Origin: Marsupella aquatica | Lineage: Eukaryota; Plantae; Marchantiophyta | Assembly (NCBI GenBank): GCA_973895155.1 | Contig: OZ316897.1 | Span: 2,111,312 to 2,175,311, forward strand | Direction of reading: 5' to 3' | Length of the DNA: 64,000 bases | Part shown: piece after piece, positions 1 to 64,000 of the stretch | How the letters are laid out: every line of letters begins with the position of its first letter | Position numbering within the stretch: the stretch's first letter is position 1 | The notes under the pieces: generated by a model | Told to the model about the DNA's origin: nothing | What the model saw: the letters and a program-made list of their open reading frames with translations, nothing else | The model's database searches: none | Translations under genes and position numbers: made by a program

Positions 1-301
1 CTTTTAGTGGGCGTCATCGCGGCCCCGTCTTACGTTTCTTACTCATGTTGAGAGGATTTGGGCTATTCGGAAATTGCCGTGGAAACAGTAGAGGCTGGAA
101 GGGAACACGGGGTGACCAGAGCCCGACAGCTGGAGGGTAGGTGCCCACGTGCTTGGTCGTTATCGGTTGCTTTGTATGAGGAATCGGGACAATTCGAGGG
201 TATTGAATAACTGGATGCTAGGTGACTTTCCCAGTTGCAAGTGTGTGAAGTGCCCCTGTGACGTGTCCGTGAGAGTTGAGAGTCCCTTGAGGATTCTCTC
301 T

Positions 302-411
302 GCTAATCCCTCCCTTTCAGACCACTATGGTCTACCTGTGGCCTGTTGCTAATCCCTCCCTTTCATCCCACTATGGCCTACCTGTGGCCCGTTAGCTCCT
401 GACTATGGCAC
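302..411. repeat. Short tandem repeat, ~45-bp unit (GCTAATCCCTCCCTTTCA..CCACTATGG.CTACCTGTGGCC), two copies plus a partial
   Basis: Unit visible at ~302 and ~348, with a partial ACTATGGC at ~402. Confidence 0.6.
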
Positions 412-2687
412 TGTTAGCTCTTTTCCCTGTGGTTTCTTGTCTTCTTTCTAGGTTTTTGGGGTTTCCTTTTGCTCACTTCTTTTGAGTTTGATGTTTGTCG
501 CTTGTGACCTCTTTTGTTTGTCCTTCCTTGTACTTTGTTTGGCACTTTTTGTAAACACCTTGTCATGTTTCTCTCTTTCATCGTTGAACGCTTGATTCTG
601 ATTATCAGCAGAGGCACCATAACTAAGAACCCTAACAATAACAACCTTAAAGTTAGTGGTCAATATATCACCTCCAATCTCTATGTAGATGTTCAAGAGC
701 CTTCTGCAGTAGTGGAACCTGTTTGAGTAGTCAGATCAATTGAAAGGCAGCAGGTTGTTGTTCATTAACTCGTGGAATGAAACACAATTAGTCTTTGGAA
801 ATCACTTACAGAATTGGCAACGCATTTCACAGAGCAGCTGACGAACAGAAAACGAAGCCAGAAGAATCGCGTTTCTGACGTTGAAACAGAGCCCTGAAGA
901 TAGACATGATTTGCTATTCCTTCATCCAATTTTCCCAGTTTCCCCGTTCAGAGAATGATGTTGAAAGAAACAAACGAGTTTTGTTACCATAAGGGCAACT
1001 TTAACGGACAAACTCCAATGTTTGCAAACATTGAAGGAAATCTAATGAATCAACTTTCTCGAAACTCGATTTGTCGGTAGTTGGAGCCTAGCATGGAGTT
1101 GACGGTTTACCGTCAATATTCCGAAGATTGGCATCAAGTTCAAGTTCGTATTGGAATTCGTTGGCTGATGCAGATCCTTGATAGCCAGCAAGCTATGCAC
1201 TGCTGGAGAGTTCCTCGCCTAACACGAAAACCTGTGTTGCGTTTTGGCAGGTTTTGGTGACATATATTATAAAATGGGGCGGTAAGAGCACTTGGCACTG
1301 TCTTTCAGAGGTGGTGAGGAACTCCTCTACCATGAATCCAAGGCTGGAGCAAAAACATGAAGATTTGATGAGTGTGCGCACGTGGTGTTCAGGTGCGACG
1401 TACTAAAAAACAATTGGGTTTTCTCCAAGTAGAACGCGGTTCCTATCAGGGAACTCCACAACATACTGGTATTGGTGCCTACTTCAAAGAATGATGCTCA
1501 GCAGCATATATATATATAGTCTTCACTGTTCATCATCTCCATCCTTTTACGTGACATTATGGAACATGATATTAAGACAGAAATCATGTGTGAAGTAGCT
1601 CTCATCCAAAGTGGTCACAACGTTGTGTCGTAGAATTATAATTCAGTATTTCCTTGCATCACTGGAGAATCACGGGTTGGACATTTTTGAACCTCCGAAG
1701 TCGCATTCCAGGACATGCATTCACGCGTCAATGTCTTTGTGGAAACATATGACTGGAATCAACAGAGGGCCTTGTCCACTTGTCCACAAGGCAGGAGAGT
1801 TTGAACAACCATGTGCGGGACTCAAATAAAATTCTTTCAATCTTCCAATTTCCACCCACCAAAGCATCTCAAGCTAGCAAAGTGCACGTTCAGTATGGTC
1901 GTCTCACGAGCCAAAGAAAATGCGGCCGCAACCATCAGCACAACTCACTATCAAATTCTCCAAATACTGACGGTTCTAAACACTGAAGCTTAGGTGTGGT
2001 TGACAAGGCAATCTTAGGGACTGCAATTGTAAGAGGACCAAGCATTGTGTTGCTAAGTACAGTAGATTCAGAACTGGCAGGAGGGATCAATTTCCACCTG
2101 GTATGCAGCCGAATGTTTTTACCCTGAATCTGCTTTATCATTTATCTTTTCCTACCTCAATGCTCCACAGGAAACTCTACGCTCCCTAGTGCTTCTTCTA
2201 CACACAAAATTCATACATCTGATCCTCACACAATTTCCTGAGGAATTCTACTTTCCCTACTGCTTCTCCTGTATACAAAATTGATATTTCTGATACTGGA
2301 ACTATTTTCTCTATTCACAAATCTGGCACACCCAGTAAACCAGAAGACACTCTCAGATAATGACTACAAGCGTTCTTAGGAACAAGGAGGAACAACGAGG
2401 GGACAGGAGAGAAATGAGAAAGGAGGATTTCAATTTCATACATTCCAAAAGATATCCTCCTTGTACTAGCATGTAAATGGACAATAGGACTGATTGACTC
2501 CCCAGTTGACCGCTTGTCAAAGATCCAGAGCCCCCTGGATTGTCCAAGAACAGGTTGTAAATTGCTCCGTGCTACTGGAAAGATAGCATTTTCGAATGGG
2601 AAGGTAGTCTTTACTGCATCTTCGCTGATGGGCCAATATCTCCTATTAACAACCCGAGGCAACGCAGCCAGACCACCGAGCAGATGA

Positions 2688-3842
2688 CTATTCTCCTTGT
2701 GAATTCTTTAAGTCTTCTAGGCTAATTGTTCCAGAATGATCGTAGTCAAGCTGGTGAAACTCTTCAAGTATTGCAGCCACATCATCGTCATCGATCTTCC
2801 CTAGCTCCTTGAGTTTAAAGACCACAAACTCGGAGCAATTGACAACTCCATCCCCGTCAATATCAGCGTCTTGCAGGTCAGTTGGCGTTGTTTTCCGATG
2901 AAGCACCCAGTGGGCTAGATGTAGCTGCCTTTGGACAGTCCTCATCTCTGCTAAGTACAGGAAAAACTGGCCGACAAGTACTGTCCCTGTAAGTATCCAA
3001 CAAGCTGCAAAGAGCCGACCTGTTGCTGTTTTGAAGCTATTGTCTCCATACCCTAATGTGGTCAATGTCACACAAACGCAATAAAACGCGTCCACAAATG
3101 TCATTGCTTCAACCTTGATCAGGAACACGATCCCCCCAACTAATAAGGTCAGGACCATCATTCCTGAGACCATCACCTTCCAAAAAGCATTCTCATAATC
3201 CTCCTCCTCTGCGATCTCATAATCCTTCAGCTCCTTTCTCTTAATGGCATGGATCAACAGCTTTTCTTGCATCTCAACGATGTAGTTAGCTGCACCACTG
3301 ACGATGGCACCAACCAAGCCGAAGCCAACAAAGATATAAATGCTCGTGAAAAGCTTTCCCAATGTGGTCCCCGGGACCAGATCTCCATATCCAACTGTCG
3401 TTAACGTCACAACACAGAAATAGAGGGCGTCAATGAAACTCTCCGTTTTGATCCCGAAAAGATCATCCTCAGCAAAATAAAAGCATAGGGTTCCAGCCGT
3501 GAAGTAGATGACTACTGCTACCCCGGCTTTGACGAGGATGGAACAGCCATTCACCACCTTGTACGGTGGTCTTATGCGGCCTATGCTTGGAATCTGTGCA
3601 ACCTGATTTGGAGATGGAACATCAGTAATGCCTGACTTTGTTTGGCTGACTGGCTGCTGGGCTCGTCTTGCCGTTGACTTCATCTCGCCCAATAAGGGCC
3701 TCCGAATTGCACTTTCCACATCTTCCAAAGGACTCGTGTCTTGTTCTGCTGTTGTAGATTCCGCTCGGTTTGCATTCGGTAAAGGCGTCACTCTGGATGC
3801 CATAGCATTCAAGTCCTGCGGAAGCAAATATCGCCCATACAT
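2688..3842 (-). CDS. TPK: Two-pore (tandem-pore) potassium channel, TPK/KCO family, single coding exon
   Basis: 384-aa ORF with two pore loops (TLTTVGYGD, TLTTLGYGD), four hydrophobic helices and two C-terminal EF-hands (DADIDGDGVVNCSEF, LDYDHSGTISLEDL). The start could be the second Met (MASRV, 3803). A likely 5'UTR intron acceptor lies near 3895. Confidence 0.95.
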   Translation of the reverse strand: MYGRYLLPQDLNAMASRVTPLPNANRAESTTAEQDTSPLEDVESAIRRPLLGEMKSTARRAQQPVSQTKSGITDVPSPNQVAQIPSIGRIRPPYKVVNGCSILVKAGVAVVIYFTAGTLCFYFAEDDLFGIKTESFIDALYFCVVTLTTVGYGDLVPGTTLGKLFTSIYIFVGFGLVGAIVSGAANYIVEMQEKLLIHAIKRKELKDYEIAEEEDYENAFWKVMVSGMMVLTLLVGGIVFLIKVEAMTFVDAFYCVCVTLTTLGYGDNSFKTATGRLFAACWILTGTVLVGQFFLYLAEMRTVQRQLHLAHWVLHRKTTPTDLQDADIDGDGVVNCSEFVVFKLKELGKIDDDDVAAILEEFHQLDYDHSGTISLEDLKNSQGE

Positions 3843-5171
3843 CGTCCTGTATTGGAATTAGAGATTAGATCATTTTGCCCGGTAAAGGCGTCACCCTGAA
3901 AAGACCAAATGCAAGAGTAATTAGTTTAGGGTCATGACATTATCCCTTACCGCGTCTTTTGAATTAGTCTTCCGTAGAACGTATCCACAAAATTCTGTCC
4001 TCAAGAACCTCTCGCAATGGCTTTACACATTGTCTCCTTTAATGAGTCCGAGTGAGCCATGAGAACTTCCAGAGAGCTTGCATGTTGAAATAAAGTACGG
4101 CGAACAATAGCCATGCATGATGGACGATTCATTGAGCTGAACGAATGAACAAATCAATCAACGCTTCTGAGAGCTCTTGCAGCACCCTTGGGGTATCTGA
4201 TCAGAATGAAGAATGCATGAATGAATCGTTGTTAAGGTCAAGCAGACAGACAAATAGAGGGACAGAATCAGTGCACAGAGAGATAGAGAACAAAGGAATG
4301 ATTATAACGATTACCCTTGGGGCCGCTCTCTTCGGGGAACCTGAGGAAACAGTTATCTGAAAGTGAATGATGAGCGAGCGATTCAATGAACGACAGACTG
4401 ATTGAACAAACGAATGTTTGTGAATCTTACCTCTTTAGTGCTCTAGAGCCCTTCCTGCCCTCTCGACCCTGTGTGATGTTACCCACAAGAGGTTTCGAGT
4501 ACAGCAGACATTTCAAAGCACAACTTTATCGCCCGATGTCCAAAGACTTCCAGTTCATGATCTTGCCAATTAGACATGTTGCTGAATGGAAATGTAAAGG
4601 TGTGTTCAGTCTGGTAGAACTGTTGGATCAACAGAACCACGTGAAATTCAGTTGCAAACAGCCACGGATCTAGGAGAGAACTCGCCCCGCATGCTTTCTC
4701 TGAGAAAGGTGGTATCTAGTAGAACAGAGAAGGAATTTGGGGTATCCGATTTGAGCTTGACCTTCAACGTTCATTGATTTGCCCTGTTCGACGATTGAGC
4801 TAGAACTGCTGAGCCTCAGCTTCCTGACGACTAAACATCCACTGGGGAATCAATGCAGACGAAGGGCCACAGTAGACGAGACTGCAACGATCAGTGAAAC
4901 GCTAGCACGGAGAGAAACTGTGGAATTGGAATCAGGGAGGAGCAACTGAAGGAGCAACTGAAGCTTCCTGGGATACCAAACGAAAAGAGGAACAAAGTGG
5001 CAGAACTGTTATTTGAAGAGCTGTTGATCAGAAAGTGGAATGACAATTTCTGGTTTAGAAGAATTGCAAGAATTTAGACGAATGGAGCAATTTGGGATGA
5101 AGAAAAGATTGCAAACGAGAAACGAAATGTACTGTACAGAAGTAGAAACAAAAAAAATTCCAAACCTACAA

Positions 5172-5341
5172 GAGTACATTGCTGACAGATATGCAAGTTA
5201 AATATACCACAAGTTAATGCGCTGAGTACATTGCTGACAGATATGCAAGTTAAATATACCACAAGTTAATGCGCTGAGTACATTGCTGACAGATATGCAA
5301 GTTAAATATTCCACAAGTTAATGCGCTGAGTACATTGCTGA
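5172..5341. repeat. 52-bp minisatellite, three full copies plus a fourth interrupted by the large transposon
   Basis: Unit GAGTACATTGCTGACAGATATGCAAGTTAAATATACCACAAGTTAATGCGCT starts at 5172, 5224, 5276 and 5328. The fourth copy breaks after TGCTGA (5341) and resumes at 29269. Confidence 0.95.
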
Positions 5342-5367
5342 TACGGTGTTCGAAATGTTGCGGGGAG
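5342..5367 (+). repeat. Left terminal inverted repeat
   Basis: TACGGTGTTCGAAATGTTGCGGGGAG; the reverse complement of 29243-29268 is TACGGTGTTTGAAATGTTGCGGGGAG (one mismatch). Confidence 0.95.
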
Positions 5368-5907
5368 TTTTTTCCAGAAAAAGAGTCTAAAGAGAGAAAA
5401 TATTCAATATTTCACAAGAAAAATACAAATACCCAAACTTATTTTGTAGGATACCCTAAAGTGTAATTTGCACGTGTTTGAATTAATTTGAAATAATTTC
5501 TCACTCACTTCAGTAATTCAACAAAAACATTTTGAACATTATCATGTGATACATAAAATCATTCACATATGAATTATGTTTTTAAAATATTCTAACAAAA
5601 TTTATATTTTTTCTCCACTTTTTGAAATTTAAAAACTATTTCGTCCTTCATTTTTGTATACAATATTTTGAAAATTTTCAATCCTTGAAATCACAAACTC
5701 ATGAGTGAAAACTCACAAAATATTTCCTACACCGAACAAAAAAAATTCAAAGAGCAAAACATAACGTTCAAGCAAGATTGAGAGTAAAACACATTTATAT
5801 ACCAAATCAATGAAGAAGCAAAAAAAGTTGACCAAAATAAATCATCTTGAAAAGTGTGAATGTTTTTTTCTCTCCTTACATAGTTGTTTTTTCTCTGTAC
5901 GGTTCCG

Positions 5908-6004
5908 TAAAGTGAAAATTTCTCCCCTTATCTACAAGCCAACCAGAAATGTCCAAGTGTACTTTTTGTTGGCTCGTAGACACGGGGAGAAAATTTGTAC
6001 TTTA
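5908..6004. repeat. Subterminal imperfect palindrome containing the TIR core motif GGGGAGAAA
   Basis: 5908-5943 TAAAGTGAAAATTTCTCCCCTTATCTACAAGCCAAC pairs with 5968-6004, whose reverse complement is TAAAGTACAAATTTTCTCCCCGTGTCTACGAGCCAAC. Confidence 0.8.
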
Positions 6005-7259
6005 CTCAGCCAATACTTTTAAGTTTCAAGGAAAGAAGAGGCCAACCTGAAGGATTAGGTTAGTCATCTGGGAAGAATGTTGTTACTCCATATCTACGAG
6101 TTTCAACCATGGCCAAGTAAGTCATTGATGGATTTACTCTTCCCAATGGATTTGACTCGTCTATCATTGGGACATGGGCCTTGATCACAACAGACAAGCA
6201 CCTCCTTCTTGCCTTCTATTTTTATGAAATTTATTAGTCCACTCTAATTGAGATAGGGAGTATATCATTCTGAGGTGGGTGGGATCCTCAAAGGACAAAT
6301 CGTGCATCCCTCAATGGCAAAATTAGAGATGTTATGGAGCAACTAGAGGCCTGGTGTTGACTGCTGAATAAACAATTACCCCCAAATGTTGACATGCTTA
6401 AAGTTACTAATTATATAGGTCTACAAGTCCTTTATACCTCTACATCCTTCAATGCTTGTCTTTTGGATTGGAAAATATTGGGCATCCAAGCACAGGATAG
6501 TATATATCGGGCTTAAAAGTGTCTTTCTTGTTGAATCATGATGAAAATGTTTATGTTTGTGCATCCTGCAATGCTTGTCTTTTGGACAATATTGGCCTTA
6601 GAAGTGCCTTTCTTGTTGAATCATGATGAAACTGCAAGTACTCCTCAAGGTTGTAAGAGCTGACAGTTTATTTCTTTGCAGGTTCTACAAAAACACTCTT
6701 GTGCCACTACTCTCAATGGAACGTTAATATATTTACTAATGTGTCAAAAATATTTTGAACTGACTCTTTGGTAGAAGTTTTGGGATTCAAAATGATCAGT
6801 TCCATCCAGGCTATGATAGAGACATTATTGTGAAGTTTGAACAGTCCAAAGTCTTTACCAACCATTACACAAGATAGATTAATAAATAGCAATTTCTGTC
6901 AACTTTGAAATGAACTCTCAATCACATTACTTAAAATCAAAGTACACTCTGTTGCCTCCAAACTCAAAGATAAGTAATTTTTGCCTTAAATACTAATTCT
7001 TGATGATTAGCAAGCTAGATAAAAAAATAACTATTGGAGGCTATCCGGTATCCAACAATGTTTTCTTCTGTGATCCTTCCAAGCCATTGCATTTCTATCG
7101 TCTCTTGTAGAGTGTATAACCTGAAAATCCTGAAAAAACAACATGATATATTCACATTAATGATACTGAGAAAAAACAATACGAGTTTCCACAATACAAT
7201 TAACACATGCAACGGTTGAAAAATTACCTTTGTTGAATCTTATCAGAAGATAATAATCC

Positions 7260-10200
7260 TTATAACTTGCCGTAGGCGGTGTTGAAACTAGCCATGACCA
7301 ACTTGGAGTGCATCACTTCCACATTTGGATATGCAGGAATATCAATTTGTTTAGAACAGGTGGATGCAATAGGCAAAGAGCTCGAAGGTCGACTAGGGCT
7401 AAAATTCACATGACATATTGTACCTGCATTGTATTTCTCATCTGTAATAAACCTATATAATCTATAGGTTTCAACACCAGAAAATTGACCAATTGCTTCT
7501 TGAAATAAGTCTTTCAATGCTGGTGGAAAATCTATTGAATATCTGACCCTTGACAAAAACTCTCTATTTGTGATTCCTTGTTGCGCACTGAAAAATGCTT
7601 GCATGGCTTTCACAGAGACGTCTTTAAATGTACTTGTCAACACAAGCTTCTTTTCAGCCTCATTAATGAAGGGAGATGCCATCACAGTCTTCGCCAATGA
7701 GAAGAATCCGTCATGAAGTAGTGCACCAACCATGCTGCAAGCTCCAAATAGAGTCTCATATATGATATCTGCATACAGTTTTGTAGTTGCTTTCTGAAAT
7801 GCTTCAGTTGACCAGTTTGGGTCAAGTGTTACAACTCTGCAATAATATTCAGGCATTATATCCTCCATGCTGTCAATGAGACCCTCTCTCGATTCTTCAA
7901 GAGCATTAATCAAAGACTGCATGAAACCATACCTGCAATAAAAAATTAGTTTGATCATTACCTATAAAATTAAGATCACAGTATAAAATGAGAAGACAAT
8001 AATATCATAGAAATAATGTATAACAAAAAAGTGCACGGTTCCCACTAGGTACATTTACATACCATGTTGGTCGAACAGCTCGAAAATCTTCTATATAAAT
8101 TGATCGTTTTGTTTTTTCTTGTTGCACTTGCATGTAAATATCTTCACGGGAGGGACATTTACCCATGGCATGAGCAATTGTGGCCATTGTGATTGGACGA
8201 TGAACTTGTTTCTTTTTCAATATGAGAAGAAACATGAGTTGACCAACAAGTTGAACCTGATGGAATATGACAAGTAAAAACCTAGTTAAAATCAATAACA
8301 TTAAAAAAATTGAAGCAATGATATAAACCACTGAAACAGTCTGGAACACTTCAATTGAATAATATTTTAAAAACTTTACATTGTTATTTATGACTTACAT
8401 CTTTCTTGGAGATTTATGTAAACTGTTTTTGGAATTAAGATGATGAAGCCCGCCACATCCCTCTGTGAAAACTGCATGGAATTCCTGCATTGCATAAATA
8501 TGTTAATTATGATTCAAGGTTGAATTGCATGACTAGTCCCCGGACTAGTCTTGAACAAAATTATTGATTCATGATCAAGAAAACTTACTGCACTTCCACT
8601 AAACAGAGTCTTCCAAGCCCCTGTCAACAATCGACTTGTGACACCCCCTGCATCTACAGTTTCAGATTCCTCCAGTGTTACTTCTCCACTATGTGTTGTG
8701 TAGATTAACTTTGCTGCAAAATCTCCAAATATCTCTTGTCTTCTCAAGGCTTCTTGGCACATCTTTTGAATAGCAGTTAACTCATCACCGTCATAAAACT
8801 GCACAGACAAAATAAAGCTATTTAGATGTATAAACTTAAATGCAAAATGACATTAAATACAACAAGGCTATAGATAAGTATGAACATTTTCAAGACTGGG
8901 TTTCTTTTGTTTCTACATTACCTGAATTCGAATTTGTGGAACCTGCCTATAGAGTTTCCGAAAGTGAGAAAGTCCAATGTCAGAAATCTGATGGACCCTT
9001 AACAAGTATTTTGTCCTTTCAATTTCTTTTTTGGCTTCAATGTACATATTTTCACAACTTGTAAGCGTCGGTTCTTCAAGCTGACATTTTCCAATCCATT
9101 CAATGTATTCGTCGCGCAGAGAGATAATGCGGGCTTCTGAAAATTTCCCTTTCCCGTATGATGGAGTAAGCAAATAATCTCTGAAATAATGCTCAACAAT
9201 CCACAGTATGTTGTTAAATTCAACAATGAAAACTATTCACTTTAAATTTACAAAAATCATAATTTTAATGGAATGCATTCAGCTCACTGCATCTGATGAA
9301 AATGAACACTTAAATAAACATGTCAACCATTAATTACCTGAAGATTTGTAATGATCTGTCCAAATCGTTTTGAACAAACTCAGGAACAAGATCGGGTATG
9401 AGTTTTTGCAATTGTTCCCACATGTGCCACCTTGGAATGGCTGCTGCCTCAAAATAGTATCCAAAGTCATACTTGGTATACGAACTTAGGCCTTCTAAAC
9501 CATTTAACACTGGTGTAACAAAATCTTCCAGCATTGCATCTGATAATCCCAATTTTGCTTCTCTTCGATGTTGAAGGAATTCCAGATCTGCACAAGCAAC
9601 TGTCGCATCCATTTTATTGCGTTCCTCTACTAAAACGGCATCAAAATTTTCCCAAAAGATTGCCATGGCTTGATTTGGTGCTTGATCCACAGGCAACTTT
9701 ATGTCTTTATCCAATTTTTGAAGCCGCTCTTGTGCTGCACAATACGCATCTAGCAGGGCTGACGTCTCTGTCTCACTTGTTATAAGATCGTCCTCAAATC
9801 GGTCATTCTCGGGTGTGCCTGTACAATCACAAAATAGTTCTAAAAATATTCAACCATCCACTCAAGCCTACATATTATAAGAATCAATCCAAACCCGAAT
9901 CAAAATCCTTAACTCTAAATCCTGAACCCTAATCAACACACAATTCTGACATTTTCACTTACCTCTTTGTAGTAATCTTGATTGTCTTTCAATAACCTCT
10001 TCATTTTCCAATATAATGGGACTATGAACAGTCCCTACAAGGCTTACTTCATTCTCATGTCTTGAAGATCCAAAGACTAGGGCTCCTTGTGCAGGTATAG
10101 CTTCGTTCAAAACACCTCTGGTTCTTGAAGTTTGAAATGAATGAGCTCGTAAAGGTAAAGTTGGCAGTAATAATGCACCTGTATCATGTTTCACAATTAC

Positions 10201-13200
10201 CCAACACATTAGGGTTGGATTGTCAGATTGCTTTCACTCACATAGCCACTCTGTACCCTTTTTAATATATATTATGATTTCATGGCAGCATTGTTAACCT
10301 ACTATCGCCTTACTGTAGACATCTTGAAAAGCCTTACATACTACAGTAAAGCATCTCAAGCTTGGTATCCAGATTGAGCTTCGGCCATAACTGTAACTCA
10401 AGACTTAGATATATAGAAACTTTACAAAAGTTGTATGAGGTCAGGCAAGGGAATCCACATGAAGAGACCAGAGCATCTAATGGAGAGCAATAGAGCAATA
10501 ATTAGCACGCTGAGAAAAGCAAAATAATGTCTTGAGAATTCCTTATACAAAAGTTGACCAAAAGACCAATGACTTAGTATGCCAATGATTTACCATTTAA
10601 TTACTCTACTCTCCTAAATGCAAGTGTACATTATGATCAGAACTGTGATGAGTGCAATATGATTTCATTTTACTCAGCAGAACTAAAGAATGTTTTTGCT
10701 TCAAAGCTTTGGCTGGCTGCACACAAGCCTATGATGCTAGACACTCCATTTGTTCCTCATACTAATCAGCGTTGATGGAAAATACCATGGCTGCTACGGT
10801 TTGAAGTGTGTACTAAGGGTCTTCCTCTTGAACTAAGAAAACATGTACAAACTTGCTTCAACACGCTTGCAATAAAAAACTCATTGGTCGGTAGTCGATC
10901 TTGAAGTGGCCAAACTTTCAAGATTCCCCAATGCTTTCATCAGTTAATTGTTTTGTTGCACTAAAATGCAAAAGAAGGAAACACCTGAATCAGGATTGGG
11001 GCTCATCCGGGGGCTCATCTTGCATACCACAAGTAAGCTTTGGAGCATCAATCACCCCACCTGTCTCTGCTCCATATCTACTGGAGTTTGTTTGGAATCA
11101 TGTCACCTATAACTCCAGGGTCATAGGAAGTGCTTTTCTCAAAATGGCCAACAACCAACCTTGATCAGCAGGGTCAGTGGATGTCAATTCGAGGGCTGCA
11201 TCCTGGGGCCATGATTACCTGGTAATGAGCATCAAGTATTCCACTTGCAGTGATTCCATCACAGTCACTAGGAGTTTGGTTCCAGTAAGGCTCATTCTGG
11301 AGTCAGGGCTGTAAGTGAGAGTAATATGGAGAGAAGAGGGCCATTGACCTGTTGGAGTGGATTGGATTGATAGGGTCATTCCACTGTAGTTTCAAAGAAA
11401 AAGCATCTCCAAAAATCTATTGGCAAGGTGTTGACAGATAAACAAAAGGACTGCCCACAACAAGGCAGACAAACAGAACACCACCAGAAGCGCACAACAA
11501 AAACCATGTTGGTCAAAAATTTAAAGGATGCGGTACAAAATGCACAACCAAGAAGAGCAATCATTTGCAGCCCATAGCCTCATTCAGAACATGCTTTCAT
11601 AGATCTTACATATGCATGTTGTGCAATACTAATTTCATACGTACACCTACAAACTAACCCCCACCCATGCTAACATGTAAGAAATTGAATAATTATTAAA
11701 CTAAAGTGATCTATGGCCAAGGAAACTCAAAGGATGCACGTACTTGAGTCACCATGGGGTGAAGACGAGCTGTCATTGGGCTGGGTTTGAAACTCAGAAG
11801 TCGAAGGGTTTCCCAATTGAGGTGACGAGCTCGTTAATGGAGATGACAAATTAGAGGATCTTCTTGACAGATTTTGCGGGGCTTCAAACCAGAACAATGC
11901 AATAAGCAATTAGATACCTAATTCGATCAATTACATAGAAGCTACACTATATAATCCATAAAGCTTCATGGTGTATTTTTCACATCAATGGAGCTAGAAA
12001 TGATTTACCTGTTACTCAATATTACTTGTGCATCGATCAAGACAAATGAAGTTGATATCCTTACCTGTCAAAGTTATTGTGGGGTCGTGCAAGTTTTCTG
12101 TCTCCTCAATCCCTTCAGACTCAGAAGCTGCAAAGCTCGAGTTTGAGCTCTCTCTTTGAGTGTTAGAATTCCATGACTGTGAAGGACTTTGGGCATGTTC
12201 TGTTTCATTTTCAAATGCCCGACGATGCTCTGTCGTTGGAGAATCTTCTGAATAGACAAAAGTTTCAATTAATATGCAAATCATATCCAAAGACTTGCTG
12301 GGAAAGAGCAGAAAAATGTCATAATCTAAGAATCTAGTAACAATGATGACAAAAATGTTTGCTTGCTTTACCTGGACGTGCAGTCGAGTGACCATGGATA
12401 TTTCGTCTGGTATCTCGTTTACGTCGACGTGTTCCTTGTGAAGGCACAATAATTGTTGCACCTGAACAACCAGCCGCCTCAACATGGTAATGTCTTATTT
12501 GTTGTGGCGTCATTTGACAAGAGGGGTCTGGAATGTATACTACTTTATCAAACCGAGACACGTTTCTCCATTCGGTGTCCCCCGATAGAAAATATGAATC
12601 TAGTGTTGCACCACCTAGTTTGTCCAGGTCGTCTCTGTGTTGCCCAACATTTGTCATTCTCAAAAAGCATCCTGATATGTCAGCGTAACCAGTATTTTGG
12701 GCCCATTCTTGAGATGCCACAATTTCCCGAATATGCCACTGAGCAGTATTTTCCCGGAATTGACCTCCATCATAGACACCACCCCAAGGCGTTGACCCAG
12801 GTAGACTAACATATATTGGAGGCCTGAATTTTTTCACTCTTCGCATGTAGCAACTCTGATTGCCTGTGTCCACTTGTTGTGCCTCTCAAATTTGTTGAGG
12901 ACAATATATAGCACGACTCACTGGTTTATCATAATTCCTTCGATTGCAAATTATTGGAGGAGGTCTTGCAATCATCTGTCTCCTTCCTCTGTTTGCCGCA
13001 CCTCCACCTCTGTTTCCTCCACCTCCACATCTATTTGATCCACGTCCAGATTCTCCTTCAGGTTGATAATTGTATTGGTGATACGAGGCTGGGAATGTTG
13101 GAAATTCATATAGTGGAAGTGTCACTGGCTCAGTAGTTTCCCGAGGACCCGATTGTGTACTAGTTCCTAGTGGGATCATCCTCGAATTTCTGTTGTATCC

Positions 13201-13251
13201 TTGGACAGGGTTTCTCTGACAAGGATCTCGACTATCAGTAGGTTCATCCAT
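7260..13251 (-). pseudogene. Multi-exon HECT-domain E3 ubiquitin ligase gene inside the transposon, with at least one in-frame stop
   Basis: HECT N-lobe motif ETVDAGGVTSRLLTGAWKTLF (ORF 8514-8810). C-lobe LYRFIT...LPIASTC(S)KQIDIPAY...KLVMA...AYGKL*, with catalytic Cys codon at 7356-7358 and an aromatic residue at -4 from the end. GT-AG junctions link several ORF pieces in frame (12372/12247, 12065/11881, ~9962/9819, ~9339/9181, ~8922/8798, ~8063/7932). In-frame TGA at 12886-12888. Exons between ~10200 and 11700 and around 8260-8590 are not resolved. Confidence 0.8.
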
Positions 13252-14208
13252 ATTGCAATTCTGAATGCAACGCAAGATTGAAACCCAAGATCCAAATGGC
13301 CAAGAACCTGAGGCTCTGCTCTAGTTCATTACTACTTTTGCGAACAGAGTGCAAAGTGTCGAGCTCAAAGGCAGATATCACCGAGTAGTACAAATTATCT
13401 TATATTATGAGCAGAAAGTAATAGATGTTGTTAGAGTACAGCCGCCATTTCAAGAATTTGGTGAACATTAGTATCACATTAACTTCCAGTACATATCATA
13501 TTTGTTAACAATCATCTCATCATAATGAAGACTAGCTACCGCAGCTCTTTTTAGCCCTCGGATACATAATTGCCAAAAGCGGGTTACCGTATTTCTTATT
13601 TTCTTTAGAAAGACACTGCTACGCATGTAAGATGATTGAACTATTGTAAACTATAGTATTGTAGCTAGTAGTACACTCCAAACTATTCAAAGTTAGAGAC
13701 ATGCATGAAAGAAATAAGTATTTTAAAATTGTGTCGATTATTAAGGTCCAATTAGAAACATCCAAAATTTATAATTAACAAGAACTTTACATGTCACCAA
13801 ACAATTATGTTTGTTGGATTTGACTTGTCAATGGTGAAGAGTGGGCATCGTGACTTATTCCCCAAGTGAAGGTTGGAAAAACTAGTGTGAAGAATATGAT
13901 TGGTTCATGTGCACGAATGATACATATTTTTTGGTGCCAAATTCCAATAGAAAGTTCGATAGTAAACGAGGCAATAGCTATTACAAAAAAATCCCTACCA
14001 TTGATATCTATTGATGAATGGTCAGTAATTTGTAACATTGGTTAGTATGCATGAATTTAATTGTAAAAAACAAACATAATGTGGTAGCTTGTGTGACAGT
14101 TATAACGCATGTGGGATTCATGCCATTTGCCACTTGCAAAATGACAGTTAATGCTAGCGACAAATTGGGTTGAGCCTCTTATGGGATTCAGGGAGATGTT
14201 TCAATGAT

Positions 14209-14980
14209 TTGTCATTCAATGCACCTCGATTCTCCCCCACATCGGCAAATACAGAATGCTCTCTCCCCATTTTTGGGTCCCGCTTCAGTTTCAGGCCAGC
14301 CCCATTTTTGGGTCCCCGTTCAGTCTTGAGAAGGGCACACCGGCACAGATTCTGGAGGAGAATCTAATGCTCGATTGTTTTAACTAGGCTATAATAACTG
14401 AATGTAGTCGGGTGGCCGAGGGAGGGAGGCGCAGGGCTGGCCGTGGCAGGGTTCGTGGCAAGTGGTGAGGCAGGCAAGGGCGCTGGGGCTCGCCGTGGCA
14501 GAAAGGAAGGAGGGCGGCATGTGGGCTGGCCGGGGCCGTCGTGAGTGGTGAGGCAGGCGAGGGCGCTGGGGCTCGCCGTGGCAGAAAGGAAGGAGAGCGG
14601 CGTGCGGGCTGGCCGTGGCAGGAAGGAGGGAGGTAGCCGGGTGGCCGAGGGAGGGAGGGGACTCAGGCGGCCAAGGGAGAGGGGCAGTCGTGCGGCCAAG
14701 GAGGAAGGGCGCAGGGCTGGCCGTGGCAGGAAGGAGGGAGGAAGGTAGTCACGGCCGAGGGAGGGAGAGACTCAACCGGGAGTCGGTAGTCCCGCGCATT
14801 CAGGGAGACGAGTCCCTGAATTGTCATTCAATGCACCTCGATTCTCCCCCATAGCCCACCGGAATACTCTCTCCATTGTTGTGTCTCACTTTCAAGCCAA
14901 CCCCATTTTTGGGTCCCAGTTCAGTTTTGAGGAGGGCACAGATTTTTGATTGAGGAGTTCTAATGTTTGATGGTTTAACT
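14209..14980. repeat. Two ~170-bp direct repeats flanking a GC-rich island of short repeats
   Basis: TTGTCATTCAATGCACCTCGATTCTCCCCCA...CCCCATTTTTGGGTCCC..TTCAGT..TGAG.AGGGCACA...CTAATG..TTTAACT at ~14209-14385 and ~14821-14980. Between them GGCCGTGGCAG / GAAGGA(A)GGAGGG motifs recur. Confidence 0.75.
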
Positions 14981-17356
14981 TATTCACAAATAATGTAAAA
15001 CTATAATATTAATTTTAAAAATATCAATATATTTAATAAAAATATATAATTATTATAAAATATTAAATGGTAATGAGCATGGAGAATTGACGCATAGAAC
15101 TAGTGTGTGACCTAGTGGTATTGGAGGTCAGTTGAGACTAAGACGTGGCGTGTTCAAGGCACACGATGGGCAACTTTTCTTTTCTTTGATTGAGGGCATG
15201 GAAAGGAATGAACTTTGGAGGGGGCGGGGGTGTCTCATTGTATTTGAAAATGAAAATGGTAAATGAGATATATATGGTTCAAGTAGTTTGGAGATAGCAA
15301 AAATAACAAAGGAAACACCCATGAGAGCCAAGGAGATAAATTAACCTCTTTTGTTAATTTCCTATACCTGCCCATTGTTGTGAGGTGCCAATCATGTTCC
15401 TGGTGGGTAGTTGCTTTCAGTTTTAGGAAGAATCCAACAAAAGAGGTTAGAAGTCAAAAGGCAAACAATATTAGAGGTGGTGTTGACAAGAGAAGAAAAG
15501 CCTTGTGCAACAAGCTGAGAAACCAGTAAGACAAACGAAAGCCCCTATGAAAAAGGCACAAAACCAACCCAGCAGACGGCCCCTATGAAGTCCAAAAGTG
15601 TGTGGTAGAGAAGACAACAGGGCCAGGAGTGGTAAGTGTGCTCCAATTGACAGGTTTTGAAAGTTTGCAAGGAATTGGTGCAAGCATGGGTCTGAATTCT
15701 TTGAGTGTCTTGACAAATGTGTCAAGCACAACACCTTTGGTACACTTGTATTCCAGGGTAGCCAACTTAGACTATTTCCAACCTTGTATGTAGAAAAGAT
15801 ATGTGATTGAGTGATTAATTGTAGGGCGGTAGACTGCCGTTGGCTTCTAGGTTTTCTATTGATTTGAAAACAAATTTCATGAATAAAGTTTTGTTTCTTA
15901 TACAATAAGATGTGTGCTTACCATAAATGGTTTAGGAGATAAATGGTTTTTTTATGTGATCATGTCTCCTCAACTTTTTTGTTGCTGCTATATGGCGCAT
16001 CCTTGGTTCATATCCCCAAGTCCAATTTTTTTGGACATTATTTACGGACCCCCATGGGAAGTTCCTTCCAAAATCCCTGGCACCATGTTGAGCCACATCA
16101 GCAGGAATGGCCACAAATAAGAAAATCTAGATGTGAAAGAAGAACAAAACCTGATGGTTCGTGTTTGTGACAAGGCAAAAAAAACTGTCAATCCTGGTAA
16201 CTGTAAAAATGAGAAAAAAAACTGAAGAGTAAAGTTGAAACAAACAAAGAATGAGGTAAAGAGTACTTAACACTTGGAAGTTCTAGAATTGATATATCAG
16301 TGTTTTGCATTAAATGTTAGATTTTTTCTAATTTCAAAAGATTTTTAAATAAACACTGCTAGAGGAAGTAGAAACAAACTGTTGGGCTTCCAAGATTTTG
16401 TAATAAGTATTTGGTGAAGTAACAAATTGTTGGGTTTCCAAAGTTTTGTAATAAATATTTGATAAAGTAAAAACAAACTGTTGGGTTTCCAAGCACTGGT
16501 AACCGCAATAAGTTGTAGATGGTACGTTTTAGATGGCTTGAGATGACAAAGGGAATGGCTTGATGACTTGAGATAACATGACAAAGCTAATGGCTACCCT
16601 TATACTCTTAGATCTGGCAATTTACCCCTCACCCAAGCCAGTTTTTGGTGAATTTAGTAGGAATATTAAATCCCTCCTGCAAGTTACAAACAAATCCTGC
16701 TACTTACATTATTTGGCAATTCCTCCTACTAATAGATGGAGTAGACAAATGTCTTGCAGATTGGGAAACCCTTAAACCACAACTCCAGATATATATACCT
16801 GTAGCTCTCATTTCCACTATGAATGAAGGGATGGGCAAGAGTGTTCTTTCATTGATCCAATTTGTTGAATGTATTCAAGTTTATCTGTCTCAGGGGGTCC
16901 TCATACTAATTTAATTTTTATGCCTGGCTCTGATGGGTGTCTCCTTTGTTATTTTTTCTATCTCCAAATTACTTGAACCCCTCATATATATCTCATTTGC
17001 CATTTCCATTTTCAAATACAATTAGACACCCCGGCCCCCTCTAACGTTCATTCTTTTCCATGCCCTCAATCAAAGGAAAGAAAAGTTGCCTGTCATGTGC
17101 CTTGAACACGTCACCCCCTAGTCTCAACTGAGCTTCAATACCACTAGGTCACACACTAGTTCTATGCGTCAATTCTCCATGCTCATTACCATTGAATATT
17201 TTAGAATTATTTTATATTTTATCTTAAAAAATATATTGATATTTTTAAAATTGATATTATAGTTTTATGTCATTTTTGAATAAGTTAAAAACGTCAAGCA
17301 TTAGAACTCCTCAAAAATCTGTGCCCTCCTCAAAACTGAAGGGGGACCCAAAAATG
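14904..17356. repeat. Long imperfect inverted repeat (~440-bp arms 14904-15344 and 16911-17356, ~1.6-kb spacer); possible nested foldback or non-autonomous element
   Basis: For example GGTAATGAGCATGGAGAATTGACGCATAGAACTAGTGTGTGACCTAGTGGTATTG (~15069-15123) is the exact reverse complement of ~17136-17190. Similarity extends over the whole arms. No TSD found. Confidence 0.85.
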
Positions 17357-19554
17357 TGGGGATTGGGACACAGGGCACATCTGGGAAATTGATAAATTCA
17401 GGCAAACATGAAGACAAACATTGATTTTTGACATTGGCAAGGGACTTTGTAGCTGAGGTGAACAGTTCTGTTGACAGACATGACATGTCTTATGCACAAA
17501 ATTCAATGATAAACACCAGTTTGTCTCTAAATGTCAATGGTTTATAGTCTGAAAATCAACTTACACCTGAGCTTCAGAATATCATAATGAAATATCGAGT
17601 GAAGTTTTAAAGGAGTTGAGTTGGCCTTGACATTGATGCTACTGTTGAAGTGGCTCCTGATATTGGTGACCCAGGTGAAGAGCCAGCTCAACCCTCTTCT
17701 CTTGGGGCTGTACAATGTCTTGCAAGGATGAGACACCCGGGACAGATTGTAGGAGAGTGAAAAAAATGTTAGTTTGTAGCTTATGTGAGACAACATCTAC
17801 TATTCATAGTTGATTAAAGTGAATCAAAGAGATCTTGTTTGCTCAATGTGTTTCAAGAGTACCCCAAACTGCAAATGTGAGGAGGAGTTATAAATTTCTG
17901 AAGTTTACTCAATATTTGAGTAGTATATGAAAGGAGTTATAAGTTTCTGAAGTTTTCTCAATGCTTGAATGAGTAGTAAGTGTTGTAAATTGTAATCAAA
18001 TATTGTGCACATTTTTAGCTTTTTTATAAGCAAATTTTAACTATTGTCCATTCTTTGTTTTTAACTTTAAGTATGTGTGACACTATTTGACTTGTGACCA
18101 CAATTAGTGTCATACTATATTAGTGTCACACACCCTAATTACCGTCACTTACCTCAAATATAACCTCACAGTAATTAGAGTCTGTGAGACTACATACTGT
18201 AAAGAGTGTAGTTACCCTTGGAAATATTATAATGGATTAACTAGTAAAACATGCAAGCTGGGAAGCAAGGAAGCAATGGGGAACGATTGGCTAAAATGAC
18301 ACTAAGAGAAAATATATCTTTTTGAATTATAAGTGACCTGGCAATACTTCAGTTGTTAGTGGCCTATAGGTGTCATGCTAATTACAAGAAATTTAATCCC
18401 AAGATTTTTATAGATTACATAAAGACATGTTAGTGACTAGTCAAAAACTGAATCATGTAAATGTTAGTGACTAGTCAAAAAGTCACTCATGTGACCATGG
18501 TAGGTGAGTCCTAAGGAAGTCATATAAATAGCAGAAATAGACTTTAGTTGCAAGACATCTGTATACCTTACACCCATTTCATGCAAACTAATTTAGACTA
18601 CACATTTTTTCATGTACACTTGTGAAATAGTGTTTGAATTATCTGTATACCAACACTATATCTAATCACAACATTTAGTGTTATATCCATCGCTTTTCTA
18701 GGTCCACAGGCATAACAAAGTTACAACTTGAGAATTCCTCCAAGCACTATTCTTCCTCCTTCAACTTCTTCCCTCCTTTTGTATTTCAAACTTGTCTTTC
18801 TCAATGAATGTATTGCTCACTATGTTAGGGTACAAGGCCTTGGGGGCAGTTTCATTGTTTTTTCACCAGAGCTAATTAATCTATCAGCCATGTAACATCC
18901 TAAGGCTAGATAGTGTACCAGGGCTCAAAAGGAAAGTCTAGAATTATTTCATGGTCGCTTGTTTATTCAGAATTTATGCAGGTCTTTAGTGGAGTCTTCT
19001 CTATCTAATCTATCTAGTTCACGTGCTTTTGATTCAAGGAAAGGTCCATCCAAAATGTTCCTTTCTTAATGCCCTTTGCAAATTTTCCATTTGTATTTTT
19101 CAGGACATTCTTGGAGCATAATGCCCACCACAAGATCCGGATCACCTCTTGAGTAAGATTGTCCATTACTTTCACTAAATCAAGAAAAAATAAAATCTCT
19201 CAAGCCTTTCAATATAATAAGGTTTTATTTGCCAAACCATTAGGGAAACAACCCCTCCAAATGCAAGCTAAAGCTCTCCTTTTTTGGTCATGTTCCATAA
19301 TGCCAACTAAACATGACTTTACTACATACTTCTAAAGTCTATTTTTTGCCTTCAATATTGTGTTTGGTTTTTCATGGTTTACTCTATTTTAATGATCCAT
19401 GCTCCATATTTTTCAATATGGATGCTAAGGTCAGTTGTTCTTGAATATTTTCCAGAAGAGTTGACATTATTTGCTCAATAATCTTGGAAACTTTTAGTCA
19501 ATTTTATCAGTGCACATGTAGTCGTATAAAATTCAAGAGTCGTAGTGTTTCTTA

Positions 19555-20940
19555 AGTCAAATTTTGATTCTAAGCTTGGTTTCCCTGAAACTTTGCCAAC
19601 ATAGTCGTGACTCTATCTTCCAAAATCTGGCAAAGTTTGAGTGCATTCCATGCAACAAATGTTGCCCTACAAAATTTGAGCAACTCGCAACTTTTTATAA
19701 GTCAAATTTTGTCGATTTCATATCTTTTGATCATTTTGTTTTTTCAGTTTTGATTCTGAGCTCGGTTTTCCCTGAAACTTTGCCAACACACTTGTGACTC
19801 TTTCTTCTAAAATCTGGCAAAGTTTGAGTGCATTGTGTGCAGCAAATGTTGCCCTACGAAATTCGAGCAACTCGCAACTTTTTTTAGGTCAAATTTTATC
19901 GAGTTTGTATCTCTTGATCGTTTTGTTTTTTTTAGTTTCAATTCTGAGCTTGGTTTTCCCTGAAACTTTGCCAGCACGGTCGTGACTCTTTCTTCTAAAA
20001 TCTGGCAAAGTTTGAGTGCATTCTGTGCAGCAAATGTTGCCCTACGAAATTCGAGCAACTCGCAGCTTTTTTTAGGTCAAATTTTATCGAGTTCGTATCT
20101 CTTGATTGTTTTGTTTTTTCAGTTTCGATTCTGAGCTCGGTTTTCCCTGAAACTTTGCCAGCACGGTCGTGACTCTTTCTTCTAAAATCTGGCAAAGTTT
20201 GAGTGCATTCTGTGTAGCAAATGTTGCCCTACGAAATTCGAGCAACTCGCAGCTTTTTTTAGGTCAAATTTTATCGAGTTTGTATCTCTTTATCGTTTTC
20301 TTTTTTCAGTTTCGATTCTGAGTTCGGTTTTCCCTGAAACTTTGCCAGCACGGTCGTGACTCTTTCTTCTAAAATCTGGCAAAGTTTGAGTGTATTTTGT
20401 GCAGCAAATGTTGCCCTACAAAATTCGAGTAACTCGCAGCTTTTTTTAGGTCAAATTTTATCGAGTTCGTATCTCTTGATTGTTTTGTTTTTTCAGTTTC
20501 GATTCTGAGCTCGGTTTTCCCTAAAACTTTGCCAGCACGGTCGTGACTCTTTCTTCTAAGATTTGGCAAAGTTTGAGTGCATTCTGTGCAGCAAATGTTG
20601 CCCTACAAAATTCGAGTAACTCGCAGCTTTTTTTAGGTCAAATTTTATCGAGTTCGTATCTCTTGATCGTTTGTTTTCTTCAGTTTTGATTCTGAGCTCG
20701 GTTTTCCCTGAAACTTTGCCAGCACAGTCGTGACTCTTTCTTCTAAGATCTGACAAAGTTTGAGTGCATTCTGTGCAGCAAATGTTGCCCTACAAAATTT
20801 GAGCAACTTGCAGCTTTTTTTAGGTGTCATTTTCTGGCAAAGTTTGAGTGCATTTCATCATGAGAATGCTGCCCTAGAAAATCGGAGAGAGTTACAGGTT
20901 TCCTTAGGTCCAATACTATCGATTTCAATCTCCTGATCAC
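19555..20940. repeat. 187-bp tandem array, about 7 copies, high identity, CpG-rich
   Basis: Unit GTCGTGACTCTTTCTTCTAAAATCTGGCAAAGTTTGAGTGCATTCTGTGCAGCAAATGTTGCCCTACGAAATTCGAGCAACTCGCAG... The period is confirmed by near-identical ORFs offset by 187 and 374 bp (20195, 20569, 20756). Confidence 0.95.
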
Positions 20941-21784
20941 CATGGCGTTTGACAAGACCACCACCATTGTTGATGTGGATATTCTATTCACAATCTTCAA
21001 CGGAGGAAGATTTGTAAGTGAAGTAAGGCTTTCTGAATTTAGCTCTTTGGATTAGGTTGTGTTATTTCAGTTTGTTTGTCCATGAGCTCATTATGCCCTG
21101 TCTGTTACAAGTCACTTTTACAGATGCAGCGTTGACTCTAAAATCAAGTCTCACATTGCTAAGTTCGTGCACTGGATGACACCCTACCTGATACACCGTA
21201 TCTTCAATTTTTAGGTATGTTACATACTACCATAGGAGAAATTTTGCGATTCACATTTTGTATGGTGGGCTAATGTTAGCTTTGTTGCTGTTTGCCGTCC
21301 AACATAATTTTTGAACTAGGATGACAAGAATCCATTCTAAATTTAAGCTTTTTCCTAGGTTGTCTTTCTATTGCACATAGTTTGACAAATCATTGAGAAT
21401 TTAAATCATTTTACAGGTTACTCAATATGGAAGGACTGAAAGACAAAATAAAAAAGAAGAAGAAGTGAGACTCCAATTCTAAAGGTAAGATATTTTCTCA
21501 CTACTAATATACTTTGAGATCAGAAAATGTTTGGAATATATTTGAAACCAGTACACATTTTGTGAGGCCAATTCATTGTCAGGTGAATATATTGATAGTT
21601 GACCTATTGGGGGGGCGTGACTTCCCGTATAGTGGAAGAAACCTCATTATCCGGTGGCCGATACAGTCTATATTCTATGGCTTTGTTTTGTGTCCGAAAT
21701 GTTTAGCATATTTGATACTCATCGTAGGTTTATATTTGTTATTTTTACTGCAAATTTAAGATGAAACTCTTTTTTCTTTTATAG

Positions 21785-23124
21785 GGCAAAAAAACAGTGA
21801 AGGTATCTTCCGAGAGGTTCTCTGCAACATCTCTTTATTTCTGCGAAATCATCAAGCTTGCTCAAAAAGCTGGTGGGAAAGCAGGACATTTTCATACAAA
21901 AATTCTATGTAAGTGGTTGTTGGGCGAATACTATCTTTTCGATTATGGAGTACAGATATTATCTGAGGGAAACCTAAAAGGAAATCAGTCAACCTTTTTT
22001 GATGGTTTTCACAGTTTAAGAAGAGATGAAAGTTGGATTGCTTGGTTTGATGAAAAAGAATGGAGTAGCATCAATCATATGATAATGAATCGTTACAATC
22101 TATCATCTGTTGGGAGAGGCTTATCAGATCGGATACAGAAGTTCCGAACTGATCCAGACATGTATCTAAGAAGTAAGAAAGATCATTACCAGAAATTTGG
22201 AAAATCCCGTATAAAGTTTACAAATTTCACCAAGAAATCTTCCGATTTTGTTGGTAGATTTTCCTCCAGCTATTTGATTGAGGAAGATTTGGAAACACCT
22301 TGGGCAAATCGAATTATAGTCTGGAGACCGATGATCGAGCCTTTTTACAAGATGAATATTTCATCAAGAGTGGAGATTTGGATAGATGGTGATGAAATCA
22401 TTGGAGGTCGGATGAAAGGAGGTGTTCCAGAGAAAGATAGATCTTTTGTTCAGTTGTTTGTGGAAGAAATATGGAATGATAAATATACAATGAAGAGGTC
22501 AAATACACGATCTGCATTGAAAAATGTCATGAGGGCAATTGGCCCATTAGTGAACTGGCGAGAAGGGAAAGGTAATCATTTTGTGAGCTTCTACCGTAAC
22601 AAGTTGAAGATATCACAAACACAGGATCCTACTGTGGTTCAGTTAGAATTGCTCTATGAGCAATGTGCACATCGATTACTGTTTGAAATTATTTTTATTC
22701 TTTCTGTGAACACTTCTGGCCAGTGGTGGAGAGTTTTATTGAGATTATGCCTCCAATGATGGAACTTAGCAGTGAGCTTTTGGCTTGTTTTTCAAAGCCT
22801 GAACTCATGAAAAAAGCCATTCTTGCATATCCTTTATTCATCACAAAGGACTATTGCAATGAAGTTCATACAGATGTAGATGAAAGCGAGTTTACAATGT
22901 TCATGGCATGTAATCCATCGAATGAAAGTAGAGGTGGAGATTTAGTGATGCTAAAATATGGAATTAAAATTCCAATTTTAGATGGAGATTTGTTTTTTGT
23001 TCGGGGTCAAGATCCTCATGCTACATCGTATAGAAGTCCACCAATGAAACCAGTATATGTAGTTGGAATTGCCGTAAACCAAAAACTTGGCAATGCTTAT
23101 GAGTTTCAAGGTGAAAGTAATTAA
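21785..23124 (+). pseudogene. TET/JBP-like (Tet-like) Fe(II) dioxygenase gene with a 1-nt frameshift near 22752; 5' exons unresolved
   Basis: Acceptor TTTTATAG at 21784 opens in frame with ORF 21797-22759. Overlapping ORF 22723-23124 reads FITKDYCNEVHTDVD...RGGDLVMLKYGIKIPILDGDLFFVRGQDPHAT...VVGIAVNQKL, giving HxD (22867-22875), GG-x-L, GD and a distal His (23017-23019) with double-stranded beta-helix spacing. Adding one C in CTCCAATG fuses the two frames (RLCLPMMEL). Confidence 0.7.
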
Positions 23125-23560
23125 ATAAATTTTGTGATACACTGAGATTAGCTATGCGGGTTTTCTTTTGGTCTATTTTTTTGTTTATTATTATGGTGGA
23201 TTTGGTTATAATGGTGTACTATATATCTTGATGCTAAAGTTTTTAGTTTATCTTCTTGTTATAGAATTTTTGTTCATTGGTGCTTGTGGCTGTAATATGA
23301 CTTGTGAGTTTTTAATAGGTTCAAGAAAGCCAATGAAAATTTTAAAAATGTCATTTGCTTCCAAATTGGGAATCATCAACAATTATTTATGAACAGACAG
23401 CGTTGGGGCCAAGCTTACAAGAGCAATAGTCAATTGCTGTAGAAAACAAAAATTGAATGACTACTGTTATTTGTATTTGTATATGGTTGCAGGTGTTAAA
23501 ATTGTTAGTTGATGAAACTGTGGAGTATAATCTATACTCAACCCACGCTGGACAATCAAT

Positions 23561-25232
23561 ATGAATGATCCAGATTTTCAACAGTATACAGATGTAAAAA
23601 GAGCTCTCGACCTAGGGTACACTATGAATGAATGTGCAGATGCACTTGGTGTACATAGAGTGACTCTATGGAAATGCCTCAAAAACTTTGATATTGAGCA
23701 TAGAATATATCCCCGATATACTTTAGAAAATGTTTGCTCTCTTATTACCGAGATTGTACCAATCCATGGATATGCTGAAGATTGGGGAATACGTTTTGTT
23801 AGAGCACGTTTAAAAAGGGCTGGTTATAAAATCTCACTAGCACTTGTCAGAAATGCTTTGGACACATTACTTCCTGGTGTACTTGAAGGAAGGGCACGAA
23901 GATGCATCATAAGGAGATTTTATGATGTAATTGAGCCAATGCATCTGTGGCATATGGATTGTAAGTAGAACATCTATGTCTCTTCTAAATTTTTCCTGCT
24001 TTTATATTGAAGTTAACTTTAGAATAGATCCTCAATACTAATAGATTGTTTGGAAATTGAATGCAGCGTATGATAAATTGACGCAATGGGGATTCGGAAT
24101 TCATGGTGCAATTGATGGGGCTAGACACTTTGTTCCATGGATGCATGTGGCATTGAACAAGAAAGCGCAGACTCTATATGTGGGATATAAGACAGCCATA
24201 CTTAGATTTGGTCATCCATTGATGATTCGTTCTGATTATGCAACAGAACATGTTTTGGTAAGAAGAAACCTTGAAAGAGCAAGACCAAGTACAAATTGTT
24301 TTCGCATGGGGTCTTCTGTTCATAATCAGGTAATGTTTCTGATTAACAAGAACATATAGAGTGGTTCATTTCATATTTCATGTCATCAATTGCAGCTTGG
24401 AAATTCTGTAAATTTGAAATCAATTTTGTGCAGGTACTTATATTTGTATCCTATCATGTATGTTTTGGCAGAGAATTGAGGCATTTTGGAACTACATGAA
24501 ACAAAAAGGAACTAATCACTTCAAGAAGACTTTATATGACTTATCATGTGTGGAAGGATTTTTACAAATTGATATCCCACTTCATAGATATTGTATGGTT
24601 ACTGTGATTCTTCCTTTACTACAAGAGGCTGTAAATGATGTGGTTTTAACATGGAATGCACATACTGTGAGAGCTGTGCAGACTGGAGGTATGTTGAGAC
24701 CATCACATATTCCAGAACTTGCATTTCAATCACGAGAAAGAGAAGCTAGAATTATTCAGCCTCCACCTTATGCCGAAGAAGCTCAGGTGGATATCGAACA
24801 AGAAGATGACATCATCGATCCAATGGGAATTGATTATTGGAATCACAACAATGATCGTGGAAACTTTGAAGATCGCATAAACGATTTGAATGATGAAGTA
24901 AGCATTGTTTTGTATTATTATTAATGTTCATGTGAATTATGAAATGATGATGTAAGAAATACTTTTGTTTATATGCCCTTATTCATGTTTTATTTCTTTT
25001 GCAGAATCTACAATACATTCGTGATATTGCATATGAAAGGAACCAAGTGACAGTCACAACTGCAAAAGACAAATTGCGAATGCATCTTCTTCTTTCTATA
25101 GAGTGTCAAAATAGTATGGACGCTTCATTGGACTTGGAGGACTATGTACAAAATGAATTAGGGCTACCTAATTTATCAGATGGTAGATTATGGGCCTTAA
25201 GATCCTTGCAACAAACATTACAGATTATATGA
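23561..25232 (+). CDS. IS3EU-type DDE transposase (integrase core domain), 4 exons, 438 aa, intact
   Basis: Exons 23561-23960, 24067-24329, 24472-24897 and 25005-25232 with GT-AG introns total 1317 nt and stay open. N-terminal HTH (TMNECADALGVHRVTLWK), GIRFVRARL, then WHMDSYDKLTQWGFGIHGAIDG ... PLMIRSDYATEH ... GSSVHNQRIEAFW supplying the D, D, E triad. Confidence 0.92.
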
Positions 25233-25379
25233 CTGACACAATATGTGAGGTAATGTAATAGTTTACCAGTGACACAAACACTTCTTCTTGAGGCTTTAGC
25301 AATATTCGAAGAAATTATTTTCTAGTCTATTGGCTTAAGAGATACTTGTTCATGTTTTGAGCCCATAATTTTGCTCTCA

Positions 25380-28340
25380 TCCTAGTATTTAACCTAGCTT
25401 TGGACCCTTGTCTGAAAATGCCAATAATTAAATCCTTGATTTTTTTTCATAAATTTGCATCCAAGACTAAGCATGCCTGGTATTTTGATTCCAAATCCAC
25501 TCTCACAATGTTGGTTTGAAATTTCCTTGGCGAGTTGTGGTGGGGCAAGTTGATTCAAGTCCTTTATATTTTGTTATAATGGTCCTCCTATTTACCCTAA
25601 CTTTGGACCCTAACTAGCTTGTCTCAAAAAAATGACAAGAACAAATCCTCAATATTTTGTTGTGTATTTATAGCATAGACTGAGCCCAATATTGTGATTC
25701 AAAATCCACTTACACTTTGAAGGTTGAATCTTTCCTAATGGTGGTGGTGGAGCAAGTTTGTGATCTACCTTTGTATTTTTTGTCATGGTAGTCCCATTTA
25801 CCCTACCTTTGGACCCTTGACTTGGACAATGTCAAGAAATAAATCTTCATTAATGTAATGTGTCTTTACACCCTAGACTAAGCCCAGGACCAAGCTTGAC
25901 CTGGTGATTCCAACTTTGCTCTCACTTTGTGGGTTCCATCTTTCTTTGCTCACTTGTTTGGTGGAGCTAGTTTCTTTATCGTCCTAAGTTGTATTTTTGT
26001 TATTTACTCTAAGTGACCCTAGCTTTAGACCCAACCTAGCCTGAAGAAACCAGATCCTCATAACTTGTTTATGTTGTACACCCTCCATTTACAATGATTG
26101 TTGTCATTGGACAAACTCTCACTTTGTTGGTTTCACCTTTTTTAAGTCACTTCTGTAGTGGAGCAAGAGTATTCAATTCATTTCTATATTTTGCTCTAGG
26201 AGAGCTTATTGTCCTTTAGGCCCTTGTCTCAAAATGCCAAGCGTCAAATCCTCATAATTTTGTCACAAGTTCACACCCTGGACTAAGCATGGTATTTTCA
26301 TTCATAATCTGCCTGTCACATTGTTGGTTTGACATTTTCTTGGTCAGTTGTGTGGTGGATCAAGTTTGTTCTCATCCTTTGTATTTTGGATATGATCTTC
26401 TCATTTACCCTACCTTTAGACCTTGATTGAGCAAAATCCCAAGATACAAATCCCCATTATTTTGTTGAGTATTTACACCCTTAGTAGACTGAGCCTGGCT
26501 TGGCTCATTCCAAATCCACTCTCACTTTGCTGGTTCAGCATTTTCTTGGCCAGTTATGTGGTGCACCAAGTAGGTCCAAGTCCTTTGTATACTTGTCATG
26601 GTCTTCCCATTTAACCCTAACTTTGACCGTTATTTTAAGAAAATGCCAAGACACAAATCCTCAAAATTTATTTGTGCTTTTCACCATATGCTTAGACTAA
26701 TTATATTGTGATCAGATATCTGCTCACTTTGTTGGTTTCATTTTTCCTTAGCCATTTGTGTGAGGGAGCATGTTTGTTCAACTCCTTTGTAATTTGGTTA
26801 TGATGCTCTCATTTACCCTAGCTTTGGAACCTTGTTTCAAGTAAATGTCAAAATACAAATCCACCTAGTTTCTCCATTTATTTACACCCTTGATTGAGCC
26901 TGGTCCTGTGATTTCAAATCCACTCTCATTTTGCTGGTTGCAGATTTTCTTGCTAAGTCATGGAATGGAGTGAGTTTGTTCAAGTCCTTGTTAATTGTGT
27001 TATAGTTCTCCTATAATTTACCCTATTTGACTTTGGACTCTTGTCAGATTAGGGAAATGCCAAAACACAAATGTTCATTATTTGTTTTTGTATTTAAACC
27101 TTAGGCTGAGCCTCATATTGTGAATCAAAATTGTTGATTTTCATTTTTGTTCTTTAGTCAATTGTGTGGGGGAACAAGTTTGTTCTTATCCTTTGTATTA
27201 TTTTTCATTTTGATCTTCCCATTTACCCTAGCTTTGGAGCCTTGTTAGAAATGTCAAGATACAAATTCACATAATTTCTCCATTTATTTACACCTTTGAT
27301 TGAATCTGGTTTGGTGATCTCAAACCCACTTTTATTTTGCTGGTTGCACATTTTCTTGGGCAGTTGTGGGATGGAGCTCGCTCATTTAAGTCCTTGGTAT
27401 TTGTGTTATGGTTCTCCCATTTACCCTACTTGACTTTGGGCCTTTGTCATAGAAAAATGCCAAGAAACAAATGCTCATGGTTTTTTTTTTGCATTTACAC
27501 CTCATGCTGAGCCTCATAATGTGAATCAAAATCAGTTCTCCCTTCGTTGATTTCATTTTTCCTTAGTTAGCTATGTGAGGGAGCAAGTTTGTTCACGTTC
27601 TTTGTATTTTGGTAATGATCCTTCCATTTACCCCACTTAACTTTGGAGCCTTGTCTAAGAAAAATGCCAAGAAACAAATTCACATGATTTATTTGTGTAT
27701 TTACCCCTAAGGCTAAAGCCTGATATTGTGATTTGAAATGTGCTCTCACTTTATTGGTTTCATTTTTAGTTATTTTTAGTTATGTAGGGGAGAAAGTCAT
27801 TTGTATTTTGGTTAATATGAGCTTCCCATTTACCTTAGCTTTGGATCTTTCTTTCAAAAAAATGTCAAGAAGCAAATTAACATAACTTTTTACACCCTAG
27901 ATTTAGTGGGCCTTGGTGATTCCAAATTTGCTCCCACTTTGCTGTCAGTTTGACATTTCTTTGGCCAATTGTGTGGTGGTGCAGGTCAATTCAAGTCCTT
28001 TGCATTTTTGTTGTGCTCTTCCCATTTACCCTAGCTGTGGACCATTGTCTTAATAAAATGCTGAGAAACAAATCGTCATATTTTCTTTGTGTATTTACAC
28101 CATAGAGCGATACCCAAATGTGTTCAAGTTGTTTGTATTTCTAAACAGTGTTGGTATTTACTCTAGTCTGGACCCCTTTGAAAGAAATTGCCAAATAATA
28201 AATGCTGATAGTTTCTTTGTGTATTTTTTAAGAGACACAGCATGACCGACCTTGTGATCGCAAATTGGTCCTGACTTTGGTGGTTCTACCTTTCCTTGAA
28301 CTGTTGTTGTTGTGGAGCAAGTATGTTGAAGCCTTAGTTA
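25380..28340. repeat. Degenerate tandem array, ~200-206-bp unit, about 14 copies, CpG-poor
   Basis: Anchor TTTACCCTA.CTTTGGA recurs at ~25389, 25591, 25797, 26015, 26404, 26611, 26812, 27017, 27222, 27420, 27627, 27829 and 28025. Each is followed by AAATG(C/T)CAAG..ACAAAT and GGAGCAAGTTTGTTC motifs. Confidence 0.88.
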
Positions 28341-29242
28341 CGCCTTTTTTTCTATGGTGATGGTTAGTCATAAAATGTGGTTAAGGTTAATGTTTACAAA
28401 ACTAGCTTGTTTATCAATTAGTTATGAATTAAAGTGTCAATGGACCAGGGTAGTATGAACAAAGTATCAGGAGGGTTTGATGTGAAAGGGGTTCCAAGAA
28501 ACACAGATAGATAGCGATAGACCACATTATCCTTACCAGAATAAAAGTTTTTTTTTTTAATAAAATGAGTTAAGTTCATATAGTCATCTGGGCAAAGCAT
28601 TTAAGTGCATGAGTTTTAATTAGTTCCTATTTATTCCCTATTTAGAAATTGGATAATTAGTTTTTCAATGTGTACAGTAGTTTGTTCAACGAATCACTTC
28701 CCCCCCCAAAAAAAACTCCCGCTTGAAAACTATTGCATGTTTCTCTCTTGAGAATGAAAACCATTTTTTAGTTCTCTAAAATAAAATAAAACCTTGGTGG
28801 TGGTGTATATTTTGTGTGTTATTTTTTCTGGATGTGCATTGTTTTTTGGGGTGACTTTTTCGGGAGAAGGTATTTTTTCCGTGAAATTTGTTCTCCCTTC
28901 AAAATGCTCCATTTTTGTTATTCCCCTAACTATCATTTGGAGTAAAACTTTTTACTTTCTCCAATATCTCAAAATTAATTTTCTCTGTAGAATTTTTTGA
29001 ATTTTTTGCTCTTTATTGAATGCTTCAAATATTTCTCACCTTATAATATTTCCAATTTTTTCCAATGTTGTGTTTGAGAAGAAAAATTATAATTACACTA
29101 TGTAGTGACCCATTTGATTATTTTTACGCATTACTAGTTATGTAATTCTGTTTTTCTCCCTTTATCTTTCAGTTCCGAATACTCTCTTTTCAGACTCTTT
29201 TCCGCAGATATTTTCTCTCGGTTCAACTTTTTAGCCGATTTT

Positions 29243-29268
29243 CTCCCCGCAACATTTCAAACACCGTA
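29243..29268 (-). repeat. Right terminal inverted repeat
   Basis: CTCCCCGCAACATTTCAAACACCGTA, immediately followed by the TSD TGCTGA. Confidence 0.95.
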
Positions 29269-29318
29269 TGCTGACAGATATGCAAGTTAAATATACCACA
29301 AGTTAATGTGCTCAGTAC
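29269..29318. repeat. Continuation of the interrupted 52-bp minisatellite copy
   Basis: TGCTGACAGATATGCAAGTTAAATATACCACAAGTTAATGTGCTCAGTAC completes the unit broken at 5341. Confidence 0.95.
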
Positions 29319-30612
29319 ACCAAAACATAAACCATTACTTTATATTTATGATCTACAAACTTTGAATGGAAACCATAACATAAACCAATACTTTATATAC
29401 ATGATCTACAAACCACATCTATATTCTTGATCTATAAACTAACTGATTTGACCTACATGTGTCTTGGTTTATGTTCTGGTTGTATGGTTGACTTAGATTT
29501 AATGCGCGGGTCTGACAAATGCCTAGATGTCCTTCCTTTGTGATCATTATGATTATCTGATCCAGAGAACAGGGAAAAGAAATTCAAGCACATAAAACTC
29601 CATACCTTTATGACTACAAGACTTTTCCCCATGTCATTTTTCTAGTAGACAATTATTTAGCTTCTAAACAATGTGAATTCCCTTAAAGAAAGTGGTGGAA
29701 CTCTCATAATGACTTTGACACATAAGTCGCTCATCACCATAACTTCATAATTAGTCAAAACTTAGATGTAGTTTAAAGGGGAGGGGTTGGCATTATCTTG
29801 AAGTGCTTGTTCCTCTACCTCCATGGATTTTTCTCAAATTTATTGGACGAGTAAGCTTAGGGTTTAAGTATCCCTCGTGTATGAAAAATTAATTTAATAT
29901 AATTTGGATATAAGGATAAGACAACATATTCTAACAAAGGATGTGTAAGATTGAAATATAAATATAGACCTAGAGAGGGAGTCTAAAAAAACAAAAATTA
30001 AAAACATTAAGAGGGGGTACTTATAATATCAAGTTCAATGATACAAAGGATTCACCGTGTCTAAATAAATTGAAACCATCATACATATATAAATATCAAC
30101 AAGACAAAGTGACCTTGGGCTCCCAAACAAGGTAACACCAGAATTTATCCCAATAGAGATTGACAAAAATGACCCTTGTTACCCCGCTCATTGCTCATTA
30201 ATTGATTTCAGCAGCCAAATTTATATCGCCAAGCCTTGAAGTAGGGTAGTGCACTCAGTAATTCTAAAGGCTTCCCTATGAGTTTCCTACTAGTTCAAGG
30301 TGTAGATGTTAGTCTTGACAAGGCTGGATGAAAAGAGTGGCCCTCATTTGCTAACAGAACATATTTTATTTTGTAGCCAACTCCCAAGCCAACTCGAGTG
30401 GCTTGGCTCAATGGTTAGCACACTTGGGTGGACCTGGGTTTCGCATGGCTAAGCCCTGATTCTTACCTGTGGGTTGTCCCAGCCTCCTGGCATTCCTCTT
30501 ATGGATGGATGAATGGACTGAATTGTAGTGCTGGTAGTGCTTTCACTAGCTTGTTCACAATCCATAGGCATCAAAGAGGGAGAGATGACAATTATCCTAG
30601 TATTATTAGATG

Positions 30613-30720
30613 TGTTAGACTCTACCTTGACCGGATGACTGGATCAGCCGGTCATCCCGGCACCACTATATGTATCCTTACCCAGACTATACAGACACAG
30701 ATATTCATTCTCATCAAACA
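30613..30720 (+). repeat. 5' LTR (108 bp)
   Basis: TGTTAGACTC...CATCAAACA, with internal hairpin GGATGACTGG-ATCAG-CCGGTCATCC. Confidence 0.95.
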
Positions 30721-31922
30721 CGTTATCAGCACGAGGACTTACCAGCGGAGCCAAGAAAGAAAGGAGAAGACCATGGAAGATTGAAATTTTTTAAAGGTTG
30801 AAAAGGAGAATCGAGAAGAAAACCCATGGCGAATTGAGTAAGGATCGAGTAAGAAGAAATTAGAGAGACCCAGCCAGAAGCATATGAAAATTAATAAGGC
30901 GGAAGCAGCAGAAACGCACTGATTCATAAGGACACCTAGAAGCGAAAAGATCGATGCGGATCAAGAACACAATAAGGAGATGCATGTTGAGAAGAAAATT
31001 GATCAGAACAGCATCGACAACTGAGAATTGAAAAGAGTCCAATCGAAATCACCTTCTGAAGAGAAAGAATGGACGAGAGGCACTGTGAGGACCGATCCCT
31101 CAAGAAAATTATTGTGAGAAGAAAAAGAGGCAACGGGACCCATTCATCGAATCGAAACTGCAGCATATCGATCATAAGCAGTTAACAACCGGGGCAGCAA
31201 GGAGGCAGATTAACAAAGTAAAAGAGAAAACTTTAGAAGCAGAAACTGATCGAAGCCACAAACAGAAAGAGAGCACAAATCGTTGCAGAGGCCGATTGGA
31301 ATCTAAAGGACAAGCGCAAACCCCTGGAAACCTGATCGAACAACGGCAGCAGATAGAGGAAGAGAGCTCGAAGTTGAAGCGGAGGCACTGAGATTCGAAA
31401 GGGTGAGAGAGAGGTAGCCACCACCTCAATCCCCATAAGGACAACACACAGGATTGGAACCTGAGAAAAAAGCAAAACGATTAGAAGAGGACAAAAACCA
31501 AAGAATTGAAGCAGTAACAGTCACGGAAGGCCGGAGCTACAGCAAAGACCGCAGAGGAGCTTGGAAGGAGGTCGTTGAAATCAAAATTTCGCAACATCAA
31601 TCAAAAAACGCCGAGAAACCGTCGCTAAGTGCAAAACCCTCTTTAAGTGCAAAATCCGTCAAAGAGATTTCAGTTACAAAGGGAAAGTTGCACTTAACCA
31701 TAACTGCAAAACCTAAGCGCACATCCGCATAACTGCACACCGTAACCAAGAAAAATTTACTTTACAAAGCCGCATGTGCACTTAACCAAGGCACGAGTAT
31801 ATTACCACCCATAACTGCACAAACTGCACAATTCCATTACTGCACAGTTTAACAAAGGAAAAAGAAAATACGAAGGAAACTTTGCAGTTAACCAAATAGC
31901 AAGGAAAACCTAAATCTTAAGT

Positions 31923-34825
31923 GCAGATGTTTGCGGGCCAATTAACCCACCGAGCGGACCATTCCGCTACTTTATGGTATTAATCGATGCATCAACTAAA
32001 TGGTCAAATGTGACACTGCTTTCAACGAGGAACATGGTTATACCTTGTATTTTGGTGCAATCCTGCGCGTGAAAGCACAATTCCCCGACCACCCCATTAA
32101 GACACTAAGGGTAGACAATGCAGGGGAATTCACATCCAAAACATTTGATGACTTTTGCACATCACTTGGCATAGACATACAATATCCTGTACCTCACGTG
32201 CATTTTCAGAACGGATTAGCTGAAGCGGTCATTAAACGCCTTCAGTTAATTGCACGCCCATTACTAATGCAGTCAAAACTCCCCGTCTCAGCATGGGGAC
32301 ACGCCATATTACAGGCTAATGCATTAATCCAATACCGCCCATCGGCCTTTAATACCTATAGCCCATACCAAATTGCTAATGGTATTAAACCTGACCTATC
32401 ACATCTTCGTTCATTTGGATGTCAAGTAATGGTCCCCATTACTCCACCCAAACGAACCAAGATGGGACCCCAACGATAGTTGGGGATATACATCGGATTC
32501 GACTCTCCGTCCATAATCCGATATATAGAGCCTACAACTGGCGATGTTTTTAAATCTAGATTCCTAGATTGCCATTTTGACGAACATGTTTATCCACAGT
32601 TAGTAACCCCTGAACACCCACAACCACCTTTGGAGTGGAAAAGACACTCGCCATTTTGGCAAGACCTTAGAACGAATCAAGGGGAGAAAGAAGTTCAAAG
32701 AATTCTGCAACTCCACAAGATTGTGGAAGAACTTCCTGACGCTTTCGTTGACACATCACAACTTACCCGCTCACATATTCCAGCTGCGAGAGCATCTGTC
32801 CGCATCGAATTATCAAATGAGCCAGCAAGTACATCCCAACCTCGTGCAAAACGAGGTAGACCCTTGGGATCAAAAGATAAACAACCACGAAGGCGTGGTT
32901 CATCTATACCACCTTCACCTGATGTCGATCATACCGAATCCACAACTCATGAAGAAATTTCTATCCACTACGCACACACCGGTACGATGTGGGATAGAAA
33001 TACTACTTCCATAGATGATGCTTTTGCATTAATGGTGGCAACACATATCACTGATGATACACCCGAACCAATATCTATCTTAGAATGCCAAAACAGACCA
33101 TATTGGCCCGAATGGCAAAAAGCTATAAATGGAGAATTAGATTCCCTACTCAGCAGACACACTTTTGGCCCAGTCGAGCCAACACCGCAAGACGTACACC
33201 TAATTGGCTACAAGTGGACATTTGTCCGAAAAAGAAATGATAAAGGCCAAGTTGTACGCTACAAAGCACGTCTGGTAGGGAAAGGATTTACACAACAATC
33301 GGGAATTCATTACGATGAAACCTATTCACCGGTTATGGATAGCACAACATTCCGATACCTTATCGGATTTGCCATTTTCCATCAATTACAGATGCGACAA
33401 CTAGATGTCGCAACCGCATATCTATATGGAACTTTAGACACTTGTCTATACATGCGATCACCCCCCGAGTTGGAGCAACGTCGCCGAGCTTTGGCTCAAG
33501 GCGCCAAATCGCATATTCCATATTTACATAAGATTATAACACAATTATCTCAAGTTACACCTCATGTGTCATCTACACATGTAACTCATAATAACGACAC
33601 TGCTGTGTCAACCATACGGAATACTCGCCGCGGACTAGCTATCCGCGTGTTGAAGGCATTATATGGCCTGAAACAAAGTGGCAGAGTATGGTATCAAAGA
33701 TTTACTGATGAAATGATTGCCATGGGTTTTTCCCATGATGCCATTACACCATGTTTATTTATTAAACATGTGGATGATGAATATGTCATCGTTTCTATTT
33801 ATGTTGATGACTTAAATATATTTGGGACACCCCAATTGACAGAAGATACTATTACTAGTCTTAAATCCACATTTGAGATGAAAGACCTTGGACATACAAA
33901 CTTTTGCTTAGGCTTACAACTAGAGATCCTACCCACTGGCATGATGCTCCATCAGACAACACAAACGGAAAAGATCCTAAAACAGTTCAATATGAACCTA
34001 GCACACCCATTGACGTTACCAATGGTTGTACGTTCATTAGAAAACAACACTGATGTTTTTCGCAAGCGCGAAGAACATGAACCCATATTAGGACCAGAAA
34101 CTCCATATCTTTCTGCGATAGGAGCATTAATGTACCTAGCAAATCAGACCAGATCAGACATTGCATTTGCAGTTAACTTACTAGCCAGACATAGTGCAAC
34201 TCCCACAGCCAGACACTGGAACGGAGTTAAGCACGTATTTAGATATCTACGTGGAACCATCGATACCGGGTTATTTTACCCATTCGGTGCAAACCATGAG
34301 CTCATAGGATACGCGGATGCCGGATATCTCTCCGACACTGATACCGCAAAATCCCAAACTGGATATGTTTTTACCATAGGGGGTACCGCTTTTTCTTGGA
34401 AAAGCGCGAAACAGACCCTAACAGCAACCTCATCGAATCACTCAGAAATATTAGCTCTACATGAGGCTAGTCGTGAAGCCGTTTGGTTACGATCCTTTAT
34501 AAACCACATCAACACCAAATGCGGCCTACCACCACTAACGAAGCCTACTAACATTTTTGAGGATAACGCAGCATGTATACAGCAGATCACAAAAGGATTC
34601 ATCAAAGGCAATCGCGTGAAGCATATAGCTCCGAAGTTTTTCTACACCCACGAGTTACATGGAAAAGAGATCAATATTTTGCAGATTTCAAGTGCAGACA
34701 ACTGTGCGGATCTCTTCACCAAATCACTATCGCCATTGGTTCATCACCGACACTGCCAGGCGATTGGACTACGGAGCGTGCGACGCATGATGACCATGGA
34801 GGCTGCTACTCCACATGATACTTGA
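31923..34825 (+). pseudogene. Copia pol remnant (integrase, reverse transcriptase, RNase H) with a frameshift near 32040-32060 and an in-frame TAG at 32477-32479
   Basis: Integrase: ADVCGPINPPSGPFRYFMVLIDAS, RVDNAGEF, QNGLAE. RT: YKARLV, ALYGLKQSGRVW, YVDD. RNase H: GYADAG, FEDNAAC, KHIAPKFF, ADLFTK. Confidence 0.93.
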
Positions 34826-35136
34826 TGATGCTGACGACATGCTGTTGACGACCGACTGATGAAACAGATGTTAAAGCTAGATTTACTATAGCATCTAACT
34901 TTATTTTATATTGACATTTATTACGACGAGGACTGTTAGGTTGCACTCTTTTTCCTTTAGCACTCATATTTTTCTCTGCTACACTGGTAGAGTTTTTACT
35001 AAGCTAGAGTTGATAAAGGTTTTTTAACGAGGTAGTCTACCTCGCTTGTACTTATATCATGTATTTTCTTTGAACATGATATAATAGGTATAATCTATGT
35101 TGTCTATATAGTTGTCACTATATATCCAAAGGGGAG

Positions 35137-35244
35137 TGTTAGACTCTACCTTGACCGGATGACTGGATCAGCCGGTCATCCCGACACCACTATATGTATC
35201 CTTACCCAGACTATACAGACACAGATATTCATTCTCATCAAACA
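35137..35244 (+). repeat. 3' LTR (108 bp)
   Basis: Identical to the 5' LTR except CCCGGCACC vs CCCGACACC. Confidence 0.95.
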
Positions 35245-38200
35245 AGATGGGAAATGTCAACAACAAAGATTCAATATTACAGGTTTAGGAGCAAGTGCAA
35301 GCTCTATCAAAGAAACCGTCAACACGAAAACAACTGGAAGTCCAGAAATGACACCACCACTATTGAATGTTGAATATTGTGTACACAACAAGAACCACAT
35401 AAAAGTGCCAGCATTTATTCCGAACTGAAATGGTGGGCTTCCAAGGAAGAGATCCAGTCGCTATATCAAATTGCCCAGATTAAACCACCACTGGCCAGAT
35501 ACCTCTACCTACCGTGCAGTTTGCTCCAAGATGTCTGGAAAAAGTTATTTTAATGGTAGCTTCAAGTAACCCATAGCTTTTGAAGGACAGGTGCGTTTTA
35601 ACAAGACCCCCATCCTAAATCAAGGTGGGACTATGACGGAGGACTTGAAAGGAATGTTTTCATTTGACGATTTACAGCGCTGAAATTTACCAAGCTCTGC
35701 CTCAAACCATCACAGAGATCAGATGTAACACGTTAAGCATTGTTTTGTTGGACAAATCCAACTTTACATGATTGCCTAATCCATGTGAGGTGCAAAAGGC
35801 CAATTTCAGACATTAAGCATTGTTTTGTTGGACAATCCAGTTTTATATAGTTGCCTCACCATGTAATGTGTAAAAGCGTATGGAAGCGGAGATGATAGAA
35901 CATTTGAAGGTTCAATTTTCTAACGGAAAGACTTATTGACGGATTGTCCATGCTAATATTTTATCCGAAATCAGATCTTAGAGTTCTCGTTCGTTTCTTC
36001 AGCGATACTGTATTAGTAATCACGTTTCCATCACTTTAGGGACGATTGAACTGATATCCTTATTTGTGCAGATGGCAGTGCTTGATCTGCAGAGCAGATG
36101 ATCACCATTTGGCCGAAGTCATCTGTCTCACCATTTTCCATTTCAGAAAGGTAGATTTGAGAGAATTTAAAAATCAAGTGGCTTATTTGAAGTGACCTGC
36201 TGGCTCATTTTAAGTGACAAGCTATGTTTGATATCAATGTCTCCTTTTAAACCCCGCATGATTATTGATTAAACGATTAAAAGTTTGAAGAGAATCCTAG
36301 CTGCTTGCTGCCATACTTTTTTCCCAAGATCATGGCTGAAAGGTATCCACCTTCAAGGAGAACAGAGAAAATGGGCCCTCAAACACAACATCCAGTTGAC
36401 CAATCCTGATCAGGAGCCTACTCCAGGACGTTCCGCAAAGTATGAAAAAGAGCTCCCGGCAGGAGAATTCAGACCAAGGTAGACTTCAGACGGTCCAAGA
36501 CTTCATTATCTCTTATTTGCGTAGCAGCCTCATTTCAGGTACCTAGCTTTTGATATGCCTGAAACCAGGTGACTTCCATTGGATTAAGTCTCTGCATAAA
36601 TCTAGAAAATGCAGAGCACTTTCTATGAGACTGGAATAATCCTCTGCATAAATCTAGAAAATACAGAGCACTTTCTATGAGAGTAAGGAATCGCTACAGC
36701 GAAGCTCAGACCAAAAACGTATATATCTATATGTGCAGAGGGCAAGCAAATGAAACAGCAAATTTTCACTTAATTGGCAAGAAAACAAACAAAACGCACC
36801 TCAGCTGTGTAGACTGACAAGCGCGTCGCTGTCCTTTTGGTATGATCGTCAAGAGGATAAGTTACCTTGACATTTGTGCGAATCTTTCGAGCAGCCGGGG
36901 GATTTCTGCATCAACTGGACCAAGTTGAATAAGGATGAGAATAAGGATGAAGGCACAGAAACAATTTAATCCATGCAAAAGGGTACCGCATATATCCCAA
37001 GTAGCTGCATCGTGACTACCAAATCACTTAGAGACAGCACTCATCACACGCTAACAATGGACTGACATAGGACTGAGCACGTACATGCTTCCAGATGTGG
37101 AAAATTGTAAAATACACAAGCCCCGTTTCACCACTATCAACGGCTTGCACAAGAGCTCTCATGTCCCATGGTCGTCAGTAGGGGAACCTGCGGCCAAAGA
37201 AGCAGCCGAGCGTGATGCAATGACATAGTATCGAAATGCTGAGGTAAACTTGCAAATCATGATCCGAACCAATGCATCACCCTTGCCTGTTATTTATCAG
37301 TAATTCAAAAGGATATTGCTAATGCCTGACCTGTCTGCACATCCAAGATTAAGGATATCATTCCAAATTGTGATTTCTTGTTCTTGAAAACTCTCCGATT
37401 TATCCATGTGTTGCATAGGATCTGAGGAAGGAAAGACTCCTCATGAAGACCGAATGACAAACAATTTTATACACAATGTTTGCTAGCTTCGTCCGAGGCA
37501 CACCTGTTAATAAGAATAAGATTCTCAGTCAGGCAAAAGAGCTGCAAGCGTTACCAGTCTTATTTGCATTGGCTGCAATTCCTGCGGATGATGGTTGGGC
37601 ATATTGCTGTGAGAGAACCCAGAACATATTTTCCAAAAAGGTCAATAATATCCGGCTTTGAATATTTACAGGTAAATCATCATTGAATAGTAAATCTTCC
37701 ACAGGCTACTGCAGTCCTGACATAAAGACAACTGACTAGTTGATAGGTTCAAAAGAAGTGCACAACTTCAGTTAGCAAATACTCTTCAGAGAGGCAACCT
37801 CGGCTCTAATCAGTGTACAAGCTCAGTTGGATCGCAAAATAGACGTGAGTCTTGACCATACGCGTATCCTGGATCTGTGCAGGTGAGAAATCCACCCCCA
37901 ATCGTATCATTGGACGGCTGGATCACTAGGTGCAGCCCGTTGCTTTGACCTACGATGCCGGCTTTGAGTAGTGTTCAAAGTGAGTGGCTCAAGCATCACA
38001 GTTGTCACATCTACTACCGGTTGTCCATCAAACTCAATCTTCAATCGCCTACACCAACACCAACACATACATTGTTTCCATTACAGTAGGCCCTCTCAAA
38101 CCCTCTACCCCAATTTCACTTCGTTAGTTGTACAATTTTTATTAGAAACCATTGCGAAATTCCTTTTTAGACTCAGAAACAGACACACTGCTTGCTGAAA

Positions 38201-38793
38201 CAGCCGATAAGCTTTGCAGGCGTGTGTTTCCAGAGTCCTTAATATTGAAGTGTCTGAGTCGCTAATCTAACGACTCTCGAACCATAGGTACGTGACTCTC
38301 ATGACTTCTTTGATCTGGCTCATTTTTCTTGTTCAGAATGTACAGTACCCAGACCATCATGCGAGTAAGAAGCAGAGCACACGATTAATTGTGCAGGTCA
38401 GTAAGGAGAAGAAACTCAGTTCAATATAGGCCAAACTTAAACTCAATAGATCAGACAAGAGCCCACGAGCTAAGATTCTCTCGTTCATGCATATGAGGAC
38501 CCAGATAAAAGTCTTTCACGCATTATAAGCATGGCCCCTTGATATCAACTACAGACACTGATCTTTCTGCCTCGCACTGGAGGGTCCCTTTCAATAATCC
38601 ATCGAGCCGATTCGACGAACGTCCAGGCGAGGCAGTGTCAACAATTACTAGATATCAAAACCCCGTATAGAACCTACCAGATGTCAAAAATTACATGATA
38701 CAGGCAGGATCCTTTCTGAAAGGACGAAACCACGTACATGTTGCTACTGCCATTGAACTTTCCCTAGAAATGGTCAGATTTTGAAGCCCTCGC

Positions 38794-39669
38794 CTAGAAC
38801 TGACCACCCCGCCTATAATCTGCAGCAGCGATCTCCGAATCCACGTTGGCAACGTGAGTTTGACTGACTCTCTTGGCTACGGATATCATGTCCATGACCA
38901 CACTCGGGTCCAGCCCAGTCCCTCCACGCTTTGTAATACCAAGAATTGAGCCCTTTCTGTTGAGCGATACTGACACAGCTGCAGTCATTTGTGACTCTTC
39001 CTCTGTAGTAGCGTCAATAATGTAGTGCTTCCCCACCTTGGTCAAGGTAATGACAAGAGGAACCCTAGAAGTATCAAGCGGGAGGAACTCCTCGGGGTTA
39101 TCGCTGAGCTCAAAATCTTCATCGTCAGGTGCTGTCCCACCTGTAGTCTCCACCTTTGGCAGTCCAGAGTTGGCCAATGCTGCCTTCACTGCAATGGACA
39201 AGGCATCAAGCAAATTCCCATCCGAGCTCACAACCAGCCCATCAATGGACAACACCCAGCACACCTTCCCCTCCAGCACACACAATGTGCCCAGGTCAAT
39301 AGCTGAGCCTACCCCGCTCGGACCACCCAAATAGCTCCTCTGCAGAGCCCTAGACAACTCCAACGATAGCTCCTCTCCTCCTCTGCCCTCAAAGTCTGGT
39401 GTGGCAGTAGCGGAGCATTCCACATTGATCTCTATACGACCATGGTTTGGCCTACCAGCTGGTGGTGTTCCTAGCTCTGCCTTCATGCTGGCTATCACAT
39501 CAGTAAAGCCAAGTCGGACCCTGGCGGACCCATTTGCCTGGGGAATGATTCCTGTGTCGATAGAGAAAGACCGAAAATGATGACGGCCTCTGCCATCTCC
39601 CCGAAGGTCGACTGCAATTCCTGCTGCTATGTAGCTCTTCTCCGACGATGACAGATCCACCACCGTCAT
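38794..39669 (-). CDS. RRP42: Exosome complex component RRP42 (EXOSC7), RNase PH fold, single coding exon
   Basis: 291 aa: LSSSEKSYI..GI..DLRGDGR..FR, IPQANGSARVRLG.TDVIASMKAELG, CVLEGKVCWVLSIDGLVVSSDGNLLDA, IIDATTEEE. Confidence 0.93.
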   Translation of the reverse strand: MTVVDLSSSEKSYIAAGIAVDLRGDGRGRHHFRSFSIDTGIIPQANGSARVRLGFTDVIASMKAELGTPPAGRPNHGRIEINVECSATATPDFEGRGGEELSLELSRALQRSYLGGPSGVGSAIDLGTLCVLEGKVCWVLSIDGLVVSSDGNLLDALSIAVKAALANSGLPKVETTGGTAPDDEDFELSDNPEEFLPLDTSRVPLVITLTKVGKHYIIDATTEEESQMTAAVSVSLNRKGSILGITKRGGTGLDPSVVMDMISVAKRVSQTHVANVDSEIAAADYRRGGQF

Positions 39670-41686
39670 TTCCTTCCGAAGAAATGATCACAGCCTCCTC
39701 CCTGATCTTTCTGTCTGTCAAAATTTTCCCTCTCCTTCTACTTACTCCAGATTTTGGTGATTAGACAAGAGCAGAAGATTGCACGGCAGAAAGCCGATGT
39801 GCATCTTGAGTAAAATTGCTAAATGTTTTTGAACATGCGTCGGCTGTAAACCCTAATGCTAGACAACACTTCTCCTCCGACAACAAATCCAACACCATCA
39901 TTTCCTTTCATCAAGATGTCCCCCAATCTCCTCCCTGATCTTTGGTAGGTCCAGAAAGTGGAAACTACGGTACTCAGAGCCGAGCTGAGGGATGTTTACA
40001 CGGCGGAAACTTTGGATCTGCACATTAAGACGAATTCGTCGATTGCAATCTCCGATGCTGTAGAACTCTTCCTCCACTAGAACAGATCAACTAGCTTCAT
40101 TTCTTTCCAACGACATGTCCACGCCTCCACAGCATCCTCCCTGATTTCTCAGTCGGTCCGAGAAATTGCCCTCTGCTTCTCTTGAGCACAAACTTCGGTG
40201 CTATAAGAAGAACTGAGCTCGGTTTGCACGGTGGAAACGATGATGTGCATAATTGTCAAGACCAAGACAGATCGACCACCTTCATTTCTTTTCAACGAAA
40301 TGTTGCACCCTGAATTTTTTGGTAACAATGGCGTTACAGGAGCAATTGTGAATTTTTCCAAGTAGAGCAAACTGGAGGGCCACTCGACTTTTAATGATAG
40401 ACTCCACTTCAAAACATCTTTTGAATTGCAATAAAACACTCGAGTTTTAAGGATAGACTCCACTTCAAAAATCTTTTGAATTGCAGTAATGCAAATGTTT
40501 GAATGGCTCGAGACCAAAAGTCTTTTGAGATGAACTTCAATAAATGCAAATATATGAATTAAGGAGCCAATTGTGAATGTTTGAATGACTCCATATCAGA
40601 AACCTTTTAAGATGAACTTCAATAAATGCAAATCCATTTAGATTAAGGAGCCAAAGTTTGTGAATGTTCTCATGATCTGTATTCTTGGTGTCTATTCAAT
40701 CACACACTAAACATATAAGACACCAAAGACATCACACTGGAGAAACTCCTCAATGATTCATAGCATGAGGAATTACATGTAAAGAATGAAGAATGCTCTT
40801 CCTCTTATCTATACCCAGGTTGGGCTACAATGTGTGGACATAAATAAATGGATCTTATCCTAGACTAATCAAAGGTACCTAAATGAATGGATCTTATCCT
40901 TGACTAATCAAAGGTTAACTAACTTTACAAAGGTCAAACTAACTATCAATTTCAAACAAAGATGTCACAATGAGAAAAATCACTTAGTTTCCCTGATTAA
41001 ACCTGTCCGTAAACAGAGTTACCATGCATGAACTATGTAAAAAAGAATAGGGCAGGTCACCTTTTTGCAATCACCATGACTGGGAAACACAACTTTTCTA
41101 AAAGTTATCCCAAACCAGTTAACTTGAGTGAGTAGAAATTTGCTAACTTTGTTACTGTTTGTGGATGACAAATTCTACATAAGTGTCCAAAATTAGACCT
41201 ATTTGTAAACTTTGTGCAGCTTTTTGTGTATGTTTTCTCAAATCTTCGGAAAACAAAACCTATCTTCAAAGCGAATTTACAATCCATGACTGGTGCATCT
41301 TTTTGTCTAAGACCATCCCCCCACAATCAGACAGCAGCATGAAAATTTTCAGATCTAAAAAACTTTCCAAAACCTCTTCACTGAAATGGAACCCTAAAAA
41401 GATTTTAAAAGTGGCATCACTCATGCACTACTACTTGAATTTTGTCCAGAAAGTGTATCCAATCATTTGTGACACTAGTCAATAATTATATCCAAAAGCC
41501 TATCCTTAAGTCAAAGTGTATCTAGTCATCAAGGTCAAGAAAATGGCAAAAAGGTCATAAATGTCAAGCAAGGTATTTTTAATTTTGTCCTGAAAATGGC
41601 GAAGAGGTCATAAATGTCAACAAATATATTTTGTCCTTTGCCATGTCAAATGCATATTCTTTGTTGCCATCCTGCAGAAACGTTCA

Positions 41687-41898
41687 GAAGCTGGCTTGCA
41701 ATCAATGCTCTTGTGGGCGGCTCTATATGGACTAATTTTGAGAAGCTGGTTTGCAATCGACCCTCCTGTGGGCAGCTCTCTATGGACTAAATTCGAGAAG
41801 CTGTCTTGCAATCGATTCTTTTGTGGGCGGCTCTGTGTGGACTCACTCTGAGAGAGCTGACTTCCAATGAATCTTCTTGTGGGCAGCTCTCTGTGGAC
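41687..41898. repeat. ~55-bp tandem repeat, four copies
   Basis: GAAGCTG..TTGCAATC.....TGTGGGC(G/A)GCTCT.T.TGGACT at ~41687, 41742, 41797 and 41853. Confidence 0.8.
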
Positions 41899-42109
41899 TA
41901 GTACTTGTCGTGGTGTAAAGTGGAGAGAGAAGAGCACGAGCAAAACTCTCCTCCCACTCGACTTTTCCCTTCGTGATTACCAACTAGGTTGCTAGATATG
42001 GATATCACTCTGGTCCCATGCGAGACCGATTTGCTGGAGATTCTCATTTGCTTTATCCATTGTCATCATTTTCAATTGCAAGCGTTTTGTGTCTTTGGTA
42101 TCTTTTCCC

Positions 42110-42560
42110 TCCAGAGTCTCTCGACTTGGCAGCAATTTCTGGGCTATCAATTTGTTGAACGCAATGTGGTCAATATTAGTCTGGCAGAATAATCTTACCT
42201 CAACGACGATATGAGTGAAATCGTGTGCCAGTTTTATCTTTTTGCAGAAACTGCGGAGTTACGCGGAGTGGACTTGTTCCCTACTGAGTCTCGACATTGT
42301 CTGTTCAATGCAATCTGGTCAATATTAGTCTGGCAGAATATTCTTTCCAGAAAAACGCTATGAATGAAATGGGTTGCCACAAGTCAAACTGTTTGTATCT
42401 TTCTGCAGAAATTTCGGAGTTCCGCGTAGTGGAATTTGGCCCTCGCGAGTCTCGACTTGGCAGCAATTTCTGCATATCAATTTGTTCAATGCAAACTGGT
42501 CAAATATTGGTCCGGCAAAACAGTCTTTCCACAAAGACGCTATGAATGAAATCGTATGCC
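42110..42560. repeat. Degenerate ~170-bp tandem repeat, about three copies
   Basis: GAGTCTCGAC(TTGGCAGCAATTTCT)...GGTCAATATTAGTCTGGCAGAATA...ATGA(A/G)TGAAAT recurs at ~42113, 42286 and 42447. Confidence 0.65.
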
Positions 42561-44399
42561 GTCATTTATGTCAATTCGCTTGTCGATAGTCTAGTCGGTG
42601 AACATTTCCACAAAGATCTCCGGAGTACGGATCATTCTTGTGAGCAGTGTCTTTTGGCCTCCACTGACAAACCATGAATTTGGCTTTGTGGGACCTCACT
42701 CTCCCAACCTTCCTGTACCGAGCGTTTTTTGGGGTGAATTGGGAGTTTTACCAAGTCAACTGGAGTCCCCACCTTGCATTTTCCTTTCAATCTCTGGACA
42801 ATTTCAATCGCTTTGTTGTGCGAGAAAATAGTGAGCACGGAGCTACAATTGTCCCTCGTCGCTGGACGTGGGTTCCTCTGGGCTGGCAGCGGAAAATCAC
42901 TGACCCTCACCAAGCTAAAGGCCTACAACCCTGTGAGGAGGGGATTAGGGCACGTTGTCAAAGCTCGTCTCACATGTCATCGACAGGCTGTGTTGCCTCC
43001 GTGCTTTCGGGGCCTTGCTGTTGCAAACCTTAGGAATGCAGATCGACTGCTTGTACAGTACTGCAGTAGGTTCTGGAGATTTTGAAGAAGGTCAGTCAGA
43101 GATGGTGGATCAAAGGTGCCTGACCAGGTCCTCCCCCTTCGCTAGGATCCATCACGAGTCATAGAAATCAAGGAGGTCGAGCGATGAACTTTCAATAGTG
43201 TTCACTGTTGTGCTAATCGCTTGAAAATCACATCACTCTGTGTTCTGAGCGATGGACTTTCAATAGTGTTCACTGTTGTGGTAATTGCAAATCTCATCAA
43301 CCTGTCTACTGATTACTGTACGTTTTTCCCACGTTTTTCGCATCAATTTCGAGGAAAGGAACCCACGTTTGTCACATGGCGCAACAAAATCCCGTTGGGT
43401 CAGTGTAAAAGATGAGAATACATCGCGAAAGTTACGAAGATATGACTTGCGAGAATCGAGCTAAGAAAGAAAAGAGGATCACAGATCTTAATTAATGAAT
43501 GTCGAAGCCTCGAGCAATTACGATCAAACGAATTGGATCCGCACTAATAATAAATCATTCAATCATTCCCTCACCTCCGTATGCAAAACTTCGGTCCCTG
43601 CTCATGATCTAATCTGCTGATGAGAGGTCAGTTTCTTACATGTCACCTGTTCTTGTTGGCAAATGTTGGGTCTCCAGCCTCCAGGTTTGTAGTGTCCCGC
43701 CAAGCTCAGCTGTTACGGCGAAGTACAGCAGTTTTTCCAATCGTTCATAACGTTTTGGTCCTTTTTGGATGCCAACCTCAGCTGTTATGGCCAAAGTATA
43801 GTAGTAAGTTTTCCAAATCGTTCATAACGTTTCGGCACAAGCTGTCGTTTGGGAAAACACAACTGGCAAATGGATAGACAGCTAATTTTCTGGGGATTTT
43901 TGTACATTGGTACTGAAGCCGTAAGCAGAAGGGATTATGAAGATGGTTGGGGCAGCTGGAGCTATTTGCTTGATAAGACCCCAAAATTTTAAAGTGTTAT
44001 TTGATACTACCCCTGTGGGTATGTTGATTTAAAGTCGGATCACTCATGGGTACTACCAAGTAACACATTTCATTTTGGGGTACTATCAAACAAATCTTTT
44101 CAAAGTCGGATCACTCATGGGTACTACCAAGTAACACAATTCATTTTGGGGTCCTATCAAAGAAATCCTTTGAGCCAGTTGGCTGATGTGGAGCAGGGTA
44201 GGTGCAAAACAATGTTTCCCAGGTCCCAAACACTGACAATAAATAAAATAGGTCCACAGGATTGGTGCAAAACAACGTTTCCCAGGTCCCAAACGCTAAC
44301 AATAAATAAAATAGGGAGTCTCAAAGTTTGGCAATAGGAGGATATGACTTCCCCAATACTTATGGCAGCTCATTTTATTTTTTTAAGGAAACCACATGC

Positions 44400-45000
44400 A
44401 AATGTTTACAGAAAGTGCCAAACAGAGTACAAAAGAACAAACAAAAGAGGTCTGTAGCGGACAAAAACCAAACTCAAAACAAGTGAGCCAAGAAAAGCCC
44501 TTAACAACCTAGAAAGAGGAAACAAAGTTAAAAACATAAAAGTTGTAGAGTCAATTTCCCGTTGTTGTAACCAAAACAAGTGGGCAAAACACTTAAACCT
44601 AATGCCCTTAGTGATTTGTCTCTTTGTATTTGTCAGGGCATTTTGGAGCATAATGGGCTGGTCAAGATTTGGATGGTCTCTTTCAAAAAGATTATCCTCT
44701 ACTTTTGCTAGAAGTTGGAAAACAATTGAAAAATCTCCAAGGCCTTCAAGTGTCCTTAAGTCGCCATTTTGGAGCTTTATGGACAATAATAGCCCCTCAA
44801 AACTCAAGCTGTAGCTCTCATTGGGGCCATTATATCCAATAATGCCCTCCAAACAAGACTTTATTGTATACCAATAACCTTGACAATTTTCTAGTAATTT
44901 TAGGCAAAAATCCAGAAAATCAGAGATCCAGGAAAGTAGGAGGCATGGGGGCTTTGGACCTGACAAGGTGATAGCTGCTGCATTTTGGGGTGGCAACTGA
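44400..45000 (-). mobile_element. Heavily degraded LINE ORF2 3' fragment (zf-RVT-like)
   Basis: Minus ORF 44406-44996 contains IMLQNALTNTKR...KCFAHLFWL, weakly reminiscent of a zf-RVT C-terminus. No clear ends. Confidence 0.3.
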
Positions 45001-47105
45001 CCAGGGATGAAAGAAAAATAATATATATTATGAGAATGAGGTGATGCCTTATGAGTCTGGTCAATGCTGCATCCCCCCTTTTTTTAATCCACAATTGGGT
45101 CCCATAACCAGACTTAAGGGATGGGCAATAAATCCGCAAATTTCACAGACGGCCCAACTTTGAGATGCCCTAATAATACACAAGTCTTTTTCCTCTAATG
45201 CAAGGGGGCTTTAGAAGGAGGGAGCATTTTCCCAGAGCAAAAATGAGTAGACCATTCTCAGCCTAAAATCTGGCTTCTGGCCTATGACTCAAGGAGGGAG
45301 TCGCAGAGAGGGGAATGCAATTGTCAATGCATTCCAAGAGACCCACTGGATAAAAGCTTAGACCACCTCACCATATAAAGAGTGTACAGGTCACCCATTC
45401 AACCTTTAATCATGGGGACCCACTCATTGCCACGTAGTGCTGAAATGGTCGCCAAAAGTCTTGCCCCTTAAATTATTGGCTGGGATGGCAAGGAACTCTC
45501 ATCCATCCGCTCATTCTTGTAAACCCCCTCAGTTTTGGTAATAAATTTGTGAGGTCAGTCAACAAGTAAGGGTAGGGTGAAGTTACAAGACATTGGGGCA
45601 GTTGTGAGTTTTTTCACCATTGCAAACTTAATTTCAACTTCTTGTTCGAAAGATAAACTCCAGACCTAAAATCTTCTGAAAATGAAATTCAATAAACTTT
45701 TTAACAAAAGAGGCAAAGCTTGGAAATGATTTGACTACCTTTAAAAGGACAAAATAAACATTCCACATCAACATTTTCTTAGGCCCATTGCTTGCCATGT
45801 AACATTGTTAGACACCATACCTGAATGCCCCCACTAGTTCTTGTAAAGTCAATTGCAACCATTTCCACTCATTATATGGTCCACATTCAACCTCAAAGGG
45901 AATAAAAAGAAACAATGTGCCCTCTGACAGCTTGTCAATTCACCTTTAGTTTCAGTAATGGATTTGTGAGCTGAGTAGACAACTAAGGTAAATTGACTGA
46001 AAGGAAGTGAAGTCAGTTGTGATAAGATCTCAAAATTGAAACTTGTATCCTAGAGTAAGGTCATCCTACTAAATTCTCAAAATTATACAACAAAAATCTG
46101 GAGGTGAGAGGATACAGTACATCATGAGCATGAAGAGGGTGAAGGAGTAAGTTTGCATTTACTGTAGCTGAGGAGGATGGAGAGAAGAAGATTTGTTCAC
46201 GGGCTTGGTTTCTCCATTGAGGACTTAGACTAAGATGCGCACTTTGATTTGTTCCCTAATTGACCATACCACCTTCATAATTATATTCACACACCATCCA
46301 AAAGTAGATCATGTGTACAGGTATGGCACAGGTACACAACACTACTGTACCAAACTTCGAGAGAGTTCAATAAATTTGCTCTCTAGAAAGGTTTGGAAGA
46401 AAACCAACGGAAACTCTCTCACAAACGGTCTGCTGTAGATTTGCACTGACAATTTATGAACAGAGAAATAACACATGATTAGTGCCGTTTCTATTTCACT
46501 TGGGATTTGAACAAGCTTGAGGATACTTCCGTGCTCTTTCCGTTTGCCCCTTTGCCACCTCTACCCCTCGTTGTGGCAAATGGGGTGACACCAAGAAAGT
46601 GGACTGCAGAAATCTACAGACGACAAACAAGTATTTAACATCCTTACTGCTCTTTGCAATTTTTCCCTTGTATTTTTCAGGGTATTGTGGATTAGAATGC
46701 CCTTGTCAAGATATGGATCAATTCCTTTGGATCACTAGCATGCTACCTGCGCTGTTACACTGAACAGGTTATGCCCAAAACCTTACATACCCGAAGCCTC
46801 TATTTTTACAGGGGCAATCAAGTTTTGAGGGCCTATCATTGCCCATAATGCTCAGGATGCAGGACCTTCATACACTTAAAGGCCTGAGATATTTTCAATT
46901 TTACTGGTTTCAGTCAAAATAGAAGAGAATCCTTCCCAACAATTCTCCCTTATTTTTAGAGGGGCATAAGTAGGGAAGCATAAGGGTTTTGGGATGTGAG
47001 ATTTTTGGGGTATAACCTGCTCATGTAACAGCACAGGTGTGATGCTTGTGTATACAAATTAACAATTGAAACAGATTCTGCAGTTGGGTGTGGCCACATG
47101 TCATA

Positions 47106-47505
47106 GTAGTTGATTATTGAAGCTTCTGATCTTTTAAAGGCAGCATTAAGTAGATTCCATGTTATACTGGTGAATGTCTTTTGGAATGTGATTAACTCAA
47201 TCCTCATAAGAGTCACCTTGACACACCAGAGCTTAGGTCTTTCTCTCGTTCTTTCTCCCTGGAGTCTATGGCTTGTAGGGAAATTAATTATCGAAATAGG
47301 ACTTGTGCAGTTGGGCCTGGGCACATGTCCTATTAGTTAATTATTGAAGCTTCTGATAGTCGAATTAAAATAAGCATTGAGTAGATTCCATGTTTTATTG
47401 GTGAATGTGCTTTGGGATTTGATTAAGTTAATCCTCATAAGCGTCACCTTGGCACATCAGCGTTAGTTCTGTCTCTCATGCTTTCTCCCTAGAGGCTATG
47501 GCTTG
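47106..47505. repeat. Local ~230-bp tandem duplication
   Basis: TAGTT.ATTATTGAAGCTTCTGAT...AGCATT.AGTAGATTCCATGTT...TCCTCATAAG.GTCACCTTG.CACA...CTTTCTCCCCT.GAG.CTATGGCTTG at ~47106 and ~47334. Confidence 0.75.
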
Positions 47506-50144
47506 GCCTGCTAATGCCATGTGTGTAGGCATGTGGGACGGTAAGAATGCTTTAGCATAGAAAGACAGAGGAAAAAGGTTCTTGGACCCAAGACTGATAA
47601 AGTGCAACGGAAAATTATAAAGGCTAATCACTAGTGGCGTGACAATATATAGGATTGGACTACTCTAAATCCAATGCAGACAATGTACACAAGATGGAAC
47701 GTGAGCATGCTCAAGACCATGCACATGGGCTGCTGGGATTGTGACTTCGTCCCTGGACAAGAAAAGAAAACGTCCTCCCTTTCTACTCTTTTCGGGGTTG
47801 ATATATATATTTACTCTATCTTAAACAGCTAGGCTTGAACCTCGTTTAAACTTCACATGTGCTCATTTGATTTTCAGAATATAGTGCCAGAAAACTGAAA
47901 GGAAGGGTGGAAAGAGAAATGGGAAGTAGATTTTGGTCCTTCTGGACTCAATTCTTTCCTTCTATTTTGCCTCCTTTGGCCCCTTGTTTAGTGAAGCTAT
48001 TTGTTTGTGACTCTTGAAAGAAGCTTTACTATAAATGAAACAGCAGCAACGACTACATATCATTATGCTTATTTGAGTTTTTGGGGTTGATAAGATTGAG
48101 GAAGCTTAGATTGATAAATGCTCAGGAAGGGTTTCCTTGCCCTCATTTGGAAAAAATAAAGATTGAGGAAGCTCAGATATAGACATTCATATAATAATCC
48201 TACTGTAGGATTCTTATAGAATGGGGTACTTAGGGTGGACAATCTCATAGGCACATGGATCAAGTTCAAAGCTACTGGATGGCTTAGGCGTGTGCTTTCC
48301 AAGACTTGTGGACAATCCCTTGACAACAGGTGGTGTGCGAGCATGATCAAATCAATCAATGTGCTGATGCCCACATCCCAACAAGTATATTATTATTAAG
48401 AACACAAAATATAGCACCAAAGTCAAACGACCTGGTCTATGCCCCAAGCACAGCGTATGATTAGTGGATGATTCTTGACCTGGCTCGCTCCTTATTCTCA
48501 TTAAAATAGCACTAAGAGGACTAGTCTTTGGGTGTCTTTATTGGGGCCCACACAAATCCAGGGTCTTGGTTAGTTGGTTCATTCTCATTAGAAGAACAAT
48601 GAAGACCAATAGGGCATGTCAAAGCAGGGGCCTAACTCAATGTAAATGTGCCCCGTAAAGGTCCAATACAAACTAGAGTGGAACTAGAGTTTTGTCAAGT
48701 GCCTCGCAACAAGTGGGCTTGTCACTTACGGATAAAATCATTCTGTTCAGAATGAAACAAAAGCGGGTTTAGGGGTGTCTGAAACTGGAAAATGGCGTAA
48801 GCTGGTTTAATTTTTGCAAGGTATGTTTGTGTTCCAATTTCTTGTCATTTTATTCCTTCTTCTTCTACTTCTTCTTTGCAGCCTTACTGCTGTTGCTCGA
48901 GTTGTGTTTGCTGTTGTTAATGCCACTAGTGCCACTAGTCATGTTACTTGTTTGCTGAAAGGAGGAGGATGAAAGGTGGAGGATCTGGACTGACACTAAG
49001 GCTTTGTTAAGTGACAGTGCGGGCTTATCACTTGAGGATGAAATAATCCCATTAATTAATTTTATTATAAAAAATGGCTTGCATGCCTGTCTGAATTGGG
49101 TATCGGGGGGTGTGCAAGACGGAGATGCTGAAGATTTATGGTGCTGGCAGATTTGGGTCTTAAGCACTTGGAGTAGAGGGGAGTTGAAGTCTAATGGGGT
49201 TGACAAGGAGGGACTGGATTGGGTACATGCATGTATTTATTCATGACTTGTGTCGCACTCGGAAGTGATTTTGATGCTTTGTTTTTTTAATTAAGGATTT
49301 ACATGGGTTCTGTCGTCAAGGGGACTTGGAGTCAAATTCGGTTGAGGTCATCTCCACCAGCCCCTTGCCTGTATCACCCCCTGCCCCCCTCCTCCCCTGC
49401 CCCCTACCCCCTACCCCCTACCCTACAATAAATATCGAAGACATACAAATACCCCTTGTAGGAGGGAGAGGAGGGGCAGGATTGGGTACATTTTTGATTT
49501 GTTTTGGCTAGCACTGAACGGAGGCGAATTGATGCTTTGTTGTTTTCAAGGATTACTAGTATAGTGGGGGTGTGGCGTCCGTTTCACTCCTTATTCGCCG
49601 GCAGCGTGGGCACATTTTGGGGTTTCATACGCTATATTGGGGCGGAGCTGTGTCACTTCCTTCCCGTTCCTTTTCGTTCGCCTGGAGCTGAGTTCTGTTG
49701 GGAGGTGCTTGGCGGGTAGTTTGGGCCAAGATAGATTTTTGATTGTTGGGTTCCTTCATTCCTTCGTCGGTCTGTGTGTCTGGCTCCGTGAGCTGCGGTG
49801 ACGGACTGTTTTGCGTGGAGTGGTTGAGAGATTCTTGAAACATCATGTGTTGGAATGGGAATGGGAATGGGAATTGCGTCTCGACTGACTTCTCGTGTGT
49901 GTCATCGTCCTGCTGTTTGTTCACCATCATCCGCGTGAATCCTACGAATCCGTCGTTTCCGATTTCGTCTCGGCATTGTTGTGGAGTTTTCATTTTAGGT
50001 CAGGAGAAGAATGACGATGAGCTGACTTGTGTCGTCCGACTTTGAATCGAGGAAGCGAGGAGGAGGAGGAGGAGGAGGAGGAGGAGGGTTTCGAGTTTTA
50101 GGGGATTAGAGGCGGTCGGCTTTGTTAGGAGGATTGGATCGTAG

Positions 50145-52397
50145 ATGCAACTCATGGGGGGATCTTCCTTGCTTGCCAAAGCGCAAACGGCCTTGCAAGC
50201 TGCAGCTGCCAAAGCAGATCGTGCAATTACGGAGTTTAAGGCCGATCTCAAGGCAGATTTCAAAGGGCCAGATTCATGTAAGGGTACTGATGGCAAGCGG
50301 GAGCAGCAGCTTCAACAGCAAAGTCCTCCTGCGATTTTCAGAGTCTTTGATGCCGAGAAGATCATTGATGCAGCTCCAGTGGGAAAGGTCGACAACAATG
50401 ATTCAAGAAAGGGCACCAATAACAACAACAACGACGACGATGACGCAGGAGGAAAAGTCAGTGATTCGGAAAAGAAGAGCAATGATGGGGGCTTTCGTCA
50501 GCGTATCCTTCCCCGAAAGCCCCCCTCGTCGATTGGTGGAGATTTGGAGATCGAAAAGAGCAACAGCGAAGGAGGTTCCCGGTACCGCATTCTTCTTAGA
50601 AAGTCGGCGGATAAGGACTTCCAATCAGCAATGTCTGTAATTGAGGGCGACGAGGAATTGAAGGCGCAAGACTTCTGGAAACGTTACTTCAGTAGCACCC
50701 TGAAAAACATTAAGCAAGACTTGCTGGATAGAGACTCGGAAGTGAGGGCGTCAGGCGATTCCGTGGTGAGTAGTGTTGATCTCAGCAGCAGCTGTGCGGA
50801 CAGTCCGAAGAAGGATCCCATTGAGGAAGAGGATTACAAGAGAGCTTTCTCTGTTGTCTCCATTCCTCCATCCTCGCTTCTTCGGAGATTAGCTGGAGTT
50901 GCTGAGAATGGGAAATCCGCCAAGATGCAGAAAAACGCATCGCAGAGGAGATCTCTTGACAAGGAAAGCCCATCAACGAGTGGGGAATGGACGGGGCTGG
51001 TTTCAGGATTGGCGATGGTGCGCAAGCTGTCACAAAAAGACGGGAAATTTAGGAGCACTAACAATAGCAATAGAGGACGGCATCATGCATTGATGTGGGC
51101 TTTGTTTGAAGTAGATAGCGAATTGAACGTAATGGAGGTGGCAGCAGAGGACTCTTCTGTTTCCCCTCCGAAAAAGATGAGATTGCCACAGGAAATTCTC
51201 GGTGCTCCACCTGACAGCTTCGTCGCCAAACTCGCCGAACTCATGGGAGGCATGAAATCAGAGCAGAGGATGGCGGAATTCTGGATGGAAGTGATCTCCG
51301 AGTTAAGGCGTCGATGGATTGCCGGTGAGCCGATTCCCAGGATGCCTGTGGATGCGAGCCCAGATCTTCATTATTGCTCGCTTCACCAACAACTTCAGCT
51401 GATCAACTGCTGTATAGCAAGACGGAAGCGTCGAGCGTCAATTTTGGCTTCTCTACCCGAGGCACAATTAAGAGGGTTCGAACATTTGGATGATTCCCAG
51501 ATGTCGCTGGAGATCAGAGGTTGTCCCCCACAAGCTGGTAACCTTTCCTTCACCCAGTGCCAATCCACTGAATTGTATGCAAAGCTTAAGGATGGGCGGA
51601 TGGCTTTGCGGCTTGGTGCTGACCATCCTGCAGATGAATTGAGAATGCTGGAGACGGGGGAGCCAGTTTACTCGCCTTTAACTCAGGAATCTCCCCTGTT
51701 CACCGAGGACTCCATTCGAGAGGCCGAAGAGCTAGTGCTGAGAACTGGGAGTGTGGGCGCCGGCTGTTCACATCTTCTCTCGGATATGCAAGCATTCAAA
51801 GCTGCCAATCCGGGCTGTATATTGGAGGACTTCGTTCGTTGGTACTCGCCACCTGATTGGAGAGAAGATCCTGACTCCGGCCTCAACCAAGTGACCATTT
51901 CAGAGGATTCTAATGAGGGAACGGGGACGGAAGCAACTGGGACCGAAGCGAGAGGATATCTCAGTGTCAGAATGCAATCCAAGGGTAATCTGTGGCAAGA
52001 GTTATGGGCATCGGCTCGGCCAATACCTGCAGTCAGGCAGTCCCCTCTTTTTGATGAAGAGCTTGCTGGGGAAAGCACCTTGGACGCACTTGAGAACCTA
52101 CCTCCTTGTGAGCTTTACAAGCAGTTGTTTACGGCAGCATTTAGTGTCGGATATGCCACAGCGGAGGGATCAGAGGCAGCAAAGCAAGACCCCTTAATGA
52201 CATGTCTCAGAGAATTTTCCGACTTCATTACTTATTCTTGTGGCAGGGATATGAATGGGGCGACGCTGGACAGCATGTGTGAAGCATACGAGACATTGGA
52301 GGCTGCTATACTTGTTCCGCCGGAGGAAGTGCCAGAAACGCAGGGTCGGCAGTGGCTGTCGTCATTGAAGGCTTTCAGAGTCGCAGAGAAGAACTAG
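50145..52397 (+). CDS. RAB3GAP1: Rab3 GTPase-activating protein catalytic subunit, single coding exon
   Basis: 750 aa with GAPPDSFV, DLHYCSLHQQLQLINCCI, LLSDMQAFKAANPGCILEDFVRWYSPPDW, GYLSVRMQSKGNLWQELW and RQSPLFDE. A (GAG)n tract lies in the 5'UTR at ~50057-50086. Confidence 0.93.
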   Translation: MQLMGGSSLLAKAQTALQAAAAKADRAITEFKADLKADFKGPDSCKGTDGKREQQLQQQSPPAIFRVFDAEKIIDAAPVGKVDNNDSRKGTNNNNNDDDDAGGKVSDSEKKSNDGGFRQRILPRKPPSSIGGDLEIEKSNSEGGSRYRILLRKSADKDFQSAMSVIEGDEELKAQDFWKRYFSSTLKNIKQDLLDRDSEVRASGDSVVSSVDLSSSCADSPKKDPIEEEDYKRAFSVVSIPPSSLLRRLAGVAENGKSAKMQKNASQRRSLDKESPSTSGEWTGLVSGLAMVRKLSQKDGKFRSTNNSNRGRHHALMWALFEVDSELNVMEVAAEDSSVSPPKKMRLPQEILGAPPDSFVAKLAELMGGMKSEQRMAEFWMEVISELRRRWIAGEPIPRMPVDASPDLHYCSLHQQLQLINCCIARRKRRASILASLPEAQLRGFEHLDDSQMSLEIRGCPPQAGNLSFTQCQSTELYAKLKDGRMALRLGADHPADELRMLETGEPVYSPLTQESPLFTEDSIREAEELVLRTGSVGAGCSHLLSDMQAFKAANPGCILEDFVRWYSPPDWREDPDSGLNQVTISEDSNEGTGTEATGTEARGYLSVRMQSKGNLWQELWASARPIPAVRQSPLFDEELAGESTLDALENLPPCELYKQLFTAAFSVGYATAEGSEAAKQDPLMTCLREFSDFITYSCGRDMNGATLDSMCEAYETLEAAILVPPEEVPETQGRQWLSSLKAFRVAEKN

Positions 52398-52841
52398 TTC
52401 ATACAATTGATACGTCCGGGCTTCACAGACCTTCATGAAAAGTAAAAAGAAAAAAGGTTTTCTGAAAGCCTGCTCCGGAGGAGCCTTTGGGAAATTATAG
52501 TAGCATATATGTGCTACCAATCTAATTGTACAGATTCAATTTTCAGTTGATTTGGACAGTCCAGATTGCCTTAGTTGGTAAGACATATCTACTACTATTA
52601 TTTTCCTCACAAATCTGTGCTTCCAGCGGTACGGTATCCTCTCCCGTGTCTGGGGTTGCGCTATGCGACGAAGATAATGTGTACTGTGAACATCTTAAAG
52701 CTGCCACACCAGTCCACAATGCTCGGAGGAGACATCACCATGGACCTACTTGTTTATATTCAAAAGGTGGAGCCAAAGTTCCCCATCTTTGACATAGTAA
52801 ATTTTCTCTTCTCTGAGAATGAATTGGCCAACATCTGTGCA

Positions 52842-53020
52842 GAAGACACGGCCGGAGTCCATCTAGCTGGGTGGATGGTAATACAAAAGAAGACAATTTT
52901 CATTCATTGTATATGAAGGATAGCGTGGGCGAAGACACGGCCGGAGTCCATCTAGCTGGGTGGATGGTAATACAAAAGAAGACAATTTTCATTCATTGTA
53001 TATGAAGGATAGCGTGGGCG
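52842..53020. repeat. Perfect 89-bp tandem duplication downstream of Rab3GAP
   Basis: GAAGACACGGCCGGAGTCCATCTAGCTGGG...ATAGCGTGGGC starts at 52842 and 52931. Confidence 0.9.
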
Positions 53021-54440
53021 TTTTCTCTGTGCTTTAGGAGAAATCTTACAATAGCATGGTTCGATCTGTAGAGATGGAGCTGGGTTGACAATTATGAGAA
53101 TTTAGTTGCAGAGGTCTCTTGCTAGACTATGTTCCGTGCTCTGCTCCCTTGTTTGGTGATGGTGAGATGATTCGAAAAAATCATCCAGTCAACATTCGAG
53201 ACTCTCTTCTTAGAGGGCTAGATTGGGTTCAATGTTCTGTCCCCTGTTATGCAATAAGACCATACTTCTAACAATGCCTTTTACGCATTATCATAAATTG
53301 GCTCGCTGGGGAAGCATAAATGACCAATGGGGATTCCTTTATCTGACCCGTAGTGACCGGTTTTTAATGGCGAGATTTTAAATCTTTTCATGCCTTGAAG
53401 GGTTGTTGACAGAAGGGATGGAAGCTTCTGTATACATATTTGGTTGTGGAACATAAGTGAAGGGTGTATCTGTCTCATAATGTTTGGGGCCTTCTAATTG
53501 TGGTTGGTTACAGAAGTTACTCCCCGTCGACATAGCTGCATTATATCATCTGGTCTGTTGTGAAGGTTTGGCTCTATCAGTCAATCCGTTGACATTGAGG
53601 TTTGTAATATTATTTTCTGGGTGTCTTTCTGCATGAGTAAAATAGATCAAAAGTTGCTAAGTGTGAGTTATCTGTCTACGCATCTACAGTAGTAGGCCTG
53701 ATTTGTTTTTACAAGATAGTGTAGGTTTTTGCTTCCCTCGGTTGTGAACGCCTTTATACAAATTGAAAGCTTGCTAAAAAAGTTGATTGTCATCTTATGG
53801 GAACCTTGAAGCGAGCCGACTCTGGTCCAAGATGATCCTCCGGACAGGATGTCGACGAGTTCAGTTTTGAATTCTTATCTGATTCAACGGACAGGAAGAA
53901 CTCCAGCACTGGGGATCTCTGTTTATATAAGGATGTCTGTGGCCTGAAAGATGTTGGATGGTTCACCACGTGAATTGGTAACAGCACTTCCTGTTGTCAT
54001 GTATTTGTTACTTTACGTGATAGTCGATCTGTCCTTGTGTCATATGTTGTTGTTACTTCACGTGCTAGTCAATCTGTCCATATTTCTCCAACGACTCATG
54101 GAGACTTTTTCTTTTGCCCGGAAAGGCAAACACTTTGCATTGAAAAACCGAAGAATTCAACATATGCATAGAGTACACCGAGCAGAAACAGAGCCACCAA
54201 CGCCACAAGACACCAAGCCAACCGAGAGCCAGTTGGGAGATCGAACTACTGGGAGGAGGCCAAAAACCAACTGATCAGAAACTGCTGGACATTTCCAACG
54301 CAGGGCAGGAGCGGGCAGCCAGGAACTACTTTCTCCTATTTGAGAGCTCGTTAGCAAAGGGCAATGCTGGCTCTAGAATACGAAGGTCCCATGATGGGCC
54401 AATTGGCTGAGAGCCCCATCTGACACTTGATTGTATTACT

Positions 54441-54578
54441 CATGGAGTCCTTGAGAATCGCCTACTCTCTTTTGATTTTGTGACCCATGGAGTCTTAAGA
54501 AACTACACTTGTTTTTTGAATTCCTTGATGTTGTGACCCATGGAGTCTTGAGAAACTATACTTGTTTTTTGAATTCCC
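54441..54578. repeat. ~53-bp tandem repeat, two to three copies
   Basis: TGTGACCCATGGAGTCTT.AGAAACTA.ACTTGTTTTTTGAATTCC twice, with a degenerate copy upstream. Confidence 0.7.
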
Positions 54579-55413
54579 TGCTCGATCTCAAATTTGTTGC
54601 AATTCGTGCGATTTCGACTAGGGAACACAGCTCCTACATCCGAACTTACTACATCCAACACTGCACTGCAACCTTTTTTCGCAAATTCGAGACACTTACC
54701 AACAAGCTCGCTAGCTGTAAGTTGAAGCACCTCACCTCGAAACTGAATGACCCGAGACCCAAGATTCTACATTATATTTCGCATCCGAATTAGTCATAGA
54801 ACTTCCAATTCACGACTACATGGACGGGAAGCTCAATCTCTCTGGCTGCTACTGTACAGATCGCAAACTTTGACAAATGTTCTCGCTCACAAACGAATCC
54901 ATTGACAAACTGTTGACGTGGCCATGCCTAGTTTCACAACTAGGGCCCCTCTCCCACTCGAACTCATGCGAAGAGCTGAATGTGGCCAAAGACCTGCCTA
55001 TGGCCCCTTCAAGAGTAAAAATCATGAAGCTGCTGATCTGGCCACACCTACAGATCACAGTGATCTGCCGTGTAGATCCTTCCCAGATTCAAACACAGTC
55101 AGATCATGAAGATAATCATATGGAAGAGCGTGCTTGCCATGAGGAGGGCCTGTTCCAAATTTTCTTGTTAAGAACACAAGAATCTGAATGTGATCAGAGA
55201 TGGAGTCAATGTGGGCAGTAAGAAACTCCTTTTTGTTTGTGGTGTGCCTTTTGTTCTTTAACTTGCAGGCTCGTTTTCAATATCACTAATTGGCATCTAA
55301 CCTCGAAAGGAGTGAGGTGGCATAATTGGCATGGGGAGTGGCTTTTGGGATTGTGACGCAACACCTCTGGTACTGAAGAGAAAGCATCTCACCAATTAGA
55401 GCATTATGATTCC

Positions 55414-55915
55414 ACTAGCCCCATGCCTGTCCATTGCACAAAAGATGTCAAGGTGAAAAAAAGATCTTGAAATGAAAAGATGTCACGGTGAAGAAAAGAA
55501 GTCGAGGTGATGAGATAAAAGAAATTGAGGAGAGAAAATATGTTGAGGAGAGAAAAGATGACAAGGTGAAAAAATATGTTGAGGAGGGCAAAAGATATTG
55601 TGATGAGATAAAGATGTCAAGATGAGAAAAAGATGATAAGATGAAATCAAAGATGGTAAGATGATAAAAAGATAAAATATCGAGGTGAGAAAAATGTGAG
55701 GAGAGAAAATGATGATGAGGAGTGCAAAAGAAGTCGGGGGAGAAAAGATGTCAAGCTGAGAAAAAGACGTCAAGTTGATTAAAAGATGTCAAGACAAGAA
55801 AACAATGTTGAGTTTAGGAAAATATGTTGAGGAGAAAAAGATGTCATGATGAGAGAAAGATATCAAGGTGAGAAAAAAGCTGGCAAGATGAGAAAAGATG
55901 TCAAGACGAAGCAAG
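55414..55915 (-). mobile_element. Putative non-autonomous Helitron 3' end followed by an AAAAGATGTC minisatellite
   Basis: The minus strand ends TGTGCAATGGACAGGCATGGGG-CTAGT (degenerate hairpin + CTAG|T). The adjacent ~20-bp AAAAGATGTCAAGGTGAG repeats run to ~55915. The 5' end was not identified. Confidence 0.45.
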
Positions 55916-57238
55916 AAAATTATATAGGTTTTGCAATATAACTATTGAGACATGTTATGTGTGATCCTAACCATGCACTTGTTGTGGTCAGGTTCAATAC
56001 TTGTACATTGCGAAAAAGCTTCATTGCGTAATAGACATCCATGTCCTAAAAATATTGTTGCAAAATGATACGGGAGATAGGTGATGACAACATAAACAGA
56101 CACATTCACATAACCCTAGGTGGAGGGTGACATCCCCCCTCCTCCTCATGGCTGCCTCTCCCTTCTCTCCCCCTCCCCCCCCCCCCCCCCCCTTTTGTGT
56201 TTAAAAAAATCAATTGTGTCCCTTTTCTCCTCCTTTTTCCCTCTTATTGCCTCATTATTATTTTCTTCAGTTTCACCTTCCTTTGCTCCACTTTGTCTCA
56301 TCCCCTATCTTGTACTTATGGGAGGGAGGGTATAATACTATTCATCCCTTCACTCATGGGTGCATCATTAATTCCCTTAACTACTCTGAACTCTATCTCC
56401 TAGTCCCTGTCCGCTCATAATGGTGTCCCAAGTGCCCCCAATCCAATGACAACACATGGCACTCACATAGAGGGTATGCCATCATTCCCTTCTTAGAGAA
56501 TTTTTATGCATACCCAAATACTTGGTCTTGCTTACTCTGGGTTAGGGAGATTGTTTTTTGACTAATGAAAGGCTGGGATAAAACAGCTTATAAATCCAAC
56601 GGTCATGGAATGTTCCCTCCAAAAGTGATTTTGTAAACGGACAACCCACCACTTTTGGCAGGATAGGGTATTATAGTAGTAAGATTGGCCCTCAGAAAAG
56701 GTCCACCCTTTTAGTTTCATGCCCATAAAATCCAGAAGAAATCACAGCTGTTATAAGTTTAAGTGGGGATCGGAGTGGATCCGCAGCCCTGCCATCTGCT
56801 CTCCCTTTGTTGCCCTCAACTTCACAGCACACTTTGAGTGCTGATGGAACACTCTTAGACTAGTGAGATTGTTGGGGGACACAGACAAGATGTCTTCTTC
56901 TTTTTGGGCAGAGAGTGACTTAATCTAAATACCTTGAGAAATACCTCTAGACATTCAGGTGAAGTCCAGTAAGGTGGCCAAAACTAGAAAGCATGGCATT
57001 CAGTTAGCAAGGTGGCCTAAATTGCCCTTTTGCAGGGGGGTTGAATGACAGTAGTGGCAGCAGTAGCATCACATTAGAAACCATTTGGGGCATCAGGACC
57101 TAAAATCTTATCAACTTCAAATTAGTAAGACTTGTAGGTAGTCAAAACCACTTTGGGCATAGGGTTGAGGACAGTAAATAACAGCCTCAAAATTCACTTG
57201 ATATTTTAAATACTTTGCCACTAAAGATGTAAGTTCCA

Positions 57239-58551
57239 GTTTTATTTTTTATTTTTTATTTTTCCACAAAGAAAAAAGGAGGGGGGGACCCCCCAGCCCC
57301 CGGGGACAAAAGCCACCCGAAGAGCCCACTGCGGTCAACGGCAAACACCCAACCAAAAGGACACCCTAATCAGGCCACCTGTCAACGAAGGTCCACCTAT
57401 AGGTGCAAAGCTCCAGAGGCCCCTGATCTCTACCAGCAATGCTCTGACTTGCTCTTACTGGCCACTTGGCCCTTAGTCGAATTGGCCTTTCTAGTCCTAT
57501 CCTGAGACTGCTTGCGGTATTTCAAAGCAGTGTTACTATCAGTCATGTGCATGGTCCAGTCTAAACCGGAGTCAGGAATCTGCGGGGACCTAGTCGTCCA
57601 CTGGTTGGCAGGCGTGTTAATCCTGAGATCCTCAGTCTTAATCTGCTCTCTCACCATCAAGATTGTCGTTGAGGGGAATGGGGTCTATATTTGTTCCCAA
57701 GGATGGAGCGCATTTTTCAGTTGATCAAGAGCAGCATCAATCTGTTTGGCTTTCTTGGGGGAGCGACAAATGGATTTCATGGATGAAGATGCCTCTCGGT
57801 GTATCGGAGGATAACCCATCCTGGGAGTTGGCCCAGGAATGAGAATATGTAGCCGCATTTCGCTCGTTCCAGATGCTGTTGCAGAGTTCCATCACAATGA
57901 GCAGGGGTCCAGGTCTCCTTTTCTGAATGTGATGGCATTGCTGATGGCCTCAAAGAGGGTGCTGCCCGCGACGTGAGAGCCGGGAAGCCACGGAGAATCT
58001 GTTGGACCTGCCCCCATCTAGCATTCACCTTGCTGCAGGAAAAAAAAATGTGTTCAGTGTGTTCAAAGCAAGATTTACACCGAGAGAAAATCCCGTCAGA
58101 AACCTTCCAGTGGCTTCCTCTTCCATTGGTAAAGAAGCCATGGTTGAGAAGCCTCCAAATAAAAAATCTCACTTTTGGTAAGGTCCATCATCCCCATAGT
58201 TTCTTTCACCTCATGTGCCAGCCTTCAGGAGTGTTCAGTTGTCCCCAACATCGGCTCAGCTTGGTCACATCTTGTGCCTTAGGTATAGTGCATTGGACCC
58301 AGGCTCTGCTAGGGAACTTCCAGCTTCTGTTCTTCCCGGACCAGGACCACTGCCAATCCCTGCAGTCCTGCAGCTTGTCCTCACTGGGGCCTGGGCACCT
58401 TATCATCACATTGTAGAAAGTAGTGAAAGCAGCAGATCCCCGTGGTCTGTTGTTTCGCACCCTGGAGTGGAGGGTTCCTTTGTCAATCCAGCCGACCTGA
58501 GGATTCCACAGATCTTTTATCCCCTTGATTTTGCGATGGGCCAGATAGGTT
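57239..58551 (-). mobile_element. 5'-truncated L1-like LINE (~1.3 kb) with A-rich tail and 14-bp TSD
   Basis: TSD AGATGTAAGTTCCA at 57225-57238 and 58552-58565. T-rich tract at 57240-57263 is the tail on the minus strand. zf-RVT-type peptide FFIWRLLNHGFFT...RCKSCFEHTEHIFFSC (57777-58172). Confidence 0.85.
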
Positions 58552-60504
58552 AGATGTAAGTTCCAATTGAGAATACTGCTATTGTTTTTATTGTATTTGT
58601 AAATATGCCACTTTTTTGTATATGGTTATGTTGGTGAAACTGTACTCCATATATATAACAATCATACCATATTTGTAAATACAAAAAATAAATAATAACA
58701 AGATTATCAGTTGAAACATCTGATTGGCAATGTAGTTTAAAACTGATTCTATTAAATGATCTATGACAACAGGAATACTGTAGTTAGTTTATCTTACAAT
58801 TTTTTAATGAATTGCTTAATGAAGTGGAAATTTTAAAATATATTCATATATTAATTTTGGGATTAATTTTTTTAACTCAGATCCGGCAATAGCTTCGTTT
58901 ACAAATGGCATAAGTGGCAACGCTTGTCAGATAATTTCACATTTTTGGGTTAACTAACTGATCCCCTACTCTGAGAAGCCCTATATAGCATGCTCATCTT
59001 GGAACATGCTTGGGTTCTTGCACTGATTTGAAAGTATTTGATTGGTGCACAGTGACCAATGAAAAGTACAATCAAGGATGCTACAATGTATGCACTTAAT
59101 TCAATGACACTCATTTCAATAAAAACCATTAACTTAGGAAAGAAAGACATAAGGGGAACTTAAGACACAATCTATCTGAACCATTTCTCTCACTCATGAG
59201 AATACTTTATTCAAGTGGTGGAGCCTTTGATTCATCTCTAATAAATGACAAATATCAAAATTTATAAGGGGGTTGCCAAAATAAGTTCAAAATACTCTAG
59301 AATCCTAAAATTAAAGGGGTCCATAAATTAAATAGAAATGTATACTATACACAGGCTGCCCCTTGATAAGGAACATTGAAATAAAAATTCATGACACCAA
59401 AAATCTGAATAAGACAAAATATGAAAAATGGATTCACCATATAGCAGTTTCAAAACTGATCCCCTACTCTGAGACGCCCTATTAAGTAATTGTTTCAAGA
59501 TTTTGGGCATATAAGAGTTTGCCAACAATTGCTTAGAGGCATGGGTGTGTTGTAGCACTCAAGTTGAAACTCATAGGTCTAGTGTTCAAATGTTGTGACA
59601 GACTATTCTCTTTCTATATATAGGGTTACACATATTTCCCTTAGCAAATTAATTAATTTTTTTTGCCAATAATTCATCCATTAGACAAACTGTGTACTGA
59701 AGGCATGTATTATGTTTGCTTGGTAGAGGACAATTTGCTTTCCAGCTGCCTCCAACAAAGGACCATTTTTTATCACCACTTCAAATTGCCTTGCGTACAA
59801 CCCATCATTTGTTGCCCTCAACCTGGTCCTGAAAAGAGTAGAGCAGCAGTTATTAGGGGCTTTCAAATTGTTGTTTTACTTTTTCGTCATCTACAACTAG
59901 CCTATCACTGTAATAAGGGGTCAAGATTGTTAAAACTGTTAAGGTATTATTCCCCTCTTGGACATTGTATCCCCCTTTGGCGTTTTCTGTTGTCAGTGTG
60001 CTATATATTGTTCCCCTTCTTTTGGGAATCTTAGATCGTAACGTTCGACAAGATTCTGAATTGGATACTCAGCCAAAACCCACAGAGAATGCGATGAATA
60101 TAATCTGGGAATCTATGTTTTTAACTAAGATTAGACCTCTCTACATGAACGGTCAAACCTTTCATGCCAATGTACTTGCCCTGTACCGGCTCAATGCCAG
60201 AAATATGCCAGAAAGCACTCTATTATGTAATGGTCTATAGTATAGGCAATGCATGTACCTTGTACTCTACTTAAGAAGCAAGGATATACCCTTGGGTACG
60301 GGCTTGGGTACCTCCTTTCACACAATTTAACAGTGTAAAAAATGCCATGGAAAGATCAGATTCTCATTCCTTCATTTTTCAAGTTTGTAAGAAATATACA
60401 TCATGGGAATGAATCTGGTGGGATCCCTTATTAGAGTGGTTGACTTTGATTATAATATAATTAATATCTGGATGATTTAATTAGATTAGATTACATTAGT
60501 ATAC

Positions 60505-61060
60505 ACTATCTCAATACTCGTGCGTTGCACAAAAGATGTCGTGATGCCCAAGATATCTTTACGTGAAAAGATGTTGTGACGCCCAAGATGTTGTTGAGAG
60601 AAAAGATGTCGTGTTGCCAAAGATGTTGTTAAGAGAAAAGATGTCATGTTGCCAAAGATATCATTAAGAAAAAAGATGTCACTACGCCCAAGATGTCATA
60701 AAGAGAAAAGATGTTGTTAAGTATAAAGTTGCTGTTAAGTACAAAATAGTCCATAAGTAAAAGATGTAGTTAGTCAAATATGTTGTCAAGTTTCCATTGC
60801 ACAAAAGATGTTGTTGCGTAAATATGTTGTTGCATTTAGGATGTTGCTAAATAAACGATGTTGTTAAGTAAAATATGTAGTTGCTCGAAAGGTGTCGTTG
60901 CACAAAAGATGTAGTTTACTAAAAGATAATTTGGTGAAAGACATCCATGCATAATACATGACGTTGTGCTAAACTAAGATATAGTTAAAAAATATCATGA
61001 TGCAAAAGATATCTTTGTTAGAAAGATCTCATTGCATAAAAAATTTGTCATGACACAAAG
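60505..61060 (-). mobile_element. Second putative Helitron-like 3' end with a related AAAAGATGT minisatellite
   Basis: Minus strand TGTGCAACGCACGAGTATTGAGATAGT: classic GTGCAACGCAC hairpin and a CTAGT-like end. It shares TTGCACAAAAGATGTC with the 55.4-kb copy. Confidence 0.5.
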
Positions 61061-63354
61061 AGAGGCCACAACCACCACCAAAGTACAACAAAATTAGAAT
61101 GTTTAAAAATTAATTTTGTTCATTTATATCTTTTTAAACCTTAACACGCTCGGGAATACGTTGCCCTCCATTTTTTTTTAATATCTTCTTTTTCACTATT
61201 TTTCTTGTCTTGTCTTTTTGATTAGAATGTCCACTATTTTATTGATTATGTAATATTTGTAATTAAAGTACTCTCATGATGCAGCACTTGATATGCATGT
61301 ATTATATGGCATGGAGTATAGTATGACATGGATGGTAGAGGGAGGAGCACTTTGTATGCATGATTAACATGGAGGGTAAAAGGGAATACTTTGGACTTTT
61401 CTTGCTTGGAGAAACGTGTTCACATCAAACATAATTATTTTCTTTTTATTTCTTTCTCCTTTCTCCTTTTCCATTTCATTTTTCTTTCACTAAAAAAACC
61501 TCCTCAAATTTGAATGACGACCACTTTAAAAAAAGTGGGAGCCCTTTATTATAGTTTCTAATTGTCAGGGTTATAATAGAGGGATCAAAGGTTTCACCCC
61601 CTACAATGTAAAAGTGACATTATAATCATTATGCTTGGAAGGATATTTATTCACCACCCATCTTTCATTCGGTCAATTACTATGATATATAAAAACAAAA
61701 GTAGAAGGACTGTGAGGCAGGATCCCAAACTTAGGTACAAAGCCCAATAACAGGGGAACTCAATAGAAGAAAGCTGGGAAGACTATTCTGTAAATGAGAT
61801 AACCTAGGGTTGCGACTGATGGCAAAACTAGCCTATGTCCCCGTTCTGGTCCCATCTCCCACCCACGTGCCTTATGCTCAAACTCACTCAGTGGTACCTA
61901 TTTGAGGTACTTTAAGCCGTGTCCCAAAAGAGGGGCAATTTACTCACCTACATTAGTTTGAAATGAGAGAATTTTGGTGATAATAGGACTTTTCAAAGAC
62001 AATTTGATGGACCTTAATTCTCTACTTACTGGTTATGGATACAAAAAGTTATGGACCATGAAATTCATACTCCATAACTTTTTGCCATATTGGTCTTATG
62101 CCATTTACCATCAGTCATTCTAGAGGCGGGTGACACAATAAAAAACAAAAAAACTTTAAAATTTACATAACCTTGTGAAAACATTATGACCATTTCACCA
62201 GGGCGGAACTCCATCATCCATAATTTTGAAGCTTTGAGACACCCTAATAGTTACCTCTAATTAGCTCTTTTCAGCCGCGTATAGCCATAGAAAAAAGGGG
62301 AATTCCCTCATTGAGTTCGAACTGAGAGTATTGTGGTGATTTGGTGATTTCATACCTTTTTCAGGAGCACTTTGGTAAAAGCTTGATTAAAAAAGAACAT
62401 TGCTAATGTTGTTGCGATGGACTAGGCTGTAGCGTGCACATCAGGAACAGTTAGCGTTCATTACGTAAAAGTGGTAGCGTGCAAAAGCAGGTGGAGCTTT
62501 TGCAGTATCTAGTATTCTAGTTCACTTGTCGGTGAAGGGGAGCTGTCGGTAATGCCTCCCAATCTCCCATGAAGGTCGTGCAGTCCTGGTCTCAATTGGA
62601 TCAATCGAAAGGGTTCTTTCGGTGCCTAATCGAGAATCATGGAAAGCAGGTACGCCAGAGTCTCACTGAATTACGGGAGCTCAGCCAAACAATCAGCATG
62701 GCTGTGACCTCGTGTACGGTGTTGCATCAATAATCATTCATTGTACATTAGCTCACCCTGACAGTGCCTCAATCTCAATCTGCATCATTCACTCCAACAC
62801 TTTCCGCTCAAACCTGTTCCCTGGCAATTCTTCAGTCCTTCAGCAAATCGTAGAGCGCTCAGTATCAATCAGTGGAGGATTGAAAACAATCTCTGCGGAA
62901 TTCTGTAGAAGCTATAGCGAACCAAGAGGCTCAACCTACTGAACAAGTGTGCTTGACGAGTATCCATCCTGCGAACGCATCTGGAACGCATCCACTGCGG
63001 CAAAACCTCTCTCACAGTGGCAACACCTTCCTTCCTCATCCTTCGAAAGTCTCAGCTGTGGAAAATTCTTTCTTCCGAGGTTAGAGTCTTAACGAAAGTT
63101 CAACTTCGAATGAATTTTCGTGCTTTTCCCTTGTCAGTGAATCGTGCTTTGTGTTTGATTCCAGCCTATTGGTGTCATGTCAATGGTAAGAGCGGAGTCT
63201 GCCTTAAAAGTTTGTGGCTACTGGTGTGCTTTGGAACTCGTTCCTCAGCTCAAGTTGGATTCCCACTGTGAATTTTAAGTTCAGGTGAGAGTTTCAGCTC
63301 AAGTTGGTTTTTATGCTGTGAAGCTTCAGGCAGGTGACGGGGGACTCGGCTCAG

Positions 63355-64000
63355 ATGGGTACGATCGTGCGGAGGGAATTGGGTTCCACAGAGGCGAATT
63401 GGGTGGTAGCTGTGGATGGAGGCACGGGTATCACAGCCTCCGCTTTCCTATTCGGTCACTCGTTATCCAAAGCTACCGTTCAAGCCGCAGTGATCAAATT
63501 GGTTTCTAGAAGACCTTTTCTGAGATCACAGATTGTGTATGTGGGTCAGAAGCTTTTCTTCGAGCTGAGTGAGAAGACGGTGCTGGTGGAGGAACTTCCC
63601 AACCCATTTGTGGGCCAGGAGGACGACAAAGAGGAGGAAGAGAAAGAAGCAGCAACTCAGGAGATGTGGTTGAAAATTGTTGACTTGGAGATGAATATCC
63701 TCTTTCCACAAACTAGACCGACACCCATTTTTGAAGTGCACCTTTACAATAGCGGTCTTCCGGACAACGCGTCTCTAGTTGTCCTCCGTTCTCACTCTGC
63801 CTCTGGTGATATGTTATGCACTGGTCCGATAGGATCGGAGTTTCTCAATTCTCTGAAAGAGGCTTTCCAGAAGGGAGAGTCGGGAGAACCGGAAGGAGCG
63901 TCAGAAGGCCTTGAAGACCAATTCCTACAGAAGGCCACACTGGATGATGGAGGGATTCCTAAGAATTTTGAATACTACAAGGCAATCGAGAATTCTATTC
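63355..64000 (+). CDS. CoA-dependent acyltransferase (condensation-domain / alcohol acetyltransferase-like plant family), 5' part, runs off the window
   Basis: Open frame from ATG 63355 to the end, absent from the ORF track: MGTIVRRELGSTEANWVVAVDGGTGIT...VQAAVIKLVSRRPFLRSQI...IVDLEMN...PIFEVHLY...VVLRSHSASGD. This resembles the RxxGxTExxW..GGTGIT..LQxAL..HPxLR..LRxHTxxCD pattern of this plant family. Confidence 0.75.
   Translation, partial: MGTIVRRELGSTEANWVVAVDGGTGITASAFLFGHSLSKATVQAAVIKLVSRRPFLRSQIVYVGQKLFFELSEKTVLVEELPNPFVGQEDDKEEEEKEAATQEMWLKIVDLEMNILFPQTRPTPIFEVHLYNSGLPDNASLVVLRSHSASGDMLCTGPIGSEFLNSLKEAFQKGESGEPEGASEGLEDQFLQKATLDDGGIPKNFEYYKAIENSI

Follow-up and report, generated by a model that had tools for sequence, protein, structure and literature searches.

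The question raised by this locus is whether the interval from 5342 to 29268 of the window (by which we mean the whole 64-kb stretch of DNA analysed here) is a single mobile element, and whether the genes that it encloses are carried as its cargo. In our judgement it is, in all likelihood, a single recent, full-length and autonomous DNA transposon of the IS3EU/GingerRoot type, with a dioxygenase gene and a HECT gene as cargo and with the dioxygenase predicted to counter methylation silencing. The interval is one insertion and a complete transposon, 23.9 kb in length. Its terminal inverted repeats (TIRs) are 26 bp long and pair with one mismatch, the left one (5342-5367, plus strand) beginning with TACGG and the right one (29243-29268, minus strand) terminating in CCGTA, which gives ends of the TACGG..CCGTA (TAC..GTA) form; this pair is unique in the window, where the chance expectation is 0 matches, and a second block of about 30 bp is common to both ends of the element beyond a 30-bp indel. 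A 6-bp target site duplication (TSD), TGCTGA, is found on both sides, at 5336-5341, within a 52-bp host tandem repeat (5172-5341), and at 29269-29274, after which the 52-bp repeat unit resumes. Removal in silico of the element and one TGCTGA yields, in fact, a whole 52-bp unit with one mismatch, and this restored unit serves as an empty site within the sequence itself. The exact boundaries proposed by the first-pass annotation (26-bp TIRs, TAC..GTA ends and the 6-bp TSD) hold, with the proviso that, because a single copy is on hand, a 4-bp TSD, GCTG, fits as well if the ends are taken as ATAC..GTAT.

The element separates a two-pore K+ channel gene with EF hands from a copia element, an RNase PH gene and a Rab3GAP gene, and the genes flanking it are plant-like. 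Published elements of this design come from fungi only (PMC12730594), which would favor the idea that the DNA is fungal and arrived by contamination or very recent transfer, and does not belong to a resident plant transposon family. We find such an origin very unlikely, as the element sits within a single contig where it interrupts a host tandem repeat with plant-like genes around, many diverged copies occur in runs of three organism labels, and the dioxygenase is nearest by sequence to the green-algal enzyme CMD1.

The transposase gene occupies 23561-25232 on the plus strand (predicted exons 23561-23960, 24067-24329, 24472-24897 and 25005-25232) and is intact, all four exons being open and bordered by GT-AG. 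With the spliced transposase searched one exon at a time, the Pfam rva_4 integrase core was matched by exons 2 and 3 (E 4.3e-14 and 2.1e-7, respectively), and the two matches, at profile positions 17-104 and 103-171, abut across intron 2; the catalytic residues were read as the D in WHMD, the D in RSDYATE and the E in NQRIEAFW. We take rva_4 to be the counterpart of IS3EU, which is an assumption of ours and not the output of any tool. The N-terminus encoded by exon 1 is HTH-like, with weak HTH matches, and neither a Pfam search nor a reading of this exon revealed the HHCC pattern. The earlier proposal of an intact integrase-type DDE transposase is well founded, and traits of IS3EU/GingerRoot elements, namely an integrase-type DDE transposase lacking HHCC, a 6-bp TSD, and TA..TA termini with TIRs, are all found here. 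IS3EU elements, which had been supposed to be described mainly from animals and fungi, are not confined to these groups: their GingerRoot branch is known from Selaginella and from mosses (PMC6839031, PMC10045372), and IS3EU/GingerRoot elements were already on record for mosses and clubmosses (Cerbin 2019, PMC6839031).

Just upstream of the transposase and on the same strand lies the gene for a TET/JBP-fold dioxygenase (21761-23124), with homology from 21797 to 23115 and a stop codon at 23122-23124. In this copy a T-run at about 22700 is one T short, which breaks the frame; other copies, seen in public runs, carry the T that restores it. An intron at 22702 was considered and rejected, since the frame is continuous in two relatives, the 479-aa protein P0001 and a gene on the metagenome contig L005, and one T is missing here. 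At the 5' end, the ATG in frame at 21761 has a TAG after it at 21782-21784 that could also serve as a splice acceptor; judged from these signals, the start is doubtful, and this copy may have an early stop as well. The stretch was not found in any RNA run among the public runs searched. Contigs from public runs with two other organism labels span 20900-25400 at 90-99% identity, and the indels listed in them all fall outside the predicted coding exons, with the exception of the frame-restoring T; one such contig (22850-23796) joins the 3' end of the dioxygenase gene to the 5' end of the transposase gene. The linkage of the two genes is not private to this copy.

The dioxygenase is 48-62% identical to P0001, and its relatives number only 27 among 1.84 billion proteins. 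No match to Pfam Tet_JBP (PF12851) or to the Tet-like family PF20515 was seen for the window frames or for P0001, even at E 10; across the 28 family members, these were the only Pfam families to recur, always below threshold (PF20515 in five members, best 1.4e-3; PF12851 in two, best 2.9e-4). A model built for P0001 (pLDDT 75.7) found its best Foldseek matches in CcTet (E 1.6e-8), CMD1 (1.8e-6), NgTET1 (1.2e-5) and TET2 (1.9e-5), and VIA-align gave Z scores of 16.4 for TET2, 15.7 for CMD1, 13.7 for NgTET1 and 13.3 for CcTet, with other oxygenases at 12.1 or below. In the family alignment (A3), H56 and D58 never vary, nor does D60, and H106 is nearly invariant; the H-x-D ... H iron triad aligns with H345-x-D347 and H397 of CMD1 and is kept by the window copy (HTDVD ... 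PHAT). The modelled fold, with these four proteins as its best solved-structure matches, supports the earlier reading of the gene as TET/JBP-like. We take the product to be a very divergent TET/JBP-fold iron dioxygenase, one whose family has its own helical N-terminal domain of 130 residues.

Whether such an enzyme would oxidise 5-methylcytosine in the manner of TET is a separate matter. It might instead transfer a glyceryl group from ascorbate, as CMD1 does, or act on another base or on protein, in which case the effect on silencing would be different or none. We regard this as a real, if minority, possibility. Generic prolyl hydroxylases and AlkB enzymes also reach Z scores of 11-12 against the P0001 model, and a profile of the C-terminal, catalytic half of the family, compared with the PDB, returned algal CMD1 as its sole match (E 2.7e-4). 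Furthermore, the C5 carboxylate of 2-oxoglutarate is bound by an Arg, R1896 in TET2 and R289 in NgTET1, and in CMD1, which is unable to use 2-oxoglutarate, the aligned Arg points away (PMC7854593). The family sequence alignment has no Arg 13-15 residues past the distal His, where a conserved Tyr-Val is found at His+13/14, and Arg is common only at His+5. Against non-TET chemistry, the four best structural matches are all enzymes that modify 5-methylcytosine and stand above the rest, and the invariant Asp four residues past the iron-binding His adjoins the site of the residue that reads cytosine N4 in TET2, NgTET1 and CMD1. With the 2-oxoglutarate-binding Arg absent, and with CMD1, which uses ascorbate, as the solved protein nearest in sequence, the co-substrate is uncertain.

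The second cargo gene lies on the minus strand. Its last exon (7260-7958) encodes the rear of the N-lobe and the C-lobe of a HECT domain, up to the stop codon, and matches Pfam HECT over profile positions 162-299 of 306 (E 5.2e-9; 36.6 bits against a cut-off of 23.9). The Cys of its LPIASTC motif, about 30 residues from the C-terminus, is aligned with the catalytic Cys of HUWE1 (LPSAHTC) in a HECT match with an E of 3.6e-4, and it is the same in P0029, to which the exon is 56% identical. Farther upstream, an open frame at 8514-8810 with the motif VDAGGVTSRLL is a candidate for the start of the N-lobe: its nearest ESM Atlas clusters, among them one named "HECT domain-containing protein (Fragment)", score 0.95, a cluster in which 81% carry PF00632 scores 0.89, and the frame has no Pfam match when searched alone. 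Possible additional exons within 8811-13251 (frames 9334-9714, 12334-12873 and 12886-13275) are open frames only, in which no Pfam family and no informative ESM Atlas match was found, and none of the minus-strand frames between 7.2 and 13.4 kb contained an alpha-kinase domain. The HECT gene is real and would encode a divergent ubiquitin ligase, in agreement with the first-pass annotation. The description of both cargo genes as spliced is not borne out: both are present, but the break in the dioxygenase gene is a missing T and not an intron, and upstream of 8810 the HECT gene is supported by open frames only.

The dioxygenase and transposase genes, on one strand, and the HECT gene, on the other, are transcribed away from a repeat-rich center. 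Here we found an inverted-repeat structure (14901-17359), probably an inverted duplication or a nested element, whose arms of about 450 bp are 85-94% complementary, and a tandem array of a 187-bp unit (19562-20825; 6.8 copies, 93% matches); a degenerate array of about 14 units of roughly 203-207 bp, 60-80% identical, occupies 25366-28310. Such an interior would suit a plain IS3EU/GingerRoot element in which the dioxygenase and HECT genes arrived by nested insertion or as one-off captures and have no role for the element, as would the habit of GingerRoot elements of carrying captured host gene fragments (PMC6839031). In addition, a 44%-identical relative of the dioxygenase on L005 is followed by 2.3 kb of sequence without a transposase, and the gene is therefore not always tied to this transposase. 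We nonetheless give this account little credence, because the junction between dioxygenase and transposase is kept in contigs of other organism labels, the two cargo genes appear to encode whole domains with catalytic residues and not mere fragments, and the same three-gene topology exists in fungal TET-carrying IS3EU families (PMC12730594). The overall picture is supported: a giant element of the IS3EU type, set among plant-like genes, combines a DDE transposase with genes for a TET/JBP-fold dioxygenase and a HECT ligase.

Under the reading that we prefer, an autonomous transposon with two cargo genes, the DDE transposase, encoded in four exons, would bind the TACGG-ended TIRs and cut the element out, and reinsertion would proceed through 6-bp staggered cuts. 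The dioxygenase, encoded on the transposase strand, might modify 5-methylcytosine in the element's own DNA and so weaken silencing based on methylation, and the HECT ligase, from the opposite strand, could conceivably tag a host silencing factor for degradation, which is a guess. As the dioxygenase is frameshifted in this copy, its activity would have to come from intact sister copies. The idea of an anti-silencing kit is plausible and agrees with how the fungal elements have been interpreted in print (PMC12730594). A more ambitious proposal, that of an active bryophyte-type transposon family with a CMD1-/TET-like enzyme, possibly ascorbate-using, that rewrites 5-methylcytosine and a ligase directed against a silencing factor, seems rather unlikely to us. 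If true, TET-type chemistry would extend to land plants, and 5-methylcytosine in oxidised or glycerylated form would be expected at copies of the element.

Among the closest known systems are the TET-carrying IS3EU families of rusts and Tuber, which have 6-bp TSDs, TAYGG..CCRTA ends, and a TET gene flanked on one side by the transposase and on the other by a third gene of opposite orientation, an alpha-kinase (Kojima 2025, PMC12730594). Their existence shows that TET/JBP genes do not travel solely beside KDZ/Plavaka-type transposases, as had been stated, and reduces the claim of an undescribed cargo-carrying family to that of a plant variant in which HECT replaces the alpha-kinase; our literature search found no land-plant report of an IS3EU element with TET/JBP cargo. 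Our element shares with these families (e.g., IS3EU-7_PSt) the TSD length, the terminal motif (TACGG..CCGTA here), the integrase-type DDE transposase and the position of the TET/JBP gene between the transposase and an opposite-strand third gene, and the dioxygenase has the orientation of the transposase, an arrangement that three of these families also show. The layout would thus be that of the rust elements, with HECT in the alpha-kinase position: order and orientation are matched, the gene set is not. Other differences are the core TIR (26 bp against over 30 bp), the plant-like genes flanking the element, and a dioxygenase far from the Pfam TET models, whose sole solved sequence relative is algal. 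The GingerRoot elements that Cerbin et al. 2019 (PMC6839031) described from Selaginella lepidophylla and mosses, and that Kojima 2023 (PMC10045372) assigned to the IS3EU lineage, resemble our element in their non-seed land plant host, 6-bp TSD, TA..TA termini, integrase-related DDE transposase without HHCC and carriage of foreign sequence. GingerRoot elements, however, measure 3.9-12.9 kb, have TIRs of 100-150 bp and carry gene fragments only, with neither a dioxygenase nor a ligase reported (PMC6839031), whereas the present element has two extra genes that appear to be whole.

With regard to the dioxygenase itself, CMD1 of Chlamydomonas reinhardtii (PDB 7cy4), a TET homologue that uses ascorbate to make 5-glyceryl-methylcytosine (PMC7854593), shares the double-stranded beta-helix, has H-x-D and HGT segments that align with the family profile, and, like our family as far as its alignment suggests, has no working Arg for the C5 carboxylate. 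It is, however, only about 12-15% identical, is a host gene and not transposon cargo, and differs from our family in the N-terminal helical domain of the latter. CcTet, the best Foldseek match, is a transposon-associated TET enzyme, at 10-12% identity and in company with another transposase superfamily. CcTet and other mushroom TET/JBP genes (Coprinopsis and others) are linked to KDZ/Plavaka. The VANC anti-silencing proteins of the plant VANDAL (MuDR) transposons, cited as a functional analogy for the fungal elements (PMC12730594), are unrelated in sequence and structure and are not enzymes of the dioxygenase fold, but they offer a parallel in which a plant DNA transposon bears its own factor against epigenetic silencing, as our element may do.

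The element at 5342-29268 is genuine and complete, and its borders were placed correctly. Its first 26 bp (5342-5367) differ at one position from the reverse complement of its last 26 (29243-29268), a pairing that is the only one of its kind in the 64-kb window and that did not occur in any of 100 shuffles, and a second shared block of about 30 bp lies at both ends beyond a 30-bp indel. The sequence begins with TACGG, finishes with CCGTA, and is bordered immediately outside each end by TGCTGA. The host site, at 5172-5341, consists of 3.3 tandem copies of a 52-bp unit with 99% matches. The repeat unit resumes after 29269 (29269-29320) precisely where it breaks off in the left flank, so that one unit is split by the element, and when the element and one TGCTGA are removed, the entire 52-bp unit is restored with a single mismatch. 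Such an in-sequence empty site indicates that 5342-29268 was inserted as a single piece of 23,927 bp. Alternatively, as only a single copy is being read, the same borders may be described as a 4-bp GCTG duplication with ATAC..GTAT ends. With the TGCTGA reading, the inverted repeats, terminal trinucleotides and 6-bp duplication proposed by the first-pass annotation are all borne out.

An intact integrase-type DDE transposase had also been claimed, and this too agrees with our results, with the addition that the gene is predicted to be spliced. The Pfam integrase core rva_4 matches two plus-strand frames, 24057-24359 (E 4.3e-14) and 24460-24924 (E 2.1e-7), covering profile positions 17-104 and 103-171, respectively; abutting matches of this kind are what an intron-interrupted gene would give. 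The DNA could be read as four exons separated by GT-AG introns (23561-23960, 24067-24329, 24472-24897 and 25005-25232), all of them open in frame and totaling approximately 438 residues, and the catalytic triad is read as the Asp residues of WHMD and RSDYATE and the Glu of NQRIEAFW. Exon 1 encodes a helix-turn-helix-like stretch, based on weak Pfam HTH matches, and no HHCC motif is present in it. The transposase and HECT exons were searched one at a time. Indirect support for the transposase exon model is provided by the copies in public runs, where the listed indels fall in predicted introns or between genes, with the exception of an extra T at the dioxygenase frame break discussed below. Splicing of the element's genes remains a prediction from the genomic sequence, as the 20900-25400 region was found in no public run recorded as RNA, and no spliced joints were seen.

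The dioxygenase gene, which had been described as spliced, turned out to be organized differently. Its two frames, 21797-22759 and 22723-23124, share one close relative among 5.8 billion clustered proteins, a 479-residue protein (P0001) encoded on a 2.3-kb Logan contig. When P0001 was compared to the window by tblastn, it aligned in two segments (48% and 62% identity) in different frames that meet at 22702, where the query runs on without a gap. At this break the window has TTT, the contig encoding P0001 has an in-phase run of codons, and other copies have TTTT; the extra T sits behind 22700 in contigs of three public runs, and the frame of the relative on metagenome contig L005 continues unbroken across the site. 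An intron at 22702 is ruled out by the abutting segments and by the TTT/TTTT difference, and relatives have a single reading frame. Given the extra T elsewhere and the continuity of the L005 relative, either the window copy is frameshifted or a homopolymer base was lost during assembly. Upstream, an in-frame ATG at 21761 lies 36 bp before the start of homology and is followed seven codons on by a TAG (21782-21784), which also terminates a good polypyrimidine-AG splice-acceptor sequence; this triplet could thus be a further inactivating mutation or, alternatively, mark a splice site. A fused dioxygenase-transposase protein was considered and ruled out, as the frame stops where P0001 ends, leaving 437 bp to the transposase ATG.

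The assignment of this protein to the TET/JBP group is supported by its predicted structure. An exhaustive HMMER search of 1.84 billion representatives returned only 27 relatives, whose alignment shares the core AY-LFITKDYC---H-D-D-S--T ... GD-F-F-----HGT. Pfam TET families did not match the two window frames or P0001 even at E 10, and across 28 members the sole recurring families were PF20515 (Tet-like, five members) and PF12851 (Tet_JBP, two members), always below threshold, so that the Pfam evidence is weak but consistent. Sequence searches of the PDB gave no TET match with the C-terminal frame alone and none with the full-length family profile, while P0001 alone reached CMD1, the Chlamydomonas reinhardtii TET homologue, only at E 0.48. 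The profile limited to the catalytic half returned a single match, again CMD1 (E 2.7e-4), with H-x-D and HGT aligned, which makes CMD1 the nearest solved relative as judged by sequence. An AlphaFold model of P0001 built from the family alignment (mean pLDDT 75.7) placed Coprinopsis CcTet first in a Foldseek search of the PDB (E 1.6e-8), followed by CMD1, NgTET1 and TET2, with plant and microbial oxygenases lower. An independent structural aligner run against representatives ranked TET2 (Z 16.4), CMD1 (15.7), NgTET1 (13.7) and CcTet (13.3) ahead of other oxygenases, none of which exceeded 12.1. On the strength of this model, the protein has the TET/JBP fold, though as a far outlier, and its gene is broken in the window copy. 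The family alignment shows no counterpart of the TET2/NgTET1 arginine that contacts the far carboxylate of 2-oxoglutarate, and the residue equally far from the distal His is a Tyr. CMD1 uses ascorbate and is unable to use 2-oxoglutarate (PMC7854593).

The contigs carrying dioxygenase relatives are 1-4 kb long and have no recognizable neighbor genes. The relative on L005 (1-3211; metagenome contig Ga0066793_10026251) is 44% identical and has an unbroken frame. No IS3EU transposase was found within 2.3 kb downstream of it, and the dioxygenase family is not confined to IS3EU-type elements.

As for the second cargo gene, the HECT domain is real by sequence comparison. The minus-strand frame 7260-7958 matches Pfam HECT above cut-off (profile positions 162-299 of 306) and the HECT domain of HUWE1, whose catalytic LPSAHTC pairs with LPIASTC. 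The one relative of this frame in the databases, P0029, shares 56% identity with it and retains the Cys. Further upstream on the same strand, frame 8514-8810 contains VDAGGVT, a motif usually seen where the N-lobe begins, and the nearest ESM Atlas clusters to this frame include HECT fragments. The HECT gene proposed earlier therefore holds for the domain and its catalytic Cys; farther along the minus strand, up to the proposed start at 13251, there were open frames only, in which neither Pfam families nor an alpha-kinase was found. An alpha-kinase like that of the fungal elements was indeed absent from every minus-strand frame searched. Frame 12334-12873, considered as a second oxygenase owing to its QHRDD motif, had no Pfam match and in the ESM Atlas resembled unrelated bacterial clusters (0.75). 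Several dioxygenase relatives and the sole HECT relative come from Logan samples SRR18067363, SRR18067441, SRR18067545 and SRR18067572, which probably belong to one sequencing project, given their neighboring accession numbers.

The remainder of the interior is rich in repeats. Two arms of about 450 bp (14901-15344 and 16911-17359), 85-94% complementary and approximately 1.6 kb apart, form an inverted-repeat structure, which resembles either a nested insertion of foldback or MITE-like type or a segment duplicated in inverted orientation; flanking duplications were not identified. The arm tip recurs upstream in two more partial copies, including one at 14262-14339. Adjoining the structure are GC-rich tandem repeats at 14454-14710 (periods of 83, 40 and 25 bp), where both strands have long open frames, rich in Ala, Pro and Arg, that are probably non-coding. 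A young tandem array occupies 19562-20825 (187-bp unit, 6.8 copies, 93% matches), and an old, degenerate one of about 14 units of approximately 205 bp, 60-80% identical, occupies 25366-28310. Rfam and tRNA scans of the whole window found nothing.

Outside the element, the flanks look plant-like in sequence. A single-exon two-pore K+ channel gene on the minus strand (2688-3842), 1.5 kb from the left end, encodes two Ion_trans_2 domains and C-terminal EF hands, an architecture characteristic of plant TPK channels. A partial Ty1/copia retrotransposon on the plus strand (32000-34825; integrase, SH3-like domain and RVT_2) begins 2.7 kb past the right end, followed by an intronless frame for an RNase PH-type exosome subunit (38794-39669, minus strand) and a long frame for the Rab3GAP catalytic subunit (50145-52397, plus strand); these last two, being ordinary host genes, place the element in a gene-bearing region. 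In six public runs under three organism labels, 9-67% of the words sampled from 20900-25400 are present, and their contigs over this region are short, 90-99% identical and differ by many variants, as a multi-copy repeat would give. A contig from organism B covers 22850-23796, which takes in the 3' end of the dioxygenase gene, the spacer and part of the transposase gene, and the linkage of these two genes is therefore not private to the window copy.

Textbook accounts have land plants demethylating their DNA with ROS1/DME glycosylases and without TET-type enzymes. Here, a TET-like gene in a land plant is seated in a mobile element with defined ends. Our literature search found no report of a TET/JBP gene in a land plant, although this was weakly tested, as the search phrase probably missed the slash form of the name; in the passages retrieved from papers combining JBP, land plants and transposons, JBP appeared in references only or land plants were treated without a TET/JBP gene. 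Similarly, a narrow full-text search and passages looked up in Kojima 2025 and the GingerRoot papers yielded no published example of a DNA transposon that carries a HECT ligase, and HECT is possibly a new kind of such cargo.

The first-pass annotation had regarded IS3EU elements as mainly animal and fungal, but GingerRoot, united with IS3EU at 99% bootstrap and sharing TA..TA ends and 6-bp duplications (Kojima 2023, PMC10045372), is known from Selaginella and was also detected in mosses, in two of which it is expressed (Cerbin et al. 2019, PMC6839031). GingerRoot elements measure 3.9-12.9 kb and have captured gene fragments only (PMC6839031). Nor is TET cargo confined to the neighborhood of KDZ/Plavaka transposases, as had been stated, because TET-carrying IS3EU families have been published for seven rust species and Tuber (Kojima 2025, PMC12730594). 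These have 6-bp duplications and TAYGG..CCRTA ends, and their TET gene is flanked by the transposase and an alpha-kinase of opposite orientation, and is on the transposase strand in three families (PMC12730594). What had been proposed as an undescribed cargo family is thus new in its plant host and its HECT cargo, but not in its design, which is already known from fungi. From the fungal parallel, it is reasonable to infer that the cargo might have an anti-silencing function. Compared to the fungal elements, the one described here has the same ends, duplication length and topology, with HECT in the position of the alpha-kinase. An IS3EU transposase, a TET gene and an oppositely oriented signaling enzyme are common to rust fungi and this plant, a shared layout that would reflect either common descent or transfer, or the repeated assembly of the same kit.

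Follow-up and report, generated by a model that had tools for sequence, protein, structure and literature searches.

An IS3EU/GingerRoot transposon of the leafy liverwort Marsupella aquatica probably carries, as cargo, a divergent Fe(II) dioxygenase of the TET/JBP type, which in its intact form would modify a methylated base and so may aid the element in escaping silencing. The transposon lies in the window, the whole 64,000-nucleotide stretch of DNA that was analyzed. The product of the cargo gene, about 465 aa in length, would begin with about 150 aa of helices at the N-terminus and continue with the dioxygenase domain. By analogy with TET2, NgTET1, CcTet, and CMD1, the intact protein would flip a methylated DNA base, with 5mC the likeliest, into its iron site and then oxidize or derivatize it. 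Such a modification would make the element less subject to silencing through 5mC, an analogy drawn with fungal TET-bearing transposons only. The preliminary description of this locus had proposed a transposon-borne protein of TET/JBP fold, without the usual arginine, in a land plant. These parts of it stand, while its three functional readings (a non-canonical 5mC-modifying enzyme, a catalytically dead reader of methylated DNA, and a decayed copy) survive only in part.

The element and its surroundings

The element is an IS3EU/GingerRoot cut-and-paste transposon, as established by its TIRs, target-site duplication (TSD), empty site, and rva_4 DDE transposase. It occupies positions 5342-29268 (23,927 bp), and its 26-bp TIRs have the termini TACGG..CCGTA. 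The insertion target was a 52-bp satellite, present at 5172-5341 and 29269-29320 as three perfect or near-perfect units. Intact satellite units read ...GAGTACATTGCTGACAGATATGC..., which is the exact empty site. That the TET-like gene is transposon-borne is confirmed by the TIRs, 6-bp TSD, and empty site that enclose it. Short, deep contigs in three sequencing runs suggest that the element belongs to a multi-copy family, contig depth not being equal to copy number. The coordinates of the features are given in Table 1.

Table 1. Features of the transposon and of its two adjacent genes, with positions in the window
Feature	Position	Strand	Remarks
Left TSD TGCTGA	5336..5341	.	Same hexamer at right end
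Left TIR TACGGTGTTCGAAATGTTGCGGGGAG	5342..5367	+	Only two inverted matches in the window; 0 expected by chance
187-bp tandem array, 6.8 copies, 93% identity	19562..20825	.	Upstream of TET-like gene
Probable exon 1, TET-like gene	21427..21484	+	ATG plus 19 codons; GTAAGA donor at 21485; predicted splicing
Exon 2 (large), TET-like gene	21785..23124	+	Preceded by acceptor ttttatAG
Transposase exon 1	23561..23960	+	HTH region and first catalytic Asp (WHMD); GT-AG intron, phases fit
Transposase exon 2	24067..24329	+	rva_4 integrase core, second Asp (RSDYATE); PF24764, E 4.3e-14
Transposase exon 3	24472..24897	+	rva_4 core, catalytic Glu (RIEAFW); PF24764, E 2.1e-7
Transposase exon 4 with stop	25005..25232	+	From sequence reading
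Degenerate array, repeats of about 200-207 bp	25366..28309	.	Downstream of transposase gene; families D3-D9 and D11
Right TIR	29243..29268	-	25/26 identical to left TIR
Right TSD TGCTGA	29269..29274	.	Matches left TSD

The TET-like gene stands 436 bp upstream of a DDE transposase gene of the rva_4 type that has four exons, is apparently intact, and lies on the same strand. This makes exact the earlier remark that the two genes are close neighbors in one orientation, with the TET-like gene first. Under the predicted splicing, the four transposase exons total 1317 nt, equal to 438 codons and a stop, with consistent phases. The predicted product is an integrase-like DDE transposase with D, D, and E motifs, an N-terminal HTH, and no HHCC zinc finger. 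Logan contigs from four public runs were aligned to 21400-25300. The indels that this comparison lists between copies in the transposase gene are all intronic. In run X5, a 941-nt contig with about 96% identity extends from the 3' end of the TET-like gene across the spacer and transposase exon 1. The adjacency of TET-like gene and transposase thus belongs to the family, beyond this copy.

Several further features were observed within the element. The TET-transposase pair lies between two different tandem arrays, for which binding sites or satellite seeding are candidate roles. A second large cargo gene is located at 7260-13251 on the minus strand, and its ORFs encode a HECT ubiquitin-ligase domain (PF00632; 7260-7955, E 5.2e-9). 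There is also a foldback-like structure at 14262-17362, with 238-nt inverted arms that are 91% complementary and more arm pieces around them, and this structure is a candidate nested insertion. G-rich repeats of 25-83 bp come before it at 14400-14730 (GC skew +0.24).

The neighboring genes include those of the host. An intronless gene for the exosome subunit RRP42 (38794-39669, minus strand) is 76% identical to that of Marchantia polymorpha and 72% identical to that of Riccia, and its 91% identity to the leafy liverwort Calypogeia fissa bears out the land-plant host. Other genes in the window encode a two-pore K+ channel of plant type with EF hands (2688-3842, minus strand), the Rab3GAP catalytic subunit (50145-52397, plus strand), and a Ty1/copia integrase-RT (32000-34825, plus strand).

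The cargo gene and its two lesions

The listing of open reading frames presents the TET-like gene as two plus-strand ORFs in different frames, 21797-22759 and 22723-23124. Position 21785 is preceded by a polypyrimidine tract and AG, and so resembles the start of an exon. The explanation of the frame change comes from P0001, a protein of 479 aa that is the sole close full-length relative in a set of 5.8 billion proteins. P0001 is an intact ORF from another organism, and its identity to the window is 48% across the first ORF and 59% across the final 143 residues. It runs uninterrupted across the region of the frame change, EQCSHRILLEIILVLFCEKFWPVV, where the window matches it in frame 1 through EIIFIL and in frame 2 from FCEHFWPVV. 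As P0001 is uninterrupted and the window is split between two frames, the window copy is therefore short of one base at 22701-22703. This 1-nt deletion in exon 2 falls in a run of T (T3 in the window, T4 in other copies), and a T is put in behind 22700 by all contigs covering the site in runs X1, X3, and X5, which derive from two organisms. A 59-nt GT-AG intron at 22665-22723 was considered as a cause of the frame change and ruled out, given the uninterrupted P0001 and the additional T at 22700 in other copies.

The second lesion is in the probable exon 1, where the window copy has an additional base near 21456 that shifts the frame. In runs X3 and X5, the contigs have one base fewer at 21456, and this places the ATG at 21427 in phase with exon 2. 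Judged from the sequence, the intact gene would be made up of 57 and 1341 nt, or 465 codons and a stop, with one 300-nt intron. Provided that the assembly is right at both short runs, the window copy is unable to make the protein. The reading of the gene as a decayed copy is thus accurate for the window copy, with its two frameshifts, but not for the family, of which in-frame versions exist in other runs.

Conserved motifs and relatives

The iron-binding triad HxD...H is present in the window copy. The proximal His (22867-22869) and the Asp at 22873-22875 form the HTD motif, and a further invariant Asp follows at 22879-22881. Beyond these come GGDL, DGD, and the distal His (23017-23019), so that the layout HTD...GGDL...GD...H given in the preliminary description is found with its motifs at the positions claimed. 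In the family alignment, the proximal His is kept in 26/26 relatives, the Asp at H+2 in 25/26, the Asp at H+4 in 26/26, and the distal His in 21/21. The relatives share 22-60% identity, pairwise values reaching down to 22-30%, and the metal ligands are nonetheless invariant.

Public protein sets contain few members of the family. With the C-terminal ORF as query, an exhaustive phmmer search returned 25 proteins out of 1.84 billion cluster representatives, and many of the 25 are fragments. Word-index homologue searches returned 1 and 2 proteins. One relative is from the amoebozoan Planoprotostelium fungivorum. This protein, P0023 (PRP78645.1, hypothetical protein; MDYQ01000212.1, 393-2173), is the sole named relative and sits at a contig end, with HSP70 and SIR2 genes as neighbors. 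No transposase is present in the 10 kb downstream of it, and none was found within the readable flanks of P0001 or of P0012, a relative on a Logan contig. The nearest ESM Atlas cluster to P0001 (score 0.95) is unnamed and has 97 members, mostly from Mucoromycota. Mucoromycote symbionts occur in liverworts, and transfer of the element between fungus and plant is conceivable.

Fold and TET/JBP membership

The two window pieces were searched separately, and the intact natural protein P0001 stands in for the full-length protein throughout this section. Pfam gave no TET model above its gathering score on either the window ORFs or P0001. Among 26 relatives there were sub-threshold matches to PF20515 in 6 (best 1.4e-3) and to PF12851 in 3 (best 2.9e-4), the Tet-like 2OG-Fe(II) oxygenase and Tet_JBP models, respectively. 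The proposed profile comparison with Tet_JBP thus gave no match at the Pfam cut-off and only weaker ones among relatives. PF20515 and PF12851 are also the nearest named clusters in the ESM Atlas. A profile of the family searched against the PDB matched CMD1 of Chlamydomonas alone, with an E-value of 5.6e-4 and a span from HxD to HGT. The residue numbers in this alignment agree with the published CMD1 ligands His345, Asp347, and His397 (PMC7854593). Single-sequence PDB searches gave only CMD1 for P0001 (E 0.48) and no match for P0023 and P0012.

An AF2 model of P0001 was made with the family alignment, in which both window pieces were included as rows. The model (pLDDT 77, pTM 0.76) is predicted to be a double-stranded beta-helix (DSBH). 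In a Foldseek search of the PDB, CcTet (2.6e-8), CMD1, NgTET1, and TET2 lead (to 2.3e-5), above generic 2-OG oxygenases. VIA-align places CMD1 at Z 16.9 (262 residues aligned, rmsd 3.9), followed by TET2 at 16.4, NgTET1 at 15.0, and CcTet at 14.3. The top 16 rows are all one of these four proteins (Z 13.7-16.9), and next is AlkBH3 at Z 12.1, with PHD2 at about 11.6. The TM-scores of the structural matches are modest, at 0.35-0.49. As modeled on its homologue P0001, the protein is structurally a TET/JBP member, and a very divergent one. The assignment to TET/JBP rather than to AlkB, prolyl hydroxylase, or a fold other than the DSBH is upheld by these best structural matches and by the retention of HxD...H among relatives.

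The aligned part of the model begins at residues 166-172, and thus the real N-terminal extension is about 150-165 aa of predicted helices. When the N-terminal 165 aa were folded alone, the model was all-helical with a pLDDT of 59, a confidence too low for structural comparison. An extension of about 320 aa, as described earlier, is too long; only about 150-165 aa are helical, and the catalytic domain begins near residue 166 of P0001.

The missing β-VIII arginine

TET2 and NgTET1 hold 2-OG via two arginines, and the one on the last DSBH strand, R1896 in TET2 and R289 in NgTET1, is located 15 and 10 residues past the distal His, respectively (PMC7854593). In CMD1, the corresponding Arg410 (+13) is directed away and Trp358 occupies the 2-OG site (PMC7854593). 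The C-terminal tail of the window protein reads ...KPVYVVGIAVNQ and contains no arginine, as had been noted for the last strand. By a mapping based on spacing and predicted secondary structure rather than residue-level superposition, positions +9 to +21 past the distal His are without a conserved arginine in the family (at most 2/19 relatives at any position), and at least 17 of the 19 have none there. The +13 position, that of CMD1 Arg410, is Tyr in 13/19, and the strand predicted as the last one (P0001 Y458-V462) starts there. Because no arginine is conserved at +9 to +21 across relatives, the loss is, on this alignment, an ancestral trait of the family and not decay in the window copy, which answers the question of ancestry raised earlier. 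The canonical β-VIII arginine is missing family-wide, and therefore the co-substrate site differs from those of TET2 and NgTET1.

Alternative explanations

The condition of the window copy can be read in two ways that compete with a functional cargo enzyme or bear on it. One is that the gene is dead, either as a pseudogene family or as an inert reader of methylated DNA carried by the transposon. Its two frameshifts fit with this, as do the fragmentary state of many database relatives and the RNA evidence: the TET-like locus was not found in any RNA run searched, and no expression data were found. Of the substitutions listed between copies, 8/13 are non-synonymous, which leaves constraint weak or unmeasured. 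Opposed to this are metal ligands that stay invariant at 22-60% identity, the in-frame form in runs X1, X3, and X5 from two organisms, and the intact 479-aa ORF of P0001. Moreover, only two of the indels listed between copies fall in the TET coding sequence, and both restore the frame. We consider it very unlikely that the gene is a dead passenger, and the catalytically dead reader of the preliminary description is itself unlikely in view of a metal triad that does not vary within the family. The other reading is that both frameshifts are assembly errors and that the window copy is intact and possibly active, which is a possibility but a doubtful one. Both lesions are in homopolymer or low-complexity runs (T3 vs T4 at 22701-22703 and an A/G-rich run at 21450-21465), and they stand in an element with 25/26 identical TIRs, a perfect TSD, and an open transposase gene. 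However, slippage mutations favor the same type of site, and the contigs differ from the window at other positions too, so that they represent other copies and are uninformative on this one.

A third alternative accepts the enzyme and concerns its chemistry. In this case the family would act like CMD1, with ascorbate or another co-substrate instead of 2-OG, and place an unusual modification on 5mC. The absence of arginine from +9 to +21 and the Tyr at +13 are in keeping with such a mechanism, and CMD1 is both the sole PDB profile match and the top structural match. Nevertheless, CMD1 and TET2 are tied in the structural comparison (Z 16.9 and 16.4), and the position aligned with CMD1 Trp358 holds a small residue, V, A, S, or C. 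In other 2-OG oxygenases, the C5 carboxylate is bound by residues on other strands. An arginine at distal His +5 is kept in 14/19 relatives and that of an F-x-R-G motif in 15/25, and from their sequence conservation either could be a substitute 2-OG binder. A CMD1-like co-substrate is unlikely. The combined proposal, that a land-plant transposon with an arginine-less TET/JBP relative uses a co-substrate other than 2-OG (ascorbate in CMD1), rewrites 5mC, and evades silencing, is quite unlikely. The explanation that we favor remains a divergent TET/JBP-type dioxygenase as transposon cargo, in frame in other copies.

Significance

By the general account, land plants clear 5mC through the DME/ROS1 glycosylases and are without TET enzymes, and no report of a TET/JBP gene from a bryophyte was found in the literature searched, the coverage of which was incomplete. 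Transposon-borne TET genes, those in IS3EU included, are known from fungi, and IS3EU/GingerRoot elements are known from non-seed plants. The arrangement of a TET gene beside an IS3EU transposase is so far described only in fungi. What is new is the combination in a land plant, together with a TET subfamily that is invisible to Pfam and the absence of the β-VIII arginine.

A complete, recently inserted liverwort element that carries a TET-like gene extends to plants an idea from fungi, that transposon-borne TET serves to counter silencing. The element also provides a clonable candidate for the source of oxidized or hypermodified cytosines in bryophyte DNA. By defining an arginine-less TET subfamily, the analysis points to proteins that standard domain searches miss, and the IS3EU vehicle common to fungi and a liverwort raises the question of horizontal transfer. 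If an arginine-less enzyme does rewrite 5mC without 2-OG, this would be a new DNA modification for land plants. The weight of these points is limited by the broken window copy and by the putative nature of the protein's expression and activity.

Comparison with known systems

The closest known arrangement is that of the fungal IS3EU families that carry TET genes. These have a 6-bp TSD and termini TAYGG..CCRTA (Kojima 2025, PMC12730594), and the TET gene and the transposase are read in one direction in three of the fungal IS3EU families (PMC12730594). Elements such as IS3EU-7_PSt of Puccinia (PMC12730594) resemble the liverwort element in their DDE IS3EU transposase, TSD length, and termini. 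They also share a TET/JBP cargo gene, which in some families precedes the transposase on the same strand, and a further large cargo gene. Their hosts are rust and truffle fungi, whereas the present host is a leafy liverwort, and the other cargo is an alpha-kinase in the fungal elements and HECT-like in the liverwort. Unlike the fungal TET domains, that of the liverwort is missed by Pfam and has no β-VIII arginine. The liverwort element further differs in its length of 24 kb, its two internal tandem arrays, and the putative spliceosomal introns in both genes.

The GingerRoot/IS3EU elements of non-seed plants have 6-bp TSDs and TA..TA termini (PMC10045372, PMC6839031), and those described by Cerbin et al. 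2019 (PMC6839031) share these features and an integrase-related DDE transposase with the element described here. GingerRoot elements, which occur in clubmosses and moss among other hosts, reach sizes of up to 12.9 kb and frequently contain captured genes (PMC6839031). Their TIRs of 100-150 bp (PMC6839031) contrast with the TIRs of about 26 bp, accompanied by subterminal similarity, in the liverwort element. Term searches of Cerbin et al. 2019 (PMC6839031) found no TET/JBP cargo.

Among proteins, CMD1 of Chlamydomonas reinhardtii (PDB 7cy4-7cy8) is the best match in both sequence (E 5.6e-4) and structure (Z 16.9). CMD1 and the present family have in common the H-x-D-x-D motif, GGEF/GGDL, HGT, and the lack of a functional β-VIII arginine. 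Identity between the two is only about 13%, and CMD1 Trp358 is replaced by small residues and Arg410 by Tyr. CMD1 is a host gene, whereas the liverwort TET-like gene is transposon cargo. TET2, NgTET1, and CcTet share the HxD...H triad with the present family, as well as a DSBH that includes the same additional elements (Z 14-16). Arginines R1896 of TET2 and R289 of NgTET1 have no counterpart in the present family, and the conserved acidic residue is at H+4 instead of the H+5 of TET2, NgTET1, and CcTet. Compared with these three enzymes, the predicted helical N-terminal domain is specific to the present family.
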